Source: a virus. From it: DNA of 64,000 bases. Numbering within the stretch: the first letter of the stretch is position 1; the number at the start of each line of letters is the position of its first letter. Positions 1 through 64,000 of the stretch are shown here, one piece after another. The translations under genes were made by a program, and so were the position numbers. Where the stretch lies: the IMG/VR virus record IMGVR_UViG_3300028840_003717, one strand, 5' to 3'. A model generated the notes under the pieces. It saw only the letters and a list, made by a program, of their open reading frames with translations. It searched no databases and was not told where the DNA came from.

Positions 1-315
1 CTGTCCGTGTTCCTGGACGGGGCGGCGGACAAGCTCCACCTGGTGGACCCTGGAGCTGACCAGGCCCTGGTCCGCGGGACGGAGTACAGGGCGGAGGAGG
101 CCAGCCTCCTCACGTCCATCAAGACGGCCCTGGACGCGGCCGGTGGTAGCCTGGACACAGCCGGGACGGACCCCACCCTGGTGGGCCTGGCCTCCCTGGC
201 GGCCGGGGCCTTGGAGGCGGCCGGGGCCAGCCTGAAGGCGGCGGCCACGGCCATTGACGGGAGTGACCTGACCACGGCCTCCTGGGCCTTGTCGGACAAG
301 GCGTTCACGGAGTAG
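1..315 (+). CDS. 5'-partial virion protein upstream of the gp25-like gene (possibly baseplate spike/hub C-terminus)
   Basis: Frame is open from base 1 with the genome's typical codon usage; Ala/Thr-rich; assignment rests on position only. Confidence 0.4.
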   Translation: MSVFLDGAADKLHLVDPGADQALVRGTEYRAEEASLLTSIKTALDAAGGSLDTAGTDPTLVGLASLAAGALEAAGASLKAAATAIDGSDLTTASWALSDKAFTE

Positions 316-318
316 ACG

Positions 319-738
319 ATGGCCGATCAAGCGATCCTTGGATATGGACTCCTGGCTCCCTTCCGGAGGGGAGCCAATGACTTTGTGGCGGCCGGAGGGG
401 AGGAGCTGATCAAGTCGTCCATCCGGACGATCCTGGGGACCCGGTGTGGTTCCGCCACCACCTCCGGGGAGGTCCCGTTCAACCAATCCCTGGGGAGCCT
501 CCTCTACCTCCTCCGCCATGAGAACATGGACGATCCGGCGATCGATGAGCTGGCCCGCTACTACGTGGTGGACGCGATCCGCCGGAATGAGCCCAGGGTC
601 CGCCTGAAGGTGGTCAGGTTCATCAAGGACCCCAGGGCCTACAGCTACACCATCACCATCCGCTACGATGTCATTTCGCGGAACGTCCCCGGGAACCGTG
701 TGGTGGTCCGGGACGTGTCACAGGAGGTCACGGTATGA
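319..738 (+). CDS. Baseplate wedge protein, gp25/GPW-like
   Basis: 139 aa; IKSSIRTILGTRCG..GEVPFNQSLGS..L..DAIRRNEPRVRL matches the gp25 pattern; precedes baseplate J. Confidence 0.85.
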   Translation: MADQAILGYGLLAPFRRGANDFVAAGGEELIKSSIRTILGTRCGSATTSGEVPFNQSLGSLLYLLRHENMDDPAIDELARYYVVDAIRRNEPRVRLKVVRFIKDPRAYSYTITIRYDVISRNVPGNRVVVRDVSQEVTV

Positions 739-2285
739 CCACGATCCCCAGCCCTCCGGACTACACGGACAAGGACTTCGCCTCCATCCGTCAACGGATC
801 ATCACCCACCTGGTGGCCCTGTTCCCCAGGTGGACGGACTACAACAGGTCCAATTTCGGGACGGTCCTGATAGAGGCTTTCGCCTACGTGGGGGACATCC
901 TGGCCTACTACCAGGACGCCCAAGCCAGGGAGACCAGGTGGTCCACGGCCGTCCGTAGGGCCTCCATCATCTCCCTGGCCAGGCTCATCAACTACACCCT
1001 GGACGGGGCCGTGGCGGCCACGGTGGACATGGACGTCACCATCACCAGGCCGGTGAGCCCAGGCGGCCAGGTGACCATCCCGATCGGGACCTTCGTGAAA
1101 ACGGCGGAGCTGATCGATCCGGTCAGGTTCCAGGTGGTGACGGCGGACCTGGTGATCGCCCCCGGGGACACGGCCGGGATCATGACGGTGGAGAACAGTG
1201 AGACCCATGAGGATGTGTTTGAGGCCCGTGGGGAGAATGGGGAGGAATTCACCCTGTCACAGGTTCCGTTCCTTGATGACTCGGACGTCATGACCATTGA
1301 CGCCCTGGCCTGGACCAGGGTGGACAGTTTCCTGGACTCGGACCCCACCGATCGCCACTACGTGGTCCTGGTGGATGAGAACGATCGGGCCACGTTCCGG
1401 ACGGGGGACGGGATCAACGGAGCTGTCCCTCCGGCCGGGGGGACCGTCCTGGTCAGCTACAAGACGGGCGGAGGTGATGACGGCAACGTGGAGGCCGGGA
1501 CGATCACCAAGTTTGAGCCGGGGAGCTGGACGGACAGCCTGGGGAACCCTGTGGTGGTCACCGTGACCAACCCCTTGGCGGCCTCCGGAGGCTATGACCG
1601 GGAGACGGTGGCCAGGGCCAGGGAGCTGGCCCCCAGGTCCCTCCGTGTCCTCAACCGGTGTGTGGCCCGGAGGGACTTTGAGGACCTGGCCGTCCAGGTC
1701 CCTGGGGTGGCCAGGGCCTTGATGCTCACCAAGGGTGAGGATGTGGCCGTCCCGGACTTCAACTATGGTCTCCTGTTCGTGGTCCCCACCGGCGGCGGGA
1801 CCCCCACCGGGGTCCTCCTCACGGCCGTGGAGGACTACATCAACGATGGGTTCCCCACCATGTTGACGTTTGGGTGGGAGGCCAGGGTCCCGGTCTACAA
1901 CACGATCAACGTGGTGGCCACGGTCTACCTGGCCCAGGACGCGGAGGAGGACACGGTGGCCACGTCCGTCCGCCAGGCCCTGTCCGACTTCTTCGCCCCC
2001 CTCAACGCGGACGGGTCCACCAATGAGCTGGTGGACTTTGGCTACAACTACAAGGACAAGGACGGGGACCCGGACCCTATGGTGGCCCTGTCGGACATCA
2101 AGAACATCATCAACGACACCACCGGGGTCCGGAGGCTGGGGACTCCGGACGATGGTGAGGGGGTGACCCTCGACGGGGCGGAGGACAACGTGGACCTGAT
2201 CCTCCGGGAGTTTCCGGAGGCCGGGACCCTCACCCTCATCAACGGGGACACGGCCGGGACCTTTTACTCCGGCCCGATCGATTAG
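735..2285 (+). CDS. Baseplate J-like / gp6-like wedge protein
   Basis: DYTDKDFASIR..WTDYNRSNFGTVLIEAFAYVGDILAYYQD; FRTGDGINGAVP; GGYDRET..RCVARRDFEDLA. Confidence 0.9.
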   Translation: MTTIPSPPDYTDKDFASIRQRIITHLVALFPRWTDYNRSNFGTVLIEAFAYVGDILAYYQDAQARETRWSTAVRRASIISLARLINYTLDGAVAATVDMDVTITRPVSPGGQVTIPIGTFVKTAELIDPVRFQVVTADLVIAPGDTAGIMTVENSETHEDVFEARGENGEEFTLSQVPFLDDSDVMTIDALAWTRVDSFLDSDPTDRHYVVLVDENDRATFRTGDGINGAVPPAGGTVLVSYKTGGGDDGNVEAGTITKFEPGSWTDSLGNPVVVTVTNPLAASGGYDRETVARARELAPRSLRVLNRCVARRDFEDLAVQVPGVARALMLTKGEDVAVPDFNYGLLFVVPTGGGTPTGVLLTAVEDYINDGFPTMLTFGWEARVPVYNTINVVATVYLAQDAEEDTVATSVRQALSDFFAPLNADGSTNELVDFGYNYKDKDGDPDPMVALSDIKNIINDTTGVRRLGTPDDGEGVTLDGAEDNVDLILREFPEAGTLTLINGDTAGTFYSGPID

Positions 2286-2305
2286 AGGACCTGGAGGAGG
2301 ACACC

Positions 2306-3430
2306 ATGGCGATCGAAGTCTATCAAAGCCAATACGCTGGGGACGATTACAACAACTGGCCCCGTGAGGCTTTCGAGCTGGCCAGTTTTTTCTCAGGGTC
2401 CAGCCACTTCACCATCATTGACAGCTACACCACCCATTGGTGGGAAAACCGACCGTGGGATGGACCACTCCCCACCCCATACGCCAGCTATGTGGGCCAC
2501 CGATACAAGGGGGACCCGATCGCGGACACGGAGGCCAGGCCATCCGGATCTGGTGGCCCCTATCGGGTGTGGGAGGACACCACGGACATGGGGTCAGCCA
2601 ATGACTGGTTCGTGATCCAGTGTGAGACCACCATCCATGGGTCCTACGGCCTCCCCAAGTGGCAAGCCAAGATCCAATGGACCAACTCCACCGGGTTCGA
2701 TGATGTCTCCGGCCTGAACTATGGGACGGAGGGTTCCACCAGGAGGTTCAATGTCCGGTTCTCCCCTCACGGTGGGTGGAACCTGGCGGACACCAACCCG
2801 GACTTTGACCCGGCTGGCCAGTCCTACAGGTCCTCACAAAACCATATGTATACGTTCGGCCACGGCGGCTCCGGGAATGACACCAGGTGGATTCTGGTGG
2901 CGGATGACGGCCAGCTTTGGAAGATGAACAGGAGGAACCAATCCGCCTTTGATGCGATCTACTTTGAGGGCTACATGGGGGACATTGTCCCGGTAGCTCC
3001 GGCTGGTGACCAGCCTGTCCCCAGGGTGTTTCACTGGGGTGGGGCCGATGTGAATTATGTCTACACCAACGGCTACCTTCCGGAGGATTCATATGTCACC
3101 GGCCCGTCCGACACCTACGGGGGGCTGGCCTTTGAGGATGAGTCCGGCTTGTGGGTTGAGGAGGGCTTCAGGCTCCCGGACGGCCAGCGGATGGCCAGCT
3201 ACTTGACACAGCCCAACCGTCACGCGGCGGACCTCCTCTCACAGTATGAGATTGACGTCCTTCCCTACTACCTGATCGGTTCCACCAAGGGGATGATCGG
3301 GACGGTCCCCCTGGTGGGCCGGTCCTACATGCCGGGGTTCATGCTGATCGCCAACAAACAGATCCTTTGCACCAAGGCCGGCTATGGGGTCCTGGTGAAG
3401 TGGGACGGGTCCACGGACCTGAACTTCTGA
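2306..3430 (+). CDS. Hypothetical virion/tail protein (paralog 1)
   Basis: 374 aa, SD GGAGG upstream, Trp/Tyr/Gly-rich, inside the baseplate cluster; shares motifs with the next ORF. Confidence 0.6.
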   Translation: MAIEVYQSQYAGDDYNNWPREAFELASFFSGSSHFTIIDSYTTHWWENRPWDGPLPTPYASYVGHRYKGDPIADTEARPSGSGGPYRVWEDTTDMGSANDWFVIQCETTIHGSYGLPKWQAKIQWTNSTGFDDVSGLNYGTEGSTRRFNVRFSPHGGWNLADTNPDFDPAGQSYRSSQNHMYTFGHGGSGNDTRWILVADDGQLWKMNRRNQSAFDAIYFEGYMGDIVPVAPAGDQPVPRVFHWGGADVNYVYTNGYLPEDSYVTGPSDTYGGLAFEDESGLWVEEGFRLPDGQRMASYLTQPNRHAADLLSQYEIDVLPYYLIGSTKGMIGTVPLVGRSYMPGFMLIANKQILCTKAGYGVLVKWDGSTDLNF

Positions 3431-3443
3431 GGAGGAGTCCACC

Positions 3444-4538
3444 ATGTCCGGAACAATGCAATATCGAGTTAACAGGGTGTGGGACTCCACGATCCAGCCC
3501 AACGTGTCCCCGGCCAGGTTCCTGTGGGAATGGTTGAATTTCATCAACGACCACCCTGGACTCACCGTTGTGGAGTGTGGGACGGGGACCACCAGCCACG
3601 GGTCATCCATCCCGGTTGAGTGGTTGTCATGGGACGGTGTGGCTGATCCCTCCACCCTGTCTCCCACCCCGTTCCTCCCCAATTCGTGGGTGGTGTTCCG
3701 GGCTGTCAATGCGGACGCCCTCCTTGACGGTGGCGGAGGTATGCCGTGGGAGGCCAAGGTCCAGGGGACATGGGGAGGGACCAACTATGACGATCCGTCC
3801 GTTACGGACTACGGCCAAGACGGGAACGCGGACAGGGTGGTCCTCCGGTCCTCGCCTGCTGGCGGCTGGACCGGGGCTTCTGTGTTCGATTTCTCCCCAA
3901 ACACTGGTGAGGCCGTGAGCCAGGACATGGCCATCTACTCCGGAGCGGATAAGGACTTCTGGCTGGATCTGGTGGGTGATGATGACACCCTGTTCTGGAA
4001 AGGCGCGGCCGGGGACTGGCCCACCGATGACCCCAAGGCACGGAGCCGGGGTGGCTACCTGGGGATGTTCCAGCGGAGGTCCCCGGCCATCAAGTGGCCG
4101 TTTTGGATGACGGCCGGTCAGATCCTGGACGCTACAGCCGGAGGGTCTTATCCGGTCAACTCCAAGCGGACCACCAACGGCTATTATGTGTGGGCTCCCA
4201 ACTACTCCTGGAATTGGCCGTCCTTCAGCCTGGGGAGGGATGACACGGCCGTCCAGGGCCACCGGTGTGACACGTGGTCCTATGTGGTCATCAACGCTAT
4301 GAACCCTTGCATCTACACGGGGGAGGATGTTCTCCCGGCCATCCTCATCCGTGAGAACGCCACACCGGACTACTATGACGTCCTGGGGGAGCTGAGGTTC
4401 TTGGTCACCGTCAAGAACGCCTATGGACAGAACACGGTCCTGGGGAGCAACGGTGACCTGATCCAGATCTGTGTGGACCATGCCAGCTATGGGGGGATCG
4501 CTATGCCGTGGCCCTCCGGTGTGATCCCGTCCTGGTAG
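3444..4538 (+). CDS. Hypothetical virion/tail protein (paralog 2)
   Basis: 364 aa, SD GGAGGAG; WEAKVQ..YDD..DYG..RSSPAGGW parallels WQAKIQ..FDD..NYG..RFSPHGGW in the previous ORF. Confidence 0.6.
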   Translation: MSGTMQYRVNRVWDSTIQPNVSPARFLWEWLNFINDHPGLTVVECGTGTTSHGSSIPVEWLSWDGVADPSTLSPTPFLPNSWVVFRAVNADALLDGGGGMPWEAKVQGTWGGTNYDDPSVTDYGQDGNADRVVLRSSPAGGWTGASVFDFSPNTGEAVSQDMAIYSGADKDFWLDLVGDDDTLFWKGAAGDWPTDDPKARSRGGYLGMFQRRSPAIKWPFWMTAGQILDATAGGSYPVNSKRTTNGYYVWAPNYSWNWPSFSLGRDDTAVQGHRCDTWSYVVINAMNPCIYTGEDVLPAILIRENATPDYYDVLGELRFLVTVKNAYGQNTVLGSNGDLIQICVDHASYGGIAMPWPSGVIPSW

Positions 4539-4553
4539 AGGGAGGAGGAGCCC

Positions 4554-5465
4554 ATGGCGTTCCTAGCACATTGGAAGATCGGCGGAGCCCCCGGGGACGC
4601 CATGAACGGCCAGGCGGCCGTGGACTCCGCGGCCGGTGGCTCCGGAGCCCATGATGGGACCTATGTCCTCAACGCCCTGGGGGGTTCCCTCCTCAAAGGG
4701 TTCGGGACGGATGAAGGGCTCCACCTCCAGGCCAGCTCATATTGGAATTATGGCTACATCCACAACATGGCCAACGTGGCGGACCTCCGCCTCCAAGGCT
4801 TGATGACCGTGGCGGCCTGGTTCCGCAAGCTGGACAACTACGCGGTGGAATCCGGCCTCTATCTGGCCAACTGTGGAGGCTCCGCCGGGACACAGGCGGA
4901 GAATCGTCAATGGACGCTGGAGGCCAGGGCCGGAGGTGGGCTCCGGATGTTGTGGGAGAACGGGGTGGGGGTGAACGTGGACGTCCAGTCCATCTCTGGA
5001 ATCCTCCCGGTGAGGACCAGGTGGGTCCACGTGGCGGCTGTCCGCTATGAGGTAACCCCGGGGTTCTACGGGGTCAGGTTCTACGTGGACGGGGTCCTGG
5101 CGGACACACAGGACAACACCGGCTCCGGCTGGGCTCCGCCTGACGGCGGCGGATCATCCCCGGTCTACATCGGCCGGTGGGCCGGTGGACAGCCGGCCCG
5201 TGGCTTCGCTGTTGACTCCGTCCGCCTGTATGACTCCGATGAGGGGGCCAACCTGGCGGCCATCGTGGCGGCGGAGGCTCCGGCCTTTCAGCCGGTGGGC
5301 CAGGACGTCTCCCCCAGCCTTCGCCTGGACGGCCAGGGGAGCCAGATCGTGGGTGGGAGGGACCTTGATCCCAGCCTCACCCTGACGGGCCAGGGCCATC
5401 ACTTGGGCCGGATGGTCTACACGGGAGAACGGTCCGGCCGGCCCAACGCGGGGTTCCACCAATGA
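4554..5465 (+). CDS. LamG/concanavalin A-like domain virion protein
   Basis: MTVAAWF..RWVHVAAV..VRFYVDG..VYIGRW..F.VDSVRLYD is the LamG-like jellyroll pattern. Confidence 0.8.
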   Translation: MAFLAHWKIGGAPGDAMNGQAAVDSAAGGSGAHDGTYVLNALGGSLLKGFGTDEGLHLQASSYWNYGYIHNMANVADLRLQGLMTVAAWFRKLDNYAVESGLYLANCGGSAGTQAENRQWTLEARAGGGLRMLWENGVGVNVDVQSISGILPVRTRWVHVAAVRYEVTPGFYGVRFYVDGVLADTQDNTGSGWAPPDGGGSSPVYIGRWAGGQPARGFAVDSVRLYDSDEGANLAAIVAAEAPAFQPVGQDVSPSLRLDGQGSQIVGGRDLDPSLTLTGQGHHLGRMVYTGERSGRPNAGFHQ

Positions 5466-6892
5466 CGGAGACCTATTGGAACCACTACGGGGACCCCAAC
5501 AGTCCCCCCACCATCTATGACGGTCTCCCCGTCCAACAGGATGAGGACCGGGACGTCCCGGTGTCATTCGTGATCGGGGACCTCCAGGACAACGTGGACC
5601 TGTCCACCCTCAGTGTGGTCCTGATCTTTGACCTCCAAGGGTCCAATGAGACGTTCTATCCCGTCATTACCGGTGGGGTGTGGGAGTCCGGCTACTCCGG
5701 GACCATCACGGCCAACGGGGTGGGGGGCTATGACGTCGCCGTCACCACACACCCTGACTTCGCTGAGGGGAGCTGGGCCGCCACGGTCTACGTGGAGGAC
5801 ACGGTGGGGGAGCCCGGGACGGCCTTCTGGACGTGGGGGGTGGTGTTCCGGGCCAGGCTCATCTCCGTCAAGGCCGTCAAGCGGAGGGAGCTGGAGCTGA
5901 CATGGGACGCCCCGGTCCGTGTCCGGGCGGAGGCCATCCTCCTCCAGGACCCGGACGTGGAGGACCGCTACACTCCGGTGGACTGGACAGGCCGTGGAGG
6001 CCAGGCCAGTGACGCGGCCAACCCGGACAACTACACCCTGTCTCGTCCTGGCTCCGGTGACCTGACGGAGGCCGGTGAGGCGGCCCCCATCGCGGCCACG
6101 TGGGCCTATGAGCTGGACGGGTCCTGGTTCGTCTCCGGTGGGGTGGTCTACTCCACCAAGGTCCGGGTGGTGACGGACTATCAGATGACGGCCAGGGCGG
6201 CCTATCACATCCTGGTGTCCGGGGTCATCGGTGAGACCCCCAACGTGATGACGGACACGGACGTTGACTTTGAAGGTTTCATCGTCTCCCACGTGGTCCG
6301 TGGCTCCCTCCACCTGTGGGACCTGGTGTCCGGCCTCCACCGGCGGGATGACACGGACGGGACCGGTGACCTGGCCAAGCTGTTCACGGCCCTCCAGGAG
6401 GTCCTGGACCGGCTGATAGAGGATATTGACGCTTTCTTCCTGGAGCTGTGTGACATTGACAAGCTCCGGGAGGACTTCCTGGACACCCTCCTCCATGACC
6501 TGGGGAATCCCTTTGAGGGGATGTTCGTCCTGTCCCCCATCAAAAAGAGGAGGCTGGCCTCCATCCTGGTCCAGATCTACCGGGAGAAGGGGACGTGTCA
6601 GGGAATCCTCAACGCGGTCCTGTTCTTCGTGGAGGTGGCCCTGTCGTCCTGTTTCGAGCCCTGGCAAGCTGACACGTGGAGGCTGGCCGGGGGGAGCTAT
6701 CCGTCACCCACGGGGCCGGACCAGGATGAGCTGGGCCTGGACACCATCCTGGGGGGAGACACAACGGAGATCTACACGTTCCGGCTGGTGAGCCCAACCG
6801 TCCTGACGGTGGAGCAACGATCGCAGATCAACGCGATCGCGGACTACATGAAGCCGGCTAACACCGTCTATCGCGGGATCATCGAACCCTGA
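5462..6892 (+). CDS. Baseplate/tail protein with C-terminal P2 gpI-like domain
   Basis: C-terminal DIDKLREDFLDTLLHDLG..KRRLASILVQIYREKGTCQGI and final ..IADYMKPANT; N-terminal Ig-like region. Confidence 0.75.
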   Translation: MTETYWNHYGDPNSPPTIYDGLPVQQDEDRDVPVSFVIGDLQDNVDLSTLSVVLIFDLQGSNETFYPVITGGVWESGYSGTITANGVGGYDVAVTTHPDFAEGSWAATVYVEDTVGEPGTAFWTWGVVFRARLISVKAVKRRELELTWDAPVRVRAEAILLQDPDVEDRYTPVDWTGRGGQASDAANPDNYTLSRPGSGDLTEAGEAAPIAATWAYELDGSWFVSGGVVYSTKVRVVTDYQMTARAAYHILVSGVIGETPNVMTDTDVDFEGFIVSHVVRGSLHLWDLVSGLHRRDDTDGTGDLAKLFTALQEVLDRLIEDIDAFFLELCDIDKLREDFLDTLLHDLGNPFEGMFVLSPIKKRRLASILVQIYREKGTCQGILNAVLFFVEVALSSCFEPWQADTWRLAGGSYPSPTGPDQDELGLDTILGGDTTEIYTFRLVSPTVLTVEQRSQINAIADYMKPANTVYRGIIEP

Positions 6893-6917
6893 CCAGGTAG
6901 AGGGGAGGAGGACTTCC

Positions 6918-8576
6918 ATGGACCGATCGGATTTCTACTACAGGCAGATCGTCACACAGGCGGAGATGGACCAAGCCTTTGACGATCCGGAGGCGGCCAT
7001 CCGGGCCATCACCGGGGACTATGACCTCCAGGTGGGGGTGGCGGCCGGGATGGAGGTCCAGGAGACAAGTCCCGTCTCCGGCTCCGTGGAGGTCACCACC
7101 GGGGCGGCCTATGACTCACAGGGCCGGAGGGTCCCGGTCCTCACCTTGGGGACCATTGACCTGTCCTCCCTTATGCCGGACATCAACCCTCGCTACGTCC
7201 GGATCTATGCTGAATTCGGCCGGACCATGAGTGACCCCAGGCTGGACGGCAACAATGACCCGGTGGACTATCGACAGACGGAGGAGGCCGTCCTGTCCTA
7301 CGTGGCCGGGGTGGCGGCCGGCTCCCCCGTGAAGCCGACGATCGATCCCACCAAGGTCCTCCTGGCCACCATCCTGATCGGGGACGGGAACACTACGATC
7401 ACGGACTCGGACATCTCCATGTCCACGGACCTGTCCAATGGTGGGGTGGACCCGGACCGCCAGGAATGCGGTGTCCTCATCCATCGTGGCCGGATGATCG
7501 GGGACGATCTCTACTTCGATGAGACGGAGGACCTGGCCATCAAGGGGATTTATCGTCTCTACCTGAAGGCCGGCTCCGCCGGGTTCCTGGGGGCGGATTT
7601 TGGGGACCGCTACCTCACAAACATTGGCCGGATCTACATGGGCCAGAATGACATTGTGGGGGTGGACCAGCTTGTCATGGACTCCGGTGGGGGCTCCGAT
7701 CCGGCCATCGACATGAACGGCCGGAACATTGGGGAGATCGGGGTCCTTGATGACGTGAGTGAGATCCAAATGGCCTCCACGGGACCCTCCTCCTGTATCG
7801 ACACCAACGGCCGGAACATTGTCACGGAGGGTGGCTCCATCGACACCACCGGGGGGAACCTGTCCAACGTGGGCTCCGTCTCCGGTGTGGGGGGTGTGGA
7901 CGTCTCCGGGTTCAGGGACGGGTCATTCTCCAGGGACCTGGACTGTGGGACCCTGACGGCCACGGACTCCGTGGACACCACCAACGGTCCGGTCCGGGCC
8001 AACGGGGCCACCGGTGAGGTGGTGGCGGCCCAGGACGTCAAGGCGGCCGGTGAGGTCATCGCGGACAGCGGAGGCTCCGGCTCCGGTGATTTCAAGTTCG
8101 GGGCCTCCAGGAGTTACTTCACCTACCTCCGGCCGGCGGACTTCACCCCGTTCAATGACGCCTATGGAATCCCGGCCAACCTGATCCGGGACATCCACTG
8201 GATCAGGGCCTTGGCGGCCGGGACCTATGTCCTCCACGCCCCGATCAACTTTCCTGACGGAGCCCTCCTGGCCAACCTGGTGGCCAAGCTCAATCAAGCG
8301 GCGGCCAGCTCCATCACCGTGGAGCTGTTCCGGATCAACCATAACCTGGGGAACCCCACAACTAACCCCAGCTACTCCAGCCTGGCTCAAATCAATCCGG
8401 TGGCCCCAACGGGGAGCTGGACCTCAGCGGCGGCTTCATTCACTCACACCGTCAACCTGTCCCTCTACACCTATATGGTGTGGATCGCCCTCACACAGGT
8501 GGATGACTACGTGGGGCCGATTCGTGTTGAATATGGCCTGGACGAATTCCGATCCAGGAACGTCCAGAAGATCTAG
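6918..8576 (+). CDS. Tail fibre / receptor-binding protein
   Basis: N-terminal baseplate-anchor-like segment, central Gly/Asp/Thr repeats (IDMNGRNI, IDTNGRNI, IDTTGGNL), beta-rich C-terminal head; follows gpI-like gene. Confidence 0.7.
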   Translation: MDRSDFYYRQIVTQAEMDQAFDDPEAAIRAITGDYDLQVGVAAGMEVQETSPVSGSVEVTTGAAYDSQGRRVPVLTLGTIDLSSLMPDINPRYVRIYAEFGRTMSDPRLDGNNDPVDYRQTEEAVLSYVAGVAAGSPVKPTIDPTKVLLATILIGDGNTTITDSDISMSTDLSNGGVDPDRQECGVLIHRGRMIGDDLYFDETEDLAIKGIYRLYLKAGSAGFLGADFGDRYLTNIGRIYMGQNDIVGVDQLVMDSGGGSDPAIDMNGRNIGEIGVLDDVSEIQMASTGPSSCIDTNGRNIVTEGGSIDTTGGNLSNVGSVSGVGGVDVSGFRDGSFSRDLDCGTLTATDSVDTTNGPVRANGATGEVVAAQDVKAAGEVIADSGGSGSGDFKFGASRSYFTYLRPADFTPFNDAYGIPANLIRDIHWIRALAAGTYVLHAPINFPDGALLANLVAKLNQAAASSITVELFRINHNLGNPTTNPSYSSLAQINPVAPTGSWTSAAASFTHTVNLSLYTYMVWIALTQVDDYVGPIRVEYGLDEFRSRNVQKI

Positions 8577-8585
8577 GAGGAGACG

Positions 8586-9227
8586 ATGAGGCGGAGCTGG
8601 ACGTGGAGCTGGGCCGTGGTGGCCCTCCTGGGCCTCCTGGCGGCCTGTGAGGGCCAGGAGTGTGGCCCGGTGACCCTGGAGGACATGGACCGTGGGAGGC
8701 TCACCAGGGACGGCCTGGAGCTGGTCCCGGACGCCCTCCCGTGGGTGGTGGTGGCCTGTGACCATGAGGAGCTACCGCGGGACGTGGTCCAGGAGGCCAT
8801 GGCCTGGTGGAATGACCAGGTGGGTGAGGACCTGTTCGTGGGTGGTGTGGACCAGGAGGAGCTGGACCGGCTGGAGTGGTTGGACGTCCAGGACCGGCCT
8901 GGGGTGGTCACCGTCAACGTGGAGGCCATCCTGTGGGAGGGCTGGACGGTGGACGATGATGACCCCAACGCCAACGGGGTGGCGGTCCTCCACAGCTCCC
9001 CCCTGGGGTTCATCACGGCGGCGGACGTGGTCCTGGACTATGAGATCAGCTACCACCTCCCCACCGTCCGGCTCACCCTAATCCATGAGCTGGGCCACAC
9101 CCTGGGCCTTGATGACGATGAGGGACCCCCCACCACGGTGGACCTCAACTCCTGTATGGGGAGCCCAACACCCCCCGGCTGTGAGCTGACGGACCAGGAC
9201 CTCCAGCTCATCCTGGACCTCCTGTAG
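8586..9227 (+). CDS. Lipoprotein, matrixin/metzincin-like zinc metalloprotease
   Basis: Lipobox-like LLAAC after a hydrophobic signal; HELGHTLGLDD (HExxHxxGxxD) and Met-turn SCMG. Confidence 0.8.
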   Translation: MRRSWTWSWAVVALLGLLAACEGQECGPVTLEDMDRGRLTRDGLELVPDALPWVVVACDHEELPRDVVQEAMAWWNDQVGEDLFVGGVDQEELDRLEWLDVQDRPGVVTVNVEAILWEGWTVDDDDPNANGVAVLHSSPLGFITAADVVLDYEISYHLPTVRLTLIHELGHTLGLDDDEGPPTTVDLNSCMGSPTPPGCELTDQDLQLILDLL

Positions 9228-9266
9228 GCCCTCCTCCACCCTCCTTCACAGCCCCCCGGCCGGTGT

Positions 9267-9350
9267 CCCTCATTGGGGCCTCCGGCGGCCCTCATCGGGG
9301 CCTCCTGGGCTCCCCCAGGGTGACCCTCCGCGGCCCTCATCGGGGCCTCC
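9267..9350 (+). repeat. Three copies of 17-mer CCCTCATYGGGGCCTCC
   Basis: Copies at 9267-9283, 9289-9305 and 9334-9350, read directly. Confidence 0.85.
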
Positions 9351-9352
9351 AT

Positions 9353-9729
9353 CTACGTGTCACGAATGACACAGCCACCATCCGGACGGGTCCTCCCTGT
9401 GTCGGAATATGTAGGACACGGGGTCACATTTCTGGCGAAAGTGATGATCTCTCGAAACGGCCAACAGCCGATCCCAGGGCCTGGAGGGGGGTTCTGACGG
9501 CCGGGAGAATCCCTGGTGTCATCCATCCTAGAATCTTTTTTCAGCGATTCTCAGCGATTCGGTGTTTCCTGGGCCTGTGATGGCCCTGTGAGGGCCGTTA
9601 GGCGAAACCCCCTCCCCCTGGGCCGTCCCGGCCTTCCGGCCCTTAGAGGGCCATTCTCGCGGCCCTATGAGCGAATGTGCTTTTCCCGCAGAAATTGGGG
9701 GCCGGTCCCCCCGTTTTTCTGGCACGGAC
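9353..9729 (+). repeat. Diverged inverted repeat, left copy (partner 52668-53038)
   Basis: Six blocks match the reverse complement of region B on one anti-diagonal (coordinate sums 62391-62399), including an 18/18 match 9486-9503 vs 52895-52912. Confidence 0.9.
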
Positions 9730-9779
9730 CCTGCTTCACCCCGTGGGGAAAAGTCATGTGATGTGAACCATTTGGAGCT

Positions 9780-10335
9780 GTGAAACCCACACGTGGTGAT
9801 GTGTCGCCATAGGTGGCCACGGTGGGGCCGTGTTCCCTACGTTGCCCACACGGTGGGGCCGTGTAGGACAAGGTGGCCACCGTGGCCACAGGACCTCCGG
9901 TGTGTGGAATGTGGCGGCGGAGGTGGTCAACGCGGGGACAGATCAACCACCTTGGAGCCAAACGTGGGACGGTGTGTGGAACGTGGCGGCCGGTGTCCCT
10001 CGAGGTGGGGCCGAGTAGGACGTGTCCCACATGGTGGGATGGTGTGGCCGTTGTGGTGACACGGCCTCCACCTGTGCTCCGCCTGGCCACCTTGGAGCTA
10101 CAGGTGGGAGCCTGGAGGACACGGCCGCCACGTGTGGGACACCATGAACATCCACCTCCGGTGTGGCCAGTTTGGCCACCATTGCATCCAAGGTGGGAGC
10201 CTGGTGGACATGGACGCTACAGGTGGGAGCTGTCCCACCTTGGGGCCGTGGGTGGGACAGGTAGGACCTCCGCCTCCAGGGTGGGAGCTGGGCTCACCGT
10301 GGAGGCGGAGGTAGGACACGGCCTCCAGGTGGAGC
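9780..10335. repeat. GTGG/CCAC-rich low-complexity non-coding tract with short direct repeats
   Basis: GCTACAGGTGGGAGC x2, GGTGTGTGGAAYGTGGCGGC x2, CGGTGGGGCCGTGT x2, CCACCTTGGAGC x2; no credible ORF. Confidence 0.7.
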
Positions 10336-10789
10336 CGGCGGGAGGAGGTCCCCTCCGGCCGGAGGCGGAGCCGGAGGTCCGGCCAGGGACCCCGGCCAGG
10401 GGGAGGGGGCCGTGGCCTTGGAGGCCGGGGCCGTCTCCGGGCCTCCGGCCGGCCGGAGGGGGGCTTGGGGGGTGGCCCCCCAAGGTGCCACAGAAGAACA
10501 TCAAGACCATGACCACGTTCATGTTGTGGTGTCTTCTATATAGACGTTCATAGGTGTTTCGCGTAGGCCGGCCCAGGCCATCATGATCGTTGGCCTTTCG
10601 GCCGAATCCTCCGGGCAACCATGGCGGATGACCGTGTGGAGGACAGGAGGGGGATCTCCGGGCCGTCCGTGGTGATCTCTCACGGACCATCCAAAACCTG
10701 ATTAGATTCACAAAGTTATCGTGACCAGTCCGGAGACCGTCAGAAGTTTTTTCGCGCCCATCCGTTTTTTTCTCCCCACCGTCCGGATT

Positions 10790-10819
10790 TATCGTCTAAG
10801 AATATATCGTCTAAGAATA
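10790..10819 (+). promoter_or_regulatory. Perfect 15-bp tandem repeat TATCGTCTAAGAATA x2 upstream of the early gene block
   Basis: Read directly; AT-rich island preceded by T-tracts; a related TATCCTCTAAG lies at 13495-13505. Confidence 0.6.
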
Positions 10820-10966
10820 GGGGTGATGACGCGCTACCTCCTGACCCTGACCTGGACAGCCCTCCTCCTGGCCACGTGGCCCATGGGAGGGGAGCTGGAC
10901 GAAGCCCCCCAACTTGATGGGGTGGCCCAGGTCCTCATGGTCCGGAGGGAGGAAAGGTAGAGACCC

Positions 10967-11299
10967 ATGGCCAACGCCACCACGATGACCACCCTGATCG
11001 CCTACACAATCGCCAACACCACCCTGTCCGATTGGGACCTTGTGGTGGCTTGCCTGTCCACGTCCGGGGACTTCCGGGACGCCTTCTCCCCCAGGGAGCA
11101 AGGCCGGATCAGGGAGCTGGCGGACGGGTTCGGCAACGTCCGGAGCCTCCCGGCTCACCAGCGGTTTGACCTGGTGTGGGACTGGTCCCACGTCCGGGAC
11201 TCCAGCGATGAGGCCGTCACCAAGATGGCCGGGGTCATCAAGGCCAAGGCGGCCAGGTTCCTCCTCCAGGACACCATCCGCCAGGCGGAGGGGGAGTAG
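10967..11299 (+). CDS. Hypothetical protein
   Basis: 110 aa, AGGTAGAG motif upstream, typical codon usage. Confidence 0.7.
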   Translation: MANATTMTTLIAYTIANTTLSDWDLVVACLSTSGDFRDAFSPREQGRIRELADGFGNVRSLPAHQRFDLVWDWSHVRDSSDEAVTKMAGVIKAKAARFLLQDTIRQAEGE

Positions 11300-11415
11300 T
11301 GGACCGGGGCCTCAACAGCCCCCAGGAGGGCCAGGCCGGGGTCACCGGCTCCGCCCTGACCCTCCTGGGGTCCGTGGAGGGCCTGGACATCAACCAAGGT
11401 AGAGGAGGCTTCGAC

Positions 11416-11604
11416 ATGACCGGACGCATCAACCAAGACACCGTGGCTCACACCCTGGACACCATCCCGGAGGGGACCCTGGTCCTCATCGTCCACCTGT
11501 CCGTGGACGTGGCGATCGTGGAGCTGGACGGAGACACCCTCCAGGTGGAGCCGGAGGCCGTGGACGGCCCCACCCTCCACGTCATCCATGAGGAGGTGGC
11601 GTGA
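11416..11604 (+). CDS. Small hypothetical protein (SH3-like beta strands possible)
   Basis: AGGTAGAGGAGG upstream of ATG 11416; stop overlaps the next start. Confidence 0.55.
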   Translation: MTGRINQDTVAHTLDTIPEGTLVLIVHLSVDVAIVELDGDTLQVEPEAVDGPTLHVIHEEVA

Positions 11605-12023
11605 TGACCAGCTCCATCTACATGGCCAAGGCCCAGCTCATCGTGGAGATCGGCAACATGGAGGCGGCCCTGGACACGGCCAGGAGGTGGGAGCTGGAGG
11701 AGGGACCAGGCCACCACAGGGCCATCCGTGTCCTCCTCCGGACGGTCAAGCTCCAGGTCACCAAGGTCCTCCGGCGGACGGCCCCGGAGGCCATGGAGCG
11801 GGCCAGGCTACGCAACATCCATACCCTGGTGGACTCCAGGCTGGGCCGGTTCCTGTCCGAGGCGGACCGGGAGGTCCTGGCCGGCCAGGTCAACCACGTC
11901 CTGGAGACGGAGGCCAGGAGGGTGGCGATCCTGGAGGCGGCGGCGGACGTCCCCACCATCCGGCCGGAGGGACCGTCCCGTGGCTTCGCCATCCCCCTCC
12001 CCTCGGACGCGGAGGTGGCGTGA
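11604..12023 (+). CDS. Hypothetical protein
   Basis: Coupled TGATG junctions at both ends. Confidence 0.65.
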   Translation: MTSSIYMAKAQLIVEIGNMEAALDTARRWELEEGPGHHRAIRVLLRTVKLQVTKVLRRTAPEAMERARLRNIHTLVDSRLGRFLSEADREVLAGQVNHVLETEARRVAILEAAADVPTIRPEGPSRGFAIPLPSDAEVA

Positions 12024-12313
12024 TGGCGTTCAACGCTCGACACTTCCAGGCCGGTGACGGGTGGTCCTGTGGCCGTCACCGGAGGGTCCAGGGCCGGAAG
12101 TCCACGGACGCCACCACGGACCCCGTGATGGTCAACTGTTTCCTGTGCCACCGGACCAGGGCCTACAAGGCGGCGGCGGCCAAGGTGGCCATGGAGGAGG
12201 AGGCCCGACACACCAGCCTCCGCCAGGCCGGCCTTGACCCGGCCAAGCCTGTGGCGGAGATGACACCGGAGGAGATCTTGGCCTACATGGCCACGGTGGG
12301 GGATGTTGGCTGA
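12023..12313 (+). CDS. Hypothetical zinc-finger protein
   Basis: H..WSCG..VNCFLC pattern; SD GGAGGTGG. Confidence 0.6.
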   Translation: MAFNARHFQAGDGWSCGRHRRVQGRKSTDATTDPVMVNCFLCHRTRAYKAAAAKVAMEEEARHTSLRQAGLDPAKPVAEMTPEEILAYMATVGDVG

Positions 12314-12367
12314 CATGGATGGACACAACGATCGTGACTGAGGCTCCAGGTGATCGGCCGTAGGAAT

Positions 12368-12652
12368 ATGGACGGCCGGGGCCTGGCGGCCTCCAGGAGG
12401 CCCGGGGAGCTGGAGGAGGGACACCGGCCCTTCCCGTCCACTCCGGACCTCCTGGAGACGGCCAGGGCCGCGGACAGCCTGGTCAAGGTGTGTTCGTGGT
12501 GTGGCCGATGGTGGGACGGGTCCTCCTGGGCCTCCTGGGAGCCGGGGCCAGGGGTCCAGTCCCATGGGATGTGTCCGGCCTGTCACCGGACGATGGAGGC
12601 GGAGCTGGAGCCAGCGGAGACCGGGGCGGACGGCCACCGGTCCAGGAGGTAG
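12368..12652 (+). CDS. Hypothetical protein (VCSWC..SHGMCPAC)
   Basis: CxxC..HxxCxxC motif common in small phage proteins. Confidence 0.55.
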   Translation: MDGRGLAASRRPGELEEGHRPFPSTPDLLETARAADSLVKVCSWCGRWWDGSSWASWEPGPGVQSHGMCPACHRTMEAELEPAETGADGHRSRR

Positions 12653-12656
12653 AGAC

Positions 12657-13157
12657 ATGACGGACGAACAGAGCAAGGCGGCGGAGGCGGAGCCACGGAC
12701 TATCCTGGTCCTTGTCCTTGGCCGGTGTGTCCTCCAGGGCGGCAAGCCTGGGGTGGAGCTGGCGGAGGTCACGGAGGAGGAGCTGGAGGCGGCCAGGGAC
12801 GGGGTCAAGCTGGAGCCCAGGGAGTCCATGGTCTACGGCCGGCCCTCCCTCAAAGCGTTCCAGGCCGGGGCCGGGAGCGTCTACAAGGTGGAGTCCCCCA
12901 AGGACGGGACCATCATCCCCAGCTCCGCCACGTTCCGGGGGCTGTGGCCGGATGAGGCCCACCGGGTCCTCCTCCAGGTCAAGGACAGGGCCTCCAGGAC
13001 GGAGCTGGAGCGGCGGAAGGCGGAGGCCAAGGCCAGGAGGCTCACTGGCCTGGAGGGCCTGGAGCCCATCCGGGACGCCTACCGTCAGGCCCGTGGCGTC
13101 CACAAGTCCATCATCCTGGCCCAGGTGGTGGCCTACATCACCGGAGGTGGACGGTGA
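12657..13157 (+). CDS. Hypothetical protein
   Basis: GGAGGTAGAGACATG start context; typical codon usage. Confidence 0.7.
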   Translation: MTDEQSKAAEAEPRTILVLVLGRCVLQGGKPGVELAEVTEEELEAARDGVKLEPRESMVYGRPSLKAFQAGAGSVYKVESPKDGTIIPSSATFRGLWPDEAHRVLLQVKDRASRTELERRKAEAKARRLTGLEGLEPIRDAYRQARGVHKSIILAQVVAYITGGGR

Positions 13158-13562
13158 GGCCCCGGGAGCCACGGCCCTGGTCCCTCATGTTGGACCTGGT
13201 GGCCCCCCTGGCCGGTGTCCTCCTGGGCCTGTCCATCGTGTCCTCCGTCCTGACCATCCTCCGGTCCTGTCACTGAAACCACCGATTATCACAGTGGTTC
13301 AAGGCGAAGTCCCCCACCCGATCGTCCTGAGGGTCCGTGTGGAGGACATCCGGCCGGCCGGGAGTGATCTCCACCACAGGTCACCCTGGCCGTCAGAAAG
13401 GCCAGTGAAGTCAACAGCCTCCGTCCGGAGCGTTCCGGATGGTGACCAAACACGTCCAGCCGGCCGTGTTTTTTTTCTTGTTTTTTTCGGGACCTATCCT
13501 CTAAGGTCAGGGCTGGACCTATTGACAACGTAGATGAGGCCCCACGGGGCCGGGAGGTAGAG

Positions 13563-14738
13563 ATGGCACGGAACACGGACACCAACGGCAAGGCGGCCAC
13601 CAAGGCCAAGGGACGCGGCTCCAGGGCAAAGAAGGCCAAGGCCACCAAGGCCACCAAGGCCCCGGCCCAGCCCTCCACACCGATCCAGGACTTCAAGGCC
13701 ACCGTCTCCGGTGAGGGTGAGGTGGTCAGCTACATCCTGGGCTGGGCCTTGAAGGGAGCCCAAGGGGACTACAACCACCTGGAGGAGCTGGCGGCCAAGG
13801 CCGGCCTGGACAGCTACCTCCCCTCCTGTCCCACCCATGAGGCCAGGCTCCGCCGGACCCTCACCAAGATCAAGTCCGGCCACGGGGTGACCTTCAAGCG
13901 GATGGACAAGGACCCGGACGCCCCCGGCTGGATCACCTACCGGCCGGAGAAGATCAAGGCCAAGGTCATCTCCAAGGCCACGGACGCCAGGTTCCGCCAG
14001 GACCAGGCCATCAAGACCGGCCGGGGTGTGGCCATCAACACGGACACCGGGGAGATGGTCCTGGAGGACACCGGCTCCGATCTCTTGAAGGCCGTGGCCC
14101 AGGTCTACGGGGACCTGGAGGGCCAATTCAACCATGACACCGTTTCCGGGTGGCTCCACCGGGTGATGGAGCGTCACTTCAACGCGGCCCCGTTCCCGGC
14201 CACCGGCGGAGCCCACATCATCCCGGCCGGCCCCAACACGGGGGAGGAGCTGGCGGCCCTCCGCGGGATCGTTGAGTCCATCGGCCGGTCCACCTTCGAC
14301 TATGAGGACTTCCGGAAGGCCACGGCCATGGCCTCCAACGCGGCCCAGGGCCTCCTGGGGGGACAGTGGACCAGCATGGTGGAGGAGCTGGAGGGGTTCC
14401 TGTCCAGCTCCCTGGAGGGTGACTTGACCCACCCAACCGGGTTCACGGCCAAGCTGGCCCAGGCGGAACAGCTCCGGAACAGGATGGCCCTCTACGGGAA
14501 GATCCTGGACACGGACAAGGCCGGGATGGAGAAGGCCCTCCAGGCCATGACGGACGCCACGGCCACCCTCCTGAAGGCCACCACGGAGGCCCGGTCCCTG
14601 AAGAAGGCCAAGGGGAGTGAGCTGGCCTCCAAGCTGGCCAAGGACACGGTGGACCAGGCGGCCAAGGACGCGGAGACCAAGCTCCAGGAGGCCAAGGCCC
14701 TGTGGTCCCCCGTCCACGGCAACGGCAACGGCAACTAA
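13563..14738 (+). CDS. Hypothetical protein with Lys/Ala-rich N-tail and helical C-terminus (possibly DUF6744-like), upstream of AAA-VWA pair
   Basis: 391 aa, strong start context; the DUF assignment is from recall of this gene neighbourhood and is unverified. Confidence 0.6.
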   Translation: MARNTDTNGKAATKAKGRGSRAKKAKATKATKAPAQPSTPIQDFKATVSGEGEVVSYILGWALKGAQGDYNHLEELAAKAGLDSYLPSCPTHEARLRRTLTKIKSGHGVTFKRMDKDPDAPGWITYRPEKIKAKVISKATDARFRQDQAIKTGRGVAINTDTGEMVLEDTGSDLLKAVAQVYGDLEGQFNHDTVSGWLHRVMERHFNAAPFPATGGAHIIPAGPNTGEELAALRGIVESIGRSTFDYEDFRKATAMASNAAQGLLGGQWTSMVEELEGFLSSSLEGDLTHPTGFTAKLAQAEQLRNRMALYGKILDTDKAGMEKALQAMTDATATLLKATTEARSLKKAKGSELASKLAKDTVDQAAKDAETKLQEAKALWSPVHGNGNGN

Positions 14739-14764
14739 GGACACGGAAAGGTAGAGGTAGAGAC

Positions 14765-16762
14765 ATGGCAACCAAGACCAAGACAACCAAGGTGAATGAG
14801 ACCAAGGCCCTGGCCTCCCTGGCGGACCTCCGGAGCCAGCTCCCCCAGGCCGTGATGGAGCGGCGGGACGTGGCGGACGGCCTCCTCATCTCCCTCCTGT
14901 CCGGGACCCACATCCTTCTCCTGGGCCTCCCCGGGACGGCCAAGTCACTCATCATCCGGCTCACCTGCAAGGCCATCACGGGAGCGGAGTGGTTCTCCTG
15001 GCTGTTGACCAAGTTCTCCACCCCGGAGGAGATCTTTGGACCCTACGATCTCCAGGGTCTCAAAGTGGGGAGCTACAAGCGGATCGTGGACGGCAAGCTC
15101 CCCACGGCTCACGTGGCCTTCTTGGATGAGATTGACGGCGCTTCGGCGCGACAGGTCTCCTTCGCCCGGTAACGGACGATGAAACAAGGCGGCTATATGC
15201 TGGAACACCCGAGTATCCGAAGCTACCTGAGCCTTACCAGCTCCGCTGTGGTGACAATGCTTCGGTGCGGACAATCAGCCGGGAAGTCGTGGTTGACCCC
15301 TCAGAGACTACACGCCGCCCCCCTTGCGAAGCATTCGAGCATGGCAGTTGACACAGAGTCCGTGGCCCTGGTGGCGACGGTCTTTTGTCCCACACTCAAC
15401 GCAGCAATCGTAATCCCTGGACCAGTATCCGTTGGCTCGTGTCTTCTTCGAGGCCATCAACTGACCTCGGTGTTGGTTGATGTGACAAGACCGACAGGAC
15501 GGGACGAGTCTTTCAGGATCGTGTCCAGGCTGGAGTCCCATCGCCTCGTTTGTGCGTCCGTCTCCATCAAGGTGGTGGACGATCTCAGCCTTGGCTCCAC
15601 AGAAATGACAGCGACCATCTGTTGTGGACAGGATGTCCTCACGGTCGGTTCCAAAGTGACGGGTTTCTCGTCTTTCCTTGGTTGTATCCTTGAAGGACGG
15701 ATCATCCTTCATGTTGTCGTATCGAGCCTTGGCTTTGGACTTGAGCTTGTCAGCGTTTTTTCTGTAGTAATCACGATTGTAGCTGCGTTGATCGAAAGCC
15801 ATGATACCTCCGTTGCATCATTGAATAACGCTACCACGAACGCAACGGTCTGCAAGGGTGAAGATATAGTCCAGTCCCCATGGCGACATGGGGTGGCCTA
15901 CTGCTTCAAGGCCAACTCCGCCATCCTCAACGCCCTCCTGACCATCCTGGAGGAGCGGCTGTTCCACGATGGGACGGCGGCCCACCGGACCCCCCTCCTG
16001 ACCCTGGTGGGGGCCTCCAATGAGCTACCGGAGGATGAGTCCCTGGCGGCCCTCCATGACCGTTTCCTCCTCCGGTTCTGGACGGACTACCTCCAGGACG
16101 ATGACAACTTCGTGGACCTCCTGGACCCGGCCTTTGACCCCACAACCAAGGTCACGGCCACCATCTCCCTGGAGGAGCTGGCCCACCTCCAGGCCAAGGT
16201 CCGGACCGTCACCGTCAGCCGGGAGATCCGTGAGACCATGCTGGCCATCCGCCGGGACCTGGCGGCGGACGGTGTGGTGGCGTCCGATCGCCGGTGGAAG
16301 GCCGCGATCCGGGGCCTCCAGGCCAAGGCCCTCCTGGAGGGACGTGACCACGTGGTGACCAGTGACCTCCTCCTCCTCATCAACATCCTGTGGGAGACCA
16401 GGGATGAGCTGGCCAAGGTCCGGGACGTGGTGGGCCAGGCGGCGGACCCGATCCTGGCGGACGCCCTGGAGCTGGCCGATGACGCCAAGGCCACCCTGAA
16501 GGACATCCGGGACCAGGCCCCCCAGGACGCCAGCTCCCTGGACGATCGGCTGGCCTTTGTCAAGGTCATCATGGAGGGCTCCGGCTCCCTGAAGGCCACC
16601 ACGGACGCGATCTACTCCCGCCTGGGCCGGAGTGGCATGACCCTGGACACGGCCACCCCGGAGGTCCAGGAGGCCATGGGCTCCGCCCTCCGGACACAGG
16701 AGGAGCTGGAGCGGATGGCCATGGCCTACTCCATGGGCCAGGTCAACGGGGTGGCCCGATGA
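14765..16762 (+). CDS. MoxR/RavA-family AAA+ ATPase split by a group I intron (exon 1 14765-15132, exon 2 15904-16762; 408 aa spliced)
   Basis: Walker A LLGLPGTAKS; the exon join AT|C restores AFLDEI-FKANSAILNALLTILEER, followed by GASNELPE and ALHDRFLLR, all RavA-like. Confidence 0.9.
15133..15903 (+). ncRNA. Group I self-splicing intron (771 nt)
   Basis: 5' exon ends in U and pairs with IGS GUCUC (15155-59) via U.G; P ATATGCTGGAA 15195; Q AATCAGCCGG 15273; R TCAGAGACTACA 15301; S AAGATATAGTCC 15861; P8 CCCTTGC/GCAAGGG; P9 CCCCATG-GCGA-CATGGGG; terminal G 15903. Confidence 0.92.
15308..15802 (-). CDS. Intron-encoded HNH homing endonuclease, antisense to the intron
   Basis: CHFC..VHHLDGD..SCRSCHINQH HNH/zinc core plus C-terminal CVEC..HGLCVNC finger; own SD GGAGGT; lower GC than flanks. 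Confidence 0.85.
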   Translation of the reverse strand: MAFDQRSYNRDYYRKNADKLKSKAKARYDNMKDDPSFKDTTKERRETRHFGTDREDILSTTDGRCHFCGAKAEIVHHLDGDGRTNEAMGLQPGHDPERLVPSCRSCHINQHRGQLMASKKTRANGYWSRDYDCCVECGTKDRRHQGHGLCVNCHARMLRKGGGV

Positions 16763-18321
16763 CCCCCAGGGACGCCAGGGCGGAGCGGGAGACCCGGAGC
16801 CAGGTCCTCCACGGTGAAGACCTGTGCTACCGGACCTCCAGGCTCCAACGTCGCCACTACCAGGCCGTCCGGACCACGGCGGACGGTGTCCGCCAGGCGG
16901 AGGCCCAGGGCCGGGACAAGCTGGGGACCTATCCCACGTTCCTCCGTGAGACGTTCGCGGACCTCTACTCCGGCGGACGGTTGTCCAAGGTGGAGCCCTC
17001 CACCGGTGACCCGGCGGCGGCCACCGTGTCCAAGCTCCACCAGCTCCGGAGCCAGGTCCCGGAGATGGAGCGGCTGGCGGCCCGTTGCCGGGGTGATAAT
17101 TTCAACGCCACCCTGGCCACCACGGCCGTGGCCCAGGGCCTTGTGGACCAGGTCCCGGAACACACCAAGGACGTCCAGAAGGCCCGTCAGTCCCTCCAGG
17201 CCCTCCAGGCCCTCCAGGCGGACGGACAGGACCTCCCCCAGGACCTCATGGACCAGGCCCAGGCGGAGGTCCAGGCGGCGGAGATGGAGGCCACGATGGC
17301 GGCGGAGGGCCTGGACGAAGGCTCCATCCGGGTGGCCCTCCGCCAAGCCGTGGACCAGGCGGCCGATCAGATTGAGGCCATGGATACGGCCCTCCAGGTG
17401 ATGGGATGGGGGACCGGGGCCGGGACCCCCTCCGATGGTGAGGCGGCGGAGACCAAGGCCCAGGTGGCCAAGGCCCTCCAGGACGCCCCCAAGCTCCGTG
17501 ACCTGTTTGAGCTGGCCGGCCGGATGAGGCTGATCGCCAGGCGAGTCCAGGCGGAGAAGGTCCGTCACGGAGCCGGTGAGCTGGCCAACGTGGAGACCGG
17601 GGCGGACGTGGCCAGGATGCTCCCGTCCGAGGCCATGATGATGGTGGACTCGGACCTGGAGGCCCTGTGGCTGAAGTCCTACGCGGAACGCGGCCTCCTC
17701 CAATACCAGCTCCAGGACAAGGACCCGGCCGGCAAGGGTCCCGTGGTGGTCCTGGTGGATGACTCCGGCTCCATGGGTGGCCGGCCGGAGTGTTGGGCCA
17801 AGGCCCTGGCCGTGGCCCTCATGGACCTGGCCCGGGACCAGGGCCGGAGCTTCGCCCTGGGGACGTTCTCCAGCTCCATGGGAGTCAAGATCGTGGAGAC
17901 GGACGCGGACCGGCTGGACATCCCGGCCACCCTCCGAGCCCTCACCCCGTTCATCGGCGGCGGGACCAACTGGTCCGCCCCCTTGGCCTGGGGGCTGGAG
18001 GTCATCGAAGGGGAGCGGGACCTCCGTGAGGCGGACGTCATCCTCATCACGGACGGCCTGGCCAGGCTGTCCCCCCAGGAGGCCCAGGTGGTCCGTGACA
18101 GGGCCAAGGCCCTGGACGCCAACATCCTGGGGATCGTGGTGGAGAACCCCAGGGGGGACTCCCCAGGCCAGGCCGGTGAGCCCTCCGGCCCGATCGCCAA
18201 CGCCCTGGGGGCCTTCTGTGACCAGGTCCACACCCTGGCCGGCCTGGTGTCCGAGGATGGCCAGGACACCAAGGGCCGTCCCCGTGACGGCCAGGTCCTC
18301 CACGCGGCCCTGTCCATCTAG
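16759..18321 (+). CDS. VWA-domain protein (ViaA/CoxE-like partner of the MoxR ATPase)
   Basis: MIDAS VLVDDSGSMG, GGGTNW and VILITDG; ATGA overlap with the ATPase stop. Confidence 0.9.
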   Translation: MTPRDARAERETRSQVLHGEDLCYRTSRLQRRHYQAVRTTADGVRQAEAQGRDKLGTYPTFLRETFADLYSGGRLSKVEPSTGDPAAATVSKLHQLRSQVPEMERLAARCRGDNFNATLATTAVAQGLVDQVPEHTKDVQKARQSLQALQALQADGQDLPQDLMDQAQAEVQAAEMEATMAAEGLDEGSIRVALRQAVDQAADQIEAMDTALQVMGWGTGAGTPSDGEAAETKAQVAKALQDAPKLRDLFELAGRMRLIARRVQAEKVRHGAGELANVETGADVARMLPSEAMMMVDSDLEALWLKSYAERGLLQYQLQDKDPAGKGPVVVLVDDSGSMGGRPECWAKALAVALMDLARDQGRSFALGTFSSSMGVKIVETDADRLDIPATLRALTPFIGGGTNWSAPLAWGLEVIEGERDLREADVILITDGLARLSPQEAQVVRDRAKALDANILGIVVENPRGDSPGQAGEPSGPIANALGAFCDQVHTLAGLVSEDGQDTKGRPRDGQVLHAALSI

Positions 18322-18403
18322 CCTCCTCCTCCTGATACCTCCCGATATTGCCAAGAAAACCCGGACCGGGACCGGATCTGTCCGGACGGTGTGGTTGAAT
18401 CTC

Positions 18404-18434
18404 TTGACACGGCCAGGGTGGCCCGTGCTAGTGT
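18404..18434 (+). promoter_or_regulatory. Putative sigma70-type promoter (TTGACA, 19 bp, TGn-TAGTGT)
   Basis: Consensus -35 and an extended -10 upstream of the HTH gene; spacer is long. Confidence 0.45.
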
Positions 18435-18455
18435 CCATGGAGGAGGTGGAAACGT

Positions 18456-18710
18456 ATGGATGCCATTGAGATCATACGGCAAAACGTCAAGATTAGGGCG
18501 GCCTACTTGGACCGGAGCATGGCGGACTTGTGCCAGGCTGGCCAGGTTGACGCCAAGGCTGTGTCCGGGTGGCTCCGCCACGGCAACCCCAACCTGTCCA
18601 ACCTGGCCACGATCGCCACGGTCCTCCGTGTCCCGGTCCACGCCCTGTTGGACCCTAGCTTTGACCCCAAGGACCACCCCGTCCTGGAGGAGGACCACCT
18701 TGGGTTCTAG
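18456..18710 (+). CDS. XRE-family helix-turn-helix regulator
   Basis: SMADLCQAGQVDAKAVSGWLRHGNPNLSNLATIATVLRVPVHALL. Confidence 0.85.
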   Translation: MDAIEIIRQNVKIRAAYLDRSMADLCQAGQVDAKAVSGWLRHGNPNLSNLATIATVLRVPVHALLDPSFDPKDHPVLEEDHLGF

Positions 18711-18741
18711 GACCTGACCAGGTGGAGGAAAGGTAGAGACG

Positions 18742-19947
18742 ATGGGAACCAAGCAACGTGAGACCAGGGTCCTGACGGACAGCCTCCTGAAGGCCGTCCG
18801 TCGGTGTCCCCGGCTGTATTGGCTCCGCTACACCAGGGAGCTGGTCCCGGTCCGGACGGCCGTCCCGTTGGTGTGGGGGACCCTGGGCCATCTCCTGGTG
18901 GGCAAGCTCTATGAGCTGGCCAGGGACAACACCCCGGCGGAGGCCAAGGTGATGGCCCCCAAGGCCGTGGTGGCCACGGCGGATCAGTGGCTGGAGCGGA
19001 TGGTCCAGGAGGCCCGGGAGGTCATGGCCTCCAAGGCGTTCGGCCTGGACGGGAACCTGGAGGCGGAGACCCATGAGGCGGCCTCCAAGATGAGGGAGGA
19101 GGCCCTGTCCGTGGTGACCCACTACATGGGCTCCACGTGGCTGGAGGACCTGGACCGGTGGGAGGTCCTGTTGGTGGAGGTCCCGTTCCAGGTCCCCCTC
19201 CCGGACGCCCTGGATCGCCGTCACCCGTGGTGGGTGTTCCGCGGCAAGATCGATCTGGTGGCCAGGGAGCGGGACACCGGCCTGGTGGTGATGGCGGACC
19301 ACAAGTTCACCAGCCGGGAGGCGGAGGGCTACGCGGCGGAGCTGGACACGGACACACAGCCACAGGGCTATCTCTACGCGGGGACCGTCCTGGCCACCAC
19401 CCCAGCCCATCTCCGGCGGCCCGGGGACGCCCCGGACTGGCCTCCGGTGACACCGGCCCCGTCCCGGTTCGTCCACAACATCATCCGGCGGACGGCCCCG
19501 GCGGAGCCTCCCCTCCTCAAAGGCCGGAAGAAGCCTACCCTGTCACAGGCCCGGACCCTGGTGACCACGGAGGCCCTATACCGGAAGGCCCTGGACCGTC
19601 ACGGCCTGGACCCGGAGCCCTACCAGGAGACACTGGACCGGCTCCGGAAGGCCCCCCATGCCTTCGTCTATCGCCGGTCCCCCAACATCGGCCCGGAGGA
19701 GCTGGTCCGGTGGGCCAGGGAGGCCCTGGTCACGGCCCGGACGGTGGCCAAGGTGGAGCGGGACGGAGACCAGGCGGCCGTCCGCCATGAGGGGACGTGC
19801 CGACAGATCGCCAAACGGTGTCCCTACATCCCCCTGTGTTGGGGCCAGGAGGAGGCGGCCCTTGTTCACTTCCGTCATGAGGTCCGCCACGTGGAGCTGG
19901 AGCCGGAGGAGGACCCCCCGGAGGCGGAGGGTGGTCATGGGTGGTAG
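18742..19947 (+). CDS. PD-(D/E)XK exonuclease (AddB/Cas4-like, probable Fe-S cluster)
   Basis: RRCPRLYWL; GTLGH; GKIDLVAR..ADHKFT; Q..GYLYA; C-terminal C..CPYIPLC. Confidence 0.85.
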   Translation: MGTKQRETRVLTDSLLKAVRRCPRLYWLRYTRELVPVRTAVPLVWGTLGHLLVGKLYELARDNTPAEAKVMAPKAVVATADQWLERMVQEAREVMASKAFGLDGNLEAETHEAASKMREEALSVVTHYMGSTWLEDLDRWEVLLVEVPFQVPLPDALDRRHPWWVFRGKIDLVARERDTGLVVMADHKFTSREAEGYAAELDTDTQPQGYLYAGTVLATTPAHLRRPGDAPDWPPVTPAPSRFVHNIIRRTAPAEPPLLKGRKKPTLSQARTLVTTEALYRKALDRHGLDPEPYQETLDRLRKAPHAFVYRRSPNIGPEELVRWAREALVTARTVAKVERDGDQAAVRHEGTCRQIAKRCPYIPLCWGQEEAALVHFRHEVRHVELEPEEDPPEAEGGHGW

Positions 19948-20306
19948 GCCCAGGGACACGGCCCACGGCCGGGAGCTGGTGATGGTGGTATGGATGGAGC
20001 CTGGAGCCCAGGCCGTCTCCACCCTGGCCTACCACAACGGCAAGGGCCTGGTGAGGGTCTACCTCCGGGACCTCTATGACCCCAGGCTGGACGCGGGACG
20101 GGACGCCCCCCCTCCCCTACCAGGCCACGGCCCTGGACGCCCTCCTGTGGATGGGCCGTCACCGTGGGGACCAGCTCCAGGTCCCCCTCCGTGTGGGGGT
20201 GGAGCTGGGGTGGGGCCGGGGGGAGATGGCCCAGGAACCCGGATTCGTGCCGCGAGAAGCGGCCCAGGAGGCCCGGGGGGGACCGTCCGAGGGCCAAGAC
20301 ACGTGA
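19937..20306 (+). pseudogene. Hypothetical gene with an apparent frameshift at a C7 run (20106-20112)
   Basis: Genome-typical codon usage moves from the 19937 frame to the +1 frame exactly at the C run. Confidence 0.5.
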
Positions 20307-20415
20307 GATTCTTTCGGCCGTTAGGAGGCGTCCTGGCGGCCTAGAAAAAGGAACGCAGCGAAAACAAGGACTTACGAAGGGGGCTAAGGCCCCCACGAAA
20401 GGCAAGGTGGAGACG

Positions 20416-21405
20416 ATGGGAATCCTTCAACGTGTGGTCAAGGCCCAGGAGATCAAGGGCCAGGACCGTCTCAAAATCCTGGTCTACGGCCTGTCCGGAT
20501 CGGGCAAGTCCAGCCTGGCCGGGACCTCCGGCCTCATGGACGCCATGGGCCGTGTGGGTGAGGACCGGGACCCCGACCTGGGCCGTATGCTCTATGCCTG
20601 GACGGAGGCCAACGGCAAGCTGTCCGTGAGCCGGCTGGGGACGGACTGTGACATGGTTCACATCAAGTCCGTGGACGATCTCCGGGACCTCCTGACGGAG
20701 CTGAAGGCCGGCAAGCCGGACAAGGACGGCCTGGTCCACGGCTACCACACCCTGGTCCTGGACAGCCTGACGGAGCTTCAACGGCTCATCATGGATCAGT
20801 ACAAGGACCGGAGCGGCGGCAAGGCCAAGGACTCCATCTCCATTGCACAGTGGGGGGAGATCATCGATCGGACCCTTCAGATGGTCCGGTCATTCCGGGA
20901 CCTCCCCCTCCACATCATCGTCACGGCCCTGGCGGCGGAGACCGTGGTGGATGAGTCCGCGGATGAGAAGCGGCGGATGGTCCGGCCGGAGGTCAAGGGC
21001 CGGTCCCTCCCGTCCGAGCTGGCCCAATTCTTCCACGTGGTGGGCTATTCATTCCGCCGGCTCCGGGAGGGGATGGCGGACTACAGGGTCCTCCTGGAGG
21101 GCCGTGAGGACTTCCTGACCAAGCCGTGTCCCGGCCTGGCTTACCAGGAGGTCCCGGACTTCCCCTACATGGTCCGGACGGTCATCCACGGTGAGGCCCC
21201 CAGGGACCCCAAGGCCAGGACGGCCCAGGTCCCTGGACTGGCCCCCCCGGTGGAGCCGGAGGCGGAGGTGGACGCGGAGGCGGAGGCGGCCCCGGAGGAG
21301 ACCCCGGAGCCGGAGACCAAGGACAAGGCCAAGGCCGGCAAGGCCAAGGCCACGAAGAACGGCAAGGCGGCCGGCAAGGACAAGGCCGGCAAGTCCGGTA
21401 AGTGA
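20416..21405 (+). CDS. AAA_24 / Sak4-like P-loop ATPase
   Basis: KILVYGLSGSGKSSLA; TLVLDSLTELQ; QWGEI; HIIVTALA; FFHVVGY. Confidence 0.85.
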   Translation: MGILQRVVKAQEIKGQDRLKILVYGLSGSGKSSLAGTSGLMDAMGRVGEDRDPDLGRMLYAWTEANGKLSVSRLGTDCDMVHIKSVDDLRDLLTELKAGKPDKDGLVHGYHTLVLDSLTELQRLIMDQYKDRSGGKAKDSISIAQWGEIIDRTLQMVRSFRDLPLHIIVTALAAETVVDESADEKRRMVRPEVKGRSLPSELAQFFHVVGYSFRRLREGMADYRVLLEGREDFLTKPCPGLAYQEVPDFPYMVRTVIHGEAPRDPKARTAQVPGLAPPVEPEAEVDAEAEAAPEETPEPETKDKAKAGKAKATKNGKAAGKDKAGKSGK

Positions 21406-21424
21406 TCGGACGGAGGGTAGAGAC

Positions 21425-22000
21425 ATGGCGGATTATTCCAACTTCGACTGGACCCAACATGATGACGGTGAGGGTGGCGGCGGCCTGGTCCCGCCGGGTG
21501 ACTACCTGGTGGCCGTGAAGGGGTTCAAGAGGGTCCAACGCGGCCGGGACACTCACCTGGACTTCCGGATGGCCATCCTGGTGGCCGTCACCGTGAACGA
21601 GCTGGAGGCCGGTGAGGTGGTGTCCGGGAGCTTCTTTGAGACCGTGGTCCTGGCGGACCGCGGGATCTGGAAACTGGTGGAGATCTTCAAGGCCCTCCAG
21701 GCCCCCACCACCATCAACCTCAACTCGGACGGTGAGCTGGCCAAGGCCACCAAGTCCAAGCCGTTCCTGGCCTCCATCTATCAGGACGAATACAACGGGA
21801 AAACCCGGAACAAGATGGACCACGCCCTGGTGATGACCCCCCAGGCCAAGGCCCTGGTGGACACGGCCATGGAGGCCCTGGGCTCCGGCTCCAACGGTGG
21901 GGGCCACGGTGGGGGCTATGACCCCGGTGACCCCGGGGTGGAGGACCGGGCCGGCTCCGGTGGCAGAGGGGGCTACACGGACGATGACGTCCCTTTTTGA
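21425..22000 (+). CDS. ssDNA-binding protein (DUF669-like)
   Basis: LVPPGDYLVAV N-terminal motif, Gly-rich linker, acidic tail DDDVPF; follows the AAA_24 gene. Confidence 0.8.
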   Translation: MADYSNFDWTQHDDGEGGGGLVPPGDYLVAVKGFKRVQRGRDTHLDFRMAILVAVTVNELEAGEVVSGSFFETVVLADRGIWKLVEIFKALQAPTTINLNSDGELAKATKSKPFLASIYQDEYNGKTRNKMDHALVMTPQAKALVDTAMEALGSGSNGGGHGGGYDPGDPGVEDRAGSGGRGGYTDDDVPF

Positions 22001-22044
22001 TCGGTAGTTTCTCCCGTCACACCACGGTGTGATAGGCTGGTGAC

Positions 22045-22617
22045 ATGGGACATTCTCACGGAATACGTTGGTCCACGGAGCTGATCCTAAAAACCCTATC
22101 TCCCATCGTTGAGGAGCTGGGGAGGATGCCTTCGACGGCGGAGCTACAGGACCGCGGACGGAATGACTTGGCCTGTGTCATCTCCCGGCGGGGAGGCTTT
22201 CGATCGTGGGCCTCCGTCCTTGGGGTTCAACTCAAAGGGACGGAGACCCACAGGGCCATGGAGGTGGAGGACATGGTGGAGTCCAAACTGGTGGGAGCTG
22301 GATTCAAGGTCCAGCGACAGACCACCAGGGCTCCCTATGACCTCCTGGTCAACGGTCACAGGGTGGACGTCAAGTCCGCCAGGCCGGGGGTCTACGGGAA
22401 GGGTCGCGGACACCGTCACAGGTATGTGGGGTGGATGTTTCACCTGGCCAAGGTCCCGGCCACGTGTGACCACTATTTCCTGGTGTGTCAGGACAAGGAC
22501 GGTGAGGTGGTCCGGAGCTACGTTGTCCCGGCCGATGAGGCCAGGGTGACCATGCTGACCATCACACCGGACGGAAAGTATGAGAGGTTCAGGGACGCCC
22601 TGGACCTATTGACGTGA
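22045..22617 (+). CDS. Putative free-standing endonuclease (N-terminal homing-endonuclease-associated repeat plus PD-(D/E)XK domain)
   Basis: ELGRMPSTAEL..GGFRSWASVLG repeat; YDLLVNGHRVDVKS nuclease motif. Confidence 0.7.
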   Translation: MGHSHGIRWSTELILKTLSPIVEELGRMPSTAELQDRGRNDLACVISRRGGFRSWASVLGVQLKGTETHRAMEVEDMVESKLVGAGFKVQRQTTRAPYDLLVNGHRVDVKSARPGVYGKGRGHRHRYVGWMFHLAKVPATCDHYFLVCQDKDGEVVRSYVVPADEARVTMLTITPDGKYERFRDALDLLT

Positions 22618-22660
22618 TGTGTTGGTTGGGGCCTGGGGGCCGGGGTTATTTGGCGACAGA

Positions 22661-22689
22661 TTGACGGACCGGCTCCCGGCCTCTACCAT
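22661..22689 (+). promoter_or_regulatory. Sigma70-type promoter TTGACG-17bp-TACCAT upstream of the replication genes
   Basis: Near-consensus hexamers with exact 17 bp spacing. Confidence 0.7.
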
Positions 22690-22723
22690 CACAGGGCTGT
22701 GGTCAGGACGACGACAAATACAC

Positions 22724-22761
22724 GAAAGCCCCGGGTGGCCACCAACCGGCCCGGGGCTTTC
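22724..22761 (+). other. 12-bp stem hairpin GAAAGCCCCGGG..CCCGGGGCTTTC in the leader of the replication gene
   Basis: Perfect inverted repeat; could be a terminator/attenuator or a binding site. Confidence 0.6.
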
Positions 22762-22852
22762 ATAAGGGATCTCCGATGGGCAAGAGTAGCAACACCACCC
22801 TGTATGTCAACCCGCTACCTCTAACCACACGGTCCCACAATGGGGTCATGTG

Positions 22853-23890
22853 ATGGCAAGGTGGTTGGATAGCTCACAGGCTAGGAAACTTCTGGAGGCA
22901 AGCAAGGCGGCCCATACAGTGGCCCTCCACCTGATCGGCTGGGGGACTATCACGGGGTCCCTTCGTCAGCTACGGGAGATCCATCCGGCCTCCAACGCTG
23001 GGGACCAGGCTGTCCTGTCCGTCCTGACGGAGCTGGAGGAGCTGGGCCTGGTGGAGCTGGCGGAGGACCGTGGACGCTACACGGTTCAGTGGAGGTCCCC
23101 GGAGGCTGACCTCCCCCTCCCCCCATACCCCCCTCCCTCTCTTTCTAAGGACCCTCCGGGTCCTCCTCCCTCCGGGTCCTACGGACCCTCCGGTCAGGGT
23201 GTAGGGGTCTCCCCTGTTCGGGGAGACCAGGCGGAGGCGGCCCTCCAGGGGACCGGACAAGGTGGCCCCCAGGAGGGGACCAACAAGCCCCCACAGCTTG
23301 GCCTCCCCGGCCTGGTCAAGGACAAGCCCACCCCCAGGAAACGCAAGCTGACCAAGGGTCAGGCCCAATGGGCCAGGACGGACAAGCTGGTCCGCCTGTG
23401 GGTGAGCCGGACGGGGCGGCCGGAGTCGGACGTCAAGGTCACACCCTACCGGATCAAGCTGGTCCGGGACCGGATGGCGGAGGGCTACACGTGGGAGGAG
23501 CTGGCCATGGCCGTGGCGGGGATCGCCTACTCCCCGTGGCACAGGGACCACGGCAAGGACCTGTTTGAGCTGGCCGTGGGTGAGGGCCAGGTGGACAAGG
23601 CCAAGGGCCTGTGGTGGAGCCACGCCCCGGTGGAGGTGGTGAGGGACTACCAGGAACGGACAGGCCACACCCCCCCGGCCAGGGAGGCGGACCTCCAGGC
23701 GGCGGACCGGGAGGACCAGGTAGAGGAGGCGGACAGGGAGCGATGGACCAGGACCTCACGGGAGGCGGCCAAGCTCCAGGACACCAGGCGGAGACAGGAG
23801 GAGGCCCAGGCGGCGGAGTCCGCCAGGTGGGCCGGTGTGTTCACGGACGATGACCAGGGGGACAAGGACCAGGAGGCGGCTGAATGTTGA
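22853..23890 (+). CDS. Putative replication initiator / helicase loader
   Basis: N-terminal wHTH-like segment, Pro-rich linker, C-terminal domain (RIKLVRDRMAEGYTWEEL); overlaps the primase-helicase start. Confidence 0.55.
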   Translation: MARWLDSSQARKLLEASKAAHTVALHLIGWGTITGSLRQLREIHPASNAGDQAVLSVLTELEELGLVELAEDRGRYTVQWRSPEADLPLPPYPPPSLSKDPPGPPPSGSYGPSGQGVGVSPVRGDQAEAALQGTGQGGPQEGTNKPPQLGLPGLVKDKPTPRKRKLTKGQAQWARTDKLVRLWVSRTGRPESDVKVTPYRIKLVRDRMAEGYTWEELAMAVAGIAYSPWHRDHGKDLFELAVGEGQVDKAKGLWWSHAPVEVVRDYQERTGHTPPAREADLQAADREDQVEEADRERWTRTSREAAKLQDTRRRQEEAQAAESARWAGVFTDDDQGDKDQEAAEC

Positions 23891-25755
23891 CGGAGCTGGC
23901 GGAGTATCTGCGGGACAAGGGATGGCGGACCAAGGAACGGGGCCGCCATGTGGTCCTCCTGGACCCGTGTCCGTGGTGTGGTGGCAAGGGGAAACTGTCA
24001 TTCATGGCGGAGCGGGGGACCTGGCGTTGTGTCAAGTGTGATGAGTCCGGGAACGTCTTGACCATGAGGCGGAGGCTGGGGGACCTGGAGGAGACCGTCA
24101 AGCCCCTCCATGGGTTCTACTACGGCCCCCAGGACGCCAGCTCCGCCGGCAAGCCCACCGGCTCCCGGCCCCCCAAGGGCCTGGTGGAGAAGTGCCAGGC
24201 CAAGCTCCAGGAGGACCCGGACGCCCTGGACTACCTCATGGGCCAACGCGGCCTCACGATGGAGACGATCCAACACTTCCGCCTGGGGAAGGCTGAAAAG
24301 AACGGGGTCCGCTACCTGGTGATCCCTCATGTCCAACGGGGCCAGGTGGTCAACGTCAAATACCGGACCCTCCCCCCGGCGGAAAAGAGCTTCGCTAGGT
24401 GGCCGGGGTGTCCCTCCGTCCTGTTCAATGGGGACGCCCTCCTGGAGCTGGCCGGCAAGCCGGCCCGGGAACGGGTGGTCACGGTGTGTGAGGGTGAGAC
24501 GGACGCCATGGCCCTCCACCAGGTGGGCCTCCCCCACGTGGTGTCCTCCACGGCCGGAGCTGGAGCCTGGCCGGAGGAGTGGTTGGGCCTCCTGGAGCCG
24601 GCCACCACCATCCTCCTGGCGTATGACTCGGATGAGGCCGGTGAGCTGGGGGCGGAGAAGGCGGCGGCCACCCTGGGCCGTTGGCGTTGCAAGCGGATCA
24701 CCCCCAGGCTTCACGACTTCAACGACATGATCGCGGCCGGGATGGGACGCCAGGAGGTGGACCAGTGTGTCCTCAAGGCCCGGGAGTATGGGGACGACAC
24801 CATCCGGACCCTGTCCAGCCTGGCGGATGAGATGGTGGCCAGGCTCCAGGGGGAGCGTCCCCGTGGCCGGCCCACCGGGTGGCTGGAGCTGGACGTCATC
24901 CTGGGGGGGCTCCGGGACGGGGAGTTGACCGTGGTGACGGGTGACACAGGGAGCGGAAAGTCCACGTGGACCACGGCCTTGGCCCTCCACCAGCTCCAAC
25001 AGGGAGCCGGTGTCCTCATCGCCCCCTTTGAGCAACGGCCTTGGGAGGTCATGTCCAAGATGGTGTCCATGTCCTCCGGCCGATCGGTCTATGACATGGC
25101 CCAGGACCAGGTGGAGGGTGGCCTCCAGAAGATCCTGGGCCTCCCCTGCTACCTCCTGGACAAGCATGGACCCACCCCACTCCCGGTCATCCGGGACGCG
25201 ATCTACCACTCCCGCCATAGGTTCGGTGTGGAGATGGTGATCCTGGACCACCTCCACTATCTCCTGGGGGCCGGGGTGGACGATGAGCGGAAGGCCATTG
25301 ACGCGGCCGTCCGGGAGATCAAGGGCTGGACGGTGGACCTGGGGGTCCATGTCCTCCTGGTGGTCCATCCGGCCAAGCTGGAGCTGGACCCCAGGACGGG
25401 GGCCGTCCGAAAGCCCTCCCTCAATGATCTGAAGGGGGCCAGCTCCATCAAACAGGAGGCGGACAACGGGATCAGGGTGTGGCGACACAGGGACCCGGAC
25501 ACCCTGGAGGACCAGGGCCTGGCGGAGATCGCGGTCCTGAAGTGCCGATCGCCGGCCGGGACGGAGGGGGCCATGTGGGCCTACTTTGAGTCCGGGGCGG
25601 AACGCTACACGGGAGGAGCCCAGCCACCCCGTCCGCCACGGCGGCGGAGGCGGAAGGCCAAGGCCCAGGAGGAGGAGGCCCCCCAGGCCCCGGCCGGCAA
25701 GGACGCGGCGGCCGGTGAGGGCCAGGAGGATGACGGGTGGATGGACGCCTACTAG
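23884..25755 (+). CDS. DNA primase-helicase (T7 gp4/Twinkle-like)
   Basis: Zn finger CPWC..CVKC; TOPRIM VCEGETDA and LAYDSDEAG; helicase GDTGSGKST, ILDHLH, VVHP, DLKGASSIKQEADN. Confidence 0.92.
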   Translation: MLTELAEYLRDKGWRTKERGRHVVLLDPCPWCGGKGKLSFMAERGTWRCVKCDESGNVLTMRRRLGDLEETVKPLHGFYYGPQDASSAGKPTGSRPPKGLVEKCQAKLQEDPDALDYLMGQRGLTMETIQHFRLGKAEKNGVRYLVIPHVQRGQVVNVKYRTLPPAEKSFARWPGCPSVLFNGDALLELAGKPARERVVTVCEGETDAMALHQVGLPHVVSSTAGAGAWPEEWLGLLEPATTILLAYDSDEAGELGAEKAAATLGRWRCKRITPRLHDFNDMIAAGMGRQEVDQCVLKAREYGDDTIRTLSSLADEMVARLQGERPRGRPTGWLELDVILGGLRDGELTVVTGDTGSGKSTWTTALALHQLQQGAGVLIAPFEQRPWEVMSKMVSMSSGRSVYDMAQDQVEGGLQKILGLPCYLLDKHGPTPLPVIRDAIYHSRHRFGVEMVILDHLHYLLGAGVDDERKAIDAAVREIKGWTVDLGVHVLLVVHPAKLELDPRTGAVRKPSLNDLKGASSIKQEADNGIRVWRHRDPDTLEDQGLAEIAVLKCRSPAGTEGAMWAYFESGAERYTGGAQPPRPPRRRRRKAKAQEEEAPQAPAGKDAAAGEGQEDDGWMDAY

Positions 25756-25798
25756 CCGTCCAGGCGGCCCGTAGAGGCCCCCAAGGTAGAGGAGACCC

Positions 25799-26479
25799 AT
25801 GGCAAGGCGGAAACAAACCAAGGCCCCCAGGAGGCCGTCAGGCGGCAATGGTGACGGATTCCAGCTCACCCCCCTGGGGGAGCCCAACGATGAGAACCCG
25901 TTCGGGGAGCCGGAGGCCAAGCCCAAGCCCAGGAGGCGGACCTCCAAGCCCAAGGCCCAGGAGGCCAAGCCTACCCCCAACACATCCCCCAAGGACCACT
26001 GGCCAGCTCCCCTCCACACGGAGCTGGAGTGTCCGGCCTGTGGGGCCGTGGTGTTCCTGGACAGCCTCCCCGGCGGAGGGGACCTGTGGCTGGAGCGTCA
26101 ACGTAGGATCATCGTGTTCGCCGGACCCTACACGGACCACCCCTACACGGACCCGGAGACGGGGGAGGAGGGTGTGGCCCAGCTCCCCGTCCAGGGGATG
26201 ACCCTGTGGGAGGAGGGGACCAACCGGCTGGTCCTGGGCCGGCCAGCCACGGAGGAGGAGCGGGACCACTTCAAGGCCCATCGGTCCCTGGACGGGGTGG
26301 TCCCCTGGACCATCGGCCATGAGGGTCACCTGGCCCGGTGTCCCCGGCTGGACAGGTGGATGTCCGGGGCGGCCCACCTCCGGAGGGCCAGCCTGGACGT
26401 CACCAGGGACGGCCGGTCCTACTACCGGCTGTCCATGCCACAGGCGGACGCGGCGGCCAGGGAGGAGGCCAGCCCATGA
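25799..26479 (+). CDS. Hypothetical protein (CPAC..H..RC, possible zinc binding)
   Basis: AGGTAGAG start motif; ATGA overlap with the next gene. Confidence 0.65.
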   Translation: MARRKQTKAPRRPSGGNGDGFQLTPLGEPNDENPFGEPEAKPKPRRRTSKPKAQEAKPTPNTSPKDHWPAPLHTELECPACGAVVFLDSLPGGGDLWLERQRRIIVFAGPYTDHPYTDPETGEEGVAQLPVQGMTLWEEGTNRLVLGRPATEEERDHFKAHRSLDGVVPWTIGHEGHLARCPRLDRWMSGAAHLRRASLDVTRDGRSYYRLSMPQADAAAREEASP

Positions 26480-27051
26480 CGGTCCGGACCACAGTCCCTC
26501 CCCTCATCCTGTCCGTGGACCCCGGCTCCACCTCCGGGTGGGCCATGTATCGCCCTGGTGAGGACAGCTACACCCTCCACAGGTTCGGCCTGGTCCGGGA
26601 GACAACCGGGGCCAAGGCGGCCAGGATCATCCGGAGGGCCATCAAGGCCAGGCCGGACGATGAGGTCCCCGTCCTGCTGGTCATCGAACGCCAATACATT
26701 CCACGGCCCGATCAGGCCGGACGATCTGACAAGGTCCTGTCATCGGCGGCCCTGGAGGGCCTGTTCATGAACAGGGCCAGGTGGCAAGTGGTGGCGGAGC
26801 TGTTGGCCCTGGAGGTGGACGTCCACGGGGTCAAGCCCCAACAGTGGCAAACCCCGATCATTGGAGCCGGCCGTGGCGTCAAGCGGAAGGAACGGAAGCG
26901 GAGGGCCAAGGCCGTGGCGTCCAGCTACTTCCCGGGGGCCGTGTTCACGAACGATGAGGCGGACGCGGTCCTCATGGGCCTCCATGAGGCCAGGCTCCAG
27001 GTCTTGGCCATCTCCAGGGAGGGCCATCCGCTCAAAGGGGAGCGGCTGTAA
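26476..27051 (+). CDS. RuvC-like Holliday junction resolvase
   Basis: ILSVDPGSTSGWA, VIERQY, PQQWQ, DEADAVLMG. Confidence 0.85.
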   Translation: MTVRTTVPPLILSVDPGSTSGWAMYRPGEDSYTLHRFGLVRETTGAKAARIIRRAIKARPDDEVPVLLVIERQYIPRPDQAGRSDKVLSSAALEGLFMNRARWQVVAELLALEVDVHGVKPQQWQTPIIGAGRGVKRKERKRRAKAVASSYFPGAVFTNDEADAVLMGLHEARLQVLAISREGHPLKGERL

Positions 27052-27085
27052 TGCTATGCTCCCCCCCTTTGAGAGGAGGTCCACG

Positions 27086-27847
27086 ATGACCATCAAGCGG
27101 AACATCATCACCATCCTGGCCGGCCTTGTAGTGACCATGGCCCTGGGGATCGCCATTATCGTGGCGGCCCAGGTGGTGTCCTGTCCTGTCCACGCGGAGG
27201 AGGCTCCGCCGGTGACGGAGGATGATGACCTGGAGCTGAACGCGGACCCACCGTGGGACATGGAGGCCAGGGCGGCCGTCATCCGGGCGGAGGAGGCGGC
27301 CAAGCTCCAGGCCAGGGTGGAGGCTAGCCGGACAGCTCCGGAGCCTCCTGACCCCCTCCTGGACGCCCTGACGGCCGGGGTGATCAAGCTCCAGCCCTAC
27401 CTCTACGGGGAGGGGAGTCCGGAGGCCAGGAGGCTGGCGGCCCTCATCCGTCGCCAGGCGGAGGCTCACCAGGTGAGTCCGTGGCTGGCCCTGGCCGTGG
27501 CCAGGAGGGAGTCCAGCCTCCACCCCAGGGTTGGACGCGGCCACCAGGTGGGGACCCTGGGGGAGGTGGGATACTTCCAAGTGATTCCAGGTGGAGCGGC
27601 GGAGCGGACGTGTGGACGTGGCTGTGACCAGGCGGAGCCGGAGTGTAACGCCAGGACGGCCATGTGTTGGCTGGCCCACAGCCGGACGGAATGTGGGACG
27701 GACCCATGGGTCTACGTGGGGGCCTATGGGCGGAGACGGTGTCCACGGAACGCGGCGGAGGCCAGGAGATGGCCGGAGGTCCGCCGGGCCAGGGGGTTCC
27801 TGTGTGAGGCCATGGGGGCCTCCTGTGTGACCACCTGGCCGGAGTAG
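27086..27847 (+). CDS. Membrane-anchored lytic transglycosylase (SLT domain)
   Basis: N-terminal TM helix; LALAVARRESSL..GEVGYFQV catalytic motif. Confidence 0.8.
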   Translation: MTIKRNIITILAGLVVTMALGIAIIVAAQVVSCPVHAEEAPPVTEDDDLELNADPPWDMEARAAVIRAEEAAKLQARVEASRTAPEPPDPLLDALTAGVIKLQPYLYGEGSPEARRLAALIRRQAEAHQVSPWLALAVARRESSLHPRVGRGHQVGTLGEVGYFQVIPGGAAERTCGRGCDQAEPECNARTAMCWLAHSRTECGTDPWVYVGAYGRRRCPRNAAEARRWPEVRRARGFLCEAMGASCVTTWPE

Positions 27848-27866
27848 ATGGAGCGGAGGTAGAGGC

Positions 27867-28499
27867 ATGGCGAAGGACAAGGCCAAGGCCAAGGACAAGG
27901 CCAAGCCGGACTCACAGTCCAAGCAAGCGGCGGCCAAGACCAAGGCGGCCAAGGGTGGCGGCAAGGCCAAGGCCCCGGCCAAGAAGCGGGGGACCAAGGT
28001 CCCGGCGGCCAAGGCCCCGGCCCCGGCCAAGAAGGGGAACGCCAAGGCCAAGCCCAAGGACCCACCCCCCACGGCGGAGGAGCTGAGGGAGGAGGCGGAG
28101 GAGCTGAGGGAGGCCGTGGCCAACCTCCAGCCGGCGGAGGCCAAGGCCCTCCTGGACAAGATCGTCCCGGCCCGGGAGGAGATAGACGTCCTGAAGGCGG
28201 AACGGGCGGAGGAGGTGGGCAAGATCACGGCCTCCATCACGGCCGTCCGGGGACAGATCGATCGCAAGCTGGAACACGTCAAGGCCGGCCAGGACGATCA
28301 CCGTCACAAGGTCACCCCGGAGCAAGCGATCGCCGTCATCGATCGCCATTGGCGAAAGCTGGGGGTCCTGGAGGATGAGCGGGACAAGCTCCGGAAGTCC
28401 TACAACAAGCGGATCAAGGCGGCGGAGAAACGCTACAGGGACGCCCTGGACGGTATCCGTCAACGAGAGCTACCGTTTGGGGAGGAGGAGGCGGCCTGA
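27867..28499 (+). CDS. Hypothetical protein with histone H1-like Lys/Ala tail and coiled coil
   Basis: AKDKAKAKDK..AKAPA repeats; ends with QRELPF. Confidence 0.7.
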   Translation: MAKDKAKAKDKAKPDSQSKQAAAKTKAAKGGGKAKAPAKKRGTKVPAAKAPAPAKKGNAKAKPKDPPPTAEELREEAEELREAVANLQPAEAKALLDKIVPAREEIDVLKAERAEEVGKITASITAVRGQIDRKLEHVKAGQDDHRHKVTPEQAIAVIDRHWRKLGVLEDERDKLRKSYNKRIKAAEKRYRDALDGIRQRELPFGEEEAA

Positions 28500-28501
28500 C
28501 G

Positions 28502-29302
28502 ATGGACTCCACCGTGGTCAACGCGGACTCCGTCCGGCTCATGACGTGGCTGGTGGCCCAGGGCGGAGCTGGCGGGATGGTGGACGCTATCCTGACGGAC
28601 CCCCCCTACAAGCTGTCCAGGCCGGACATGACCAAGCCGGACGGGTCCACGTTGACCAGGGACTACCAGGAGACGGAGGACCCCCTCCCCATCCATGAGC
28701 TGGCCGTGGCCTTTGACCACCTCCTGACCGCGGACGGGTCCGTCCTGGTGTGGTGTGCAGATCACCAGGTGACCACGTGGCTGGAGGCCCTGTCCGATCG
28801 GATGGACAAGGTGATGACGGGGGGCTGGATCAAGACCAACCCGGCCCCCAACATGAGACGGCGGACGTGGACCTCCACCCTGGAGCTGTGGGTGTGGGGA
28901 GCCAGGGGGGACTGGACCTTCAACTGGCCCGGACACCGGGCCGGGTTCAACACGGTGGCCGGCCCCCACCTGGCGTCCGGTGAGGCGGAGTATACGGGCC
29001 ACCCAAACCAGAAGCCCCTGGCCATCGTGGAGCCTCACGTCCGGGTGATGACCCGGCCGGGTGACCTGGTCCTGGACCCGTTCGCTGGGTCCGGGTCCTA
29101 CGTGGTGGCGGCCCACAGGATGGGCCGGAGGGCTGTGGGATTCGAGCTGGACGCGGACAGGGCCAAGGTGGCCCAGGACAGACTCCGGTCCGTGGTCCCC
29201 CAGGAGGAGTTGTTCCGGGAGGCGGAGCCCCCCAGGAGGCGGCCCTCCAAGCGGGACCAGGCGGACCTGTTCCAGGACATGACAGAGGGAGGTAGAGGAT
29301 GA
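28502..29302 (+). CDS. DNA methyltransferase, N6-A/N4-C beta class
   Basis: ILTDPPY precedes HPNQKP and LVLDPFAGSGS. Confidence 0.9.
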   Translation: MDSTVVNADSVRLMTWLVAQGGAGGMVDAILTDPPYKLSRPDMTKPDGSTLTRDYQETEDPLPIHELAVAFDHLLTADGSVLVWCADHQVTTWLEALSDRMDKVMTGGWIKTNPAPNMRRRTWTSTLELWVWGARGDWTFNWPGHRAGFNTVAGPHLASGEAEYTGHPNQKPLAIVEPHVRVMTRPGDLVLDPFAGSGSYVVAAHRMGRRAVGFELDADRAKVAQDRLRSVVPQEELFREAEPPRRRPSKRDQADLFQDMTEGGRG

Positions 29303-29988
29303 CCAAGCAAGCGGACGGTGGACTGGCCTCCGGGCCAGGACCACGTGGGAAGTGTCGCCGGTGCAAGCCGGAGGACCTGGACATGGAGCCGGCCTGGGGA
29401 CGTGTCTCCCCTCCGCCGGAGGTGGCCAAGGTGTTCCGGCGGATCAAGGCCGTCATGGCGGAACAGGGACAGGTGGTCCCCATCACCGTCAGAACCAAGC
29501 CGGACGGGTCCGGCTATGACGTCCTGGACCCGGACGGCCAGCTCCGGCTGAAGGCCGCGGAGGAGCTGGGGTGGGACCAGGTGGACGTCTACCTGGTCCA
29601 GGGGGAGGTCACGGACCTGGAGGCCAGGGAGCTGGCGATCGGCCTCATCGGGGCCAGGGCGGACGCGGACAAGAAGCTGTTGGCCACGGCCCTGGAGTCC
29701 CTGTTGGACGCCTACGATGAGGACCCGGATGAGATCGCCAGGCTGGCCAGGGTCCTCCCGTTCCGGTCCAAGGACCTGGCCAAGGTGGTCAAGCGTCTCC
29801 GGGGGGAGACCAAGGCCCACACCACGAAGAAGGCCAGCCACGTGGACCTCCGGTTCCGGCTCCCTCCGGACGCGGCCAAGGTGGTTGGGGAGGCCGTGGA
29901 CCACGTGGTGGCCAACAATGAGGGGGTGAGCCGGGACCGGGCCGTGGAGCTGATCGCGGCGGACTACATGGCCGGGGTGACGTCATGA
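29299..29988 (+). CDS. ParB/Srx N-terminal domain protein
   Basis: VPITVR..YDVL..DGQLRLKAAEELGWDQVDV; follows the methylase. Confidence 0.75.
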   Translation: MTKQADGGLASGPGPRGKCRRCKPEDLDMEPAWGRVSPPPEVAKVFRRIKAVMAEQGQVVPITVRTKPDGSGYDVLDPDGQLRLKAAEELGWDQVDVYLVQGEVTDLEARELAIGLIGARADADKKLLATALESLLDAYDEDPDEIARLARVLPFRSKDLAKVVKRLRGETKAHTTKKASHVDLRFRLPPDAAKVVGEAVDHVVANNEGVSRDRAVELIAADYMAGVTS

Positions 29989-30329
29989 TCATGGTCCACC
30001 TCATCGTCCAGCTCCACCACGGCCATGAGCTGGACGCCTACGTCCCGTGGCCGGGGACGGAGGTCCCGTCCCCCAGGGAGCTGGCGGCCCAGGTGATGGA
30101 GGGTGACCTGGAGGGGTTCCGCCTGGGGGCGGAGGGGATGGCCCCGTCCAGGATCACGTGGGACCCCCATGAGGCCGTTTCCACCGTGACGGAGCTGTCC
30201 ACCCTGGAGGTCCCGGACGGGGTGGTCACCAGGGAGGGGATCGTGTGTCAGGAGTGTGGGACTCCGGCCGTCATGGGCCTGGAGTGTGGGGAGTGTGGGA
30301 CCCTGGTGTCCGGGGAGCCTCCCCGATGA
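29985..30329 (+). CDS. Hypothetical protein with C-terminal zinc ribbon
   Basis: CQEC..CGEC. Confidence 0.6.
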   Translation: MIMVHLIVQLHHGHELDAYVPWPGTEVPSPRELAAQVMEGDLEGFRLGAEGMAPSRITWDPHEAVSTVTELSTLEVPDGVVTREGIVCQECGTPAVMGLECGECGTLVSGEPPR

Positions 30330-30418
30330 CGGCCCGGGAGCTGGCGGCGGAGGTCCTTGGTGGCCTCCTCCTCATGGGTGGCCTGGTGGCCGTGGTGTGG
30401 GGGGTGTTCGCGCTATGA
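30326..30418 (+). CDS. 30-aa membrane peptide
   Basis: MTARELAAEVLGGLLLMGGLVAVVWGVFAL; ATGA overlaps at both ends. Confidence 0.5.
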   Translation: MTARELAAEVLGGLLLMGGLVAVVWGVFAL

Positions 30419-30828
30419 GACGGCGGGACCCTGGGCCGGTCATCCTGGAGGGCCTTGGCCCCGTGGACGTGTGTGGCCTGTGTGAGGCCCCACGGCCACG
30501 GTGTCACTGTGTGGTGAGCCGGGGGAAGGCCCTGGCCAAGGTGGCCCCCAGGTGGAGGTCCCGCCACTATCTCACGTTCATCCGTGGGCTCCCCTGTAGC
30601 GTGGAGGACTGTTCCACCGGAGCCCACATTGAGGCGGCCCATTTCGGTCCAAGGGCCGCGGGACGAAAGGTCCATGACTTCCTGGCGATCCCTCTATGCC
30701 GTGTCCATCACGGGGAGGCTCACCAGGAGGGGAGGGCCTGGAGACACTATCCGTCCATCAACCTGTGGCAACTGAGGACCATGGCGGCGGCCATCGTCTC
30801 CGGGGCCTTGGTGTGTTCCAAGGGATGA
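30415..30828 (+). CDS. DUF968-like / HNH-related zinc-binding protein
   Basis: YLTFIRGLPCSV..EAAHF..KVHDFLAIPLCRVHHGEAH. Confidence 0.7.
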   Translation: MRRRDPGPVILEGLGPVDVCGLCEAPRPRCHCVVSRGKALAKVAPRWRSRHYLTFIRGLPCSVEDCSTGAHIEAAHFGPRAAGRKVHDFLAIPLCRVHHGEAHQEGRAWRHYPSINLWQLRTMAAAIVSGALVCSKG

Positions 30829-30859
30829 CCGGACGGGACAAGGTAGAGGGAGGAGCAAC

Positions 30860-31327
30860 ATGAGCCTGATCGTGACGGACAAGCTGACGAAAAAGGACCT
30901 CCTGGCCCACCGGCCGGACGTCTATCTCATCGCGGTGGATAGCCTGGAGCGGGACGTGGGTGAGGTGGCCCAACAGCTCCAGGCCGTCCTGGACATCCGC
31001 AAGGAACGCAAGCGGCCCAAGGTGGTGGCCATGACGTTCACCGGGTTCGATGAGGACCACAGGGAGCTGGACGCTATCCCGGAGGTGGGGGCTTGGTGTC
31101 GCCGGTTCCTGGACTCCGTCACCAGCTCCACCCTCATGGCCCTCACCGATGAGCGGCGGCCCCCCATGAACCCGTTCCACCGGGAGGCCCTGGCCGGGGC
31201 CATCGGACGGGCCAAGTTCGTGGCCCTGGCCGGCTATGGGAAACGGGACGGCCACCACCTGGCCCTCACCGTGGAGGGGGTCATGGTCCTGGAGGCCCTG
31301 GCCGGTCATCACCAGGGCCGATCGTGA
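30860..31327 (+). CDS. Hypothetical protein
   Basis: AGGTAGAG plus SD; typical codon usage. Confidence 0.65.
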   Translation: MSLIVTDKLTKKDLLAHRPDVYLIAVDSLERDVGEVAQQLQAVLDIRKERKRPKVVAMTFTGFDEDHRELDAIPEVGAWCRRFLDSVTSSTLMALTDERRPPMNPFHREALAGAIGRAKFVALAGYGKRDGHHLALTVEGVMVLEALAGHHQGRS

Positions 31328-31560
31328 TGGAGGAGATGAGGACAGGCTGTTGGTGGTGTGGACGGCGGACGTCCATGTCACTCCCGGCCTACCTGGACGG
31401 CCAGCTCATCTCCGTGGACCTGTGTCCCCGGTGTGAGCTGGTGACCCGGGAGATCCGGAGGCGGCCCACCGTGGACGCCCTGGACCTCCGTGACGCCCTG
31501 GCCGTGGAGGGGGAGCCGGAGCCGGCCTCCCTGACCGCGGACCTGGGCCTGGACCTGTAG
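31324..31560 (+). CDS. Small hypothetical zinc-ribbon protein
   Basis: CWWC..CPRC. Confidence 0.5.
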   Translation: MMEEMRTGCWWCGRRTSMSLPAYLDGQLISVDLCPRCELVTREIRRRPTVDALDLRDALAVEGEPEPASLTADLGLDL

Positions 31561-31685
31561 ACCGGACCCGTGGGCCTCCCCAGGGAGGTCCCCAAGGCCG
31601 TCACCCCGGGGTTCCCCCCCACCCTGGACGCGGTCCTGGGGGCCTCCCTGGGGGAGCCCACGGGCCGGAGGTAGAGGAGCCAACC

Positions 31686-31931
31686 ATGGCAACCATGACG
31701 GACGGACAGGAGACGGTGAGGCCCCGGGACAAGCTCCCCAAGGTTGAGCTGGTCCTGTGTGGTGAGGATGGGAACGGGGCGGCCATCATCGGCCGGTTCA
31801 GGCGGAACGCCAGGAGGGCCGGCTGGACCACGGAGGAGGTCAACTGGTTCACCAGGACGGCCACGTCCGGGAGCTATGAGGACCTGTTGGCCCTGGTGAT
31901 GGACCTGTCCGATGAGCCGGAGGGGTGGTGA
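31686..31931 (+). CDS. Small hypothetical protein
   Basis: L.GEDGNGAAIIGR..ARRAGW..SGSYEDLL resembles a common small phage protein. Confidence 0.65.
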   Translation: MATMTDGQETVRPRDKLPKVELVLCGEDGNGAAIIGRFRRNARRAGWTTEEVNWFTRTATSGSYEDLLALVMDLSDEPEGW

Positions 31932-31935
31932 GGTC

Positions 31936-32838
31936 ATGACCTATTTCTCCAACGGGACGGAGGGGGACTTGTGGGAGGACCACAACTGTCCAGGCTGTGT
32001 CCACCACCAGGCGGAGGCCGGCTGTCCGGTCCTGGTGGCCCACCTCATCGGCAACCATGATCAACACGGTGAGGACCCCAAGGCCAAGGTGGTCAAGGAC
32101 GTCCTGGACACCCTCATCCCCAGGGAGGGGGTCTACTCCGGCCCCTGTTCCATGAGGGTCCCTGTGGACGGACGTGAGGCCCAGGCGGCCATGGTCCTGG
32201 CCCAGGAGGAGCTGGTCATCAAGACCAGGGAGGCCGGGTGGCTCCGCCGGAGGCTGGACAACGCGGAGGCGGAGGACAGGGCGGCGGAGCTGGCCCAGGC
32301 CGGGGAGGACCCCGGGGACATCCCCATCACCCTCCGCCAGCTCCAGGACAGTCAAGCCAGGTGGAGCCAGCTCCGTCACACGGAGGAGGCCAGGCGGAAC
32401 CACTCCGCCAGGCTCCACCACCTCCAGGAGGAGCTGGGGGAGCTGGCCAGGGTGGACCGGTGGGAGGCGGATGACCTGGACGGCCGGCTGGACAGGGCGG
32501 CCATGGACCACTCCCGGCGGGACGCGATCGGGGACGTGGCCATCCTCCTGGCGGCCTATTGCACGGCCCGGGGGCTGGACCTGGAGGCGGCCGTCCACCA
32601 GGCCATCCGGGTCATCCGGGAGCGGCCGGAGCTGGAGCCCAGGCCCAGCCTCCCGGCCTCCTGGATCAAGGGCTCCAACCCGGCCTCCACACCGGAGGCC
32701 GGTGGAGATAGGGCGGAGGCCGGACCACGTGGTGACGGGGAGGTGGACGGTGGGGATGGTGACGGGGGACGGGGAGGATGGGCGGACGTGGTCCGGTCCC
32801 TGTCCGTTGACGCGGACGGGGACGATGGGGAAGGGTGA
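31936..32838 (+). CDS. Hypothetical protein (N-terminal Cys motif; MazG-like DAIGDVAILL segment possible)
   Basis: CPGCVH..CPV; RRDAIGDVAILLAAYCTARGLDLEAAV. Confidence 0.55.
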   Translation: MTYFSNGTEGDLWEDHNCPGCVHHQAEAGCPVLVAHLIGNHDQHGEDPKAKVVKDVLDTLIPREGVYSGPCSMRVPVDGREAQAAMVLAQEELVIKTREAGWLRRRLDNAEAEDRAAELAQAGEDPGDIPITLRQLQDSQARWSQLRHTEEARRNHSARLHHLQEELGELARVDRWEADDLDGRLDRAAMDHSRRDAIGDVAILLAAYCTARGLDLEAAVHQAIRVIRERPELEPRPSLPASWIKGSNPASTPEAGGDRAEAGPRGDGEVDGGDGDGGRGGWADVVRSLSVDADGDDGEG

Positions 32839-33034
32839 CCAGCTCACCCTCCTCCAGGATGACCCTCCGTGGGATCGGACGTGGGGGGTGAGGACCAGGC
32901 TCCCGGAGCGATTCGGTGAGCTATGCCGGGTCCTGGCCAAGGGTGGACGACAGACGGCCCTGGTGGAATTCAGGGACGGGTTCAAGGTCCTGACCTCCTG
33001 GCGATACACCAGGCTGATCAAGGACCGGAGGTAG
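32825..33034 (+). CDS. Small hypothetical protein
   Basis: RFGELCRVLAKGGRQTALVEFRDGFKVLTS; its TAG is part of the AGGTAGAG motif. Confidence 0.55.
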   Translation: MGKGDQLTLLQDDPPWDRTWGVRTRLPERFGELCRVLAKGGRQTALVEFRDGFKVLTSWRYTRLIKDRR

Positions 33035-33038
33035 AGAC

Positions 33039-33242
33039 ATGGCGGAGCGTATGACCAAGGCGGAGCTGGTCCGGAACATCCGGACAGCCGGGACGGACCT
33101 CCAGGCAGTCATCCGCCGGCTGGACAAGGGGGACCCCAACAGGGTGTCCCTCAAAGCGATCAGGGCCAGGCTGTTGGACGCGGCCGTGGTGGCGGAGCTG
33201 GACACGGAACCCCCGGTCCAGGAGGGGGGGTCCCATGGGTGA
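33039..33242 (+). CDS. Small hypothetical protein
   Basis: GGAGGTAGAGACATG start context. Confidence 0.65.
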   Translation: MAERMTKAELVRNIRTAGTDLQAVIRRLDKGDPNRVSLKAIRARLLDAAVVAELDTEPPVQEGGSHG

Positions 33243-35025
33243 CCCTACCAGGACAGACCAGGAGGACCCGGGGATGGCCCCGGCCAGGTGTGGCCGGTGT
33301 GGCTGTTCTTGCAACGTCCGGGACATCATCCCGGTGTGTCGTGGCTGTGTGAGCCGGTGGGACCAGGAGACCCGTGGCCTCCTCCGTGACCTGGACCACA
33401 CCAGGGCGGCCCTCCGGTCCGCGGACGATGAGCTGGAGCCCCTACGGGAGCGGCTGGCCCTGAAAGAGCTACAGGCGGAGGCCATCGCGGCCAAGCTGGA
33501 CCAGGTCCTCACCGGCCAACACCAACAGGTGGCGGCCCTCATGGACCAGCTCCGGGAGGCGGAGGCCAGGGCCACCAAGGCGGAGGAGGAGCTGGCCACG
33601 TGGACGGGGAGCCACCAGGGACAGGCCGTGGCCAAGCTCCGGACGGAGCTGGACCGTCACCGGGAGGCCGTGTCCCTCCCGGACAAGGCGGCCCAGCGGG
33701 ATCTGGTGGAGCGGACAGGCCAGCTCCGGGACGCCAGGGCCAGGGTCAACAGCCTGGAGGCGGAGGTGGCTACCCTCAAAGGCCAGGCCCCGGAGGGTGG
33801 GGACACCATGGTCATCCACGTCCAGGAGATGGACCGTCTCCAGGACAAGCTCCGGGCCTACAAGGTCCACGTGGAGGAGATGGAGGGCCGGCTGGCGGCC
33901 ACGGAGTCCAAGCTACGCCAGGCGGAGGCCACCAGGGACCGCCACCACCAGGACCGGATGGCCCTCCAACGGGACAGGGACGGCCACGGTGAGGAGGCCG
34001 GACGTCTCCGGGTGGAGCTGGGCCGTGTCCAGGAGGAGGAGGAGGAGGCCCGGGACAACCTGGCGGCCATCGGCCGGGAGCTGGGCCTGGAGGACCCCAA
34101 GGACATGGAGGCCATCCACCGGGCCATCCACCAGCTCCAGGAGGAGGCGGAGTCCGGGGCGGCCCAGCTCCACCGGACGCGGGAGGCCATCGTGGACAAG
34201 CTGTCCGTGGACTCACCGGCCCACGTGGTCCTCCGTGACGGAGCCCTCCTGGAAGAGGTGGTGGCGGCCGTGGTCAAGGACCTGGAGGTGGTCCGATCCA
34301 GGGAGGCCACCGTCCACACCAGGCGGACGGAGGCTGAGGTGGACCGGGGCCTCATCCTGGAGCAACTGAACGCCATTGGAAGGGAGCTGTCCGTCTCCGA
34401 GCCCATCACCCCCAAGGGGATTGTCAGCAACATCCACCAGCTCCAGGGGGAGGTGGACGCCCTGGTGGCGGACCTCCGCCGGGTGAGGGCTGACCGTGAC
34501 AGCCAACAGGACCAAGCCCAGGTGGCCGTCCACGCCCTGACCAGGCTGGCCTTGTCCGGCTATCTCCATGAGGAGGTCCTGGAGGACTGTGGCTGTGAGG
34601 ATTGCCAGGAGGCCCTGGCCAAGCTCCGGGAGCTGGGATACCTCCGGGCCGTGGCGGAGACGGAGGAGGCCATTGAGGATCCGGAGCTGGTGGACCGTAT
34701 TGAGGGCCACCTGTCCAGGCGGCCCAAGGTCAAGGACCTCCGGGCCGGTGGGGCCATACCGTCTCCGGTTGTCCCGCCGGGGTGGAAGGCCAAGTGTTTC
34801 AACGCGGACGTCCGTGTCCCGGTGGAGGACCTGGACGGAGTGAGGCGGACCGGCGGCCTGGACCACGGCGGCCGTGAGTCCATCGGCCGGATGACAGGAC
34901 CGGACCGTGGTGAGCTGGAGCGGACGCGGACCTGTTCCTGTGACGGGGACACCGTGTGTGACCTGTGCCGATCACAGGGCCACCCCATCCCCAGGAGGGA
35001 GGCGGACGATGAGGGAACGGAGTGA
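33235..35025 (+). CDS. Large coiled-coil protein with terminal Cys clusters
   Basis: Heptad-rich core; CGRC..CRGC at the N-terminus, CSC..CDLC at the C-terminus. Confidence 0.7.
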   Translation: MGDPTRTDQEDPGMAPARCGRCGCSCNVRDIIPVCRGCVSRWDQETRGLLRDLDHTRAALRSADDELEPLRERLALKELQAEAIAAKLDQVLTGQHQQVAALMDQLREAEARATKAEEELATWTGSHQGQAVAKLRTELDRHREAVSLPDKAAQRDLVERTGQLRDARARVNSLEAEVATLKGQAPEGGDTMVIHVQEMDRLQDKLRAYKVHVEEMEGRLAATESKLRQAEATRDRHHQDRMALQRDRDGHGEEAGRLRVELGRVQEEEEEARDNLAAIGRELGLEDPKDMEAIHRAIHQLQEEAESGAAQLHRTREAIVDKLSVDSPAHVVLRDGALLEEVVAAVVKDLEVVRSREATVHTRRTEAEVDRGLILEQLNAIGRELSVSEPITPKGIVSNIHQLQGEVDALVADLRRVRADRDSQQDQAQVAVHALTRLALSGYLHEEVLEDCGCEDCQEALAKLRELGYLRAVAETEEAIEDPELVDRIEGHLSRRPKVKDLRAGGAIPSPVVPPGWKAKCFNADVRVPVEDLDGVRRTGGLDHGGRESIGRMTGPDRGELERTRTCSCDGDTVCDLCRSQGHPIPRREADDEGTE

Positions 35026-35353
35026 GGGCCACGGCGGAGCTGTGGTGGAGCTGGACGTGGTGGTCTACCTCCCGGTGACGGTGAGGGTGGAGGCCATGTG
35101 GAGCCAGGCCCAGGAGGTGGCGGAGGTCCATGAGGCCACCCCCCTGTCCGTCCCGGCCATCACCCCGGAGGGCCTGACGGAGGCCATGGGGGAGGAGGGC
35201 CAGGCGGACCTGGACGGACGGGTCCTGGCGGCCCTGTGGCGGAGGCCGGCTCCACCGTGGCCCTGTGGCCGGTGTGGTGAGCTGACCAGCCGGATCGGAT
35301 CGGAGGGCTCCCCGGAGTGTCCGGGGTGTGACGGACAGGAGGTGGGCCTATGA
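35009..35353 (+). CDS. Hypothetical protein with C-terminal zinc ribbon
   Basis: CGRC..CPGC. Confidence 0.55.
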   Translation: MRERSEGHGGAVVELDVVVYLPVTVRVEAMWSQAQEVAEVHEATPLSVPAITPEGLTEAMGEEGQADLDGRVLAALWRRPAPPWPCGRCGELTSRIGSEGSPECPGCDGQEVGL

Positions 35354-36078
35354 CACGGAGGCGGAACAGGCGGAGGAGGCGGACGGTGTCCTCCACCCGA
35401 TCAATCGGAGGCTATAAGCCAAGGGCCAAGGCGGAGCCCATGGAGGTCAAGCTGGTGTGTCCGGCTTGCAAGTGGAGGGACCCGGGGACCGTCAAGCTGG
35501 ACGGCCGGGTTTTTGGCTGTCCCCGGTGTGGGACCCGGGTTTTCGGGTGGGACGGGACCCCGGTCTATCTCCACGGGGGCCAACGGGGCCTGGAGGTGGG
35601 GAGCTACCTCCTCCCCCCGGACGTCACCAAGGCCAAGGGGACCATCCGTGAACAGGCTGTCCGGATGGGCCTGGCCACGGACGGGGTGTCCCGTGGGGAC
35701 CGGGTCTACATGACCACCCGGTGGGAGGCGGCTGTCCTCTACGCGGCCCTCCACCCCAGCCTGGGCCAGGTCTACGTGGTCACCCCGGAGGGTGAGCTGG
35801 AGGAGGACCCGGACTGTAACGAGGGGGGGATCAGCTACCAGGCCCCCAAGGCCCTCATCACCAGGGCCGTGGACCTCCACCCCAGGGAGGTCATGGCGGC
35901 CATCAAGACGATGGAACACTACGGGGTGGCGTTCGGCCACCAGGCGGAGGAGACGGATGACGGACAAGGACAAGCGGACGGACCGGCGGCGGAGGTCCCG
36001 GCCAAGCTCACAGCGGAAGGCCCCACCCACCAAGGGGAGGCCCGTCCTGGACCAGGTGATGGAGGCCAAGCCGGATGA
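35350..36078 (+). CDS. Zinc ribbon plus Arr-like (rifampin ADP-ribosyltransferase family) domain
   Basis: YLHGGQRGLEVGSYLLPP..VYMTT..AA..A..VYVVTPEGELEEDPD..SY parallels Arr motifs FxHGTKAxLxxGD, xYFT, xYxVEPxGxxExDPN, SY. Confidence 0.7.
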   Translation: MTRRRNRRRRRTVSSTRSIGGYKPRAKAEPMEVKLVCPACKWRDPGTVKLDGRVFGCPRCGTRVFGWDGTPVYLHGGQRGLEVGSYLLPPDVTKAKGTIREQAVRMGLATDGVSRGDRVYMTTRWEAAVLYAALHPSLGQVYVVTPEGELEEDPDCNEGGISYQAPKALITRAVDLHPREVMAAIKTMEHYGVAFGHQAEETDDGQGQADGPAAEVPAKLTAEGPTHQGEARPGPGDGGQAG

Positions 36079-36406
36079 GGCCGTGGGGATGGCCCTGGCG
36101 GCCATCCTCCCCCACGTGACCAGGTCCCCCCTCCTCATCGGCCCCGTGGCCACCCTCCTGGCGGCCAGGCTGGTGACGGCCGGGATGGTGGAGCTGGCGG
36201 AGGCCGTTCGGGCCATCGGCCACGTGGAGGTCAGCCTGGCCGGCCTCAGTGAGCTGGCCGTGGCCCTCAACGGCCTGGACGGCCGGCTGGCCTCCATGAC
36301 CCCGGCCAACCTGGCGGAGCTGACGGCGGCCGTCACCAGCCTACGGGACGCGATCAACAGTGGAGCCGGACACGGCCTGGGGGAGCCCAGGGGGCTGGCT
36401 CAATAG
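35957..36406 (+). CDS. Hypothetical protein
   Basis: SD GGAGGAG; typical codon usage. Confidence 0.55.
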   Translation: MTDKDKRTDRRRRSRPSSQRKAPPTKGRPVLDQVMEAKPDEAVGMALAAILPHVTRSPLLIGPVATLLAARLVTAGMVELAEAVRAIGHVEVSLAGLSELAVALNGLDGRLASMTPANLAELTAAVTSLRDAINSGAGHGLGEPRGLAQ

Positions 36407-36419
36407 AGCGGAGGACACG

Positions 36420-36890
36420 ATGGACAAGGTAGAGGCGGAGCCAACCAGGGTGGTGGAGCGGATCAAGGTCTACAACAGTCGGGCCAAGGTGATCGTGGAG
36501 GTGGCCGTCCGGGTGACGGACGGAGGCCGGGACGCGGTGGACCGGTTCGGCACGGTGGACGCCCTGGTCCGCCGGACCGTGGCGGACACGGTCAACAGGG
36601 AGCTGGAGCTGGCCAAGGCGGCCCTGGACGGCTCCGGAGTCAAGCTCCGGTTCGGGACGGCCGTGGTGGAGGAGAAGGCCCTGGACCTCAACGGGACGGA
36701 CTCCCTCCACCGGCTGGCCAGGGAGCTGGGCCGGACCATCATGGACCTCCAGGAGGGGAGGGTCATCCCCGGACACGGTGAGCCTGGCAAGCTCCCCGGA
36801 GTGGACCTGGACTACCGGCCTCGGGTGAGGCTGTGGGCCAACACGGAGGGGGAGGCCCTGGGCTCCGTGGACGTGGAGGTGATCCCATGA
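36420..36890 (+). CDS. Hypothetical protein
   Basis: SD GGAGG; ATGA overlap with the next gene. Confidence 0.6.
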   Translation: MDKVEAEPTRVVERIKVYNSRAKVIVEVAVRVTDGGRDAVDRFGTVDALVRRTVADTVNRELELAKAALDGSGVKLRFGTAVVEEKALDLNGTDSLHRLARELGRTIMDLQEGRVIPGHGEPGKLPGVDLDYRPRVRLWANTEGEALGSVDVEVIP

Positions 36891-39538
36891 CGGCGGACAG
36901 GGACTTCCTGGAGCTGACCAGGCGGATGGACAAGCGGATGGACGCCCTCCAGGATGGGACCTCCTCCCTGTCCTCGGAGGTGGATGGCCGGCTCAACGCC
37001 CTGGAGCGGGACAGCCACGTCCACAAGGACCCGGACACCATGGTCCCCGGTGAGCCCACCCCGGAGGTGGCGGCCATCGTGGCCAGGCTCCAGGCCGTGG
37101 AGGGTGAGCTGGAGGAGGACAACCTGGACGCCAGGACCACGGCCCTTGAGGAGCGGTTTCTGGAACTGGAGGCCCACCTCCGGACCATGGAGGCCAGGCT
37201 CACGGCTATCCCGGACCAGGACGAACGTGACCAGCTCAACGCCAGGGTGGACGGCCTGGCCCGGAGCCAGGAGGCCCTGGAGGCTGGCCTGGACACCCTC
37301 ACCCCCCAGGGGACCACCACGGAGCTGGCCTCCCGTGTGGCGGCCGTGGAGGCCCAGCTTGGTCAGAAGGCCAACGCGGGGGCCGTGGCGGCCGTCTCCC
37401 GTCAGCTTGGGGCCATGGTGGACCAGGCGGATGAGGCCAACCTGGACGGCCGGCTCACGGGCCTCCTGGACCGGCTGGTCCAGGCGGAGCGAACCTTGCT
37501 CAGTGTGACGTCCAGGATGGACGCCCTGGAGGAGGGACGGGAGCTGGAGTCCAAGGCCCAGGCCATCCTCACCAGGGTGGTCAAGGTGGAGGCGGCGGAC
37601 AAGGAACGGAGGGAGGAGCTGGCGTCCGTGGGCCGGAGACATGACCGGCTCACCAGGCGGATGGACAAGGACCGGCCCAACCACCTCCAGCCGGAGTCCA
37701 TCCTGGCCAGGCTGGAGCTGTTGGAGCCCAGGGTGGCGGCCGTGGAGGAGGAGGCCAAGGTCCGGACCTCCAACGCCCTCCGCCTTGATGAGCTGGAGGG
37801 CCAGGTGGCCAAGCTGGCCACAGGCAAGGCCACGGCCTCCTCCATGGCCTCCCTCCGCCGGGACGTCAACGCCAGGCTCCAGGCTCAAACGGAGCGGATG
37901 GACACCCTGGAGGCGGACGTCACCATGGTTGGGGACCGGGCCACGGAACCAAGGCTCCAGGACCTGGAGGGCCAGGTGGCCAGGCTGGCCGGCAAGCTGG
38001 ACCGTGAGGGGGGAAGGGGGGAGCCTCACCTGGCTCCGCCCCCGGCGGAGCCTCCGCGTTTCAACCCTCCGGAGCTGGACCCGGAGGAGGTGGCCAGGGC
38101 CGTCCGTGACCATCTCCCCAGGTCCACCGTGGAGCTGGCGGCGGACAAGCGGAGGACCAGGGAGCCCACGGACGCGGAGATGGACCAGGAGGTGGACGCC
38201 AGGACGGACCCCAGGTGGAGGCCGGAGGACCGTGGCCCCTTCCTCCTCACCCAGGGACTGGACGTGGTGGAGCTGGTCACCAGGCTGGAGGATGTCCTCC
38301 GGGACCACTCCCGGATGGGCCTGACCATCACGGACCAGGCGGAGGCCATCGTGGACTACCTCCGATCGGTCAGGTGGGGGGACCTCACGGACTCCACCCC
38401 GGGACCATCGCAGTCAATCGCCGGTCAGGGACAGCCCCCCCCTAGCTGTCCCCCACAGGCCCCCTCCCTGGCTCCAGGGCGGCCCATGACGGCCGGGGAG
38501 CCGGCCCGGGACTGTAGGGCCACCCCCAGCTCCCGGCCCTCCACGGGCCTCCTGGGGGCCTCTACGGGGACGGTCTCCAAGCTCCGGACCAAGCTCCAGG
38601 AGATGGCCAGGTGGGTCAGGACCTCCGCTCCACCCCCCACGTCCGTGGCCGATGAGCTGGACTGGACGGCTCAACGGGTGGCGGAGCTGACCCCGGCCCT
38701 CACCCCACCGGAGGACCAGGACCTCCAGCTCACCATCCGCCTCCGGTCCGGCCGGCTCACCACGGAGCTGACGGCCACGGACGGGGAGCTGGAGGCCAAG
38801 CTCACTGAGCTGGAGCGGAGCGGCCGTGTCCGCCGGACCGGCTACCTCCCGGACCACCCCAGCTCCCCGGAGTCCAAGGCCAGGAGGGCCACCCTGGAGG
38901 AGGTCCGGGACCACGTCATGGAGCGGATGGAGGGAGGGTTCACGGACCTGGGGGAGGTCCTGGACATCCTCCAGGCCATGGAGGATGAGGCCCCGTGTCC
39001 GGACTCATCCGGACGGTGTGACGCGAAACCCCGGGAAACGGAGCCCACCATCCCGATCGATCCGGACACGGACTGGTCACCGGAGGAGGTCACGGCGGAG
39101 GCCATCACCAGCCTCCGGGCCGTGGCGGCTGGCAAGGGCCGGGAGGACATGACCACCCTCATGGTGAACCCGGCGGAGCTGGCGGAGCTGGCGGACCGGC
39201 TGGAGGTGGCGGCCAAGGTCCGCCAGGCCCTCCTGGCCCCGGCCTCCGCGGAGGGCTCACCGGCTCACCGGCTCCGGGAGATGGTGGGGTGGATGGAAGA
39301 CTCCGCCGGACACGTCCCGTCCGCCATGGAGGCCATGGAGGAGCTGGCCCGTGAGCTGGAGCTGGGGACTGGCCCTGTCCTCCCGGCCCACCGGGTCCTG
39401 GTCCTCCGTGAGGCCAAGGCGGCCCTGGACGCCCTGGAGGTGGAGATGGACCCGGAGGACCAGGCGGCGGCGGAGGAGGGCCTGGCGGCGGCCGTGGGGG
39501 CCGTGGAGGTCCTCATCCGGGAGGTGGACCATGGGTGA
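36887..39538 (+). CDS. Very large coiled-coil protein (883 aa)
   Basis: Repeated R-L-x-x-L-E heptads over the first ~370 aa. Confidence 0.7.
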   Translation: MTADRDFLELTRRMDKRMDALQDGTSSLSSEVDGRLNALERDSHVHKDPDTMVPGEPTPEVAAIVARLQAVEGELEEDNLDARTTALEERFLELEAHLRTMEARLTAIPDQDERDQLNARVDGLARSQEALEAGLDTLTPQGTTTELASRVAAVEAQLGQKANAGAVAAVSRQLGAMVDQADEANLDGRLTGLLDRLVQAERTLLSVTSRMDALEEGRELESKAQAILTRVVKVEAADKERREELASVGRRHDRLTRRMDKDRPNHLQPESILARLELLEPRVAAVEEEAKVRTSNALRLDELEGQVAKLATGKATASSMASLRRDVNARLQAQTERMDTLEADVTMVGDRATEPRLQDLEGQVARLAGKLDREGGRGEPHLAPPPAEPPRFNPPELDPEEVARAVRDHLPRSTVELAADKRRTREPTDAEMDQEVDARTDPRWRPEDRGPFLLTQGLDVVELVTRLEDVLRDHSRMGLTITDQAEAIVDYLRSVRWGDLTDSTPGPSQSIAGQGQPPPSCPPQAPSLAPGRPMTAGEPARDCRATPSSRPSTGLLGASTGTVSKLRTKLQEMARWVRTSAPPPTSVADELDWTAQRVAELTPALTPPEDQDLQLTIRLRSGRLTTELTATDGELEAKLTELERSGRVRRTGYLPDHPSSPESKARRATLEEVRDHVMERMEGGFTDLGEVLDILQAMEDEAPCPDSSGRCDAKPRETEPTIPIDPDTDWSPEEVTAEAITSLRAVAAGKGREDMTTLMVNPAELAELADRLEVAAKVRQALLAPASAEGSPAHRLREMVGWMEDSAGHVPSAMEAMEELARELELGTGPVLPAHRVLVLREAKAALDALEVEMDPEDQAAAEEGLAAAVGAVEVLIREVDHG

Positions 39539-39902
39539 CGGGGTGAGCCTGGGGAGGGGGGCTGTCCTCCATGACACAGGCAAGGCCATCAAGGTGGAGC
39601 TGGACGGACGGGCGGAGCCCCTGTGGGTCCCCAAGTGGGCCGTCCATGAGGACTCCGAGATCTGGACCGGCGGCCAGGAACCCGGGGAGCTGGTGGTGTC
39701 CTCCAGGTTTGCGGACCAGGAGGACCTGGAGCCGGTGACGGCCTCCTCCCCCTCCGCCAGGGAGCTGGAGCGGAGGGAGGCGGCCAGGCCGGTGGACCAC
39801 GGGCCGGCCATCCTCCAGGAGGTCCAGGCCCTCCGGGCTGAGGTGGGCCAGCTCCGGGAGCTGGTGTTCAAGCTGGCGGCAACGTGGGAGGTGGAGCCAT
39901 GA
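39531..39902 (+). CDS. Hypothetical protein
   Basis: HDTGKAIKV..LWVPKWAV beta-barrel-like small phage domain. Confidence 0.65.
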   Translation: MGDGVSLGRGAVLHDTGKAIKVELDGRAEPLWVPKWAVHEDSEIWTGGQEPGELVVSSRFADQEDLEPVTASSPSARELERREAARPVDHGPAILQEVQALRAEVGQLRELVFKLAATWEVEP

Positions 39903-40150
39903 GTCACGAAAGCAACAAGCAACGGTGGAGGAGGGACGGGACGGTCCACTACATCTCCGTGGAGGCCAGGCCGGCCCGGAAGGGAGGGGACGGCTACCAA
40001 TCCGTGTTGGACTGGTGTCCGGCCGGGGACTCCGGGGCCTGTGAGGCGTTCCAGGCCCTCCAACAGGCTGTCACGGCCAAGCGGACACCGGAGGAGGCGG
40101 CGGCCTTCTATCGGGAGCTGTTGGCCTGGGCCACGGCCCAAAGGGGGTGA
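39899..40150 (+). CDS. Hypothetical protein
   Basis: Coupled start; typical codon usage. Confidence 0.55.
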   Translation: MSHESNKQRWRRDGTVHYISVEARPARKGGDGYQSVLDWCPAGDSGACEAFQALQQAVTAKRTPEEAAAFYRELLAWATAQRG

Positions 40151-40590
40151 CCATGTGTCCTCATTGTGTCGCCATGGTCATCCTTGGGGTCATGTCCTGT
40201 GGCCTCATCCCGATCGGACGGTGGCTGTGGCTCCGGTGGCGGAGCCGGAGGGCCGGACCATCCGAGGCGGAGCGGGACCGTGGTGAGGCCATGGCCCAGG
40301 CCCAACGGAGGGCCAAGGCCATCCGGAGCCAGGTGGACCTCCACGGCCTCGGAGTCCAACCGGTGGAGCTGGCGGACGGGGTGACCATGTGGTCCGCCGG
40401 TGGCGGCCCTGGACAGGAGGCGGCGGCGGAGACGGGAGGGGAAGGATGGCGATCCGATGGGATGACCAGCCCTTGGGCCAGCTCCCGGACACGGAGCTGG
40501 CGGAGCGGCTGGGGGTGTCCGGAGTGGCCGTGGGCAAGGCCAGGAGGCGGAGGGGGATTCCGGCCTACAGCCCCACCGGCCATCCGTTGA
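40147..40590 (+). CDS. Hypothetical membrane protein
   Basis: N-terminal hydrophobic segment; 3' end overlaps the next ORF, so the boundary is uncertain. Confidence 0.4.
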   Translation: MTMCPHCVAMVILGVMSCGLIPIGRWLWLRWRSRRAGPSEAERDRGEAMAQAQRRAKAIRSQVDLHGLGVQPVELADGVTMWSAGGGPGQEAAAETGGEGWRSDGMTSPWASSRTRSWRSGWGCPEWPWARPGGGGGFRPTAPPAIR

Positions 40591-41363
40591 GTCCCCGGGG
40601 CCAGGGCCAACGGGCCGGGGTGGTGTGGGACGATCAGCCCTTGGGACTGGTCCCGGACAAGGAGCTGGCCAGGCGGCTGGGGGTGGACCCTTCATCCGTC
40701 CGATCGGCAAGGATGGTCAGGGAGCGGAAGGCCAGGGAGGTCAAGGCGGCCATGGACAGGCCCCGGCCACCGGAGGAGATGGCGGCGGACTTCAACGCGG
40801 CCCTGTCCGTCCCGGCCCCGGAGCCATGGGACCCCCAGGAGGTCCAGGCTATCCTGGCCAGGGAGGACCATGACCCTCACCGGTGGGCCAGCCAATACAT
40901 GGGCCAGCCCCTCCAGGAGGAGGAGCCGGAGCCACCGGAGGAGGAGCGGAGGCCCAGGCCCAGGACCGTGGCCGTACCGGCCCTCCCCGTCCACACCCCA
41001 AGGCCGGAGCCCAGGGAGCGGACGGAGCCCATCGTCCCCGGGGGGTGGCTCACGGTGGCCACACAGCCCCCAGGACGGCCTCCAGCTCCGAGGGACCCCA
41101 GGCCCATGGCCACCACCTCCGAGGCCACCAGGGCCAAGCCACGGCCCAGGGAGCTGGGCTCCAGCCACCACGCCCACCGGTGTCCGGTGTGTCGCCGGTG
41201 GAGGACCTGTGTGGACCCGTCCTGTGAGCTGGGCCTGGAGACGGATGACGGGGATCCGATGAGCTGGCGGACCTGTGACCGGTGTGTCCGGGAGCTGGGC
41301 CGGGAGACCACGGGCCACGTGATCCCTGTTGGCGGGACGTTCGGGTCATCCGGAAAGCTGTGA
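40446..41363 (+). CDS. Protein with two tandem HTH-like repeats and a C-terminal Cys motif
   Basis: WDDQPLG(Q/L)xPDxELAxRLGV.. twice; HRCPVC..C..CDRC. Confidence 0.7.
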   Translation: MAIRWDDQPLGQLPDTELAERLGVSGVAVGKARRRRGIPAYSPTGHPLSPRGQGQRAGVVWDDQPLGLVPDKELARRLGVDPSSVRSARMVRERKAREVKAAMDRPRPPEEMAADFNAALSVPAPEPWDPQEVQAILAREDHDPHRWASQYMGQPLQEEEPEPPEEERRPRPRTVAVPALPVHTPRPEPRERTEPIVPGGWLTVATQPPGRPPAPRDPRPMATTSEATRAKPRPRELGSSHHAHRCPVCRRWRTCVDPSCELGLETDDGDPMSWRTCDRCVRELGRETTGHVIPVGGTFGSSGKL

Positions 41364-41408
41364 AAGAACACAGGTTTCTGGTAGGATTAGAACCCTGGAG
41401 GTAGAGAC

Positions 41409-41933
41409 ATGACAAGCAAGGACGGAGCTGAGGTCCTGGACCTGTTCTCCCACGGCTACCGTGAACCCCCATCGGAGCCGGTGGACACGTCCATCATGGC
41501 GGCGGAGGACGCCAGGCCCACGGCCGGGACTCAACGGAGGCGGCTGTATGACGTCATCCGGAGGAGGGGGAGCCACGGGGCCACGGACGATGAGCTGGAG
41601 GTCCTCACCGGCCTGTCCCACCACACCGTCTCCCCCAGGCGGAGGGAGCTGGTCCTCCACGGCCTGGTCCGGGACTCCGGTGAGATGAGGCCAACACGGA
41701 AGGGGAGGATGGCCAAGGTGTGGGAGCTGGGGGTGGACCTGGACCCCGGTGAGGACCGTGGAGGCCCCATGGTCCAGGTCCCCATCAAGGCGGAGATCAG
41801 CCTGGCCCTCCAGGACATGAGGAGGCTGTGGACGGCGGCCAGGGAGGCCGGCTGTCCGGTCCTCCACCCCAGGGAGATGAACCTGGTGGGCCGGTGGCTC
41901 CGGGCCGTGGCCGGGGAGGAGGTGGACCGATGA
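41409..41933 (+). CDS. Winged-HTH DNA-binding protein
   Basis: GATDDELEVLTGLSHHTVSPRRRELVLHGLVRDSG..TRKGRMAKVW. Confidence 0.8.
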   Translation: MTSKDGAEVLDLFSHGYREPPSEPVDTSIMAAEDARPTAGTQRRRLYDVIRRRGSHGATDDELEVLTGLSHHTVSPRRRELVLHGLVRDSGEMRPTRKGRMAKVWELGVDLDPGEDRGGPMVQVPIKAEISLALQDMRRLWTAAREAGCPVLHPREMNLVGRWLRAVAGEEVDR

Positions 41934-42184
41934 GCCGGCCCAAGGGACTGGACGGCAAGGCCGGAGCGGAGCTGGCCTTGAGGAGGGCCTTGGCCAGGGT
42001 CAACGACTTCTCCAGGGCCACGGAGGAGGCATTGGATGAGGGCCTCCCCACCATCCAACACGTGAGGGCCATGGCGGAGGCGGCCTCCGCGGCCGTGGCT
42101 GAGGCCGGAGCCCTGGACGTGTTCCGGTTCCTGGCGGACGGGACTTACAGGGCCGTGGAGGTGGATGATGACGGACTATCTTAA
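41930..42184 (+). CDS. Hypothetical protein
   Basis: Coupled ATGA start. Confidence 0.55.
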   Translation: MSRPKGLDGKAGAELALRRALARVNDFSRATEEALDEGLPTIQHVRAMAEAASAAVAEAGALDVFRFLADGTYRAVEVDDDGLS

Positions 42185-42368
42185 GGAGCCACGGAATCCC
42201 GGCCTGGACGATGGCCGGTGTGGCCTGTGTGGCAAGCCTGGCCTGACGGAGGAGGACCGGTGTTATGGCTGTGGCTATCTGATCTGTGATGACCACGTGG
42301 GGGACCCGTGGGGGCCTCACCTGGTGGTCCAACACGATGATGAGGACGGGGAGGAGGTGGACCTATGA
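42165..42368 (+). CDS. Small zinc-finger protein
   Basis: CGLC..CYGC..ICDDH. Confidence 0.6.
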   Translation: MMTDYLKEPRNPGLDDGRCGLCGKPGLTEEDRCYGCGYLICDDHVGDPWGPHLVVQHDDEDGEEVDL

Positions 42369-43756
42369 CGGACCGTGACGTCCCGTGTGGACATGGCCAG
42401 GCGGACCCGTGTGACCGGACGTGTCCGGAGTGTGGAGCGGACCTCCGTGACCCTGACCAGCTCCGGGCGGACCGGCTCAAGGCCAAGGTCCAGGAGGAGC
42501 TGGAGGCGGCCCTCCGGCCGTTCACGGAGATGGAGCCGGAGGATGTGGACCGGCGGACCGTGGAGGCCGTGGTGGCCCAGGTCTTCCGCCGTCACTTGCC
42601 AGGGGTAGCCGATGAGGACCGGGCCTCCGTGGTCTCCATGGAGGTGGATGACAACGGGGTGGCCCACTGCACCCTCCGGGTCCCCGGCTGGGCCGGGGCG
42701 GCCATGGCCCTGTTGGAACCGGACGGGGAGCTGTCCGTCACCGTGGCGGCCGGGGAGATGGGGCCTGCCGTGGAGCCCACCGTGGTCCGGACGGCGGCGG
42801 AGGCGGCGGAGGTGTTCGGGGAGCCGGCCTCCTCCAGGCTCACCACGGCGGAGCGGGACGCCATGGTCACGGACCTGGTGGACTACGTGGAGGCCAGGAT
42901 CAGGGAGGAGGAGGCGGCGGCCGTGGCTGGGCTGGAGGCCGTGGACCAGGCGGACGTGGAGGCCGTCCCGGAGCTGGACCGGAAGGCCACGGAGCTGGTG
43001 GCCGGGTGGCTCCAGGAGGGAGGGTGTCAGGTCCTCCATGTGTCGGACGCGGACGCCATGGCGGAGTCCATCCGGACACACCCCATCATGGAGATCCCCG
43101 GTTCGGCCGTCCGGACGTTCTCACCGGCTCACCGGACCATCCACACGGAGGCCCAGGTCATCATCCCCCTCCGGACCACCAAGGATGAGTCCGAGGCCCT
43201 GGCGGAGTGGATGGCGGAGGTGTCCGGCCCCGTGGTGGACCGGGCGGACTGGACGTGGCCGGAGGGAGCCACCGGCCTCCGGCTGGAGCTGGCCACGGAC
43301 GTGGAGGTCCGGGACGGCCGGCTGGTCACCCCGGAGGGTGGCGTCAAGGGCCGGTTCGTGGACCCGGACGGTGTCCCTCCTGGCTCCATGGAGCTGGTGT
43401 GTCCGTCCAGGACGTGGCTACTCCAAGGGGTCTATCCCAAGGGCCGGAGCTGGCCGGAGGACCTGGCGGACGTGGCCGTGGGCCTCCAGCCCCTCCGGTG
43501 GGAGGTCACCGGGAGGGCCAGGCCATCGGTGGACCGGCCTGACCTCCAGGAGACGGACCTCCCCCACACGGAGGCCATCGGCCCCGGCCACGGCCTGGAG
43601 GATCAGGGTTGCCGGGAGTGTGGTGACCCGGGGGAGGTGGCCCACTACTACCTCACGGACGATGGCCCCGGGGTGACGGCCTACTGTGGCCCCTGTGCCA
43701 CGGAGCTGGACGGGGTGGCCTGGCCTCCGGAGGAGGTGGACGATGGCCAGGAGTAG
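42365..43756 (+). CDS. Hypothetical acidic multidomain protein
   Basis: 463 aa; terminal Cys motifs. Confidence 0.65.
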   Translation: MTDRDVPCGHGQADPCDRTCPECGADLRDPDQLRADRLKAKVQEELEAALRPFTEMEPEDVDRRTVEAVVAQVFRRHLPGVADEDRASVVSMEVDDNGVAHCTLRVPGWAGAAMALLEPDGELSVTVAAGEMGPAVEPTVVRTAAEAAEVFGEPASSRLTTAERDAMVTDLVDYVEARIREEEAAAVAGLEAVDQADVEAVPELDRKATELVAGWLQEGGCQVLHVSDADAMAESIRTHPIMEIPGSAVRTFSPAHRTIHTEAQVIIPLRTTKDESEALAEWMAEVSGPVVDRADWTWPEGATGLRLELATDVEVRDGRLVTPEGGVKGRFVDPDGVPPGSMELVCPSRTWLLQGVYPKGRSWPEDLADVAVGLQPLRWEVTGRARPSVDRPDLQETDLPHTEAIGPGHGLEDQGCRECGDPGEVAHYYLTDDGPGVTAYCGPCATELDGVAWPPEEVDDGQE

Positions 43757-44027
43757 GACAGGACGTCATCCGTCAAGCGGAGTCCCGGCCAGGTTGGGGA
43801 GCCACACGGACCAGGTGGCCTTTTCTCCGTGGGCCAATGACACGGGGGACCGGAGACACCGGCGGACGTGTGTGGTGTGTGGAGGCCGTGTGGAGGTGGC
43901 CATCATCACCACCAGGCCCCACCGGTGGGAGCGGGGGACGCGGCTGGACCGGGCCGTGTGTGTGGACTGTGTGAGGGAGCTGGAGGTGGTGGCGGACAAC
44001 ATGGAGGTGGACCATGGCGGACGGTGA
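43743..44027 (+). CDS. Small hypothetical protein (CVVC..CVDC)
   Basis: SD GGAGGTGG. Confidence 0.5.
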   Translation: MARSRTGRHPSSGVPARLGSHTDQVAFSPWANDTGDRRHRRTCVVCGGRVEVAIITTRPHRWERGTRLDRAVCVDCVRELEVVADNMEVDHGGR

Positions 44028-44298
44028 CCCGATCGGCGGCCCCTTGTTCCCGGCGGAGGTGGTGGAGACGGCCAGGACGGACCTCCCGGAGGGGGTGGAC
44101 GCGGTGGCTTGTGACAGGCGGACCAGGGTGAGGGTGGAGGCGGCGGCGGCCCTCCTGTCCCTGGGGGGTGGCCTCACCTTGGCGGAGGGCCGGAGGCTGG
44201 CCTGGAGGGCCGCCATCAACAGGGGGGACGCCACGGCCCTGACCGGCCTGGCGGAGGAGGATGGCCATGATACAAAGGGGGGAGGAGGTGAGCCATGA
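44014..44298 (+). CDS. Hypothetical protein
   Basis: SD GGAGGTGG; coupled to neighbours. Confidence 0.55.
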   Translation: MADGDPIGGPLFPAEVVETARTDLPEGVDAVACDRRTRVRVEAAAALLSLGGGLTLAEGRRLAWRAAINRGDATALTGLAEEDGHDTKGGGGEP

Positions 44299-44426
44299 CC
44301 AAGGGACGCAAGCAACGGCCGGCCAGTGAGATCTTGAAGGACAAGGACATCCAACAGGCCGTCAAGGACGGGGCGGCCAAGCCCCCCAAGACCAAGTCCG
44401 GCGGCAAGTCCAAGCGGCGGAAGTGA
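44295..44426 (+). CDS. 43-aa basic peptide
   Basis: MTKGRKQRPASEILKDKDIQQAVKDGAAKPPKTKSGGKSKRRK; strong SD. Confidence 0.55.
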   Translation: MTKGRKQRPASEILKDKDIQQAVKDGAAKPPKTKSGGKSKRRK

Positions 44427-44435
44427 CCCCGGCCA

Positions 44436-44717
44436 GTGAGCTGGCCCCCCTGGGCCGATGGGAGACCGGTCCCACCCCGGCCTGGTGAGATGAGGGACCT
44501 GGTGGTGGACGGCCTCCGCCGGCTGGCGGCGGACCACGGCCTCACCCCCACAGCCAACGCCCTGGAGCTGGAGGCCAACGTCCAGATCGCCACGGCGGCG
44601 GCCTACAAGCTGGACCCCGTCCAGGTGGTCCGGCATATGAGGACAGGCCCTCCGGACGATCGGACGGAGGCCACGATCAAGCGGCTGTCACCGGACGGCC
44701 AAGACAAAGGGAGGTAG
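44436..44717 (+). CDS. Hypothetical protein (start uncertain)
   Basis: Typical codon usage in the 3' part. Confidence 0.45.
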   Translation: MSWPPWADGRPVPPRPGEMRDLVVDGLRRLAADHGLTPTANALELEANVQIATAAAYKLDPVQVVRHMRTGPPDDRTEATIKRLSPDGQDKGR

Positions 44718-44722
44718 AGACG

Positions 44723-44944
44723 ATGGGACATGAGAACACGAAACGGGACGCGGTGGCCGGCCTGTTTGACCTGGAGCTGACCAGGATCAGGGACCGTCAG
44801 GCGGAGATCGCCCGGGAGCTGGCCAGCCTGGAGGCGGAGCGGTCCAGCCTGGACCGGGAGGCGGAGCGGCTGACGGAGCTGGGGGCCAAGGTGGAGGAGG
44901 CCCTGGTCATCCGCCGGACCTCCTCCAAGGGAGGGGGTGAGTGA
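44723..44944 (+). CDS. Small coiled-coil protein
   Basis: AGGTAGAG start motif. Confidence 0.65.
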   Translation: MGHENTKRDAVAGLFDLELTRIRDRQAEIARELASLEAERSSLDREAERLTELGAKVEEALVIRRTSSKGGGE

Positions 44945-45794
44945 CATGGACCACAACGCCAACAGGTTCCGGCCTGTGTTCGGTGACGATGATGAGGGCC
45001 GGACGGAGCTGGAGGGCCTACACCAACAGCTCCAGGCCCAGCTCACCGGCGGCGGACGCCAGGTGGAGGAGCGGCTGGAGGAGCTGACCAAGGGGACCGG
45101 CCGGCTGGTCCTGGCGGACGGATCACCGGTCCCGGCTCACTGGCCCGTGTTCAAGGACGGGGAGCTGGTCACCGTCAAGGACTACACGTTCCGGGTGGGA
45201 CACATCGGAGCGGCCCACCTCCTCCTGGAGCCCACGGGTCCCCTCCTGGTGGGCCAGGCGGAGCGGACGGTCCCGGACCAGGAGCAACACCCCCAGGCCA
45301 GGGAGGCGGCCTACCAGAAGGCCAAGGCCAGGGAGGCGGCCCAGGTTCTGATCCAGGAGATCGGAGCGGCCGGCCCGGAGGACCTGGTGGAGACGGCCAC
45401 CAGGGCGGCGGACCAGGTGGCCAGGCTCCGGACGGAGGTGGGGAGGCTGGAGGAGCTGGACCCGGCCTGGAACAAGCGGCTGGCCGGGGAGCGGCTGGAC
45501 CGTTGCCGGGAGCTGTGGAACGCGGTGGCCTACCTCACCACGGAGCTGTCCAGGGCCTTGGCCCACCAGGACGGCCACTCCAAGCCCAGCTCAACGGCCC
45601 GGGAGGTCCTACGGATCGCCAGGGTGGTCCAGGAGGGTGGCCCCCTTGGCCACCAGGGTCCGGACCTGGAGCCTGGTGTGGACGCCCTGTCCTTGGAGGA
45701 CCTGGACCGTGTCTCCGGGGCCAGGACCATGGCGGAGCTGGCCAGGCTCAGGGATGAGGCGGAGGCCAAGGCGGAGGAGGCGGACCATGGGTGA
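44937..45794 (+). CDS. Hypothetical protein
   Basis: Typical codon usage; coupled to neighbours. Confidence 0.6.
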   Translation: MSDMDHNANRFRPVFGDDDEGRTELEGLHQQLQAQLTGGGRQVEERLEELTKGTGRLVLADGSPVPAHWPVFKDGELVTVKDYTFRVGHIGAAHLLLEPTGPLLVGQAERTVPDQEQHPQAREAAYQKAKAREAAQVLIQEIGAAGPEDLVETATRAADQVARLRTEVGRLEELDPAWNKRLAGERLDRCRELWNAVAYLTTELSRALAHQDGHSKPSSTAREVLRIARVVQEGGPLGHQGPDLEPGVDALSLEDLDRVSGARTMAELARLRDEAEAKAEEADHG

Positions 45795-46548
45795 CATCCT
45801 GGACAAGCTGGAGGGGCTGTTCCGCTACATCACCCTCCACCTGGAGGAGGGGACCACGGAGGAGGTGGACCTGGAGGATGTGGCCACGTGGCTGGAGGCG
45901 GCCATGGACACCATCCGCCAGGGACGTGAGGACATGGACCGGGTGGTCAACAGGGCGGCCTCCCTCCAGGACATGGTCAAGGACCTCCGGCGGGAGGTGG
46001 GCCAGCTCCAGGGTGACCAGGTGGACGCGGCCGGTGAGCTGGCCATCCCCCTCCCGGAGCCAGGGACGAACACGGCCAAGCTGTTGTCCGCCAACGTCCA
46101 GCTCCGCCGGGAGCGGGACGGCCTCCAGGCGGAGCTGGCCACCCACCGGGCCATCTCCACACAGGCCGTGGCTGTCCTCCACCAGCTCCACGTCCAGGAG
46201 GGCCTGGACCTGGACGGGGAGGTCACCCTCCTCATGGCCAGGGTGAGGGTGGCCTCCGGCGGAGGGTGTGGGACTTGTCCCCTCCGGAGGACCCTGGCCG
46301 TGGCGTTCCAGGCCAGGAGGGGGGACTCCCCGGTCCGGTCCTCCTGTGGCCATCCGGAGATGGCCGTCCATGATCACCTGGAGGCGGACGTCACCAGGAG
46401 TCAACAGGACGCTGGTCCGGCTCCCGTGTGGTGTCCCCTCCGTGGTCAGCCGGAGGACCCGGCGGCGGAGCCTCCGGATGACCGGACTGAGGACACGGAC
46501 CCCGGACACACCCCGTCCGGTATCCCTTGGGGTGGAGGGATGGGATGA
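45787..46548 (+). CDS. Coiled-coil protein with C-terminal Cys motif
   Basis: CGTCPL..CGHP..PVWCPLR. Confidence 0.6.
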   Translation: MGDILDKLEGLFRYITLHLEEGTTEEVDLEDVATWLEAAMDTIRQGREDMDRVVNRAASLQDMVKDLRREVGQLQGDQVDAAGELAIPLPEPGTNTAKLLSANVQLRRERDGLQAELATHRAISTQAVAVLHQLHVQEGLDLDGEVTLLMARVRVASGGGCGTCPLRRTLAVAFQARRGDSPVRSSCGHPEMAVHDHLEADVTRSQQDAGPAPVWCPLRGQPEDPAAEPPDDRTEDTDPGHTPSGIPWGGGMG

Positions 46549-46853
46549 CGGCCAGGGCGGAGGCCCAGCTCCGGCTAGACGTGGCCCATCTCCGCCGGGA
46601 GCTGGACCAGGCGGAGACCACGGCGGAGCTGGCCAGGGAGGGCCAACGGCAAGCGGAGGCCCAGCTCCAGGTCCTGGAGGCCAGGGTGGAGGAGCTGACG
46701 GCCCAGCTCCGGGACGCCAGGGAGACCGTGGCCCAGGCTGTGACCAGGGATGTTCGGCCGGTCCCCACGGACGCCCACCAGGAGGTGGCCCGTCTCCGGG
46801 CCAAGGTGACGGAGCTGGAGGCCCAGCTCCAGGAACGCGGAGGTGATCGATGA
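46545..46853 (+). CDS. Small coiled-coil protein
   Basis: Heptad pattern; coupled to neighbours. Confidence 0.6.
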   Translation: MTARAEAQLRLDVAHLRRELDQAETTAELAREGQRQAEAQLQVLEARVEELTAQLRDARETVAQAVTRDVRPVPTDAHQEVARLRAKVTELEAQLQERGGDR

Positions 46854-47086
46854 GGTGGCTGGTGATGACGGCGGCCGTGGCCCTCTTGGCTTGTCCAGGC
46901 GGAGCGGCCGTGTGTGAACAGCTCCGGAGCCGGTGTGACGGCAACGTGGCCCAGGTGTGCAACTCCCACGGCCGGTGGGAGCCTGTCATGGACTGTGACC
47001 AGGTGGAGGGCCAGGACATGGCCTGGGCCTGTGGCATGGAGGAGGAGGAGGCCACGTGTCTCCCGGTGGAGGAGGTGGCTCCATGA
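46850..47086 (+). CDS. Small secreted Cys-rich (lipo)protein
   Basis: Signal MRWLVMTAAVALLAC; SRCDGNVAQVC..W..DC..C..C. Confidence 0.7.
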   Translation: MRWLVMTAAVALLACPGGAAVCEQLRSRCDGNVAQVCNSHGRWEPVMDCDQVEGQDMAWACGMEEEEATCLPVEEVAP

Positions 47087-47676
47087 CCGTGGTGAACCCG
47101 GACGTGGTCCGTGGCCTGTGGGACCACATGGTGGCCCACTATGACGCCAGGGTGATGGACAAGGCCGATTCGGAGGACATGGAGCTGGTGGCCAGGTTTC
47201 TGGACCAGCTTGGGGTGATGGACGGGGAGACGTTCCTCCGCCGATACACCACCACGATCGGCCGGACCATCTATGTCCCGTTCCAGATCGGGGTGGATCA
47301 GGGACGCCACTCCCTCCACGGCCAGGTCCGGCTGTGTGCCCACGAATTCCAACACGTGGTCCAACACATCCGGGAGCCGGGACGCTATGAGCTGGAATAC
47401 CTGACGGACACGGCGGCCAGGGCCAGGTTGGAGGCGGAGGCTTTCCGCTCCAACATGGAGCTGGAGTGGTTCCTCACTGGCCGGCTGTTGAGGCCCATGG
47501 ACCTGGCGGACAACCTGGTGGCCTATGCTTGCACGGACGCGGACGTGGCCGTGGCGGCCAAGGCCCTGTCCATGTCCTCCAGGGTGGTGTCCAAGGGAGG
47601 GGTCATCAACGAAGCCTCCAAGGTGGCGATCGCCTACTTGGAGGACCAGGGCCTCCTGTCCGCCGGGAGGGTGTGA
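47083..47676 (+). CDS. Zincin-like metallopeptidase (DUF4157-like)
   Basis: TTTIGRTIY..AHEFQHVVQ..EAEA. Confidence 0.65.
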   Translation: MTVVNPDVVRGLWDHMVAHYDARVMDKADSEDMELVARFLDQLGVMDGETFLRRYTTTIGRTIYVPFQIGVDQGRHSLHGQVRLCAHEFQHVVQHIREPGRYELEYLTDTAARARLEAEAFRSNMELEWFLTGRLLRPMDLADNLVAYACTDADVAVAAKALSMSSRVVSKGGVINEASKVAIAYLEDQGLLSAGRV

Positions 47677-48236
47677 TGGCGGAGGTGGTGGTGGTGGTCC
47701 TCAACGGGTGGGGGTCCAGCTCCAGGCGGCGGGAGACCAGGACGGCGACCATGGCCAGGGAGGTGACCAAGGGCCACGTGGCGGAGGGACGTTTCCTTGG
47801 CCTCCGGGCCATGCTGGGGTGGAGCCGGAGCCGGAGGGTCCGCCGGTTCATCCTCCGCCACCAGAACCCTCACCGGAGCCTCCTCCTGGTGGGGAAGTCC
47901 CTGGGGGCCAGGAACATGGTGTCCAGGGTCCTCAACAGGATGGCCACCCCCCTGGGCTATCGCCGGGTGGGCCTGGTCACCATCGATCCCTGTTGGCCCA
48001 CCAGGTGGGACCTCACCCCCAACCTCAACAGGGCCGTCCTGAAGCTGACGGCCACGGTGGACCAGGCCACCAACTTCATGGCGGTCCTCCCCCAGGACCA
48101 ACAGGCCGGGGCCATGGTTCACGGTCCCCGGGTGGTCAACGTCCCCCTGTCCGGTCCTGACCACTTCACGATCGTCCAGGCCCCGGAGGTCCGAGCGGAG
48201 CTGGAGCGGATGGCCCTGGAGCTGGTGACCCCATGA
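47676..48236 (+). CDS. Alpha/beta-hydrolase-fold protein
   Basis: VVLNG; nucleophile elbow LVGKSLG; VTIDP; C-terminal DHFTI. Confidence 0.65.
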   Translation: MAEVVVVVLNGWGSSSRRRETRTATMAREVTKGHVAEGRFLGLRAMLGWSRSRRVRRFILRHQNPHRSLLLVGKSLGARNMVSRVLNRMATPLGYRRVGLVTIDPCWPTRWDLTPNLNRAVLKLTATVDQATNFMAVLPQDQQAGAMVHGPRVVNVPLSGPDHFTIVQAPEVRAELERMALELVTP

Positions 48237-48469
48237 CGGACACGGCCAACATGACCACGGATGACAAGCTGGACCTGATCATCAAGGACCTCCGATCGAT
48301 CAAGCGGAGGCTTGTGGTCCTGGAGTCCAACCTGGACGTGATCCGGGAGGGGTTCCTGTCCCACCGGGACCGGCTGGCCTGTTTGGAACGGGAGGCCAAT
48401 GGCCGGGTGGCCACCCCCACCCCGGCCCCCGTTGCTCCCCTGGGGGAGGTGGCCGATGAGGCCGGGTGA
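48233..48469 (+). CDS. Small coiled-coil protein
   Basis: KLDLIIKDLRSIKRRLVVLE heptads. Confidence 0.6.
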   Translation: MTDTANMTTDDKLDLIIKDLRSIKRRLVVLESNLDVIREGFLSHRDRLACLEREANGRVATPTPAPVAPLGEVADEAG

Positions 48470-48713
48470 TGAGCTGGTCCTCCTGGCCATCATCGTGGCG
48501 GCCGGCCTGGCGGCCATGGTCCTGGCCCACCTCCAGGAGGTGGTCACCTGGGCCGTGGAGGTGGTGGCCGGCCTGGCCCTCATCGTCCTGGGGGTGGTCA
48601 CCGTGGCCCTCCTGGCCATGAGGGCCGGCATCCTGTGGGTCAGGGAGGCGGCTGTCCGCCTCCGTGTGTCCCGGAGGCCAGCTCCCCCGGCCCTGGACCC
48701 CCCACACCGTTGA
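48456..48713 (+). CDS. Small membrane protein (about 2 TM)
   Basis: Long hydrophobic stretch followed by a basic tail. Confidence 0.55.
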   Translation: MRPGDELVLLAIIVAAGLAAMVLAHLQEVVTWAVEVVAGLALIVLGVVTVALLAMRAGILWVREAAVRLRVSRRPAPPALDPPHR

Positions 48714-48807
48714 GGCCGTCCTGGGCCGTCCTTGGGCCCACCGTTGACGTGTCCCACTTTGGAACACATGAACCCACGTGGTAGGGTTATGTGAGACAGG
48801 AGGCCCC

Positions 48808-49038
48808 GTGGCGATCAAGGTAGAGGCTGACACCCTTCAAGGCTCCGTGACCAAGCTGGCGTCCATGGTCCGCCAGGGGGACACCCCCAAGGACGGGACC
48901 TGGAGGCTGGACTTTGGAGCCCCTGACGGACAACGGGGGACCGTGGACGTCCCGGACAACCTGGCCAGGGAGATGGTGGCCACGGCCTCCGGTGAGGAGG
49001 ACCTGGTCCGCCACGTGTCCACGTTCGCCGGCCTGTAG
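48808..49038 (+). CDS. Hypothetical protein (GTG start)
   Basis: SD AGGAGG before GTG 48808. Confidence 0.55.
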   Translation: MAIKVEADTLQGSVTKLASMVRQGDTPKDGTWRLDFGAPDGQRGTVDVPDNLAREMVATASGEEDLVRHVSTFAGL

Positions 49039-49063
49039 ACGGGCCACCAGGTAGAGGCTGACC

Positions 49064-49714
49064 ATGACCAAGAAGTCCATCCCCCACGGCAAAAAGAGCC
49101 GGGGGAAACACGGGAACAAGAAGCCAGGCAAGCCCCCGGCCGGGGGAGGCCCCAACCGTGTCCAAACCTCCAGGGCGGAGCGGCTGTTCCGGCTGAAGGT
49201 GGTGGAGGAGGCCATGGTGTCCGGCAAGCGAGCGGCGGCCGTCCAGGAGGCCCTGGCCAAGGCTGGACGTGTGGTCCCGGCCCGGACCGTGGGTGACTAC
49301 ATCCGGGCCGTCAGGCTGAAGTGGGAGGAGGAGGACAAGCTCCACAGCCGGTCAACGCGCCAACGCCAGCTCCGGGACCTCTACGCCACGGCGGAGGAGA
49401 TGAAGGCCAACAGGGCCTGGGCCTCATGGGTGAGCTGTCAAAAACTGATCGCGGACCTGGAGGGTAACTTCCCCAAGGACGACGGACCCACAGCCACGGA
49501 CGCCCCGGAGGACTTCGCCGGGTGGAGCCGGGAGGAGCTGGACGCCTACATAGCCTCCGGGGGGGAGGCGGAGCCCTCCTGGATCAAGGCGGCCCGTGAG
49601 GCCGGCCAGGCCCCGTCCCGTGGCAACGGCCATGATCGGGACTGGCCCGATGACGGAGACGGCGGCGGAGGGGACTCCGGCGGGATGCCCACCCCATCGG
49701 ACCTCCTCCACTGA
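49064..49714 (+). CDS. Putative terminase small subunit
   Basis: Immediately upstream of TerL; basic N-tail; HTH-like RTVGDYIRAVR; helical C-terminus. Confidence 0.6.
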   Translation: MTKKSIPHGKKSRGKHGNKKPGKPPAGGGPNRVQTSRAERLFRLKVVEEAMVSGKRAAAVQEALAKAGRVVPARTVGDYIRAVRLKWEEEDKLHSRSTRQRQLRDLYATAEEMKANRAWASWVSCQKLIADLEGNFPKDDGPTATDAPEDFAGWSREELDAYIASGGEAEPSWIKAAREAGQAPSRGNGHDRDWPDDGDGGGGDSGGMPTPSDLLH

Positions 49715-49722
49715 GGTCCAGG

Positions 49723-52644
49723 ATGGCCAAGCCCAAGACCACCAAGGCCAAGACGGCCAAGCCCAAGGCCCCACGGGTCCGGCCCAGGGCCGTGGATGAA
49801 CACGCGGAGGACTGGTATTCGGAGCGGCCGGAGTCCCCGGAGGCGGAGGCCATGAGGCGGCGGAGGGAGGTGGCCAAGGCCGTCAGGACCTCCCGTGTCC
49901 GCCAGGCCAGGGAGGACCCCAACGCCTTCGCGGAATATGCCTTTGAGGACTCCGTCACTGGAAACAAGCTCCGCCAGGCCAAGGTCCACCGTGACCTCCA
50001 GGAGGCCATCCGGGACAGGGACGTGGACCACCTCATGGTGGAGTTTCCGCGGAACCACGGCAAGTGTTGTGCGGCTGGAACGTTGATTCATCTTGAGGAT
50101 GGTAGCCTTGTCCCTGTCGAGGTTTTCGACAGTGGCCGGGTTCTCACAATGGACGACACGTTCAGGATCGTTAGTGGTGACGCCACGTGTCAGTCCAATG
50201 GGATCAAGGACTGCATTACCGTTTTGACGAAGACCGGTCGGGAGCTGGTGGTTTCACATGACCATCCGTTTCGGACTGGCAATGGATGGACAGCGGCGGA
50301 GGACCTGGACGCTGGTGTTCGTGTGGCTGTGATGAATGGATGCTCTGTCCCTGTCCAAGGAGACATGGACGAGCTGGACGCCTATGTCATTGGGGTCATG
50401 GTTGGAGACGGTGGGACGACGGATAGGGCTAGGGTGACGTGTTCTGATCAGGCTGTGTTGAACCAGGTGAGACAATGGTCCGATCGTCATGGATGGACGG
50501 TGTCTCATGTTGATGGTTACGACTATTCCATCACAGGTCACAAGGGAGCGAAGTCAGGAGGGCCAACCCACTATTTGAGAGACATGGGTCTTATGGGATG
50601 CAGATCTCATAACAAGACTATCCCGCATCAAGTATTAGTTGGTGGTGACCAAGCTAGGGCCGCGTTCCTTGCTGGATATTTCGACGCTGACGGGACGGTG
50701 AATAACAAGGATGGCGGTTCGGCTGAATTTTATTCCGTGAACAAGCCTTTGTTGGTGACTGTCCAGGACGTTCTGGCAAGGTTTGGGATTGTTTCAACCA
50801 TCTCTAGAAAGCGAGGGATGTATCGGAAGAAACACCACCTGTCATGGAGGCTGACTATCCGTGGCGATGGTTTGGACAGGTTCCGCAATATAGTAAGGCC
50901 AAGGGGGGACAAGGCTGACAGGATTGATTCTCTGGACTGTGGAGGAGGCGACGGCAATGGGGCCAAGCTGGATCTGTTTCCTGATGAGTTGTGGCGGCCC
51001 CATGTCAAAGCAACTGGTCTGTCCTTGCGTCAACAGGGTCTTCGGATTGACACAAAGAACAGGATCTCCAGACCAAAGCTCCGGAGGCTGGCGGAGCTGG
51101 ACGATAATGACAAGCTTCGTCAGGTGGCCAATGGTCAAGTCTTTTGGGATGAGGTTACGTCAGTTGAGCCTGTTGGCCCACGTGAGACCTATGATCTGAC
51201 CGTCTCCGGAACACACAACTTCGTTTCTCATGGATTCGTGACTCACAACACCACACAGGTTGAGATCTCCATCCTGTGGCTGTTGGGCCAGGACCCTAAC
51301 CTCCGGTTCAAGATCGTGTGTGAGTCGGACAACAAGGCCCAGGAACGTGTCCAACACTTGGCCCAACACATCATGGGGAACAGCCGGATCAGGGACGTGT
51401 TCCCCCACCTCCGTCCGGCCAGGCGGGGGGACTGGACCAAGAAGAAGATCGTGGTGGACCGGCCCCGGCTCATGAGGGACGTCTCCATTGAAGCCTGTGG
51501 GATTCAGACGGCGGCCACCGGCGGACGGGCTGACTACCTGGTGGCGGATGACCCGGTGGGGAGGCGGAACGCCCTGGAGATCCCCAAGCTCCGGGAGACC
51601 GTCAAGAGGGCCTGGCATTCAGATTGGTTGAACCTGTTGGAGCCCACCGGCCGGACCATCTACGTCTACACCCCGTGGCACACAGCGGACCTGTCCCACA
51701 AGCTCAAACGGAACCCGGTCTATCGTGTGTTCTCCCGTCCGATCGGACCCAAGATGGAGCCGGTGTGGGAGGCCAAGTGGCCCGTGGAGAAGCTGGAGGC
51801 CAAGCTGGCGGAGGTGGGTCAACGGGAGTTTGATCGTGGCTACCGGCTGATCGCCTTGTCCGGGGAGTATGCCACCGTCCAGGACTCATGGGTCCAATAC
51901 TGGACGGAGGAGCCCAACCTGGCGGACCTGATCGTGTTCACGGCCTATGACCTGTCCACCGGTGAGGGGGAGGACTTCTTCTCATCGGTGACGGTGGGCC
52001 TGGACGGCCGTGACCTGGGCCAGGCCCAGCCCAGGATCTACGTCCTGGACGCTTGGCATGGACACTTGACGTTCATGGCCCAGGTGGGAGCTGTCCTCCA
52101 GGAGGCCAAGCTGTGGCTCCCCCAGGCCGTGGCCCTGGAGGCCGTTCAGTATCAAGCGGTCCTCCCCCAGGTCCTCCAGGCGGCCCGTGATGACAAGCGG
52201 ACGGAGCTGACGGCGGACATTGTCCCGGTCCGTCCCCGGCTGTCCAAGGCCCTCCGGCTGTCCGCTATCACTCCCCTCCTGGAGCTGGGCCGTGTCTCTT
52301 TCAACCCGGCCCTGGACCCTGGACGGGGGCTCAAAGGGGACCTGGTGGAGGAGCTGACCATGTTCCCCCTGGCGGCCCATGATGACCTGGTGGACGCCTT
52401 TGTCTACGCCACGGCCCTGGCCGTGGACTACTCTATCCGGGCCGGTGGGAGGGGAGTTTCCGTGTCCAGCTACGGGGCGGACCGGTCCCGTGGTCAGGCT
52501 CCGGAGGCTCCAGTCCAGGCCCCGGATGGGGCCATTCTGACCTCCACCGGCCAGGCCAATGACGTCCCCGATGAGGCCGTGAGGGAGGCCGTGGAGGGGG
52601 GTTCAGTCCCTCCGATCTACTCCTGGGCCAACCTTGGGGATTGA
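49723..52644 (+). CDS. terL: Terminase large subunit with intein
   Basis: FPRNHGK|TT Walker A, GGRADYLVADDP Walker B, YTPWH, nuclease AYDLS..LEAVQYQ..FP.AAHDDLVDAF. Confidence 0.93.
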   Translation: MAKPKTTKAKTAKPKAPRVRPRAVDEHAEDWYSERPESPEAEAMRRRREVAKAVRTSRVRQAREDPNAFAEYAFEDSVTGNKLRQAKVHRDLQEAIRDRDVDHLMVEFPRNHGKCCAAGTLIHLEDGSLVPVEVFDSGRVLTMDDTFRIVSGDATCQSNGIKDCITVLTKTGRELVVSHDHPFRTGNGWTAAEDLDAGVRVAVMNGCSVPVQGDMDELDAYVIGVMVGDGGTTDRARVTCSDQAVLNQVRQWSDRHGWTVSHVDGYDYSITGHKGAKSGGPTHYLRDMGLMGCRSHNKTIPHQVLVGGDQARAAFLAGYFDADGTVNNKDGGSAEFYSVNKPLLVTVQDVLARFGIVSTISRKRGMYRKKHHLSWRLTIRGDGLDRFRNIVRPRGDKADRIDSLDCGGGDGNGAKLDLFPDELWRPHVKATGLSLRQQGLRIDTKNRISRPKLRRLAELDDNDKLRQVANGQVFWDEVTSVEPVGPRETYDLTVSGTHNFVSHGFVTHNTTQVEISILWLLGQDPNLRFKIVCESDNKAQERVQHLAQHIMGNSRIRDVFPHLRPARRGDWTKKKIVVDRPRLMRDVSIEACGIQTAATGGRADYLVADDPVGRRNALEIPKLRETVKRAWHSDWLNLLEPTGRTIYVYTPWHTADLSHKLKRNPVYRVFSRPIGPKMEPVWEAKWPVEKLEAKLAEVGQREFDRGYRLIALSGEYATVQDSWVQYWTEEPNLADLIVFTAYDLSTGEGEDFFSSVTVGLDGRDLGQAQPRIYVLDAWHGHLTFMAQVGAVLQEAKLWLPQAVALEAVQYQAVLPQVLQAARDDKRTELTADIVPVRPRLSKALRLSAITPLLELGRVSFNPALDPGRGLKGDLVEELTMFPLAAHDDLVDAFVYATALAVDYSIRAGGRGVSVSSYGADRSRGQAPEAPVQAPDGAILTSTGQANDVPDEAVREAVEGGSVPPIYSWANLGD
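50065..51249 (+). mobile_element. LAGLIDADG intein (395 aa) in the TerL Walker A motif
   Basis: Starts at Cys (CCAAGT), SHDHPF block B, motifs IGVMVGDG and FLAGYFDADG, ends TYDLTV..HNFV..THN followed by Thr; lower GC than flanks. Confidence 0.95.
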
Positions 52645-52667
52645 GGGTTCACGGCCACACCCCCAAA

Positions 52668-53038
52668 GTCCGTGCCAGAATTTCGGGGTGTCAGGCCCCC
52701 AAATTCGCGTGATTCTTCGATAAATCGCCACCAGCCCCCCCAGGACGGCTCCTAACAGCCGGAAGGCTCCACCCCCCTGGGGGGCTACCTGAAGACCCTT
52801 CCGGAGGTTCTAGGCCCCTTCTCGGCTTGCGGCGGCCCCACCTCTCAGGATCGCTGAAAAGGAATTTTATGGGCCACCATAGCCGGGACTTTTTCGGCCG
52901 TCAGAACCCCCCTGTGGGGCCTGGAATCGCCAAGTGGCCTCCGGATGGTGATCACCACCGGCCGGAAAAAGGTGAACCCTGTCCTGACATATGCCGACAT
53001 ATCCCACACAAAAAAACCGTGTCAAACGAGACACGTAG
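52668..53038 (-). repeat. Diverged inverted repeat, right copy (partner 9353-9729)
   Basis: See left copy; 32/40 identity for 9690-9729 vs reverse complement of 52668-52707. Confidence 0.9.
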
Positions 53039-53044
53039 GATTCA

Positions 53045-53680
53045 AGCGGTGGAGGTGGTCCAGGGTGGTCACCATGGAGCCACAGTCCCCACCTGTGACC
53101 ACCTGTGTGGATCGTGGTGACATCCTCCACACGTTCGGACACAGGCCCACACACCGGAGGTGAGTGTGGACAGGCTGGGGACAATGGACTCACCAGTGAC
53201 CACATGAGAGGTGGAAGTGGTCACCGTGGCCCCATTGGCCACACACAGGAGGCTGAACAACCACAGGTGGTTACAAGGTGCGGACGTGTGGGACACGTGG
53301 CGGCGGTTGTCCTACACGTGGTCACGTGTGGGACATTGGGGACAAGGTGTGGATGGTGGTGACCTGGACCGCCAAGGTAGGCCAGGGTGGCCGGAGGTGG
53401 GACGGTGGAGCCAGGGGTGGGACCGGGCCTCCACTGTGGGTCCGTGTCCGTCGCCGTGTGTCCCTGGCTCCACCGTCACACCTTGTAGGACGGTGGAGGT
53501 CCTGTGAGTCTGACACCCTCCCCATCACACAACGGACCAGGAGGTGGTCCTCTGTGCTCACCGTGGGGACAAGGTGGGGCCGGTGGCTCCGTTGTGAGGA
53601 CCTGTCACCAGGTGGCCTCCACGGTGGGCTCCGTGGCTACGCTGTGAGACGGGGTGGACCTGTGTGGTCAGGTGGAGGCC
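53045..53680. repeat. GTGG/CCAC-rich low-complexity non-coding tract
   Basis: Same composition as 9780-10335; ACGTGTGGGACA occurs twice here and once in region A. Confidence 0.65.
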
Positions 53681-53690
53681 AGGGTGGGGC

Positions 53691-54596
53691 CTAGTAGTCC
53701 CCCACCCCGTCCGGGTCCCATTGGGTGGGGATGGGCCGGCCGGACCCCAGGACCTTGGCCGGCTCCGTCACCAGGCCCAGCTCCGGGACGGCATACTCCA
53801 GGACCACCCTCCGCCACAGCTCCTCCCCGGGGTCACTCCGGCGGGAGGAGCTGGACTGACGGTGAGCATGGATGAAGCGGATCGGCATACCGGCGGCCCT
53901 CCCCTCCCGGACCATGAGGGCCACGGCGGCCCTGGCGGCGGACACCAGCTCATCCGTGGCCTCCGTGGCCGGCTTGCCGTCCCACGTGTCCCCACCGATG
54001 AGGCCGGGATACCGGCCGTCTATCTCCAGGCCCAGCTCCGTGGAGTTGAACCCGTTGCCGTGGTGGACATACCACCGGAGGGGGTTGGGCCAGGCCACGA
54101 AGCCGGACCGGAAGGCCATCACGTGACAGGCCACGTCCAGGGACCTCCGGGCCAAGGCCAGCTCACGGTCCCCACCGGCGGCCTGGACCTGATATTCCGC
54201 CACCCCGTAGGGGACGGCCGTTTGGTGGATTGTGATCCCGGTGACCATGGCCGGGTTCCGCTCCACCACAGCTCCGCCGGCTAGCTTGAACTTTCTGGAC
54301 TTGGCCGGTGGGTTGGACTGGTCCCCACGGAGGTCCACCACGGGGACGTCCAGCTCCGGGGTGTCCGGGGTGTCCGGGACCTCCACCGGGGGGTCAGGCT
54401 TGGCCAGGAGGGCCAGGACCCCCTTGGGGACCTCCGGGTCCCATGGGGAGCTGTGGTCCCCGGCATAGTGGCGGAGGGTGTCCCATGTCTCCGCCCCCAG
54501 GTGGCCGTCCACCCCGTAGCGGGGGAGGGAGTAGCCTCCGTCCAGGAGGGCCTGTTGGACCCTCCGGACCTCCTGTCCCTTGTCGTTGAATCTCAT
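53691..54596 (-). CDS. Endolysin: peptidoglycan-binding domain plus N-acetylmuramoyl-L-alanine amidase
   Basis: EVRRVQQALL..GVDGHLGAETW; GITIHQTA..VACH..HHGNGFNSTELGLEI..HAHRQ..SDPG. Confidence 0.88.
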   Translation of the reverse strand: MRFNDKGQEVRRVQQALLDGGYSLPRYGVDGHLGAETWDTLRHYAGDHSSPWDPEVPKGVLALLAKPDPPVEVPDTPDTPELDVPVVDLRGDQSNPPAKSRKFKLAGGAVVERNPAMVTGITIHQTAVPYGVAEYQVQAAGGDRELALARRSLDVACHVMAFRSGFVAWPNPLRWYVHHGNGFNSTELGLEIDGRYPGLIGGDTWDGKPATEATDELVSAARAAVALMVREGRAAGMPIRFIHAHRQSSSSRRSDPGEELWRRVVLEYAVPELGLVTEPAKVLGSGRPIPTQWDPDGVGDY

Positions 54597-54599
54597 CGT

Positions 54600-54689
54600 G
54601 TCTCCACCTCCTGGCGGGAGTCTATCACCGGCGGCCTGGACTGTTCGCCCCCCAGGGCCACGTGGTAGGCTGTGTCCGGAGGTGGAGAC
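54600..54689. promoter_or_regulatory. Divergent control region: mirror-image SD sequences and back-to-back extended -10 elements
   Basis: GTCTCCACCTCC (54600-11) and GGAGGTGGAGAC (54678-89) form a 12-bp inverted repeat; TGA-TAGACT on the minus strand and TGG-TAGGCT on the plus strand. Confidence 0.55.
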
Positions 54690-54691
54690 GG

Positions 54692-55072
54692 ATGGAGACC
54701 AAGCCGGTGTGGAAACGTAACAAGGTGTGGATGGTCCTGATCGGGGTGGCCGGTGTCCTTGGTGTGGCCCTGGGGGGAGCGGCCATTGGACTGGACGATG
54801 AGTCCAGGGCCAAGGCCATTGACGCGGTCCTGTGGCTGGTGGGCCTCCTCATCGGAGGCCACACCCTGACGGACGTGGGGAGCCAGGTGGCCAAGGCGGC
54901 CCATCACAGGGCGGAGGCGGAGATGGCCTCCGCGGACGCGGCCACGATCAGGGCGGAGGCGGAGATGGTCCGGGCCAGGAACGGCCACGGGGAGCCCACG
55001 GCGGAGCCGGCCCCCACGGAGCCCCCGGACATGGAGCCGGTGGACGATGAGGAGGCGGACGATGAGGGGTGA
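54692..55072 (+). CDS. Holin-like membrane protein (2 TM)
   Basis: KPVWKRNKVW..TM1..TM2, acidic tail; adjacent to endolysin. Confidence 0.6.
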   Translation: METKPVWKRNKVWMVLIGVAGVLGVALGGAAIGLDDESRAKAIDAVLWLVGLLIGGHTLTDVGSQVAKAAHHRAEAEMASADAATIRAEAEMVRARNGHGEPTAEPAPTEPPDMEPVDDEEADDEG

Positions 55073-55661
55073 GATGGAACGGATGAGGGTGGTGGTGACA
55101 AGCCAGGCCCTCCTCACCACGATCGTGGTGACCATAGCCGTGGCGTCCGCCGGCTGTCCGCGGACCGGCTCCCCGGTGGACACAAGCCAGGCCATCCTGG
55201 TGGAGGCCGGGGCGGCCCTGGCGGAGGCGGACGGGATCGTGGAGCCCCTGGTCACTACGGCCGGGGAGGAGACCAGGGCGGCCGTCCGTGAGGAGCTGGA
55301 GTGTCCTCCTCCGGGCCAGGAGTGTCCAGGGGCCATGGACCTCTACCTGGAGCGGATGAGTCCCTGGAACAGGCTGGTGGCGGCCCTGGCGGCCACGGCC
55401 GGGACCCTCCGGGCCTGGCAAGCGGCCAACGATTCATGGAGACAGTCCGGGGAGCGGCCCAGGGACTGGAACGTCCTGGTGTGTCGTCCTGTGGGTGAGG
55501 GGGTTGATACCATCCTCCGCCTCCTGGTGGACCTGGAGCTGGACGTCCCGGCGGCCCTCCGTGTGGTGGAGGGCCGGACGGAGGAGCTATGCAACCTGGG
55601 GGTGGCGGCGGCGGAGGCTATCGCCGGGGCCGTGTCCAGTGAGGAGGAGGCCAGCCCATGA
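55062..55661 (+). CDS. Putative lipoprotein in the lysis cassette (spanin-like role possible)
   Basis: Hydrophobic signal ending VASAGC. Confidence 0.55.
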   Translation: MRGEMERMRVVVTSQALLTTIVVTIAVASAGCPRTGSPVDTSQAILVEAGAALAEADGIVEPLVTTAGEETRAAVREELECPPPGQECPGAMDLYLERMSPWNRLVAALAATAGTLRAWQAANDSWRQSGERPRDWNVLVCRPVGEGVDTILRLLVDLELDVPAALRVVEGRTEELCNLGVAAAEAIAGAVSSEEEASP

Positions 55662-55855
55662 GCCAGGACACCATGAAACTGATCTTCGACGTTGGAGCGG
55701 CCGTGGCCCGGAGGCTGTGGGACGCTTTCCAGAACAAGGACCAGGTGGAGGTCCGCCGGCTGGCGGACGTGCTACCGGAGCCCCTGAAGTCTGAGGTGGC
55801 CCTCCGCTACCAGGAGGAGCTGGCCCGTCAGGAGTTTGATGGGTCCGGGAGCTGA
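55658..55855 (+). CDS. Small hypothetical protein
   Basis: SD GGAGGAGG; coupled start. Confidence 0.6.
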   Translation: MSQDTMKLIFDVGAAVARRLWDAFQNKDQVEVRRLADVLPEPLKSEVALRYQEELARQEFDGSGS

Positions 55856-55918
55856 CCGGCCCAATAGTAGACGCAACATCCCCCAGGTGATCGGATGAGG
55901 GGATGATGGAGGGTTCAC

Positions 55919-56212
55919 ATGGACGTCCATTATGAGGAAAAAACCGGCGGAGCAACGTTCGCGGCCGGTGAGGTCAAGCTGGCCTTTGTGGCCAGGCGGC
56001 TGTGGCTCCGCCACGTGGCCGGAGCTGGGGTGGCGGAGGTATCGATCGGTGAGGACTACGCCACCACCCACGTCAAGCTGGAGGGCCTGTCCGCGGGACT
56101 CCAGGGGACCCATCCCCATGAGGTGGAGATCGTGGCCACGTCCGGGAAGGGTGTCTCCAAGCTGGCCGTGAAGGGGGCCGCGGAGACCGTGGCGATCAGG
56201 GCTACGTCATGA
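55919..56212 (+). CDS. Hypothetical protein
   Basis: SD GGAGG; ATGA overlap with the portal gene. Confidence 0.6.
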   Translation: MDVHYEEKTGGATFAAGEVKLAFVARRLWLRHVAGAGVAEVSIGEDYATTHVKLEGLSAGLQGTHPHEVEIVATSGKGVSKLAVKGAAETVAIRATS

Positions 56213-58038
56213 GCCAGGCGGCGGAGGAAGCCCACCTCCGGCTGGTGGTGTCACAGTCCGGCTCCACGGCGGACGGCCTGGAGCTGACCAGGGACCGGCT
56301 GTTGAAGGGTGAGGAGCTGGTGGCCCAGCGGTCCAACCTCCAGGACACGGCCACGTCCATGGCCCAGGCTTTCGGTGAGGCCGGGACCATCCCCCCACCC
56401 TTTGAGCCCTTGGTCCTGGTCCGCCTCTACGGGGTGTCCAACAGCCTCCGCCAGAACGTGGACGCCCTGGTCCACAACGTCCACGGAGGGGGGTTCACGT
56501 TTGAGCCTGTCCTGGACCTGGACGCAAGTGAGACCAGGGAGACGGTCCGGATGGCCATGGAGATGGACCGGGAGCGTAGGGCGGAGATGGAGGCCGGGGA
56601 CAAGGACCCGGAGCCCATCAACCCGGTGACGGACCAGGAGGTGGATGAGCGGATCGAACAACTCCGGAACCAGTCCCGCCGGGAACGGGTCCGCCTCAAA
56701 GCGTTCTTTGACTATGCCGTCCGTGAGTCCAGTTTCGTCCGTCTCCGTCGCCAGGTGGGGGTGGACGCGGAGACAATCGGGTGGGGGGCCTTTGAGGTCC
56801 TACGGAACGCCAGGGGGGAGCCCAAGCGGCTCCGCTATGCTCCGGCCTGGACCCTCCGGGCCTTGCCACGGGCCAGGGAGGCCGTGGAGGTCAAGGACGT
56901 GGTGAGGACCACGGACGTGACGTGGGAGGAGATCACGGACACCAAGGCGTTCCGCCTCTACGTCCAGATCTATGAGGGCCGGTCCGTCTACTTCAAAGAA
57001 TACGGGGACCCCAGGACCGTGTCCTCCATGACCGGCCGGGTCTACAAGGACCCCAAGGACATGGAGGGAGCGGAGCCCAACGCCAGGCCGGCCACGGAGC
57101 TGTTGTGGTTCCGCCTGGACAACCCGGAGTCCGACGTCTACGGCCTGGTCCGATGGTCCGGGACCATCCTGTCCGTCCTGGGGAGCCGGGAACAGGAGGA
57201 GGTCAACCTCCTGTTCTTTGACAACAAGGCCATCCCCCCCTTGGTGGTCATGGTGTCCGGAGGTCACCTGGCGGCGGACGCGAAAGAGGAGCTACAACAG
57301 CTCATCAAGGACCACATCAAGGGCTCCCGTAACTTCCACCGAATCCTCATCTTGGAGGCGGAGGCCCAGGCCGGGACAGCTCCCCTGTCCGGCCTCCCCG
57401 GCCAACAGTCTGTCCGGATAGAGATCAAGCCCCTGACGGACGCGATCTTCAAGGACCAGATCTGGCCGGAGTATGACCGGGACAACAGGAGCAAGGTGGG
57501 TGAGTCATTCCGCGTCCCCCCCATCCTCCGGGGTGTGAGCCGGGACCAGAACAGGTCCACGGCCGGGTTCGCCTGGCGGATCACGGAGGACCAGGTGTTC
57601 CAGCCGGACCGGGATGACTTCGACTTTGAGATCAACCGGACCCTCCTCCGTGATCTCCGTGTCCACCTGTGGACCTTCAAGTCCAAGTCCACCTATCGTC
57701 CGGACCCGGAGGAGGTCCTGGGGAAGGCCGGGGAGCTGACACAGGCCATCCTCACCCCCCAGGAGGCCCGTGGGATCGTGGCGGCGGCCCTTGGGGCTGA
57801 CCTCCCCAGGGTGGACGCCACGTGGGCCAAGCTCCCCCTCCGGTATGCCCTGGCCGGGTTTGAGACGGAGGAGGCGGAGGCGGAGGCCACTACCCCCTCC
57901 CGGCCCGTTGACACCCCACCCCAGGAGGACACGGAGGAGCCGGCCGATGAGGCGGACCTCCCCGTCTCCAGGGTCAAGGTGTCTCCTGATACGTTCCGCC
58001 GGCTGTTCCCGGCGGACGTCCCGTCCGGAGACCGATGA
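56209..58038 (+). CDS. Portal protein (PBSX/HK97-like)
   Basis: PPPFEPL; DAETIGWGAFEVLRN..LRYAP; YGLVRW..NLLFFDNKAIPPLVVMVSGG; FRVPP..G; LTPQEAR. Confidence 0.9.
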   Translation: MSQAAEEAHLRLVVSQSGSTADGLELTRDRLLKGEELVAQRSNLQDTATSMAQAFGEAGTIPPPFEPLVLVRLYGVSNSLRQNVDALVHNVHGGGFTFEPVLDLDASETRETVRMAMEMDRERRAEMEAGDKDPEPINPVTDQEVDERIEQLRNQSRRERVRLKAFFDYAVRESSFVRLRRQVGVDAETIGWGAFEVLRNARGEPKRLRYAPAWTLRALPRAREAVEVKDVVRTTDVTWEEITDTKAFRLYVQIYEGRSVYFKEYGDPRTVSSMTGRVYKDPKDMEGAEPNARPATELLWFRLDNPESDVYGLVRWSGTILSVLGSREQEEVNLLFFDNKAIPPLVVMVSGGHLAADAKEELQQLIKDHIKGSRNFHRILILEAEAQAGTAPLSGLPGQQSVRIEIKPLTDAIFKDQIWPEYDRDNRSKVGESFRVPPILRGVSRDQNRSTAGFAWRITEDQVFQPDRDDFDFEINRTLLRDLRVHLWTFKSKSTYRPDPEEVLGKAGELTQAILTPQEARGIVAAALGADLPRVDATWAKLPLRYALAGFETEEAEAEATTPSRPVDTPPQEDTEEPADEADLPVSRVKVSPDTFRRLFPADVPSGDR

Positions 58039-59381
58039 CCAGCATGGCCAACGGAGGGCCGGTGACGGAGGCCGGCCTGGTCACGGACCTGGACTTCCGG
58101 TGGCTCCCCCCGGCGGAGCGTCAATTCTTCAAGCTGTCCCCGTTCCAGCTCACCGTGGCTCCAGGAGGCCACAGGGGGCCGCGGAGGATGGGGAGGGTCC
58201 TCCTGTCCGCCTGGGCCGGAGAAGGCGTTGTGAGCCGGCTGGGGAGGGCCAGTGACGGCGACACCAGGCGGATGGCCCTGGAGCTGGCGGAGCTGACCGG
58301 TGACCCCGTGGTGGTGGGGGAGGTGGACTCCGTGGAGGGTGTGGCTGGGGAGCCGGTCTACAAGGCGATCGGGATGGTGACGATGGCCAAGGCCAGGGAC
58401 CCCCTGTCCCCGGAGGCTTGGGTCCAGGAGGTCACCAGGCTGGCGGCCAGGCTGGGGGTGTTCGCGGAACAGGAGGCGGCCCACCTCACGGCGGAGGCCA
58501 TGGAGTGGTTCCGGTTTGATTTCGAGGATGCTACCGGACGCCAGATCGCCACGGCCACAGGTGGCCTCCGCGGGACCCTGGCCTCCCCCAGGGGGACCAT
58601 GGTCCGGAGCCAACAGGTAGCCATCACCAGGGCGCTACGGGCCGTCATGGCTCAAACCGGAGCCGGGTGGGCCAGGCTCCCGGAGATGGCCCCCAGGCTG
58701 GGCTCCACGTTCAACCTCCCGGACCGGCGGATCGCTCAATCCATGGCCCGTCATCATGGGTTCTGGGTTCGGAACCAATACGGCCGTGTGAGTCAATCCC
58801 TGGCCCGTCAGGCCCAGCCCATCATCCAACAGGGGATCAGCCAAGGGTTGGGCCGGGACACGATCGGCAAGGAGCTGGAACGCCAGATCCAGGGCGGCCT
58901 TCAGATGAGGTGGTATTGGCGGATCGTGGCGGCCAACCACATCTCCAGGGCCAGGTCCTACGCGGCCGGCTACACGATGAGGGCCGCGGGGATCACCCAC
59001 TACCGGATAGAGGCCATCCTGGACGAAGCCACCACCGAAACCTGTTTGATGCTCCACAATCGCTTGATGCCCATTGACGGGGCCATGGCCCGTCAGGAGG
59101 CCATCATGAGGGACCCGTCCCCGGACGGGGTCCTGTGGAATCAGCCTTTCATGAAACAGGGTGTCAACCCGGAGACGGGGGAGGAGGAGCTGTTCCTGGA
59201 GTATCCGGACAACACCAGGGCCACCGTGGCCACCGTCCAGGAACGTGGGGCCGGGACCGGCTCACCGGGGCGCTACTCCAACGTGATGAACAGCCAACAG
59301 ATGGTGTCCTCAGCCATTGGGTTCCCCCCCTATCACCATGCTTGCCGGACCACCCTGATCGCGGAAGTGGGGCCGGTGTGA
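58035..59381 (+). CDS. Head morphogenesis protein (MuF / SPP1 gp7-like)
   Basis: RIVAANHISRAR..YRIEAILDEATTETC..PPYHHACRTTL; follows the portal. Confidence 0.85.
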   Translation: MTSMANGGPVTEAGLVTDLDFRWLPPAERQFFKLSPFQLTVAPGGHRGPRRMGRVLLSAWAGEGVVSRLGRASDGDTRRMALELAELTGDPVVVGEVDSVEGVAGEPVYKAIGMVTMAKARDPLSPEAWVQEVTRLAARLGVFAEQEAAHLTAEAMEWFRFDFEDATGRQIATATGGLRGTLASPRGTMVRSQQVAITRALRAVMAQTGAGWARLPEMAPRLGSTFNLPDRRIAQSMARHHGFWVRNQYGRVSQSLARQAQPIIQQGISQGLGRDTIGKELERQIQGGLQMRWYWRIVAANHISRARSYAAGYTMRAAGITHYRIEAILDEATTETCLMLHNRLMPIDGAMARQEAIMRDPSPDGVLWNQPFMKQGVNPETGEEELFLEYPDNTRATVATVQERGAGTGSPGRYSNVMNSQQMVSSAIGFPPYHHACRTTLIAEVGPV

Positions 59382-59602
59382 TCCTGGCCGTGGCCATCAT
59401 CCTGGCCGTCCTGGTCCTCCTGGACCTCCGTGACATCCTCGAATCCGATCGGTCATAGGTAGTGGTGGAGGCCCCGGCCTGACCAGGTGAAGGCTGACCA
59501 GGACCAGGCCGGAGCCCCCGGGAGGGGAATGGCCTGTCCGGCCTACCACGGGGCGGAGGGCCAGGTCCAGATCTGCTATGGTCCCTCCCCAGGAGGTAGA
59601 GG

Positions 59603-60052
59603 ATGACAAGCAACCTGACGGCCCCCGGACGGATTCTTCAGGACCATGAGCTGGAGGAGGTCCGGGCCAAGATCACGGACACGGTCATGGAGACGTTCCG
59701 GCTCCGGCCCATGCCGTCCGGCAACATCACGGAGAAGGAACTACAGGACCGGCTGGACGTCACCGTGGAGATCTGGAACCACCTCTATGGTGTGTGTCGA
59801 TGGAGCCGGGATCGGGCCATGGACCACCTCCAGCCCCTCCTCCTGGCCTGTATCGACGGAGCCAACCTCCAGGACCAGCTCCCGGAGCCGGAGGAGGAGA
59901 TCAGGGAGGGGACTGTGGGCTGGGCTCCGGAGGTGATCCAGAAGGCGGAGGCGGAGCGTAGGCTGTCCGCCCTGGCCGTGGGAGAAGGCCACGTGATACA
60001 ACAGGGGGAGCCCCCGTGTGGGGAAAACGACGACACAGGAGGACAGGGATGA
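59603..60052 (+). CDS. Hypothetical protein
   Basis: GGAGGTAGAGGATG start context. Confidence 0.6.
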   Translation: MTSNLTAPGRILQDHELEEVRAKITDTVMETFRLRPMPSGNITEKELQDRLDVTVEIWNHLYGVCRWSRDRAMDHLQPLLLACIDGANLQDQLPEPEEEIREGTVGWAPEVIQKAEAERRLSALAVGEGHVIQQGEPPCGENDDTGGQG

Positions 60053-60552
60053 CCGTGGAGACCATCGATCAGGTGTTCGGAGCTGGTGAGCCGGAGACCA
60101 CGGAGATCAGCCTCACCAAGGGAGCGGACTTGGTCCGTGGGGCCGTGTCCAAGGCCGTGGCGGAGGGGACCCCCCAGGAGGTCACCAAGGCCATCACCCA
60201 ACGGGCCTACCACCTCACCAAGGCCATGGCGGCGGCCCCCGATGACGGCGACACCATCACCGTGGACGCGGACCTCCTGAAGGCCCTGGAGGCGGACGCG
60301 GCGGACGCGGTGGTCACCGGCTCCATGACGGAGGCCATGGAGCGGCTGACCAAGATGATGGCCCCGGCGGACGTGGACAGGACGGACGTGGACAAGGCGG
60401 ACCCCAAGCCGGACCAGGGTGGACAGCCCCCGGCGGACGCCACCCCGGACGGGGACGTGGCCTGGCCATCGGACCTCAACACGGCCCCGGACCCGGACGG
60501 CCTGGACGATTGGGGGAGGGACCCGGACCTCAACGCGGCCGGCCAGGAGTAG
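60049..60552 (+). CDS. Hypothetical acidic head-region protein
   Basis: SD AGGAGG; ends WPSDLN..WGRDP. Confidence 0.6.
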   Translation: MTVETIDQVFGAGEPETTEISLTKGADLVRGAVSKAVAEGTPQEVTKAITQRAYHLTKAMAAAPDDGDTITVDADLLKALEADAADAVVTGSMTEAMERLTKMMAPADVDRTDVDKADPKPDQGGQPPADATPDGDVAWPSDLNTAPDPDGLDDWGRDPDLNAAGQE

Positions 60553-60625
60553 TCCCGGCGGCCCCCCAGCCCTCACCCCCCCCCACAGGCTGGCCCGTGG
60601 AGGCTGGCCACCACGGAGGACCGCG

Positions 60626-62722
60626 ATGGAGACCAGGACGGTGGCCGTGACGGCCGATGATGACAAGGCCCTCCAGGCGGCCCAGGCGGCGGCCATGGAC
60701 CTGGTGGAGGCGGCCCGGACGTGGGCCTCCAGGACCCTGGAGGTGGTCAAGGCCCCCCTGGCCCTGGTGGTGGAGATCAGTGAGGTCCCCAACAGGGCGG
60801 CCGTCCTGGCGGCGGAGCTGGCCAAGCTCACCCCGGAGCGGACCACCAAGGCCGGACAGGACGGTCCGTTCCTTGACGCGGTGGACGCCCTGGTCCAGGC
60901 CCTCCAGGCCCTCCGGCCTGTCCTGGTCCGAATCGAGGCCCCCCAGGCGGAGGCCGTGGCCGTGGCCACAGGGTGGCTGTTGAGCCTCCAGGACCTGGTG
61001 GACAGGGCGGAGGAGGCCAGGGCGGAGACCACCAAGGCCGTCCCCGGCGGCGGAGTCCACGCCCACAGCCTGGACGTGGACCAGGACGGAGACCACGTCC
61101 ACCTCCTCCGGCTGTCATCGGGGGAGCTGGTCCTCACCGGCCGGGACGGAGCCCACAGCCACAACATGAACCACCTGGCGGCCGGTGTCCCCGGCGGAGC
61201 CCACGGCCACACGTTCCGGCTCCCGGACGGCCGTGAGCTGGCCGTGGCTCCAGGCGGCCCCCACCTCCATGAGGTGGAGGGGGAGACGGAGACCACCCAC
61301 GGCGGAGTCCACGTTCATGAGGTGGAGGTGGACGGGGAGGCCCTGTCCACCCTCCTCCCGGAAACGGCCGTGGACAAGGCCAGGGAGGAGCTGTTCAAGC
61401 TCCGTGGCCTGTGGGGGAGCCCAGCCGGGAAAACCAAGATCGCGGCCTACATCAAGGGCCGGCTCCCGGCGGACGTCCACACCTATGTTGAGCCCTTCGC
61501 CGGTGGAGCGGCCGTGTTCTTTTCCAGGGAGGAGCCCTCCCCGGTGGAGGTCCTGGCGGACGCCCACCCCCTGGTGGCCGGGGCCTTCAAGTTTGTCCGG
61601 GACGCCACGGAGGAGGACATCAAGCGGCTGGAGGAGATGGACTGGTCAGGCTCCGTCCGCCAGGCCACCAAGGTCCTGGAGATGGAGCCCAGGGATGAGG
61701 TGGAGCGTTTCTACCGGTTCGCCTATCGCCGGTGGGCCAGCTTCTTCCGCCAGGGGGAGGCTCCGGACCTCCACTATGACCGGACCGTGGACGGCAAGGC
61801 GGCCACCCTTATGGCCCGGTTCCGTGGCGTCCAGGAACGTCTCCAGGGGGTCCACATCCGGGAGGCGGACTACAAGGCCGTGGTCCAGGAATTCGACGGG
61901 CCGGACACGTTCTACTACCTGGACCCACCCTATGAGGGGTTCACCCAACAGGTGGGGGAGGAGGGCTTCTCCACGGAGGAGCTGGTCAAGGTCCTCCAGG
62001 GGGTCAAGGGCCGGTTCCTCCTCCACTACGGGGCGGACCGTGAGGAGGACTTCCTGGGCCATGGGTGGACGGTCCGTGTCCTGGAGACCAGCCGGACCCC
62101 AGGCGGAGCGGCTGGCGGACGTGACGGGACCAAGCTGTTGGAGGTCCTGAATTACTCCCCGGACCCCCAGGCTGACACCGGCAAGGTGGCCAAGGCGGCG
62201 GACCGTCCACACGGAGCTGTCCTCCCCGTGGTCAAGTCCGATCGTCCGGAGGAGGAGCGTTATATCCTGGGGGTGGTCCTGGAGCCCAATGACGGAGGGC
62301 CTGGTGTTCCCTTGGCCCCGGACACACAGGGGGACGTCTACTCCGCGGAGGAGATCCGCCAGGCGGCCCACCTGTTCATGGAGCACTACCGGAACCTGGG
62401 CCACCAACACCGGGAGCTGGTCACCGGCGGCAAGCTCCGGATCTTGGAATCCTACGTTGCCATGGTGGACATGGTGGTCCTCCCTGACGGACGGGCCGTG
62501 GGGGTTCCCAACCTCCTGGACGTGATCCGGACGGGGGAGATAGAGATCCCACCGGAGGCCCAGCTCATTTACCGCGGGACGTGGCTGTTGGGGATGAGGG
62601 TGGTGGATGATGACCTGTGGGAGGACTTCAAGGCCGGCCGGATCACGGGCCTGTCCATCGGAGGCTCCGCCAGGAGGGTCCAGGAGGCGGCCCCGGCTGG
62701 TGTGAGCCCAGATCCTACTTGA
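60626..62722 (+). CDS. Fusion: His-rich GxHxH repeats + Dam/D12-class DNA adenine methyltransferase + XkdF-like prohead protease
   Basis: GSPAGK..YVEPFAGGAAVFF..YYLDPPY; then ERYILGVVLEP..DTQGDVYSAEEIRQAAHLFM..HQH..ESY..GTWLLG..LWEDFKAGRITGLSIGG; one open frame. Confidence 0.85.
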   Translation: METRTVAVTADDDKALQAAQAAAMDLVEAARTWASRTLEVVKAPLALVVEISEVPNRAAVLAAELAKLTPERTTKAGQDGPFLDAVDALVQALQALRPVLVRIEAPQAEAVAVATGWLLSLQDLVDRAEEARAETTKAVPGGGVHAHSLDVDQDGDHVHLLRLSSGELVLTGRDGAHSHNMNHLAAGVPGGAHGHTFRLPDGRELAVAPGGPHLHEVEGETETTHGGVHVHEVEVDGEALSTLLPETAVDKAREELFKLRGLWGSPAGKTKIAAYIKGRLPADVHTYVEPFAGGAAVFFSREEPSPVEVLADAHPLVAGAFKFVRDATEEDIKRLEEMDWSGSVRQATKVLEMEPRDEVERFYRFAYRRWASFFRQGEAPDLHYDRTVDGKAATLMARFRGVQERLQGVHIREADYKAVVQEFDGPDTFYYLDPPYEGFTQQVGEEGFSTEELVKVLQGVKGRFLLHYGADREEDFLGHGWTVRVLETSRTPGGAAGGRDGTKLLEVLNYSPDPQADTGKVAKAADRPHGAVLPVVKSDRPEEERYILGVVLEPNDGGPGVPLAPDTQGDVYSAEEIRQAAHLFMEHYRNLGHQHRELVTGGKLRILESYVAMVDMVVLPDGRAVGVPNLLDVIRTGEIEIPPEAQLIYRGTWLLGMRVVDDDLWEDFKAGRITGLSIGGSARRVQEAAPAGVSPDPT

Positions 62723-62767
62723 CCTCACCTTGGGTGGTGGTGTGTGATATAGTCCCACGTTAGAACG

Positions 62768-64000
62768 ATGGCACACCCCCTCACCGATCAGAGTGACGAA
62801 GCCCAGGGGACGGCCGGTCCCGATCAGGCGGAGAGTTTTGTCCACAGGCTCACGGACCTCCTAGTTGAGGAAGTGTCCGCGGTGGACAGGGCGGCCAACC
62901 GGCGGACCATCGTGGTCAGAAAAAGAGACAACGGAGGGACCATGCTTGGACAGGCAATCCATGACGGGGCGGAGCCCACCAGGGACATCGATCCCACCTG
63001 GACCGTGGACGTGACCAAGGAAACGCCCCCGGAGGCCCAGGGAGGCCCCCAGGACGGCGACAAGGCCCAGGGGCAGGGTGAGGGCCGGGACGGAGCTGAC
63101 GGCGGCCAGGGTGGCCAGGACAAGGCCGTGTGGACGGACGCCTACATCAACGACCTTCCGGACTCCGCGTTCCTCTACGTCGCCCCCGGTGGGGAGAAGG
63201 ACGCGGACGGGATGACCACCCCCAGGTCCCTCCGCTACTTCCCGGTGAGGGACGACAAGGGGGAGCTGGACCTCCCCCACGTCCGGAACGCCCTGTCCAG
63301 GATTCCCCAGGCGGACATCCCCCAGGAGGCCAAGGACGCGGCCAAGGCAGAGGCGGAGAAATACCTGGAGGAGCTGACGGCGGAGGCCCAGGAGGGTGAG
63401 GAGGCCGCGAACGGTCAGGACGGCCAGGACAAGGCCGTGGACACCCCGGACGGCCAGGAGGCCGGTGACACCGGGTCCGAGGGCCAGGATGGCCAGGACG
63501 CGGCCGGAGCCGGTGACGTGGCCAAGGCCCTGGCCCCGGTCCTGAAGGCCATGGGGGCGGAGCCGGAGGACAAGGCCAGGGACCTCCTGTGGATGGCCAT
63601 GGATGAGATCGGCCGGGGAGCCCTCCGGTCCGATGAGGACAAGGCGGCCGTGTCCGGCCTCCTGGACGCCCTCCGTGGGGCCGTGATGAAGGCGGAGGCC
63701 CCGGAGGCCCAGGACGCGGACTCCGGCTCCACCGGGGCGGACAAGGCCACGGCGGAGGTCATGGAGGCCGTCAAGCTTCTCCAGGTGGCCCTGGGCCGGA
63801 TGGTGGCCGGGGAGTCCCTGGACGCGGAGGCCCATGAGGCCGTGGCCCGTGCTCATGAGATCCTGTCCGCCTCCACCAGCTCCGATGAGCCGGCGGCGGA
63901 GGGTGATGGCCAGGACCAGGCGGAGATGGCGGACCGTGAGGAGACGGCCAAGGCCGGGGCCAAGATGTCCGCGGCCAACCGGCGGAAGTTCAGGGACGCC
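62768..64000 (+). CDS. 3'-partial head protease/scaffold-type protein
   Basis: Translated by hand from ATG 62768: RLTDLLVEEVSAVDRAAN; AYINDLPDSAFLYV..RYFPV..LDLPHVRNALSRI; acidic linkers; I saw no stop before the window end. Confidence 0.7.
   Translation, partial: MAHPLTDQSDEAQGTAGPDQAESFVHRLTDLLVEEVSAVDRAANRRTIVVRKRDNGGTMLGQAIHDGAEPTRDIDPTWTVDVTKETPPEAQGGPQDGDKAQGQGEGRDGADGGQGGQDKAVWTDAYINDLPDSAFLYVAPGGEKDADGMTTPRSLRYFPVRDDKGELDLPHVRNALSRIPQADIPQEAKDAAKAEAEKYLEELTAEAQEGEEAANGQDGQDKAVDTPDGQEAGDTGSEGQDGQDAAGAGDVAKALAPVLKAMGAEPEDKARDLLWMAMDEIGRGALRSDEDKAAVSGLLDALRGAVMKAEAPEAQDADSGSTGADKATAEVMEAVKLLQVALGRMVAGESLDAEAHEAVARAHEILSASTSSDEPAAEGDGQDQAEMADREETAKAGAKMSAANRRKFRDA

What the first reader, a model, noticed from the sequence alone, without database searches (positions are those of the whole stretch)
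9353..53038. A ~375-bp diverged, essentially indel-free inverted repeat brackets the 43-kb non-structural block
Seen: six blocks in 9353-9729 match the reverse complement of 52668-53038 on one anti-diagonal. They are CTACGTGTC-N6-GACAC (9353-72 / 53019-38), TGTCGG(A/C)ATATGT..GGACA (9400-27 / 52972-99), an 18/18 GGGGGGTTCTGACGGCCG (9486-9503 / 52895-912), TTTTCAGCGAT (9538-48 / 52850-60), GCCTTCCGGC (9631-40 / 52758-67) and a 32/40 block (9690-9729 / 52668-707). Coordinate sums stay within 62391-62399. Both copies are non-coding, contain A/T tracts, and sit at module borders (tail end, and immediately after terL). Inference: fixed spacing with diverged linkers suggests a geometry-constrained nucleoprotein site or a structured RNA. 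Candidates are paired packaging or replication signals, polar ter-like sites, or ends of an invertible segment that would flip the early + terminase arc relative to the head/tail arc. No feature above explains it.
Basis: partly seen in the sequence, partly recalled or inferred. Interest (0 to 1): 0.8.

Follow-up and report, generated by a model that had tools for sequence, protein, structure and literature searches.

The report
Conserved post-terminase noncoding phage element
The two inverted 375-base stretches are real copies of a fixed-length non-coding element that related uncultured phages always carry just after their DNA-packaging gene; the second, flipped copy is optional, so it is probably a control or docking site and not the ends of a flippable genome segment.

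Summary
The inverted repeat is real. All six blocks sit at the stated coordinates, and the local alignment scores 65 against 12.8±1.5 for dinucleotide shuffles. No reading frame is shared, so it is non-coding.

The window is 64 kb of an ~86.4-kb, 67% GC, myovirus-like metagenomic phage with nearly all genes on one strand.

The same element (core 371-377 nt) occurs in three further phage lineages. It always lies 9-90 bp after the terL stop, in the same orientation, and is followed by a 550-650 bp G-rich gene-free tract.

The inverted copy after the last tail gene is also present in one relative. A close relative that keeps the terL copy lacks it, so the element works singly.

Copies cluster by genome, not by locus. 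Contigs from two metagenomes are collinear, and no recombinase was found among ~50 scanned ORFs. The invertible-segment idea is therefore not supported.

Folding potential exceeds column shuffles on both strands (z about -5), but covariation does not exceed the null. There is no Rfam match.

My best reading (~0.35) is a fixed-geometry protein-binding DNA platform at the border of the two gene arcs. The flanking tracts share an operator-like palindrome. Rivals are a structured RNA, a packaging site, and an origin or fork barrier.

The parts
9260..9350 (+). Three to four tandem ~22-nt repeats (GGCCCTCATCGGGGCCTCC) between the last tail gene and arm A. On the minus strand they read GGAGG-N5-ATG. 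They have no counterpart at arm B.
   Evidence: TRF; sequence
9351..9755 (+). Arm A: the optional second copy of the element, in 'A-forward' orientation. It is the fastest-evolving copy.
   Evidence: nhmmer with the 4-sequence profile, E 2e-91; alignments; long branch in the tree
9357..9372 (.). Palindrome/hairpin GTGTC-N6-GACAC at the outer end of arm A. The stem is conserved in all copies and the loop is variable.
   Evidence: This palindrome occurs only at 9357 and 53019 in the window
9486..9503 (+). 18-nt block identical between the two arms of this phage (GGGGGGTTCTGACGGCCG). It is not conserved in the other lineages.
9530..9560 (.). Central A/T tract plus the conserved box TTTTNAGCRAT (here TCAGCGATTC occurs twice).
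9696..9720 (+). 16-nt GGGG..CCCC hairpin followed by T5. It is terminator-like only in this copy. The hairpin itself is conserved in all six copies, with register shifts.
9719..9734 (+). CTGGCACGGACCCTGC: the conserved CTGGCAY-N5-YTG box. In the tail-end arms it has the GG-N10-GC spacing of a sigma-54 -24/-12 element and points towards the early genes.
9756..10470 (+). R1: gene-free G-rich tract (41% G, 28% C) with GGTGGGAGC repeats about 30 bp apart (10192-10280) and operator-like palindromes at 10022-10034 (-) and 10130-10142 (+).
10480..10820 (+). AT-richer stretch (49-58% GC) with a 15-bp x2 direct repeat at 10790-10819, just before the first early ORFs. It is the likely early promoter region and is conserved in L013 and L014.
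49723..52644 (+). terL with a LAGLIDADG intein (973 aa); the last gene of the early + terminase arc.
   Evidence: Pfam. The intein-less terL of relatives is 571-588 aa
52653..53042 (-). Arm B: the copy found in all four lineages, always directly after terL and always in this orientation.
   Evidence: nhmmer E 1e-99; orthologous copies at L011 5926-6313, L021 11777-12164 and L022 4547-4946
52663..52700 (.). Arm B inner end: the CTGGCAC-N5-TTGG box (no GC at '-12') sits in the loop of a CCCCAAA/TTTGGGG stem. Next to it is the GGGG..CCCC hairpin (52685-52700).
53019..53034 (.). GTGTC-N6-GACAC palindrome of arm B. On the minus strand it is followed by T7, which makes it terminator-like.
53043..53690 (+). 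R2: gene-free G-rich tract (38% G) with three operator-like palindromes (53284-53296 +, 53307-53319 -, 53324-53336 +) and a 16-bp perfect inverted repeat (53401-53416 / 53462-53477).
53691..54596 (-). Amidase_2 endolysin on the minus strand. Relatives carry a longer Amidase_2 + PG_binding_1 lysin on the plus strand at this place.
   Evidence: relatives

Best explanation
Each arm is a copy of a ~375-390 bp, fixed-length, multi-box, non-coding cis element. I read it as a protein-bound, probably bent DNA platform that marks the border between the phage's two co-directional gene arcs: early + terminase, and lysis + head + tail. SHOWN: the primary copy lies directly after terL in all four lineages. 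It is followed by a G-rich gene-free tract. In this phage that tract carries the same operator-like palindrome (ACGTGTGGGACAC) as the tract behind arm A. The tail-end copy is an optional, inverted duplicate that stays more similar to the terL copy of its own genome than to tail-end copies of other genomes. INFERRED: phage or host DNA-binding proteins occupy the conserved boxes (the GTGTC-N6-GACAC palindrome, the GTGATGATC box, the central A/T tract, the long-range inverted boxes, and CTGGCAY). The fixed spacing lets them form one looped or wrapped complex. Such a complex works in either orientation, like an enhancer or architectural element. It closes the preceding arc and sets up expression of the next arc, and possibly also DNA entry for replication or packaging proteins. 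The two copies do not act as recombination partners.
For: The repeat is real and significant and non-coding. Position and orientation are conserved: L014/L011 has the same inverted pair (score 117 vs 13.5 for shuffles), and terL-adjacent copies exist in L021 and L022. Core length is 371-377 nt at 47-73% identity. Between L011 and L021 the arm is 89-97% identical with no gaps, while the adjacent tract is 28-81% identical with indels. The GTGTC-N6-GACAC palindrome is unique to the arms. Five of ten matches to the operator-like motif fall in R1/R2, which make up 1.36 of 64 kb. R1 and R2 are similar in direct orientation (z 7.2). A solo copy exists in L021 while L013 lacks the tail-end cassette. 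Arms cluster by genome with 100% support. With G-U pairs disallowed there is no strand preference (G:T 9 vs A:C 5), and compensatory pairs are not above the null (16 vs 15.9). Both results fit double-stranded DNA symmetry at least as well as an RNA.
Against: No binding protein was identified and no binding data exist. The folding potential is significantly above column shuffles (z -5.2 and -4.8). The 16-nt GGGG..CCCC hairpin keeps its shape through register shifts, which an RNA or single-stranded DNA structure explains more naturally. The early arc can do without the element (L013), so 'arc border' is not a sufficient description. The flipped orientation of the second copy is tolerated by this model but not explained by it. 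The operator motif was shown only for this phage; R tracts of relatives are not alignable.
Confidence: 0.35

Rival explanations
1. Structured non-coding RNA or UTR element. The arm is transcribed and folds into a multi-hairpin RNA. All genes are on one strand, so read-through transcripts of the two inverted copies would be mutually complementary. They could pair in trans (an 18-nt perfect block here, a ~45-nt near-perfect block in the relative) and so couple the ends of the two arcs.
For: The alifold energy is well below column-shuffled alignments on both strands (z -5.2 and -4.8). Single-sequence MFE z-scores are -1.6 to -3.1. Hairpins keep their positions while their sequence changes. There is a terminator-like hairpin + T5 at the 3' end of arm A. 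Blocks of perfect identity are genome-specific.
Against: Compensatory pairs are not above the shuffle null and the covariation term is about 0 or positive. There is no strand preference. No promoter or terminator is consistent across copies. There is no Rfam match at gathering or relaxed thresholds. The solo copy shows that trans pairing cannot be the core function.
Confidence: 0.25
2. Packaging recognition site (pac/cos-like) for the terminase. It would be a multi-box site with a central bend next to the terminase genes. The inverted copy would be a second or pseudo site that starts packaging in the other direction.
For: The element is always adjacent to terL in four lineages whose terL is 67-94% identical to L011's. 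It has fixed length, a central A/T tract, a conserved GATC-containing box and inverted boxes on either side. The unusual ~1-kb gene-free break between terL and the lysis/portal genes occurs in every relative.
Against: Known pac and cos sites usually lie upstream of or inside terS, not after terL (general knowledge). The ends of the ENA and Logan contigs correspond to window positions of about 12.7 kb and about 37.5-37.9 kb, not to the arms. No raw reads were available to map termini.
Confidence: 0.12
3. Replication element of the SPP1 oriL/oriR type. One copy would be, or would adjoin, the origin. The other would be a second initiator-binding site or polar fork barrier.
For: Two homologous non-coding sites lie far apart in one phage genome, as in SPP1, where oriR lies in a non-coding late segment and may stall forks (PMC6316719). 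Next to arm A there are iteron-like GGTGGGAGC repeats about 30 bp apart plus an AT-richer stretch. The arms lie 43.3 kb apart on a circle of about 86.4 kb.
Against: There are no iterons inside the arms. No initiator gene was recognised. GC skew does not change sign at either arm. In the L013/L021 phage the tail-end locus and arm B are 36.9 kb apart on a contig of 78.9 kb or more, so the near-antipodal placement is probably coincidence.
Confidence: 0.12
4. Ends of a site-specific invertible 43-kb segment that flips the early + terminase arc.
For: The geometry of an inverted repeat bracketing a block.
Against: No Resolvase or Phage_integrase domain was found in ~50 scanned ORFs or in the precomputed Pfam hits of the loci. 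Whole-genome contigs of two metagenomes are collinear, and the only 'opposite strands' joint reported is the repeat itself. A relative carries a single copy. The arms are only ~63% identical, and the longest perfect match is 18 bp.
Confidence: 0.03
5. Decaying duplicate or relic of a small mobile cassette without present function.
For: The arm A + R1 cassette (~1.1 kb) is present in L014 and absent in L013, although the flanks are 79-94% identical. Arm A of the window is the fastest-evolving copy.
Against: There are no terminal inverted repeats or target duplications. L013 carries 240 bp of unrelated sequence in place of the cassette, not an empty site. Length and boxes are conserved over four lineages, and the arm is gap-free and 89-97% identical where the neighbouring tract has decayed. 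There are only two copies per genome and none elsewhere.
Confidence: 0.05

Closest known systems
Bacillus phage SPP1 oriL / oriR (PMC6316719)
   Same: Two homologous non-coding cis elements lie kilobases apart in one phage genome. One sits in a gene-free segment of the late region, and the second copy is thought to have a modulating role and not an essential one.
   Different: SPP1's elements are direct repeats plus an AT-rich unwinding element bound by gp38. Here the arms contain no iterons, no initiator is known, the copies are inverted, and the constant copy sits after terL.
Lambda cos (cosQ-cosN-cosB with an IHF bend) and P1/SPP1 pac sites
   Same: A multi-box site of a few hundred bp with fixed spacing, a central bend-prone A/T tract, inverted protein-binding boxes and a GATC-containing box, located next to the terminase genes.
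   Different: The site lies downstream of terL, not upstream of or within terS. A second inverted copy exists. No terminus or cut was mapped.
Sigma-54 enhancer-dependent promoter regions (UAS - bend - -24/-12)
   Same: CTGGCAC/T-N5-(C/T)TGC at one end of the tail-end arms has the GG-N10-GC spacing. Upstream of it lie palindromes and an A/T tract at fixed distance.
   Different: All four terL-adjacent copies read TTGG, not TTGC, and point into the 3' end of terL. No enhancer-binding ATPase (PF00158) was found. The host is unknown.
Site-specific invertible segments (Mu G, P1 C, Salmonella hin)
   Same: Inverted repeats bracket a block of genes.
   Different: Those segments are 1-4 kb with short, near-identical crossover sites and an adjacent invertase gene. 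Here the block is 43 kb, the arms are ~63% identical, there is no invertase, and a relative has a single copy.
Large ornate phage-associated non-coding RNAs (ROOL, GOLLD) in Rfam
   Same: Size class of hundreds of nt, intergenic in phages, with many hairpins.
   Different: No Rfam model matches even at E up to 5. Covariation is not demonstrable with six copies.

Membership tests
Site-specific invertible DNA segment | Inverted repeats at both ends of the segment | tested here: met
Site-specific invertible DNA segment | A serine or tyrosine recombinase encoded by the element or genome | tested here: not met
   No such Pfam domain in ~50 window ORFs or in the precomputed hits for L010, L013, L014 and L021. 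Small ORFs and the roughly 9-10 kb of the genome that no fetched locus covers were not scanned.
Site-specific invertible DNA segment | Both orientations present in sequence data | tested here: inconclusive
   Only assembled contigs were available. The 86-kb and 28-kb contigs of two metagenomes are collinear with the window. Contigs drop minor isomers.
Site-specific invertible DNA segment | The two repeats occur as a pair | tested here: not met
   The L013/L021 contig has the terL copy only
Described RNA family (Rfam 15) | A match to a covariance model | tested here: not met
   No hits at gathering thresholds over the window. Only chance-level hits (E 0.07 or higher, far below gathering scores) in either region
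Structured RNA in general | Covariation supporting conserved helices | tested here: inconclusive
   Thermodynamic z about -5 on both strands, but compensatory pairs are 16 vs 15.9 in shuffles. There are only six copies from four lineages.
Sigma-54 promoter | GG at -24 and GC at -12, ten bases apart | tested here: inconclusive
   Met in both tail-end arms (winA CTGC, L014A TTGC). Not met in all four terL arms (TTGG)
Sigma-54 promoter | A cognate enhancer-binding AAA+ activator | tested here: not met
   The only AAA+ proteins found are MoxR-type (AAA_5) and AAA_24. A host-encoded activator cannot be excluded.
Intrinsic terminator | G+C-rich hairpin followed by a U tract on the transcribed strand | tested here: inconclusive
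   Met on the plus strand only in arm A of the window (9696-9720). On the plus strand the other copies have AUUUCG-like or A-rich tails
Iteron-type replication origin (SPP1/lambda-like) | Tandem initiator-binding repeats plus an adjacent AT-rich unwinding element | tested here: inconclusive
   No tandem repeats inside the arms. Repeats spaced about 30 bp apart and an AT-richer stretch exist only beside arm A
cos/pac packaging site | Genome termini or the first cut map to the site | not testable with these tools
   Only Logan contigs were served, with no raw reads
MITE-like mobile element | Terminal inverted repeats, target-site duplication, multiple dispersed copies | tested here: not met
   Two copies per genome. 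No clean empty site in L013. No true copies in IMG/VR, JGI metagenome contigs or GTDB genomes: searches found nothing, and the hits match only the search pattern itself

The most novel reading that the evidence does not exclude
The two copies form a functional sense/antisense pair at the ends of the two co-directional transcription arcs, or alternatively an origin/barrier pair on opposite sides of the circle. Either way the optional inverted copy would tune the timing of the early-to-late switch or the mode of replication through direct pairing with, or competition against, the terL-adjacent copy. This would be a genome-scale regulatory device not described for tailed phages.
Probability: 0.12. 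Interest if true: 0.75.

Novelty: new variant of a known kind. Interest (0 to 1): 0.45.

Why it matters
The result defines a previously undescribed family of non-coding elements in a clade of uncultured high-GC ~80-90 kb myovirus-like phages. The element has fixed length, sits in a fixed place after the large terminase gene, has conserved boxes, and occurs in natural one-copy and two-copy variants. That contrast is a ready-made experiment for finding where such phages start late transcription, packaging or replication. None of these can be read from their genes, because most of the early ORFs scanned have no Pfam match. The result also removes a more dramatic but unsupported reading, a 43-kb invertible arc.

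Tried and rejected
- **Public collections.** The 18-mer and two degenerate patterns of the conserved end box gave nothing in IMG/VR. They gave only chance hits in JGI metagenome contigs and GTDB genomes. INPHARED phages had no match in distant mode.
- **IMG/VR relatives.** Portal relatives there (L001, L002) are too distant and lack the element. The terL search found none.
- **More distant relatives.** L012 (portal 56% identical) and L018 (tail fibre N-terminus 52% identical) have no detectable copy.
- **Unavailable DNA.** The P0003 and P0127 lineages could not be fetched because the sample files are too large. Only their gene maps were seen; they show gene-free gaps of about 1 kb at the same two places.
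- **Own genome.** No whole genome is held for the window, and the Logan record behind L013 cannot be searched directly.
- **RNA data.** No RNA holder was listed in either sequencing-run search.
- **Low-coverage relative.** Run X3 has no contig over 52520-53585. This carries no weight.
- **GC skew.** No sign change at the arms.
- **tRNA/tmRNA.** None in the window.
- **Sigma-70-type promoter scan.** No hit in either region.
- **Gene conversion test.** At sites where L011B and L021B differ, L014A matches its genome-mate 14:7, which is not significant.
- **Internal dyad symmetry.** Each arm against its own reverse complement is significant only in the relatives' arms.
- **Earlier scan notes.** A search by sequence found no look-alike.

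Full report
**1. Observation**

- A gapped local alignment of the two intergenic regions in inverted orientation covers 9400-9729 against 52999-52668 and scores 65. Five hundred dinucleotide-preserving shuffles give 12.8 ± 1.5 (maximum 20), and the direct orientation gives 14. The repeat is therefore real, at about 63% identity.
- It is not strictly indel-free. Small indels compensate one another, and the core (outer hairpin to the CTGGCAY box) measures 377 vs 371 nt.
- No reading frame is open or shared, and codon-position GC periodicity disappears between 9228 and about 10720. The arms are non-coding.

**2. Context**

- The window has 67% GC, and almost all genes are on the plus strand.
- Pfam identifies terL with a LAGLIDADG intein at 49723-52644, a portal at 56209-58038, a primase-helicase, a PD-(D/E)XK nuclease, a MoxR-VWA pair and methyltransferases. 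Relatives show contractile-tail and baseplate genes (CIS_tube, GPD, gp25).
- The window's portal is encoded on an 86,668-bp ENA contig. Mapping a Logan contig of 86,055 bp onto the window closes a circle of about 86.4 kb.
- The map therefore has two co-directional arcs. Early + terminase genes run from about 10.8 to 52.6 kb. Lysis + head + tail genes run from about 53.7 kb round to 9.2 kb.
- The arcs are separated by two gene-free regions of 1.0-1.5 kb. Each begins with an arm and continues with a G-rich tract: R1 (9756-10470, 41% G) and R2 (53043-53690, 38% G).
- R1 and R2 resemble each other in direct orientation (z 7.2). They share an operator-like palindrome, ACGTGTGGGACAC. Five of its ten matches at two mismatches or fewer fall in these 1.36 kb.

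**3. Relatives**

Nothing similar is in INPHARED or IMG/VR, and the pattern hits in JGI metagenome contigs and GTDB genomes are chance matches. Relatives found through proteins were informative.

- *Phage from runs SRR33785011/12 (portal 67% identical).* It has the same pair. A ~390-bp element lies directly after the last tail gene (L014 11424-11823). It matches the reverse complement of the stretch directly after terL (L011 5926-6313), scoring 117 against 13.5 ± 1.2 for shuffles.
- *Phage on one 78.9-kb Logan contig (L013 + L021).* Its terL is 94% identical to L011's, and its tail and early flanks are 71-94% identical in nucleotides to L014. It has the terL-adjacent copy (L021 11777-12164, E 7.5e-86). 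At the tail end it lacks the whole ~1.1-kb arm + G-rich cassette, which is replaced by 240 bp of unrelated sequence.
- *A further lineage (L022, terL 67% identical to L011's).* It also has the terL-adjacent copy, followed by a GT-rich gene-free tract.
- *More distant relatives (L012, L018).* No copy was detected.
- *Lineages whose DNA could not be fetched.* Their gene maps show ~1-kb gaps at both places.
- *Copy number.* A profile search finds exactly two copies in the window and none elsewhere in the loci held.

In summary, the terL copy is constant in place and orientation in four lineages. The inverted tail-end copy is optional.

**4. Anatomy and evolution**

- Six distinct copies align over about 400 columns, with core lengths of 371-377 nt.
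- Read in the plus-strand orientation of arm A ('A-forward'), the conserved features are, in order:
  - a GTGTC-N6-GACAC palindrome, which is unique to the arms in the window;
  - a (T)GTC-rich box;
  - a GTGATGATC box;
  - inverted boxes about 190 nt apart that can pair;
  - a central A/T tract with TTTTNAGCRAT;
  - a variable-sequence hairpin around CCTYCYGG;
  - a 16-nt GGGG..CCCC hairpin whose inner stem shifts register between copies;
  - CTGGCAY-N5-YTG.
- In the two tail-end arms this last box reads (C/T)TGC and so has the GG-N10-GC spacing of a sigma-54 promoter facing the early genes. In all four terL arms it reads TTGG and lies in the loop of a CCCCAAA/TTTGGGG stem.
- A maximum-likelihood tree groups L014A with L011B + L021B (100% support) and the two window arms together. 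Copies thus cluster by genome, not by locus. This points to an old duplication homogenised within genomes, or to co-evolution with genome-specific factors. A direct test for conversion was not significant (14:7).
- Between L011 and L021 the arm is 89-97% identical without gaps. The tract behind it is 28-81% identical with indels.

**5. RNA or DNA?**

- Consensus folding energy is clearly below column-shuffled alignments on both strands (z -5.2 forward, -4.8 reverse). The number of compensatory pairs equals the shuffle mean (16 vs 15.9).
- With G-U pairs disallowed, G:T and A:C mismatches in the helices are 9 and 5, which gives no strand call.
- Rfam has no match.
- Only arm A of the window ends in a proper hairpin + T5 on the plus strand.
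- No RNA run was listed (no weight).
- The symmetry is therefore real, but the present data cannot say whether it is read as double-stranded DNA, RNA or single-stranded DNA.

**6. Inversion, replication, packaging**

- *Inversion.* Contigs of two metagenomes (86 kb and 28 kb) are collinear with the window. The only 'opposite strands' joint reported is the repeat itself. No recombinase domain was found. Together with the solo copy, this leaves the invertible-segment reading at a few per cent.
- *Replication.* GC skew stays positive throughout. The arms are 43.3 kb apart on the ~86.4-kb circle, which is nearly antipodal. In the L013/L021 phage the corresponding distance is 36.9 kb of at least 78.9 kb, so I treat the antipodal placement as coincidence.
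- *Packaging.* The site could not be tested because no raw reads were served.

**7. Reading**

- I commit, at about 0.35, to a fixed-geometry protein-binding DNA platform at the arc border. Together with the operator-bearing G-rich tract it forms the control region of the following arc. The tail-end copy is an optional inverted duplicate.
- What is shown: the reality of the repeat, its non-coding nature, its conservation in place, orientation and length, the solo copy, the shared operator motif, and clustering by genome.
- What is inferred: protein binding, bending or looping, and the regulatory role.
- Rivals: structured RNA, including trans pairing of the two plus-strand transcripts (0.25); a pac/cos-like site (0.12); an SPP1-like second origin or fork barrier (0.12; PMC6316719); a relic of a mobile cassette (0.05); inversion ends (0.03).

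**8. Comparison, novelty and verdict**

- The element belongs to no described family. The closest known systems are listed under Closest known systems, and the defining features tested are listed under Membership tests.
- It is probably one of the known kinds of phage cis element, in an unusual form: fixed after terL, with an optional inverted twin.
- It is of moderate interest. The natural one-copy and two-copy phages make its function directly testable.

Noticed in passing
window 10022-10142 and 53284-53336: The operator-like palindrome ACGTGTGGGACAC(GT) occurs two times in R1 and three times in R2, and practically nowhere else. This suggests one dimeric regulator controls the heads of both gene arcs.
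   Followed up: partly
window 53691-54596 (-): The endolysin (Amidase_2, 301 aa) is on the minus strand. Three related lineages carry a 413-421 aa Amidase_2 + PG_binding_1 lysin on the plus strand at the same place, and the more distant L012 carries a 381-aa one. This is a replaced and inverted lysis gene next to arm B.
   Followed up: partly
window 49723-52644: terL carries a LAGLIDADG intein (973 aa). The closest relatives' terL genes (571-588 aa) lack it, while several more distant terL homologues of 927-991 aa carry intein domains.
   Followed up: partly
window 53401-53416 / 53462-53477: A perfect 16-bp inverted repeat (GACGGTGGAGCCAGGG / CCCTGGCTCCACCGTC) with a 45-nt spacer lies inside R2. 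Relaxed Rfam searches picked it up as miRNA-like hairpins.
   Followed up: no
window 9260-9350: Three to four tandem copies of GGCCCTCATCGGGGCCTCC. On the minus strand each reads as a Shine-Dalgarno sequence plus ATG (GGAGG-N5-ATG). A similar word lies in the 3' end of terL (about 52560).
   Followed up: no
window 14702-16762: A MoxR-type AAA+ ATPase is split. Profile positions 3-110 are in ORF 14702-15172, and positions 106-203 resume at residue 242 of ORF 15179-16762. This fits an intervening element, as another note of this scan proposes. Rfam at gathering thresholds reported no intron.
   Followed up: partly
window 60419-62722 (L010 14418-16514): One product carries both a D12-class adenine methyltransferase domain and a Peptidase_S78_2 prohead protease domain. 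In relative L012 the homologous 1654-aa product also has a DNA ligase domain.
   Followed up: no
L013 11416-11654 vs L014 11416-12550: A close relative has replaced the whole arm + G-rich cassette at the tail end with 240 bp containing a 10-bp G+C-rich hairpin (GGTGGAGGCT..AGCCTCCACC). The AT-rich early promoter region just downstream is 94% identical.
   Followed up: yes
window 10790-10819: An exact 15-bp x2 direct repeat, TATCGTCTAAGAATA, lies immediately upstream of the first early ORFs, in the only AT-rich stretch of the region.
   Followed up: no
window 9541 vs 52853 (arm centres): The arms are 43.3 kb apart on a circle of about 86.4 kb, within ~0.2 kb of exactly opposite. In the L013/L021 phage the corresponding distance is 36.9 kb of at least 78.9 kb, so this is probably coincidence.
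   Followed up: partly

Follow-up and report, generated by a model that had tools for sequence, protein, structure and literature searches.

The window analysed here, the whole 64,000-nt stretch of viral DNA, carries a phage gene for a bpMoxR AAA+ ATPase (MoxR-type) that is split in phase 2, within the codon following the "DE" of its Walker B motif. The intervening segment contains a group I ribozyme and, on the opposite strand, a gene for a putative homing endonuclease of the HNH type, and the ATPase gene is followed by that of its VWA partner. The features are:

14765-15132, plus strand: MoxR exon 1, with Walker A (GLPGTAKS) and Walker B (FLDE), ending in the AT of an Ile codon
15133-15903, plus strand: group I intron of 771 nt, recognized by a match over the full RF00028 model, covariation and a dip in GC content
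15904-16762, plus strand: MoxR exon 2, the first base of which (C) completes ATC (Ile), followed by FKANSAILN, the AAA lid and the stop codon
16759-18321, plus strand: VWA gene (VWA_2/CoxE), the start of which overlaps the MoxR stop (ATGA, 16759-16762)
15308-15802, minus strand: HNH homing-endonuclease gene, 164 aa, intact, antisense to the intron
15807-15811, minus strand: GGAGG, the ribosome-binding site of the nuclease gene, 4 nt ahead of its ATG
15812-15858, minus strand: candidate promoter region, inferred, between the 3′ strand of P8 and the ribosome-binding site

The frame of exon 1 is closed by a TAA at 15170-15172, 13 codons into the insert. Excision of 15133-15903 joins AT and C and leads to an uninterrupted protein of 408 aa (...FLDE-I-FKANSAILN...), so that the first-pass annotation, according to which the ATPase frame stops after FLDE-I and resumes 771 nt further on, holds both in its coordinates and in the length of the restored product. 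In Pfam PF20030, exon 1 covers profile positions 3-105 (E 4e-26) and exon 2 positions 107-204 (E 2e-23); in PHROG 19600 the two halves match at 49-156 and 158-387. From these profile gaps (105/107 and 156/158) it follows that exactly one residue is absent at the joint, and one residue likewise separates the two exon matches in the nearest full-length homolog, P0008, which is uninterrupted and to which exon 1 aligns over residues 50-156 (78% identity) and exon 2 from residue 158 (64% identity). Exon 1 also matches AAA_5 and exon 2 AAA_lid_8 (E 1e-16) in Pfam. The bpMoxR domain is thus complete, with Walker A and B, the AAA lid and the neighbouring VWA partner gene, in a MoxR-VWA gene order common to the relatives L004, L014 and L019.

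The insertion site is found empty elsewhere. The syntenic closest homolog carries the unoccupied site GATGAGATA/TTCAAGGCG (the slash marking the insertion point), the MoxR gene of L014 is intron-less, and length indicates an uninterrupted gene both in the closest homolog and in nearly all of the best 120 of 3,463 MoxR homologs. Gene callers, as had been pointed out for the ORF track, give two separate MoxR fragments, and they do so both in the window and in its relatives; in addition, a plus frame open from 15173 to 16762 produces a spurious ORF of 527 aa. Read-through of this long frame was considered and rejected, as in the relatives the frame of exon 2 enters the intron by 8-27 codons only, and its openness in the window is a by-product of the high GC content. 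An intein was likewise rejected, the stop at 15170 breaking the frame and the insert being a ribozyme.

The elements of the ribozyme are the following:

15128-15159, plus strand: P1, exon GAGAU (15128-15132) and U15133 paired with the guide GGUCUC (15154-15159)
15138-15149, plus strand: extra hairpin in the P1 loop, GCGC-UUCG-GCGC, seen in the sequence
15162-15179, plus strand: P2 hairpin with a GUAA tetraloop (15169-15172); 7/7 pairs with compensatory changes (17 sequences)
15188-15319, plus strand: 5′ core of the ribozyme, with helices found unaided by RNAalifold
15188-15193/15314-15319, plus strand: P3, in the 5′ core
15199-15203/15275-15279, plus strand: P4, in the 5′ core
15208-15211/15268-15271, plus strand: P5, in the 5′ core
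15217-15223/15259-15265, plus strand: P5a, in the 5′ core
15224-15228/15249-15253, plus strand: P5b, in the 5′ core
15280-15289/15294-15301, plus strand: P6, in the 5′ core, followed by J6/7 and the 5′ strand of P7
15306-15310/15867-15871, plus strand: P7, the core pseudoknot
15321-15327/15852-15858, plus strand: P8 (15321-15858 as a whole), with a 524-nt loop that houses most of the minus-strand nuclease gene
15860-15903, plus strand: 3′ end of the ribozyme, with J8/7 and the 3′ strand of P7 (GAAGAUAUAGUCC), P9, P9.0 and the terminal G15903
15873-15875 with 15900-15902, plus strand: P9.0, at the 3′ end
15876-15882/15887-15893, plus strand: P9, with a GCGA loop (15883-15886)

The U15132.G15155 wobble sits at the 5′ splice site, and the loop of P2 contains the sole in-frame stop of the intron, the TAA that closes exon 1. 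The P5a/P5b extension is present, no P7.1 or P7.2 is found between the 3′ strand of P3 and P8, and in the Rfam alignment the insert falls within the loop of P8. One C.A mismatch is seen in P2 of the window and another in P5. The intron has a GC content of 55% against 67% in the exons and in the window, with local values falling to 48-57% within flanks of 67-70%, i.e. a foreign composition. The group I core, P1 with its U.G pair, P8, the GNRA-capped P9 and the terminal G, all reported at first pass, are present within the stretch then delimited.

The covariance-model search gave a qualified result. The whole of RF00028 (1-253) is matched by 15118-15893, with E-values of 1.2e-8 in a search of a 1.2-kb region and 6.5e-7 in that of the whole 64-kb window, so that the full-length match is a significant one; its score of 40.6 bits, however, is below the curated gathering score of 50 bits, so that it is seen only with an E-value threshold, and an Rfam search of the window at the gathering threshold yields no match. 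Large inserts in P8, P1 and P5 are the likely cause, because ORF-carrying relatives also score only 44-52 bits. Introns at the same site reach 68.9 (L004), 67.9 (L021), 53 (L009) and 52 bits (L019), and other ORF-carrying copies 44-49 bits. With a model built for the family the window scores 179.9 bits, within the range of its relatives, the window being itself one of the five training sequences.

Covariation provides a further line of evidence. Across 17 family members, in an alignment that was fitted to the model, 96.2% of the cells are paired, versus 74% in shuffles and 32-43% with slid partners, 30 of the 48 pairs show compensatory (both-sided) change, and the covariation score is 0.529 versus 0.151, a value as high being reached in 0/500 shuffles. 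All six P1 pairs form in each of the 12 introns tested, always with the U.G wobble; where the exon has A, G or U at position -2, the guide has U, C or A to match, so that the guide and the split codon, which encodes Ile, Val or Phe, covary in 12/12 cases. Five of the 11 pairs of the 3′ part, P9.0 included, have compensatory changes, the middle P9.0 pair appearing as CG, GC or AU; a P7 pair has turned from A-U to U-A on both strands in L012 and L019, and the pairs of P8 covary among the relatives. The terminal G is followed by the exon C in all nine MoxR-site introns with a complete 3′ end. The group I assignment therefore stands, carried by the full-length model match, the orthologous introns above the gathering score, the covariation of helices and guide, and the restored protein.

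The initial description, correct as to the type of intron, had left unmentioned the minus-strand HNH gene that fills the P8 loop. The gene even extends into the catalytic core, its last 17 coding codons and stop overlapping the 5′ strand of P8, the 3′ strand of P3 and P7, with the TAG stop being the complement of CUA in P7 (15308-15310). Its product matches the PHROG HNH families 589, 119 and 8048 (E 3e-5 to 6e-5) and has an HNH motif with zinc-binding cysteines (CxxC...HH..D...N...CxxCH...H), in which C65, C68, H76, H77, D79, C103, C106, H107 and H111 are invariant in 10 sequences of 46-56% identity. Pfam gives no HNH match at E 0.1 or better, and a tblastn search of 50,697 phage records finds no match to the nuclease at E 1e-6 or better. 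An AlphaFold model (pLDDT 80) retrieves from the PDB with Foldseek top matches that are nearly all HNH nucleases, at weak E-values (0.025-0.2), among them the GVE2 phage HNH protein (5h0m), McrA, Cap5, Cas5-HNH and Gme HNH. Differences fall on third codon positions about twice as often as on either of the other two, and dN/dS is ~0.17 where measurable, a codon pattern indicative of purifying selection.

As to its expression, a ribosome-binding site (AAGG to AAGGAGG) is present at the equivalent place in seven relatives. The promoter region of the window has only weak sigma-70-like matches (TTGCGT-17-AATGAT, 7/12), and a separate promoter scan detected no sigma-70-like site for the nuclease, on the right strand, in the window, L012 or L003; in L019, the only relative with a strong site, TTGACA-16-TATCAT (11/12) is found at the equivalent place. 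The nuclease gene probably has a promoter of its own inside the intron.

The layout with a minus-strand HNH gene in the P8 loop is common to the introns of at least nine diverged relatives at the MoxR site. L021 has, at that site, an ORF-less intron of 252 nt with a short P8 hairpin. A nuclease homolog in L002 is free-standing and devoid of any intron core. In L025 and L030 the intron family occupies classical AAA (PF00004) genes at the corresponding position of Walker B, in keeping with the initial suggestion that homing had targeted a conserved site. Identity among the relatives is higher for the nuclease (46-59%) and the intron core (67-78%) than for the host MoxR proteins (29-41% over comparable lengths), which, together with the empty site in the nearest MoxR gene, would be the pattern expected of a mobile element. 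In four DNA runs the phage contig was found in two samples, with an identical sequence assembled from both, and ~90%-similar relatives were found in cave and marsh metagenomes; the same runs contained no intron-less allele and no spliced form, the only joints in them belonging to a different, ORF-less intron of the same family.

In the literature searched, the coverage of which is incomplete, no description of a MoxR gene harbouring a group I intron was found, so that MoxR remains, as noted at first pass, an unusual host. Landthaler et al. are said to have described, in 2004, the DNA-polymerase intron of the Bacillus phages SPO1/SP82 with the HNH nicking enzyme I-HmuI. It resembles the element of the window in being a group I intron of a phage, in encoding an HNH homing endonuclease and in its insertion at a conserved catalytic motif of an enzyme gene; it differs in the sense orientation of its ORF and in its host gene, and sequence similarity is absent, the HNH protein of the window having no tblastn match in 50,697 phage records at E 1e-6 or better. 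The first nrdE intron of the Lactococcus phages LW81 and P1048 (KY554777, MN552145) belongs to the same family as that of the window: 46 nt of the window (15270-15315: 3′ strand of P4, P6 and P7) are 97.8% identical to it, the J8/7-P7 3′ strand is the same and an HNH gene lies in the same P8 loop. Here, however, the host gene encodes ribonucleotide reductase, the HNH gene is sense-oriented and of an unrelated type, and the genome has 31-33% GC; the nrdE introns are unannotated in both records.

A nuclease gene running backwards in a phage intron already has a published precedent in the capsid-gene intron of mycobacteriophage LittleE, for which RT-PCR and N-terminal sequencing demonstrated splicing (Pope et al. 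2013, PMC3706429). As in the window, exon 1 ends in U and the intron in G, the ORF for a homing endonuclease runs backwards ("transcribed in the leftwards direction", on the bottom strand), and a relative of the intron that lacks an ORF exists, in that case elsewhere in sister phages. As to its type, the intron was judged "unclear, most likely group I", with no structural model, and the ORF is likened to a LAGLIDADG protein in the text and assigned to HNH in a figure legend (PMC3706429). Unlike the window, the host is a capsid gene rather than an ATPase, and no overlap of ORF and ribozyme core is described. Homing-endonuclease genes antisense to a group I intron and with their own promoter are also known from the nuclear rDNA of Didymium iridis (I-DirII) and from L2066 rDNA introns (PMC3073962, PMC9548176); these differ from the phage case in being eukaryotic, nuclear rDNA elements with His-Cys box enzymes, a Pol II promoter, spliceosomal introns and polyadenylation. 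Antisense ORFs are not mentioned in a 2014 review of bacterial group I introns.

Taken on sequence evidence, the group I intron that occupies the Walker B box of this phage ATPase gene (MoxR-type) is probably a mobile one, equipped with a gene of its own for a homing endonuclease. The MoxR gene would be transcribed with the intron inside, and the RNA would fold into the P1-P9 ribozyme, with the guide GGUCUC pairing to the exon end GAGAU. An external guanosine would attack after U15132 and the freed exon would then attack after G15903, giving joined exons that read ...GAU GAG AUC UUC AAG... (predicted junction GATGAGATCTTCAAG) and an intact ATPase of 408 aa able to work with the adjacent VWA protein. 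The minus-strand HNH gene, through its own ribosome-binding site and probable promoter, could be expressed independently of the host mRNA, and in a mixed infection the encoded enzyme would cut or nick MoxR alleles free of the intron, near GAYGAGNTC/TTCAAGG, upon which repair would copy intron and nuclease gene into the cut alleles.

That the intron splices while homing in the classical sense is not the function, or not the sole function, of the HNH protein, which might serve in interference competition with co-infecting related phages or be a domesticated or decaying passenger with no role in mobility, appears unlikely. Intron-encoded nucleases can indeed act in phage competition, a free-standing HNH relative exists in L002 without any intron core, and ORF-less introns persist at the same site (L021), but in all of the at least nine ORF-bearing MoxR-site introns both the ORF and its catalytic residues have been maintained, and a patchy distribution with an empty closest MoxR homolog is what homing would lead one to expect; competition and homing do not, besides, exclude each other. 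To a decayed, splicing-dead copy, which would leave MoxR a pseudogene or mere fragments, little probability is given. The Rfam score under the gathering score and the C.A mismatches in P2 and P5 would fit decay, but all core helices and the guide-exon pairing are intact, the family-model score lies in the relatives' range (the window being among the five training sequences), both exons are intact and in phase, and an identical sequence was assembled from two samples; moreover, the VWA gene keeps its overlapping ATGA start, which implies translation through exon 2.

A gene in pieces that dispenses with splicing, as exemplified by nrdA of phage Aeh1, which is split by mobE, would require that a free-standing HNH gene had landed in MoxR and that the halves, translated separately, reassemble. 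Gene callers do annotate two MoxR fragments here and in relatives, yet the HNH gene is flanked by ~275 nt of conserved, covarying ribozyme, L021 has an intron at the same site without any ORF, exon 2 lacks a convincing start codon or ribosome-binding site (the GTG called at 15893 falls in P9), and the split lies within a codon, so that this reading has next to no probability.

Going beyond the mobile intron itself, one may conceive of an intron lineage specialized on AAA+ Walker B boxes, which would jump between MoxR (PF20030) and classical AAA (PF00004) genes by means of a guide for GA(C/U)GAGNU, and in the MoxR branch of which the nuclease would have become fixed backwards with its own promoter, giving a transcript complementary to the ribozyme and, with it, repression of splicing and of MoxR. 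This proposal is speculative and rather improbable; if true, the backwards nuclease would be part of a regulatory circuit and not a mere passenger.

The intron is real and of an already known element type, and its MoxR host gene appears to be new. Its recognition corrects the annotation, since two "ATPase fragments" and an ORF of 527 aa become one MoxR gene of 408 aa, an intron and a nuclease gene, and the related metagenome contigs all carry the same annotation error, as do the nrdE records of the Lactococcus phages. It also adds the AAA+ Walker B box, of both the MoxR-type and the classical AAA genes, to the catalytic sites colonized by phage group I introns. Because the intron seems splicing-competent by every structural criterion, the MoxR-VWA pair would have to be worth keeping functional in the phage. 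Finally, the family lends itself to comparison, with at least nine diverged copies, one form that lacks an ORF, one with the ORF in sense orientation and a relative of the nuclease that stands free of any intron. Such a set allows asking by what means a nuclease gene antisense to its intron is expressed, and how it can share DNA with a ribozyme when part of its own sequence specifies strands of P7, P3 and P8.

The gene of a MoxR-type AAA+ ATPase is confirmed to be split by an intron at Walker B in the window, which is phage DNA encoding a baseplate wedge protein, an exonuclease, a primase-helicase, a large terminase and a portal protein, on a contig of about 86 kb that was assembled identically from sediment and seawater metagenomes. 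The features concerned are:

14765-15132, plus strand: exon 1 of the MoxR gene
15133-15903, plus strand: putative group I intron, a GC trough (48-57% vs 67-70% in the flanks)
15308-15802, minus strand: HNH ORF, 164 aa, most of it in the P8 loop
15904-16762, plus strand: exon 2 of the MoxR gene
49723-52641, plus strand: large terminase ORF, 973 aa, with an intein that carries a LAGLIDADG homing-endonuclease domain

The ATPase frame that begins at 14765 runs to AFLDE and meets a stop 13 codons on (TAA, 15170-15172), and the homologous frame picks up again at 15905 with FKANSAILN; once 15133-15903 is taken out (771 nt, divisible by three), AT and C meet to form ATC and a 408-aa product results. 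Both the break and its repair had been proposed in the first-pass annotation, and both are borne out. The two ATPase parts match positions 3-105 and 107-204 of the Pfam bpMoxR profile (PF20030), and positions 49-156 and 158-387 of PHROG 19600; therefore, exactly one residue, that of the split codon, is absent at the joint. The alignment with an intron-less homolog, suggested at that stage as a check, agrees: P0008 (441 aa), the closest MoxR homolog in a collection of 5.8 billion proteins and present on about 14-23 contigs, is uninterrupted, and its residues 156 and 158 flank the joint. P0008 is 78% identical to exon 1 over residues 50-156 and 64% identical to exon 2 from residue 158, its gene lies in the same order as in the window (unknown gene, MoxR, VWA, PD-(D/E)XK, AAA_24), and the empty intron site reads GATGAGATA immediately before and TTCAAGGCG immediately after the junction. 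No description of a MoxR gene with an intron turned up in a literature search.

The exon frame is also open through nearly the whole intron, where the sole in-frame stop is a TAA within the P2 tetraloop (GUAA), so that a spurious 527-aa ORF arises (15173-16762, plus strand). Because relatives lack it, this open frame looks to be a side effect of high GC across from a coding strand.

The interpretation of the insert as a group I intron is supported by model searches and by predicted structure. A search of the window with the Rfam group I model (RF00028) at the default gathering score (50 bits) returned nothing; at an E-value threshold, 15118-15893 was matched across the entire model (positions 1-253) with 40.6 bits (E = 1.2e-8 for a 1.2-kb region, 6.5e-7 for the whole window), with a large insert in the P8 loop and more inserts in P1 and P5. 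The Rfam search proposed earlier as a check thus yields a full-model match below the gathering score. Metagenome contigs of the same layout were reached via homologs of the minus-strand ORF, and a 29-nt core pattern, run against public collections, added further loci.

RF00028 scores of relatives at the MoxR site
L004-L007, with ORF: 68.9 bits
L021, ORF-less, 252 nt, P8 a short hairpin: 67.9 bits
L009/L010, with ORF: 53 bits
L019, with ORF: 52 bits
L011 (cut at the 5′ end), L020 and L022, with ORF: about 44.5-45 bits
L012, with ORF: 37.3 bits
L003, with ORF: 36.2 bits

In the light of these scores, the sub-threshold value of the window is typical for ORF-carrying members of the family.

Structure prediction leads to the same assignment. 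RNAalifold, applied unaided to five MoxR-site introns, found P1, P2, P3, P4, P5, P5a, P5b and P6, with compensatory changes in 23 of 48 pairs, and also P9 and P9.0 (five of 11 pairs). When 17 family members were aligned onto a model made from this five-intron alignment, standard pairs filled 96.2% of cells, vs 74% after shuffling and 32-43% with partners slid by 1-3 columns; the covariation score was 0.529 vs 0.151 for shuffled alignments (none of 500 as high) and at most 0.084 for slid partners, and 30 of the 48 pairs changed on both sides, vs a shuffled mean of 22.3 and 10-18 for slid partners. Being fitted to the model, the 17-member alignment favours the structure; the RNAalifold prediction, made unaided, is in agreement. 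No single feature is more telling than the pairing between guide and exon in P1: the last five exon bases and the first intron base pair with the internal guide at six of six positions in all 12 introns, the U.G wobble at the splice site is constant, and, where exon position -2 is A, G or U (Ile, Val or Phe), its guide partner is always U, C or A. Furthermore, P7 changes on both strands in L012 and L019 (GACUA/UAGUC to GACUU/AAGUC), P8 covaries freely among relatives, and a terminal G followed by exon C is found in every MoxR-site intron with a complete 3′ end. The P, Q, R and S elements, P1 with its U.G pair, P8, GNRA-capped P9 and terminal G initially read from the sequence by eye were correct in every item.

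The first-pass annotation of the intron, whose group I reading stands, had left unmentioned the HNH gene on the opposite strand. Its ATG is preceded at 4 nt by a GGAGG ribosome-binding site, and the product matches PHROG HNH endonuclease families (E about 3e-5); no Pfam model matched it. After the motif CxxC...HH.D...N...CxxCH...H comes a second zinc ribbon (CxxC...CxxC), all these residues are invariant in ten homologs (46-56% identity), and an AlphaFold model (pLDDT 80) retrieves nearly exclusively HNH nucleases as top PDB matches, though weakly (E 0.025-0.2). Differences from the window amount to 0.61-0.72 at third codon positions and 0.30-0.43 at first and second ones, with dN/dS of about 0.17 where synonymous sites are unsaturated. 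The last codons of the ORF lie opposite the P8 5′ strand, P3′ and P7: a TAG complementary to the CUA of P7 ends the ORF in the window, L003 and L009, a TGA in J6/7 does so in L004, L019 and L022, and in L012, where P7 is altered, the ORF continues to a TGA in P6.

Neighbouring phage genes are all on the plus strand, so the HNH gene would need its own promoter. L019, part of a 56-kb IMG/VR viral contig, has TTGACA-16-TATCAT (11 of 12 matches) 27 nt ahead of the HNH ATG, and at that position other relatives show -10-like sites that are weaker or extended; since the window offers no promoter-like site better than 7 of 12 matches and a promoter scan of it found none, a promoter there is presumed.

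No fewer than nine distinct sequences share the backwards HNH layout at the MoxR site (the window, L003, L004, L008/L009, L012, L019, L020, L022 and L024), on contigs with a GC content of 49-67% where measured, and copies roughly 90% similar are present in cave and marsh metagenomes. A search of 50,697 deposited phage genomes gave no relative of the nuclease family. Further members of the intron family have a different host site or ORF:

L025, 1745-2612, minus strand: Walker B "DEI" of a classical AAA gene (PF00004, profile position 65), ORF-less, RF00028 67.3 bits
L030, 4502-6720, plus strand: Walker B "DEI" of a classical AAA gene (PF00004), HNH in sense orientation
Lactococcus phages LW81 and P1048: nrdE, an unrelated HNH in sense orientation in the same P8 loop
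L028: other site, LAGLIDADG-like ORF in sense orientation
L029, 1969-2237, minus strand: other site, ORF nearby in sense orientation

The AAA gene of L030 also contains an intein (Hint and Hom_end) upstream of the intron. The L029 intron (RF00028 38 bits; 127 bits with R1, a covariance model trained on five family introns including that of the window) overlaps one end of an archaeal small-subunit rRNA match (2178-3667) on a metagenome contig. The LW81 record (KY554777) splits nrdE into three CDSs, with an HNH gene besides; nrdE in fact holds two unannotated group I introns, 2405-3263 and 3605-3850 (RF00028 42.7 bits, partial, and 87.9 bits). The core of LW81 and P1048 is 97.8% identical to the window over 46 nt, in the first LW81 intron despite a GC gap of about 35 points. 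The two metagenomes that yielded the phage contig also contain (X1, contig record 5, and X2, contig record 12; about 1.2 kb) another, ORF-less intron of this family in a different host context, which matches window 15265-15322 and 15856-15893, with 12 nt replacing the 533-nt P8 loop region. Identity to the window is 29-41% for host MoxR proteins (comparable lengths), 46-59% for nucleases and 67-78% for intron cores; as nucleases and cores exceed MoxR and the closest homolog is empty, the pattern is patchy in the way that a mobile element would produce.

The best-supported reading takes the insert for a canonical mobile group I intron. P1 and the G-binding site in P7 would guide the two transesterifications of splicing, and the element would spread through repair that the HNH enzyme initiates at empty Walker B sites. 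With the gene backwards, translation of the nuclease may be uncoupled from the host mRNA and the ribozyme spared from ribosomes; the cost would be that an internal promoter is required and that the RNA made is complementary to the intron.

Alternatively, the intron may be real and its nuclease have a role other than, or besides, homing, which we consider unlikely; a free-standing HNH relative, 56% identical and without an intron core (L002, 20-565, plus strand), is the lone gene on its own strand, with all neighbours on the other, and may represent the type from which the intron-borne gene came. It is distinctly improbable that this copy is splicing-dead and MoxR a pseudogene, the exons joining into one continuous frame, and we give hardly any credence to a MoxR gene in pieces with separately translated halves.

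For the preferred reading of a mobile group I intron, the backwards nuclease layout has a phage precedent in the capsid intron of mycobacteriophage LittleE. That intron has its endonuclease ORF on the bottom strand, splices in vivo (Pope et al. 2013, PMC3706429) and was described there without structural analysis. Backwards homing-endonuclease genes are established in nuclear rDNA introns (e.g. I-DirII; PMC3073962, PMC9548176), and a 2014 review of bacterial group I introns makes no mention of antisense ORFs. In the terminase, Pfam Intein_splicing, LAGLIDADG_3 and Hom_end domains lie within residues 161-509 and the terminase match spans residues 515-906; with this intein and the MoxR intron, the phage would carry two different self-splicing mobile elements. 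What appears new is the host gene and the site, and the backwards nuclease gene is well documented here; the MoxR intron is a clean and instructive example that will not surprise the specialist.

Follow-up and report, generated by a model that had tools for sequence, protein, structure and literature searches.

The gene at positions 60626..62722 (+ strand) of a metagenomic phage sequence encodes a genuine single polypeptide of 698 amino acids in which, as judged from the open reading frame, Pfam matches and an AlphaFold2 model, a helical bundle, a module of HxH motifs, a Dam-type DNA methyltransferase (MTase), a linker, an XkdF-type prohead protease domain and a short tail follow one another. 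The arrangement suggests that the protease domain is an anchor which would load the methyltransferase into the procapsid, and that the methyltransferase would then be released by cleavage of the linker, ejected with the DNA and able to protect the DNA of the phage early in the next infection; a probability of about one half is assigned to this reading, which is based on comparison of sequences. The window, that is, the whole stretch of 64,000 nucleotides that was analysed, belongs to a metagenomic phage contig of 86.7 kb, and the contig segment L003 reaches beyond its end.

The fusion frame is read through 698 codons without a stop. A Shine-Dalgarno sequence (GGAGG, 60615..60619, +) lies 6 nt 5' of the ATG at 60626, and the preceding gene stops at 60552, ahead of both. 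This ATG was preferred over a GTG at 60419 because orthologues of 695 and 693 amino acids align with the fusion over 99% of the length of the fusion. The identical protein is encoded by 7 contigs in which at least two datasets are represented and which include ENA and Logan assemblies made from different runs. Full-length identity to it is 49-50% in the orthologues P0002 and P0003, and P0003 is read on 20 contigs at a locus that is syntenic with that of the window. A single match to the family PHROG 13242 extends across both the MTase and the XkdF domain (aa 261-616, E 8.8e-76). For a protease-only product made from an internal start, the linker contains no ATG, and its GTG codons have no Shine-Dalgarno-like sequence ahead of them. 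One relative, P0102 (160 aa, 80% identical), had the appearance of a stand-alone protease and was rejected as such: its contig begins 14 nt upstream, and it is a fragment because its frame runs open into the contig end.

The AlphaFold2 model of the whole fusion was built on 40 relatives and has a mean pLDDT of 76.5, with the MTase (aa ~260-512) and the XkdF domain (aa ~545-678) modelled at high confidence. The MTase domain (aa ~261-511; 61406..62158, +) is assigned by Pfam, by alignment with DpnM and by Foldseek to the D12 class of N6-adenine DNA methyltransferases (Dam-type, alpha order). The Pfam family PF02086 (MethyltransfD12) matches aa 268-439 with a score of 59 bits (cut-off 22). The motifs stand in the alpha order: the AdoMet-binding motif I, EPFAGG (aa 289-294; 61490..61507, +), whose F291 is nearly invariant in the family alignment, is followed by the recognition region and then by the catalytic motif IV, DPPY (aa 433-436; 61922..61933, +), whose D433, P434 and P435 are nearly invariant. 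The domain is judged to be complete because the alignment with DpnM, which pairs residues 19-282 of the 284 in that protein with aa 267-510 of the fusion, spans practically the whole enzyme. Compared by Foldseek with E. coli Dam, Mcbe1, DpnM and T4 Dam, the model of the domain gives target TM values of 0.72-0.83 with E 1e-11, and the identity to characterised MTases in the structural alignments is just 17-20%. On the motifs and the modelled fold, the fusion is predicted to carry an intact D12/Dam-type MTase. The sequence GATC occurs 318 times in the 64-kb window against 317 expected, an absence of depletion which says little about the specificity of the enzyme.

The protease domain is separated from the MTase by a disordered linker (aa ~512-543; 62159..62254, +), in which the pLDDT falls below 50 for aa 520-541 and which varies among relatives; it is a candidate site of proteolytic release. 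The XkdF-type prohead protease domain that follows (aa ~544-684; 62255..62677, +) is delimited by Pfam, by conservation and by a model of the domain, and ends in a short tail, about aa 685-698 (62678..62719, +), which is disordered in the AlphaFold2 model. PF14550 (Peptidase_S78_2/XkdF) has a score of 75 bits (cut-off 24), and phrog_3017, a family of head maturation proteases, matches the fusion with E 1.6e-25. In an alignment of 60 XkdF sequences, D566 (62321-62323, +), H595 (62408-62410, +) and S677 (62654-62656, +) are invariant, and they are the obvious candidates for the catalytic residues of the putative protease. Modelled alone, the domain reaches a pLDDT of 87. When this model was compared by VIA-align with 48,161 chains, the T4 gp21 prohead protease (5jbl_A) came first, with a Z of 6.7, which being below 8 is not decisive, and an rmsd of 3.6 A over 112 aligned residues; the next row had a Z of 4.1, and the protease of varicella-zoster virus (VZV) was third with a Z of 3.7. 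A Foldseek search of the PDB with the same model gave no match at E <= 0.001. The VIA-align comparison lends moderate support to a putative assemblin-like fold.

Two further modules occupy the N-terminal part of the protein. The first is a four-helix region (aa 10-135; 60653..61030, +) with a pLDDT of about 85-93, which is also delimited in a domain map made with phmmer. The second (aa ~140-245, about 110 aa; 61043..61360, +) is defined by its motif count and by its relatives, and contains six HxH motifs, spread over aa 143-233, whose 12 histidines are all invariant in the five closest relatives. According to the phmmer map, P0002, P0003, P0085, P0098 and P0195 have both the helical bundle and the HxH module, and the HxH module itself is found in 17 proteins that end in XkdF, where it stands ahead of the MTase, behind the MTase or in a protein without an MTase (P0098, P0218). 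The beta-rich region that contains it (aa 136-255) is poorly modelled by AlphaFold2, with low confidence. The module resembles the Pfam family YmaF weakly, at an E of 0.05 that is below threshold; publications on YmaF gave no clue to its role, and the ESM Atlas gave no usable match to it (TM below 0.4). It is predicted, from its histidines, that the module probably binds metal.

The preliminary description of this DNA, made by eye from the letters and a list of open reading frames, had placed one 698-aa frame in the head module, with a Dam/D12-class MTase bearing intact EPFAGG and DPPY motifs at about 61409-62155 and an XkdF-like protease domain at about 62220-62675. The single frame is borne out by the translation, and its place in the head module by the neighbouring genes. 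An assembly or frameshift artefact, which the description had named as one outcome that would undo it, is contradicted by the preservation of the frame in independent assemblies and in diverged orthologues. The HMM comparison that it had called for places both the D12 MTase and XkdF above the Pfam thresholds, and both sets of coordinates agree within a few codons. Its anatomy was correct for these two domains, while the first 260 amino acids, with the helical bundle and the six-fold HxH module, had been missed.

The genes around the fusion form a head module in which the order is an intein-bearing gene, an amidase on the opposite strand, small ORFs, a portal protein (56209..58038, +; PF04860, phrog_12), a MuF-like minor head protein (58035..59381, +; a weak match to PF04233, and phrog_13868, phrog_241 and phrog_115), two small ORFs, the fusion, a 512-aa acidic coiled-coil protein which is probably the scaffold (62768..64000, +, continuing past the window end to L003:13681) and an HK97-fold capsid protein. 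The fusion therefore sits between the portal and MuF-like genes on one side and the scaffold-like and capsid genes on the other. Among the genes called within 10 kb on either side of the fusion, no other protease family was recorded, so that within the head module the fusion alone is a candidate for the maturation protease. The intein-bearing gene upstream of the module encodes 973 amino acids with Intein_splicing and LAGLIDADG_3 domains (window about 50626-52644, L003:1-2019), and by its position it is presumably the large terminase. The second MTase that had been reported for the early region was located at 28502..29302 (+) in the non-structural part of the window; it is unrelated to the first and belongs to the N6_N4 class (PF01555 N6_N4_Mtase, E 3.4e-24). 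Several short palindromes are strongly avoided in the window relative to an order-2 Markov model, among them GCGC, for which the depletion noticed earlier by eye amounts to 9 observed against 111 expected, CTAG (21 against 104) and, as an addition, GTAC (3 against 69), and GGCC (1736) and CCGG (1233) are extremely frequent in window 1-64000.

The recurrence of the fusion was evaluated by an exhaustive search with HMMER through 1.84 billion representatives, which gave 7,687 matches, 234 of them at E <= 1e-30; together with an orthologue search this yielded a collection of 218 related proteins. XkdF is present in 168 of the 218, with a median of 0 residues behind it, and in 165 of the 218 it is joined to between one and four D12 MTase domains that lie upstream. 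Motif IV is kept in 242 of the 249 MTase domains of the fusions, and the GxSxGG motif in 152 of the 168 XkdF domains. The survey of the frequency of XkdF-MTase fusions that the preliminary description had asked for thus returns 165 cluster representatives as well as the family PHROG 13242, and the fusion is less unusual than the description had implied. Other cargo is also found upstream of XkdF, including an ATP-dependent ligase, LigT (a 2H phosphoesterase), DUF5824, DUF6582 and InPase, and the same clade of MTases is fused in P0072 to MuF and in P0077 to an HK97-type S78 protease. One metagenomic protein of 1532 amino acids (P0085) has the bundle, HxH module and MTase as they are found here, then an ATP-dependent DNA ligase domain, and XkdF last, so that the cargo train seen here is extended in it.

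Exchange of modules extends to the neighbouring gene. Residues 122-209 of the scaffold-like protein (NDLPDSAFLY...FPVRD...LDLPHVRNALSRIPQ), which Pfam does not recognise, match with 58% identity (E 9e-28) a module of P0004, a 3xMTase-XkdF protein, in which the module is placed between the last MTase and XkdF; several further fusions have the same motif immediately before XkdF. The presence of a scaffold-like module inside the fusion P0004 indicates that modules move between protease and scaffold genes.

Close relatives were searched for in several further collections. A megablast comparison of positions 56000-64000 with 50,697 phage records gave no match, and in a tblastn comparison of the whole protein with the same records the matches listed covered at most 39% of it, corresponding to one domain, so that no cultured phage among those matches has both domains in one place. 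Scans of genome contigs for hosts or prophages gave no relative. A scan of IMG/VR found distant relatives only, of which L008, L009, L010 and L012 are at 36-39% and the rest have XkdF only; a single-protein scan of IMG/VR gave no match.

The fusion invites comparison with the phage polyvalent proteins, for which Iyer, Burroughs, Anand, de Souza and Aravind (2017) state, in their passages on these proteins, that an assemblin-like peptidase is always at the C terminus, and predict that the proteins are likely packaged and delivered with the DNA (PMC5512222). As described in those passages, polyvalent proteins share with the fusion the combination of several unrelated domains, a phage of the portal-terminase kind and a head protease-like domain at the C terminus (PMC5512222), and the same architecture is found here, with four modules of which XkdF is the last and with portal and intein-bearing genes upstream. 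There are also differences. The MTase treated in the passages concerned is part of an EcoKI/TaqI-like MTase-helicase dyad of the DarB type, whereas that of the fusion is D12/Dam; the fusion has one recognisable enzyme and two unassigned modules; and neither a D12/Dam-XkdF fusion nor the HxH module appears in the passages on polyvalent proteins (PMC5512222). Judged by those passages and by sequence comparison, the locus would be of the kind predicted and would add to what was in 2017 a general, computationally predicted idea; what sets it apart is that it has a single MTase, a helical bundle at the N terminus and the module of six HxH motifs.

The DarB protein of phage P1 is a head-carried, MTase-containing protein which protects incoming DNA, according to the parts of PMC5512222 that deal with it. 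In function it is the analogue of what is proposed for the fusion. The two proteins differ in that DarB has an MTase of another class and an SF2 helicase and is without a protease anchor, while the fusion has a D12 MTase and XkdF. The DarB type is characterised by an EcoKI/TaqI-like MTase, an SF2 helicase and LPD36, and by Pfam the fusion has an MTase of the D12 class and no helicase domain. The fusion may work like DarB, yet it is not a member of the DarB type. To be loaded, P1 DarB requires further proteins of the Dar and Hdf sets.

Proteins of cultured phages provide a second comparison. Their XkdF proteases share the domain at 30-35% identity and, like the fusion, are encoded between the portal and capsid genes, but they are without an MTase: gp3 of Pseudomonas phage Kassivere (L002:3003-3467) consists of XkdF alone (154 aa), and in gp35 of Lactococcus phage 56701 (L001:4878-5927; 349 aa) XkdF is N-terminal to a scaffold-like tail. 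In Lactococcus and P. putida phages, several XkdF proteins are labelled 'DNA methyltransferase' in GenBank and in PHROG 1530; these were rejected as further cases, as they have no region of the size of an MTase, and the label has probably been carried over from fused members of the family (PHROG 1530). In the effectors and toxins fused to MuF (the SPP1 gp7 / Mu F family), an internal head protein is the carrier of enzymatic cargo, as it is here; unlike in those fusions the carrier here is a protease, and a MuF-like gene is present separately at 58035-59381, while in P0072 it is a sister of the MTase of the fusion that is joined to MuF. PHROG 13242 combines MTase and XkdF as they are combined here, without the first 260 amino acids and without annotation or literature, and a literature search found no paper on a Dam-XkdF fusion or on its presence in virions.

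In the mechanism that we consider most probable, the C-terminal XkdF domain would enter the procapsid in order to process scaffold and capsid proteins, and because it must enter, it would act as an anchor that drags in the helical bundle, the HxH module and the MTase. After assembly the protease would probably cut the disordered linker (aa 512-543), and the resulting piece of ~55 kDa, too large to leave the shell, would be retained there and later be ejected together with the DNA. A methylase made from a late gene could in this way already be in the next cell at the very start of infection, and phage DNA that is entering or replicating early might be methylated before phage gene expression and be protected from restriction, in a manner analogous to P1 DarB. 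Loading into the procapsid is the best explanation of the comparative pattern because the pattern combines a fixed C-terminal anchor, interchangeable cargo, three head carriers and conserved catalytic motifs; the conservation suggests that the catalytic motifs of the MTase are under selection.

The preliminary description had likewise suggested that the methylase is brought into the capsid by the protease to which it is fused, and this half of its proposal fits the constancy of XkdF at the C terminus, the variety of the cargo, the MuF and S78 fusions and the prediction made in the passages of PMC5512222 on polyvalent proteins. Its other half, methylation during packaging, is weaker. Methylation inside the capsid would be unlikely because no supply of AdoMet is to be expected there and because a few dozen copies of the enzyme would face hundreds of sites, for which the 318 GATC sites of the window may serve as an example.

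Several considerations count against this mechanism. By the time a head is mature, its prohead protease has normally been digested and is gone, and the MTase cargo might be destroyed along with it. The gain from injecting an MTase is not obvious if the DNA in the virion is already methylated, and the phage has its second MTase (28502-29302) besides. Finally, the XkdF family is only putatively proteolytic, and Foldseek offers no solved relative.

According to the main rival, the work of the MTase is confined to the cell in which the phage is produced: the fusion would provide for late, high-level co-expression with the head genes, the progeny DNA would be methylated before it is packaged, and the MTase would then be cleaved or degraded. 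Orphan phage MTases normally act in just this way, prohead proteases usually digest themselves, the fusion is a late gene of the head module, and the lack of avoidance of GATC (318 against 317 expected) is compatible with protection by methylation. An account confined to the producing cell leaves unexplained, however, why internal head proteins (XkdF, MuF and S78) are the sole fusion partners of this clade of MTases, why the anchor is constant at the C terminus, and why unrelated enzymes such as a ligase and a 2H phosphoesterase occupy the same slot; it is regarded as less likely than the cargo mechanism, with a weight that must still be taken seriously.

It is distinctly improbable that the MTase, HxH and helical parts are a structural or scaffold-like extension, for example a core or filler determining the size of the head, and that methylation is vestigial. 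Such a role would be in keeping with the scaffold-like extensions that XkdF proteins of cultured phages often have, as in the 349-aa gp35 of Lactococcus phage 56701, and with the long helices that the AlphaFold2 model places in the N-terminal 135 amino acids, but it accords poorly with the retention of motif IV in 242 of 249 MTase domains, with the completeness of the Dam fold and with the presence of a separate scaffold-like gene downstream. The joining of two genes by an assembly or frameshift artefact is a negligible prospect: apart from the long spurious ORFs which high-GC genomes produce, here too on the opposite strand, no support for it was found, and against it stand the 7 contigs with the identical protein, among them ENA and Logan assemblies of different runs, the full-length orthologues at 49-50% identity with P0003 on 20 contigs, the MTase-then-XkdF order in 165 cluster representatives and the truncation by a contig end of the sole apparent stand-alone protease, P0102.

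If the loading of cargo by a head protease is the correct reading, then head proteases would be a widespread route for the delivery of enzymes, beside MuF fusions, the internal proteins of T4 and the Dar proteins of P1, and the cargo enzymes seen on XkdF include methylases, ligases and phosphoesterases. Late-gene methylases in phage genomes would have to be read differently, and XkdF would offer a natural modular handle with which chosen proteins could be loaded into capsids. The HxH module that travels with this handle is a compact, strongly conserved and previously undescribed domain. More tentatively, and at somewhat less than even odds, XkdF may be a general handle for loading into the capsid interior, by which a Dam-type methylase and a twelve-histidine, probably metal-binding module would be carried to the next host, as in a P1 Dar system that is anchored to a protease; if so, an anti-restriction activity would be supplied to the infected cell before any phage gene is expressed.
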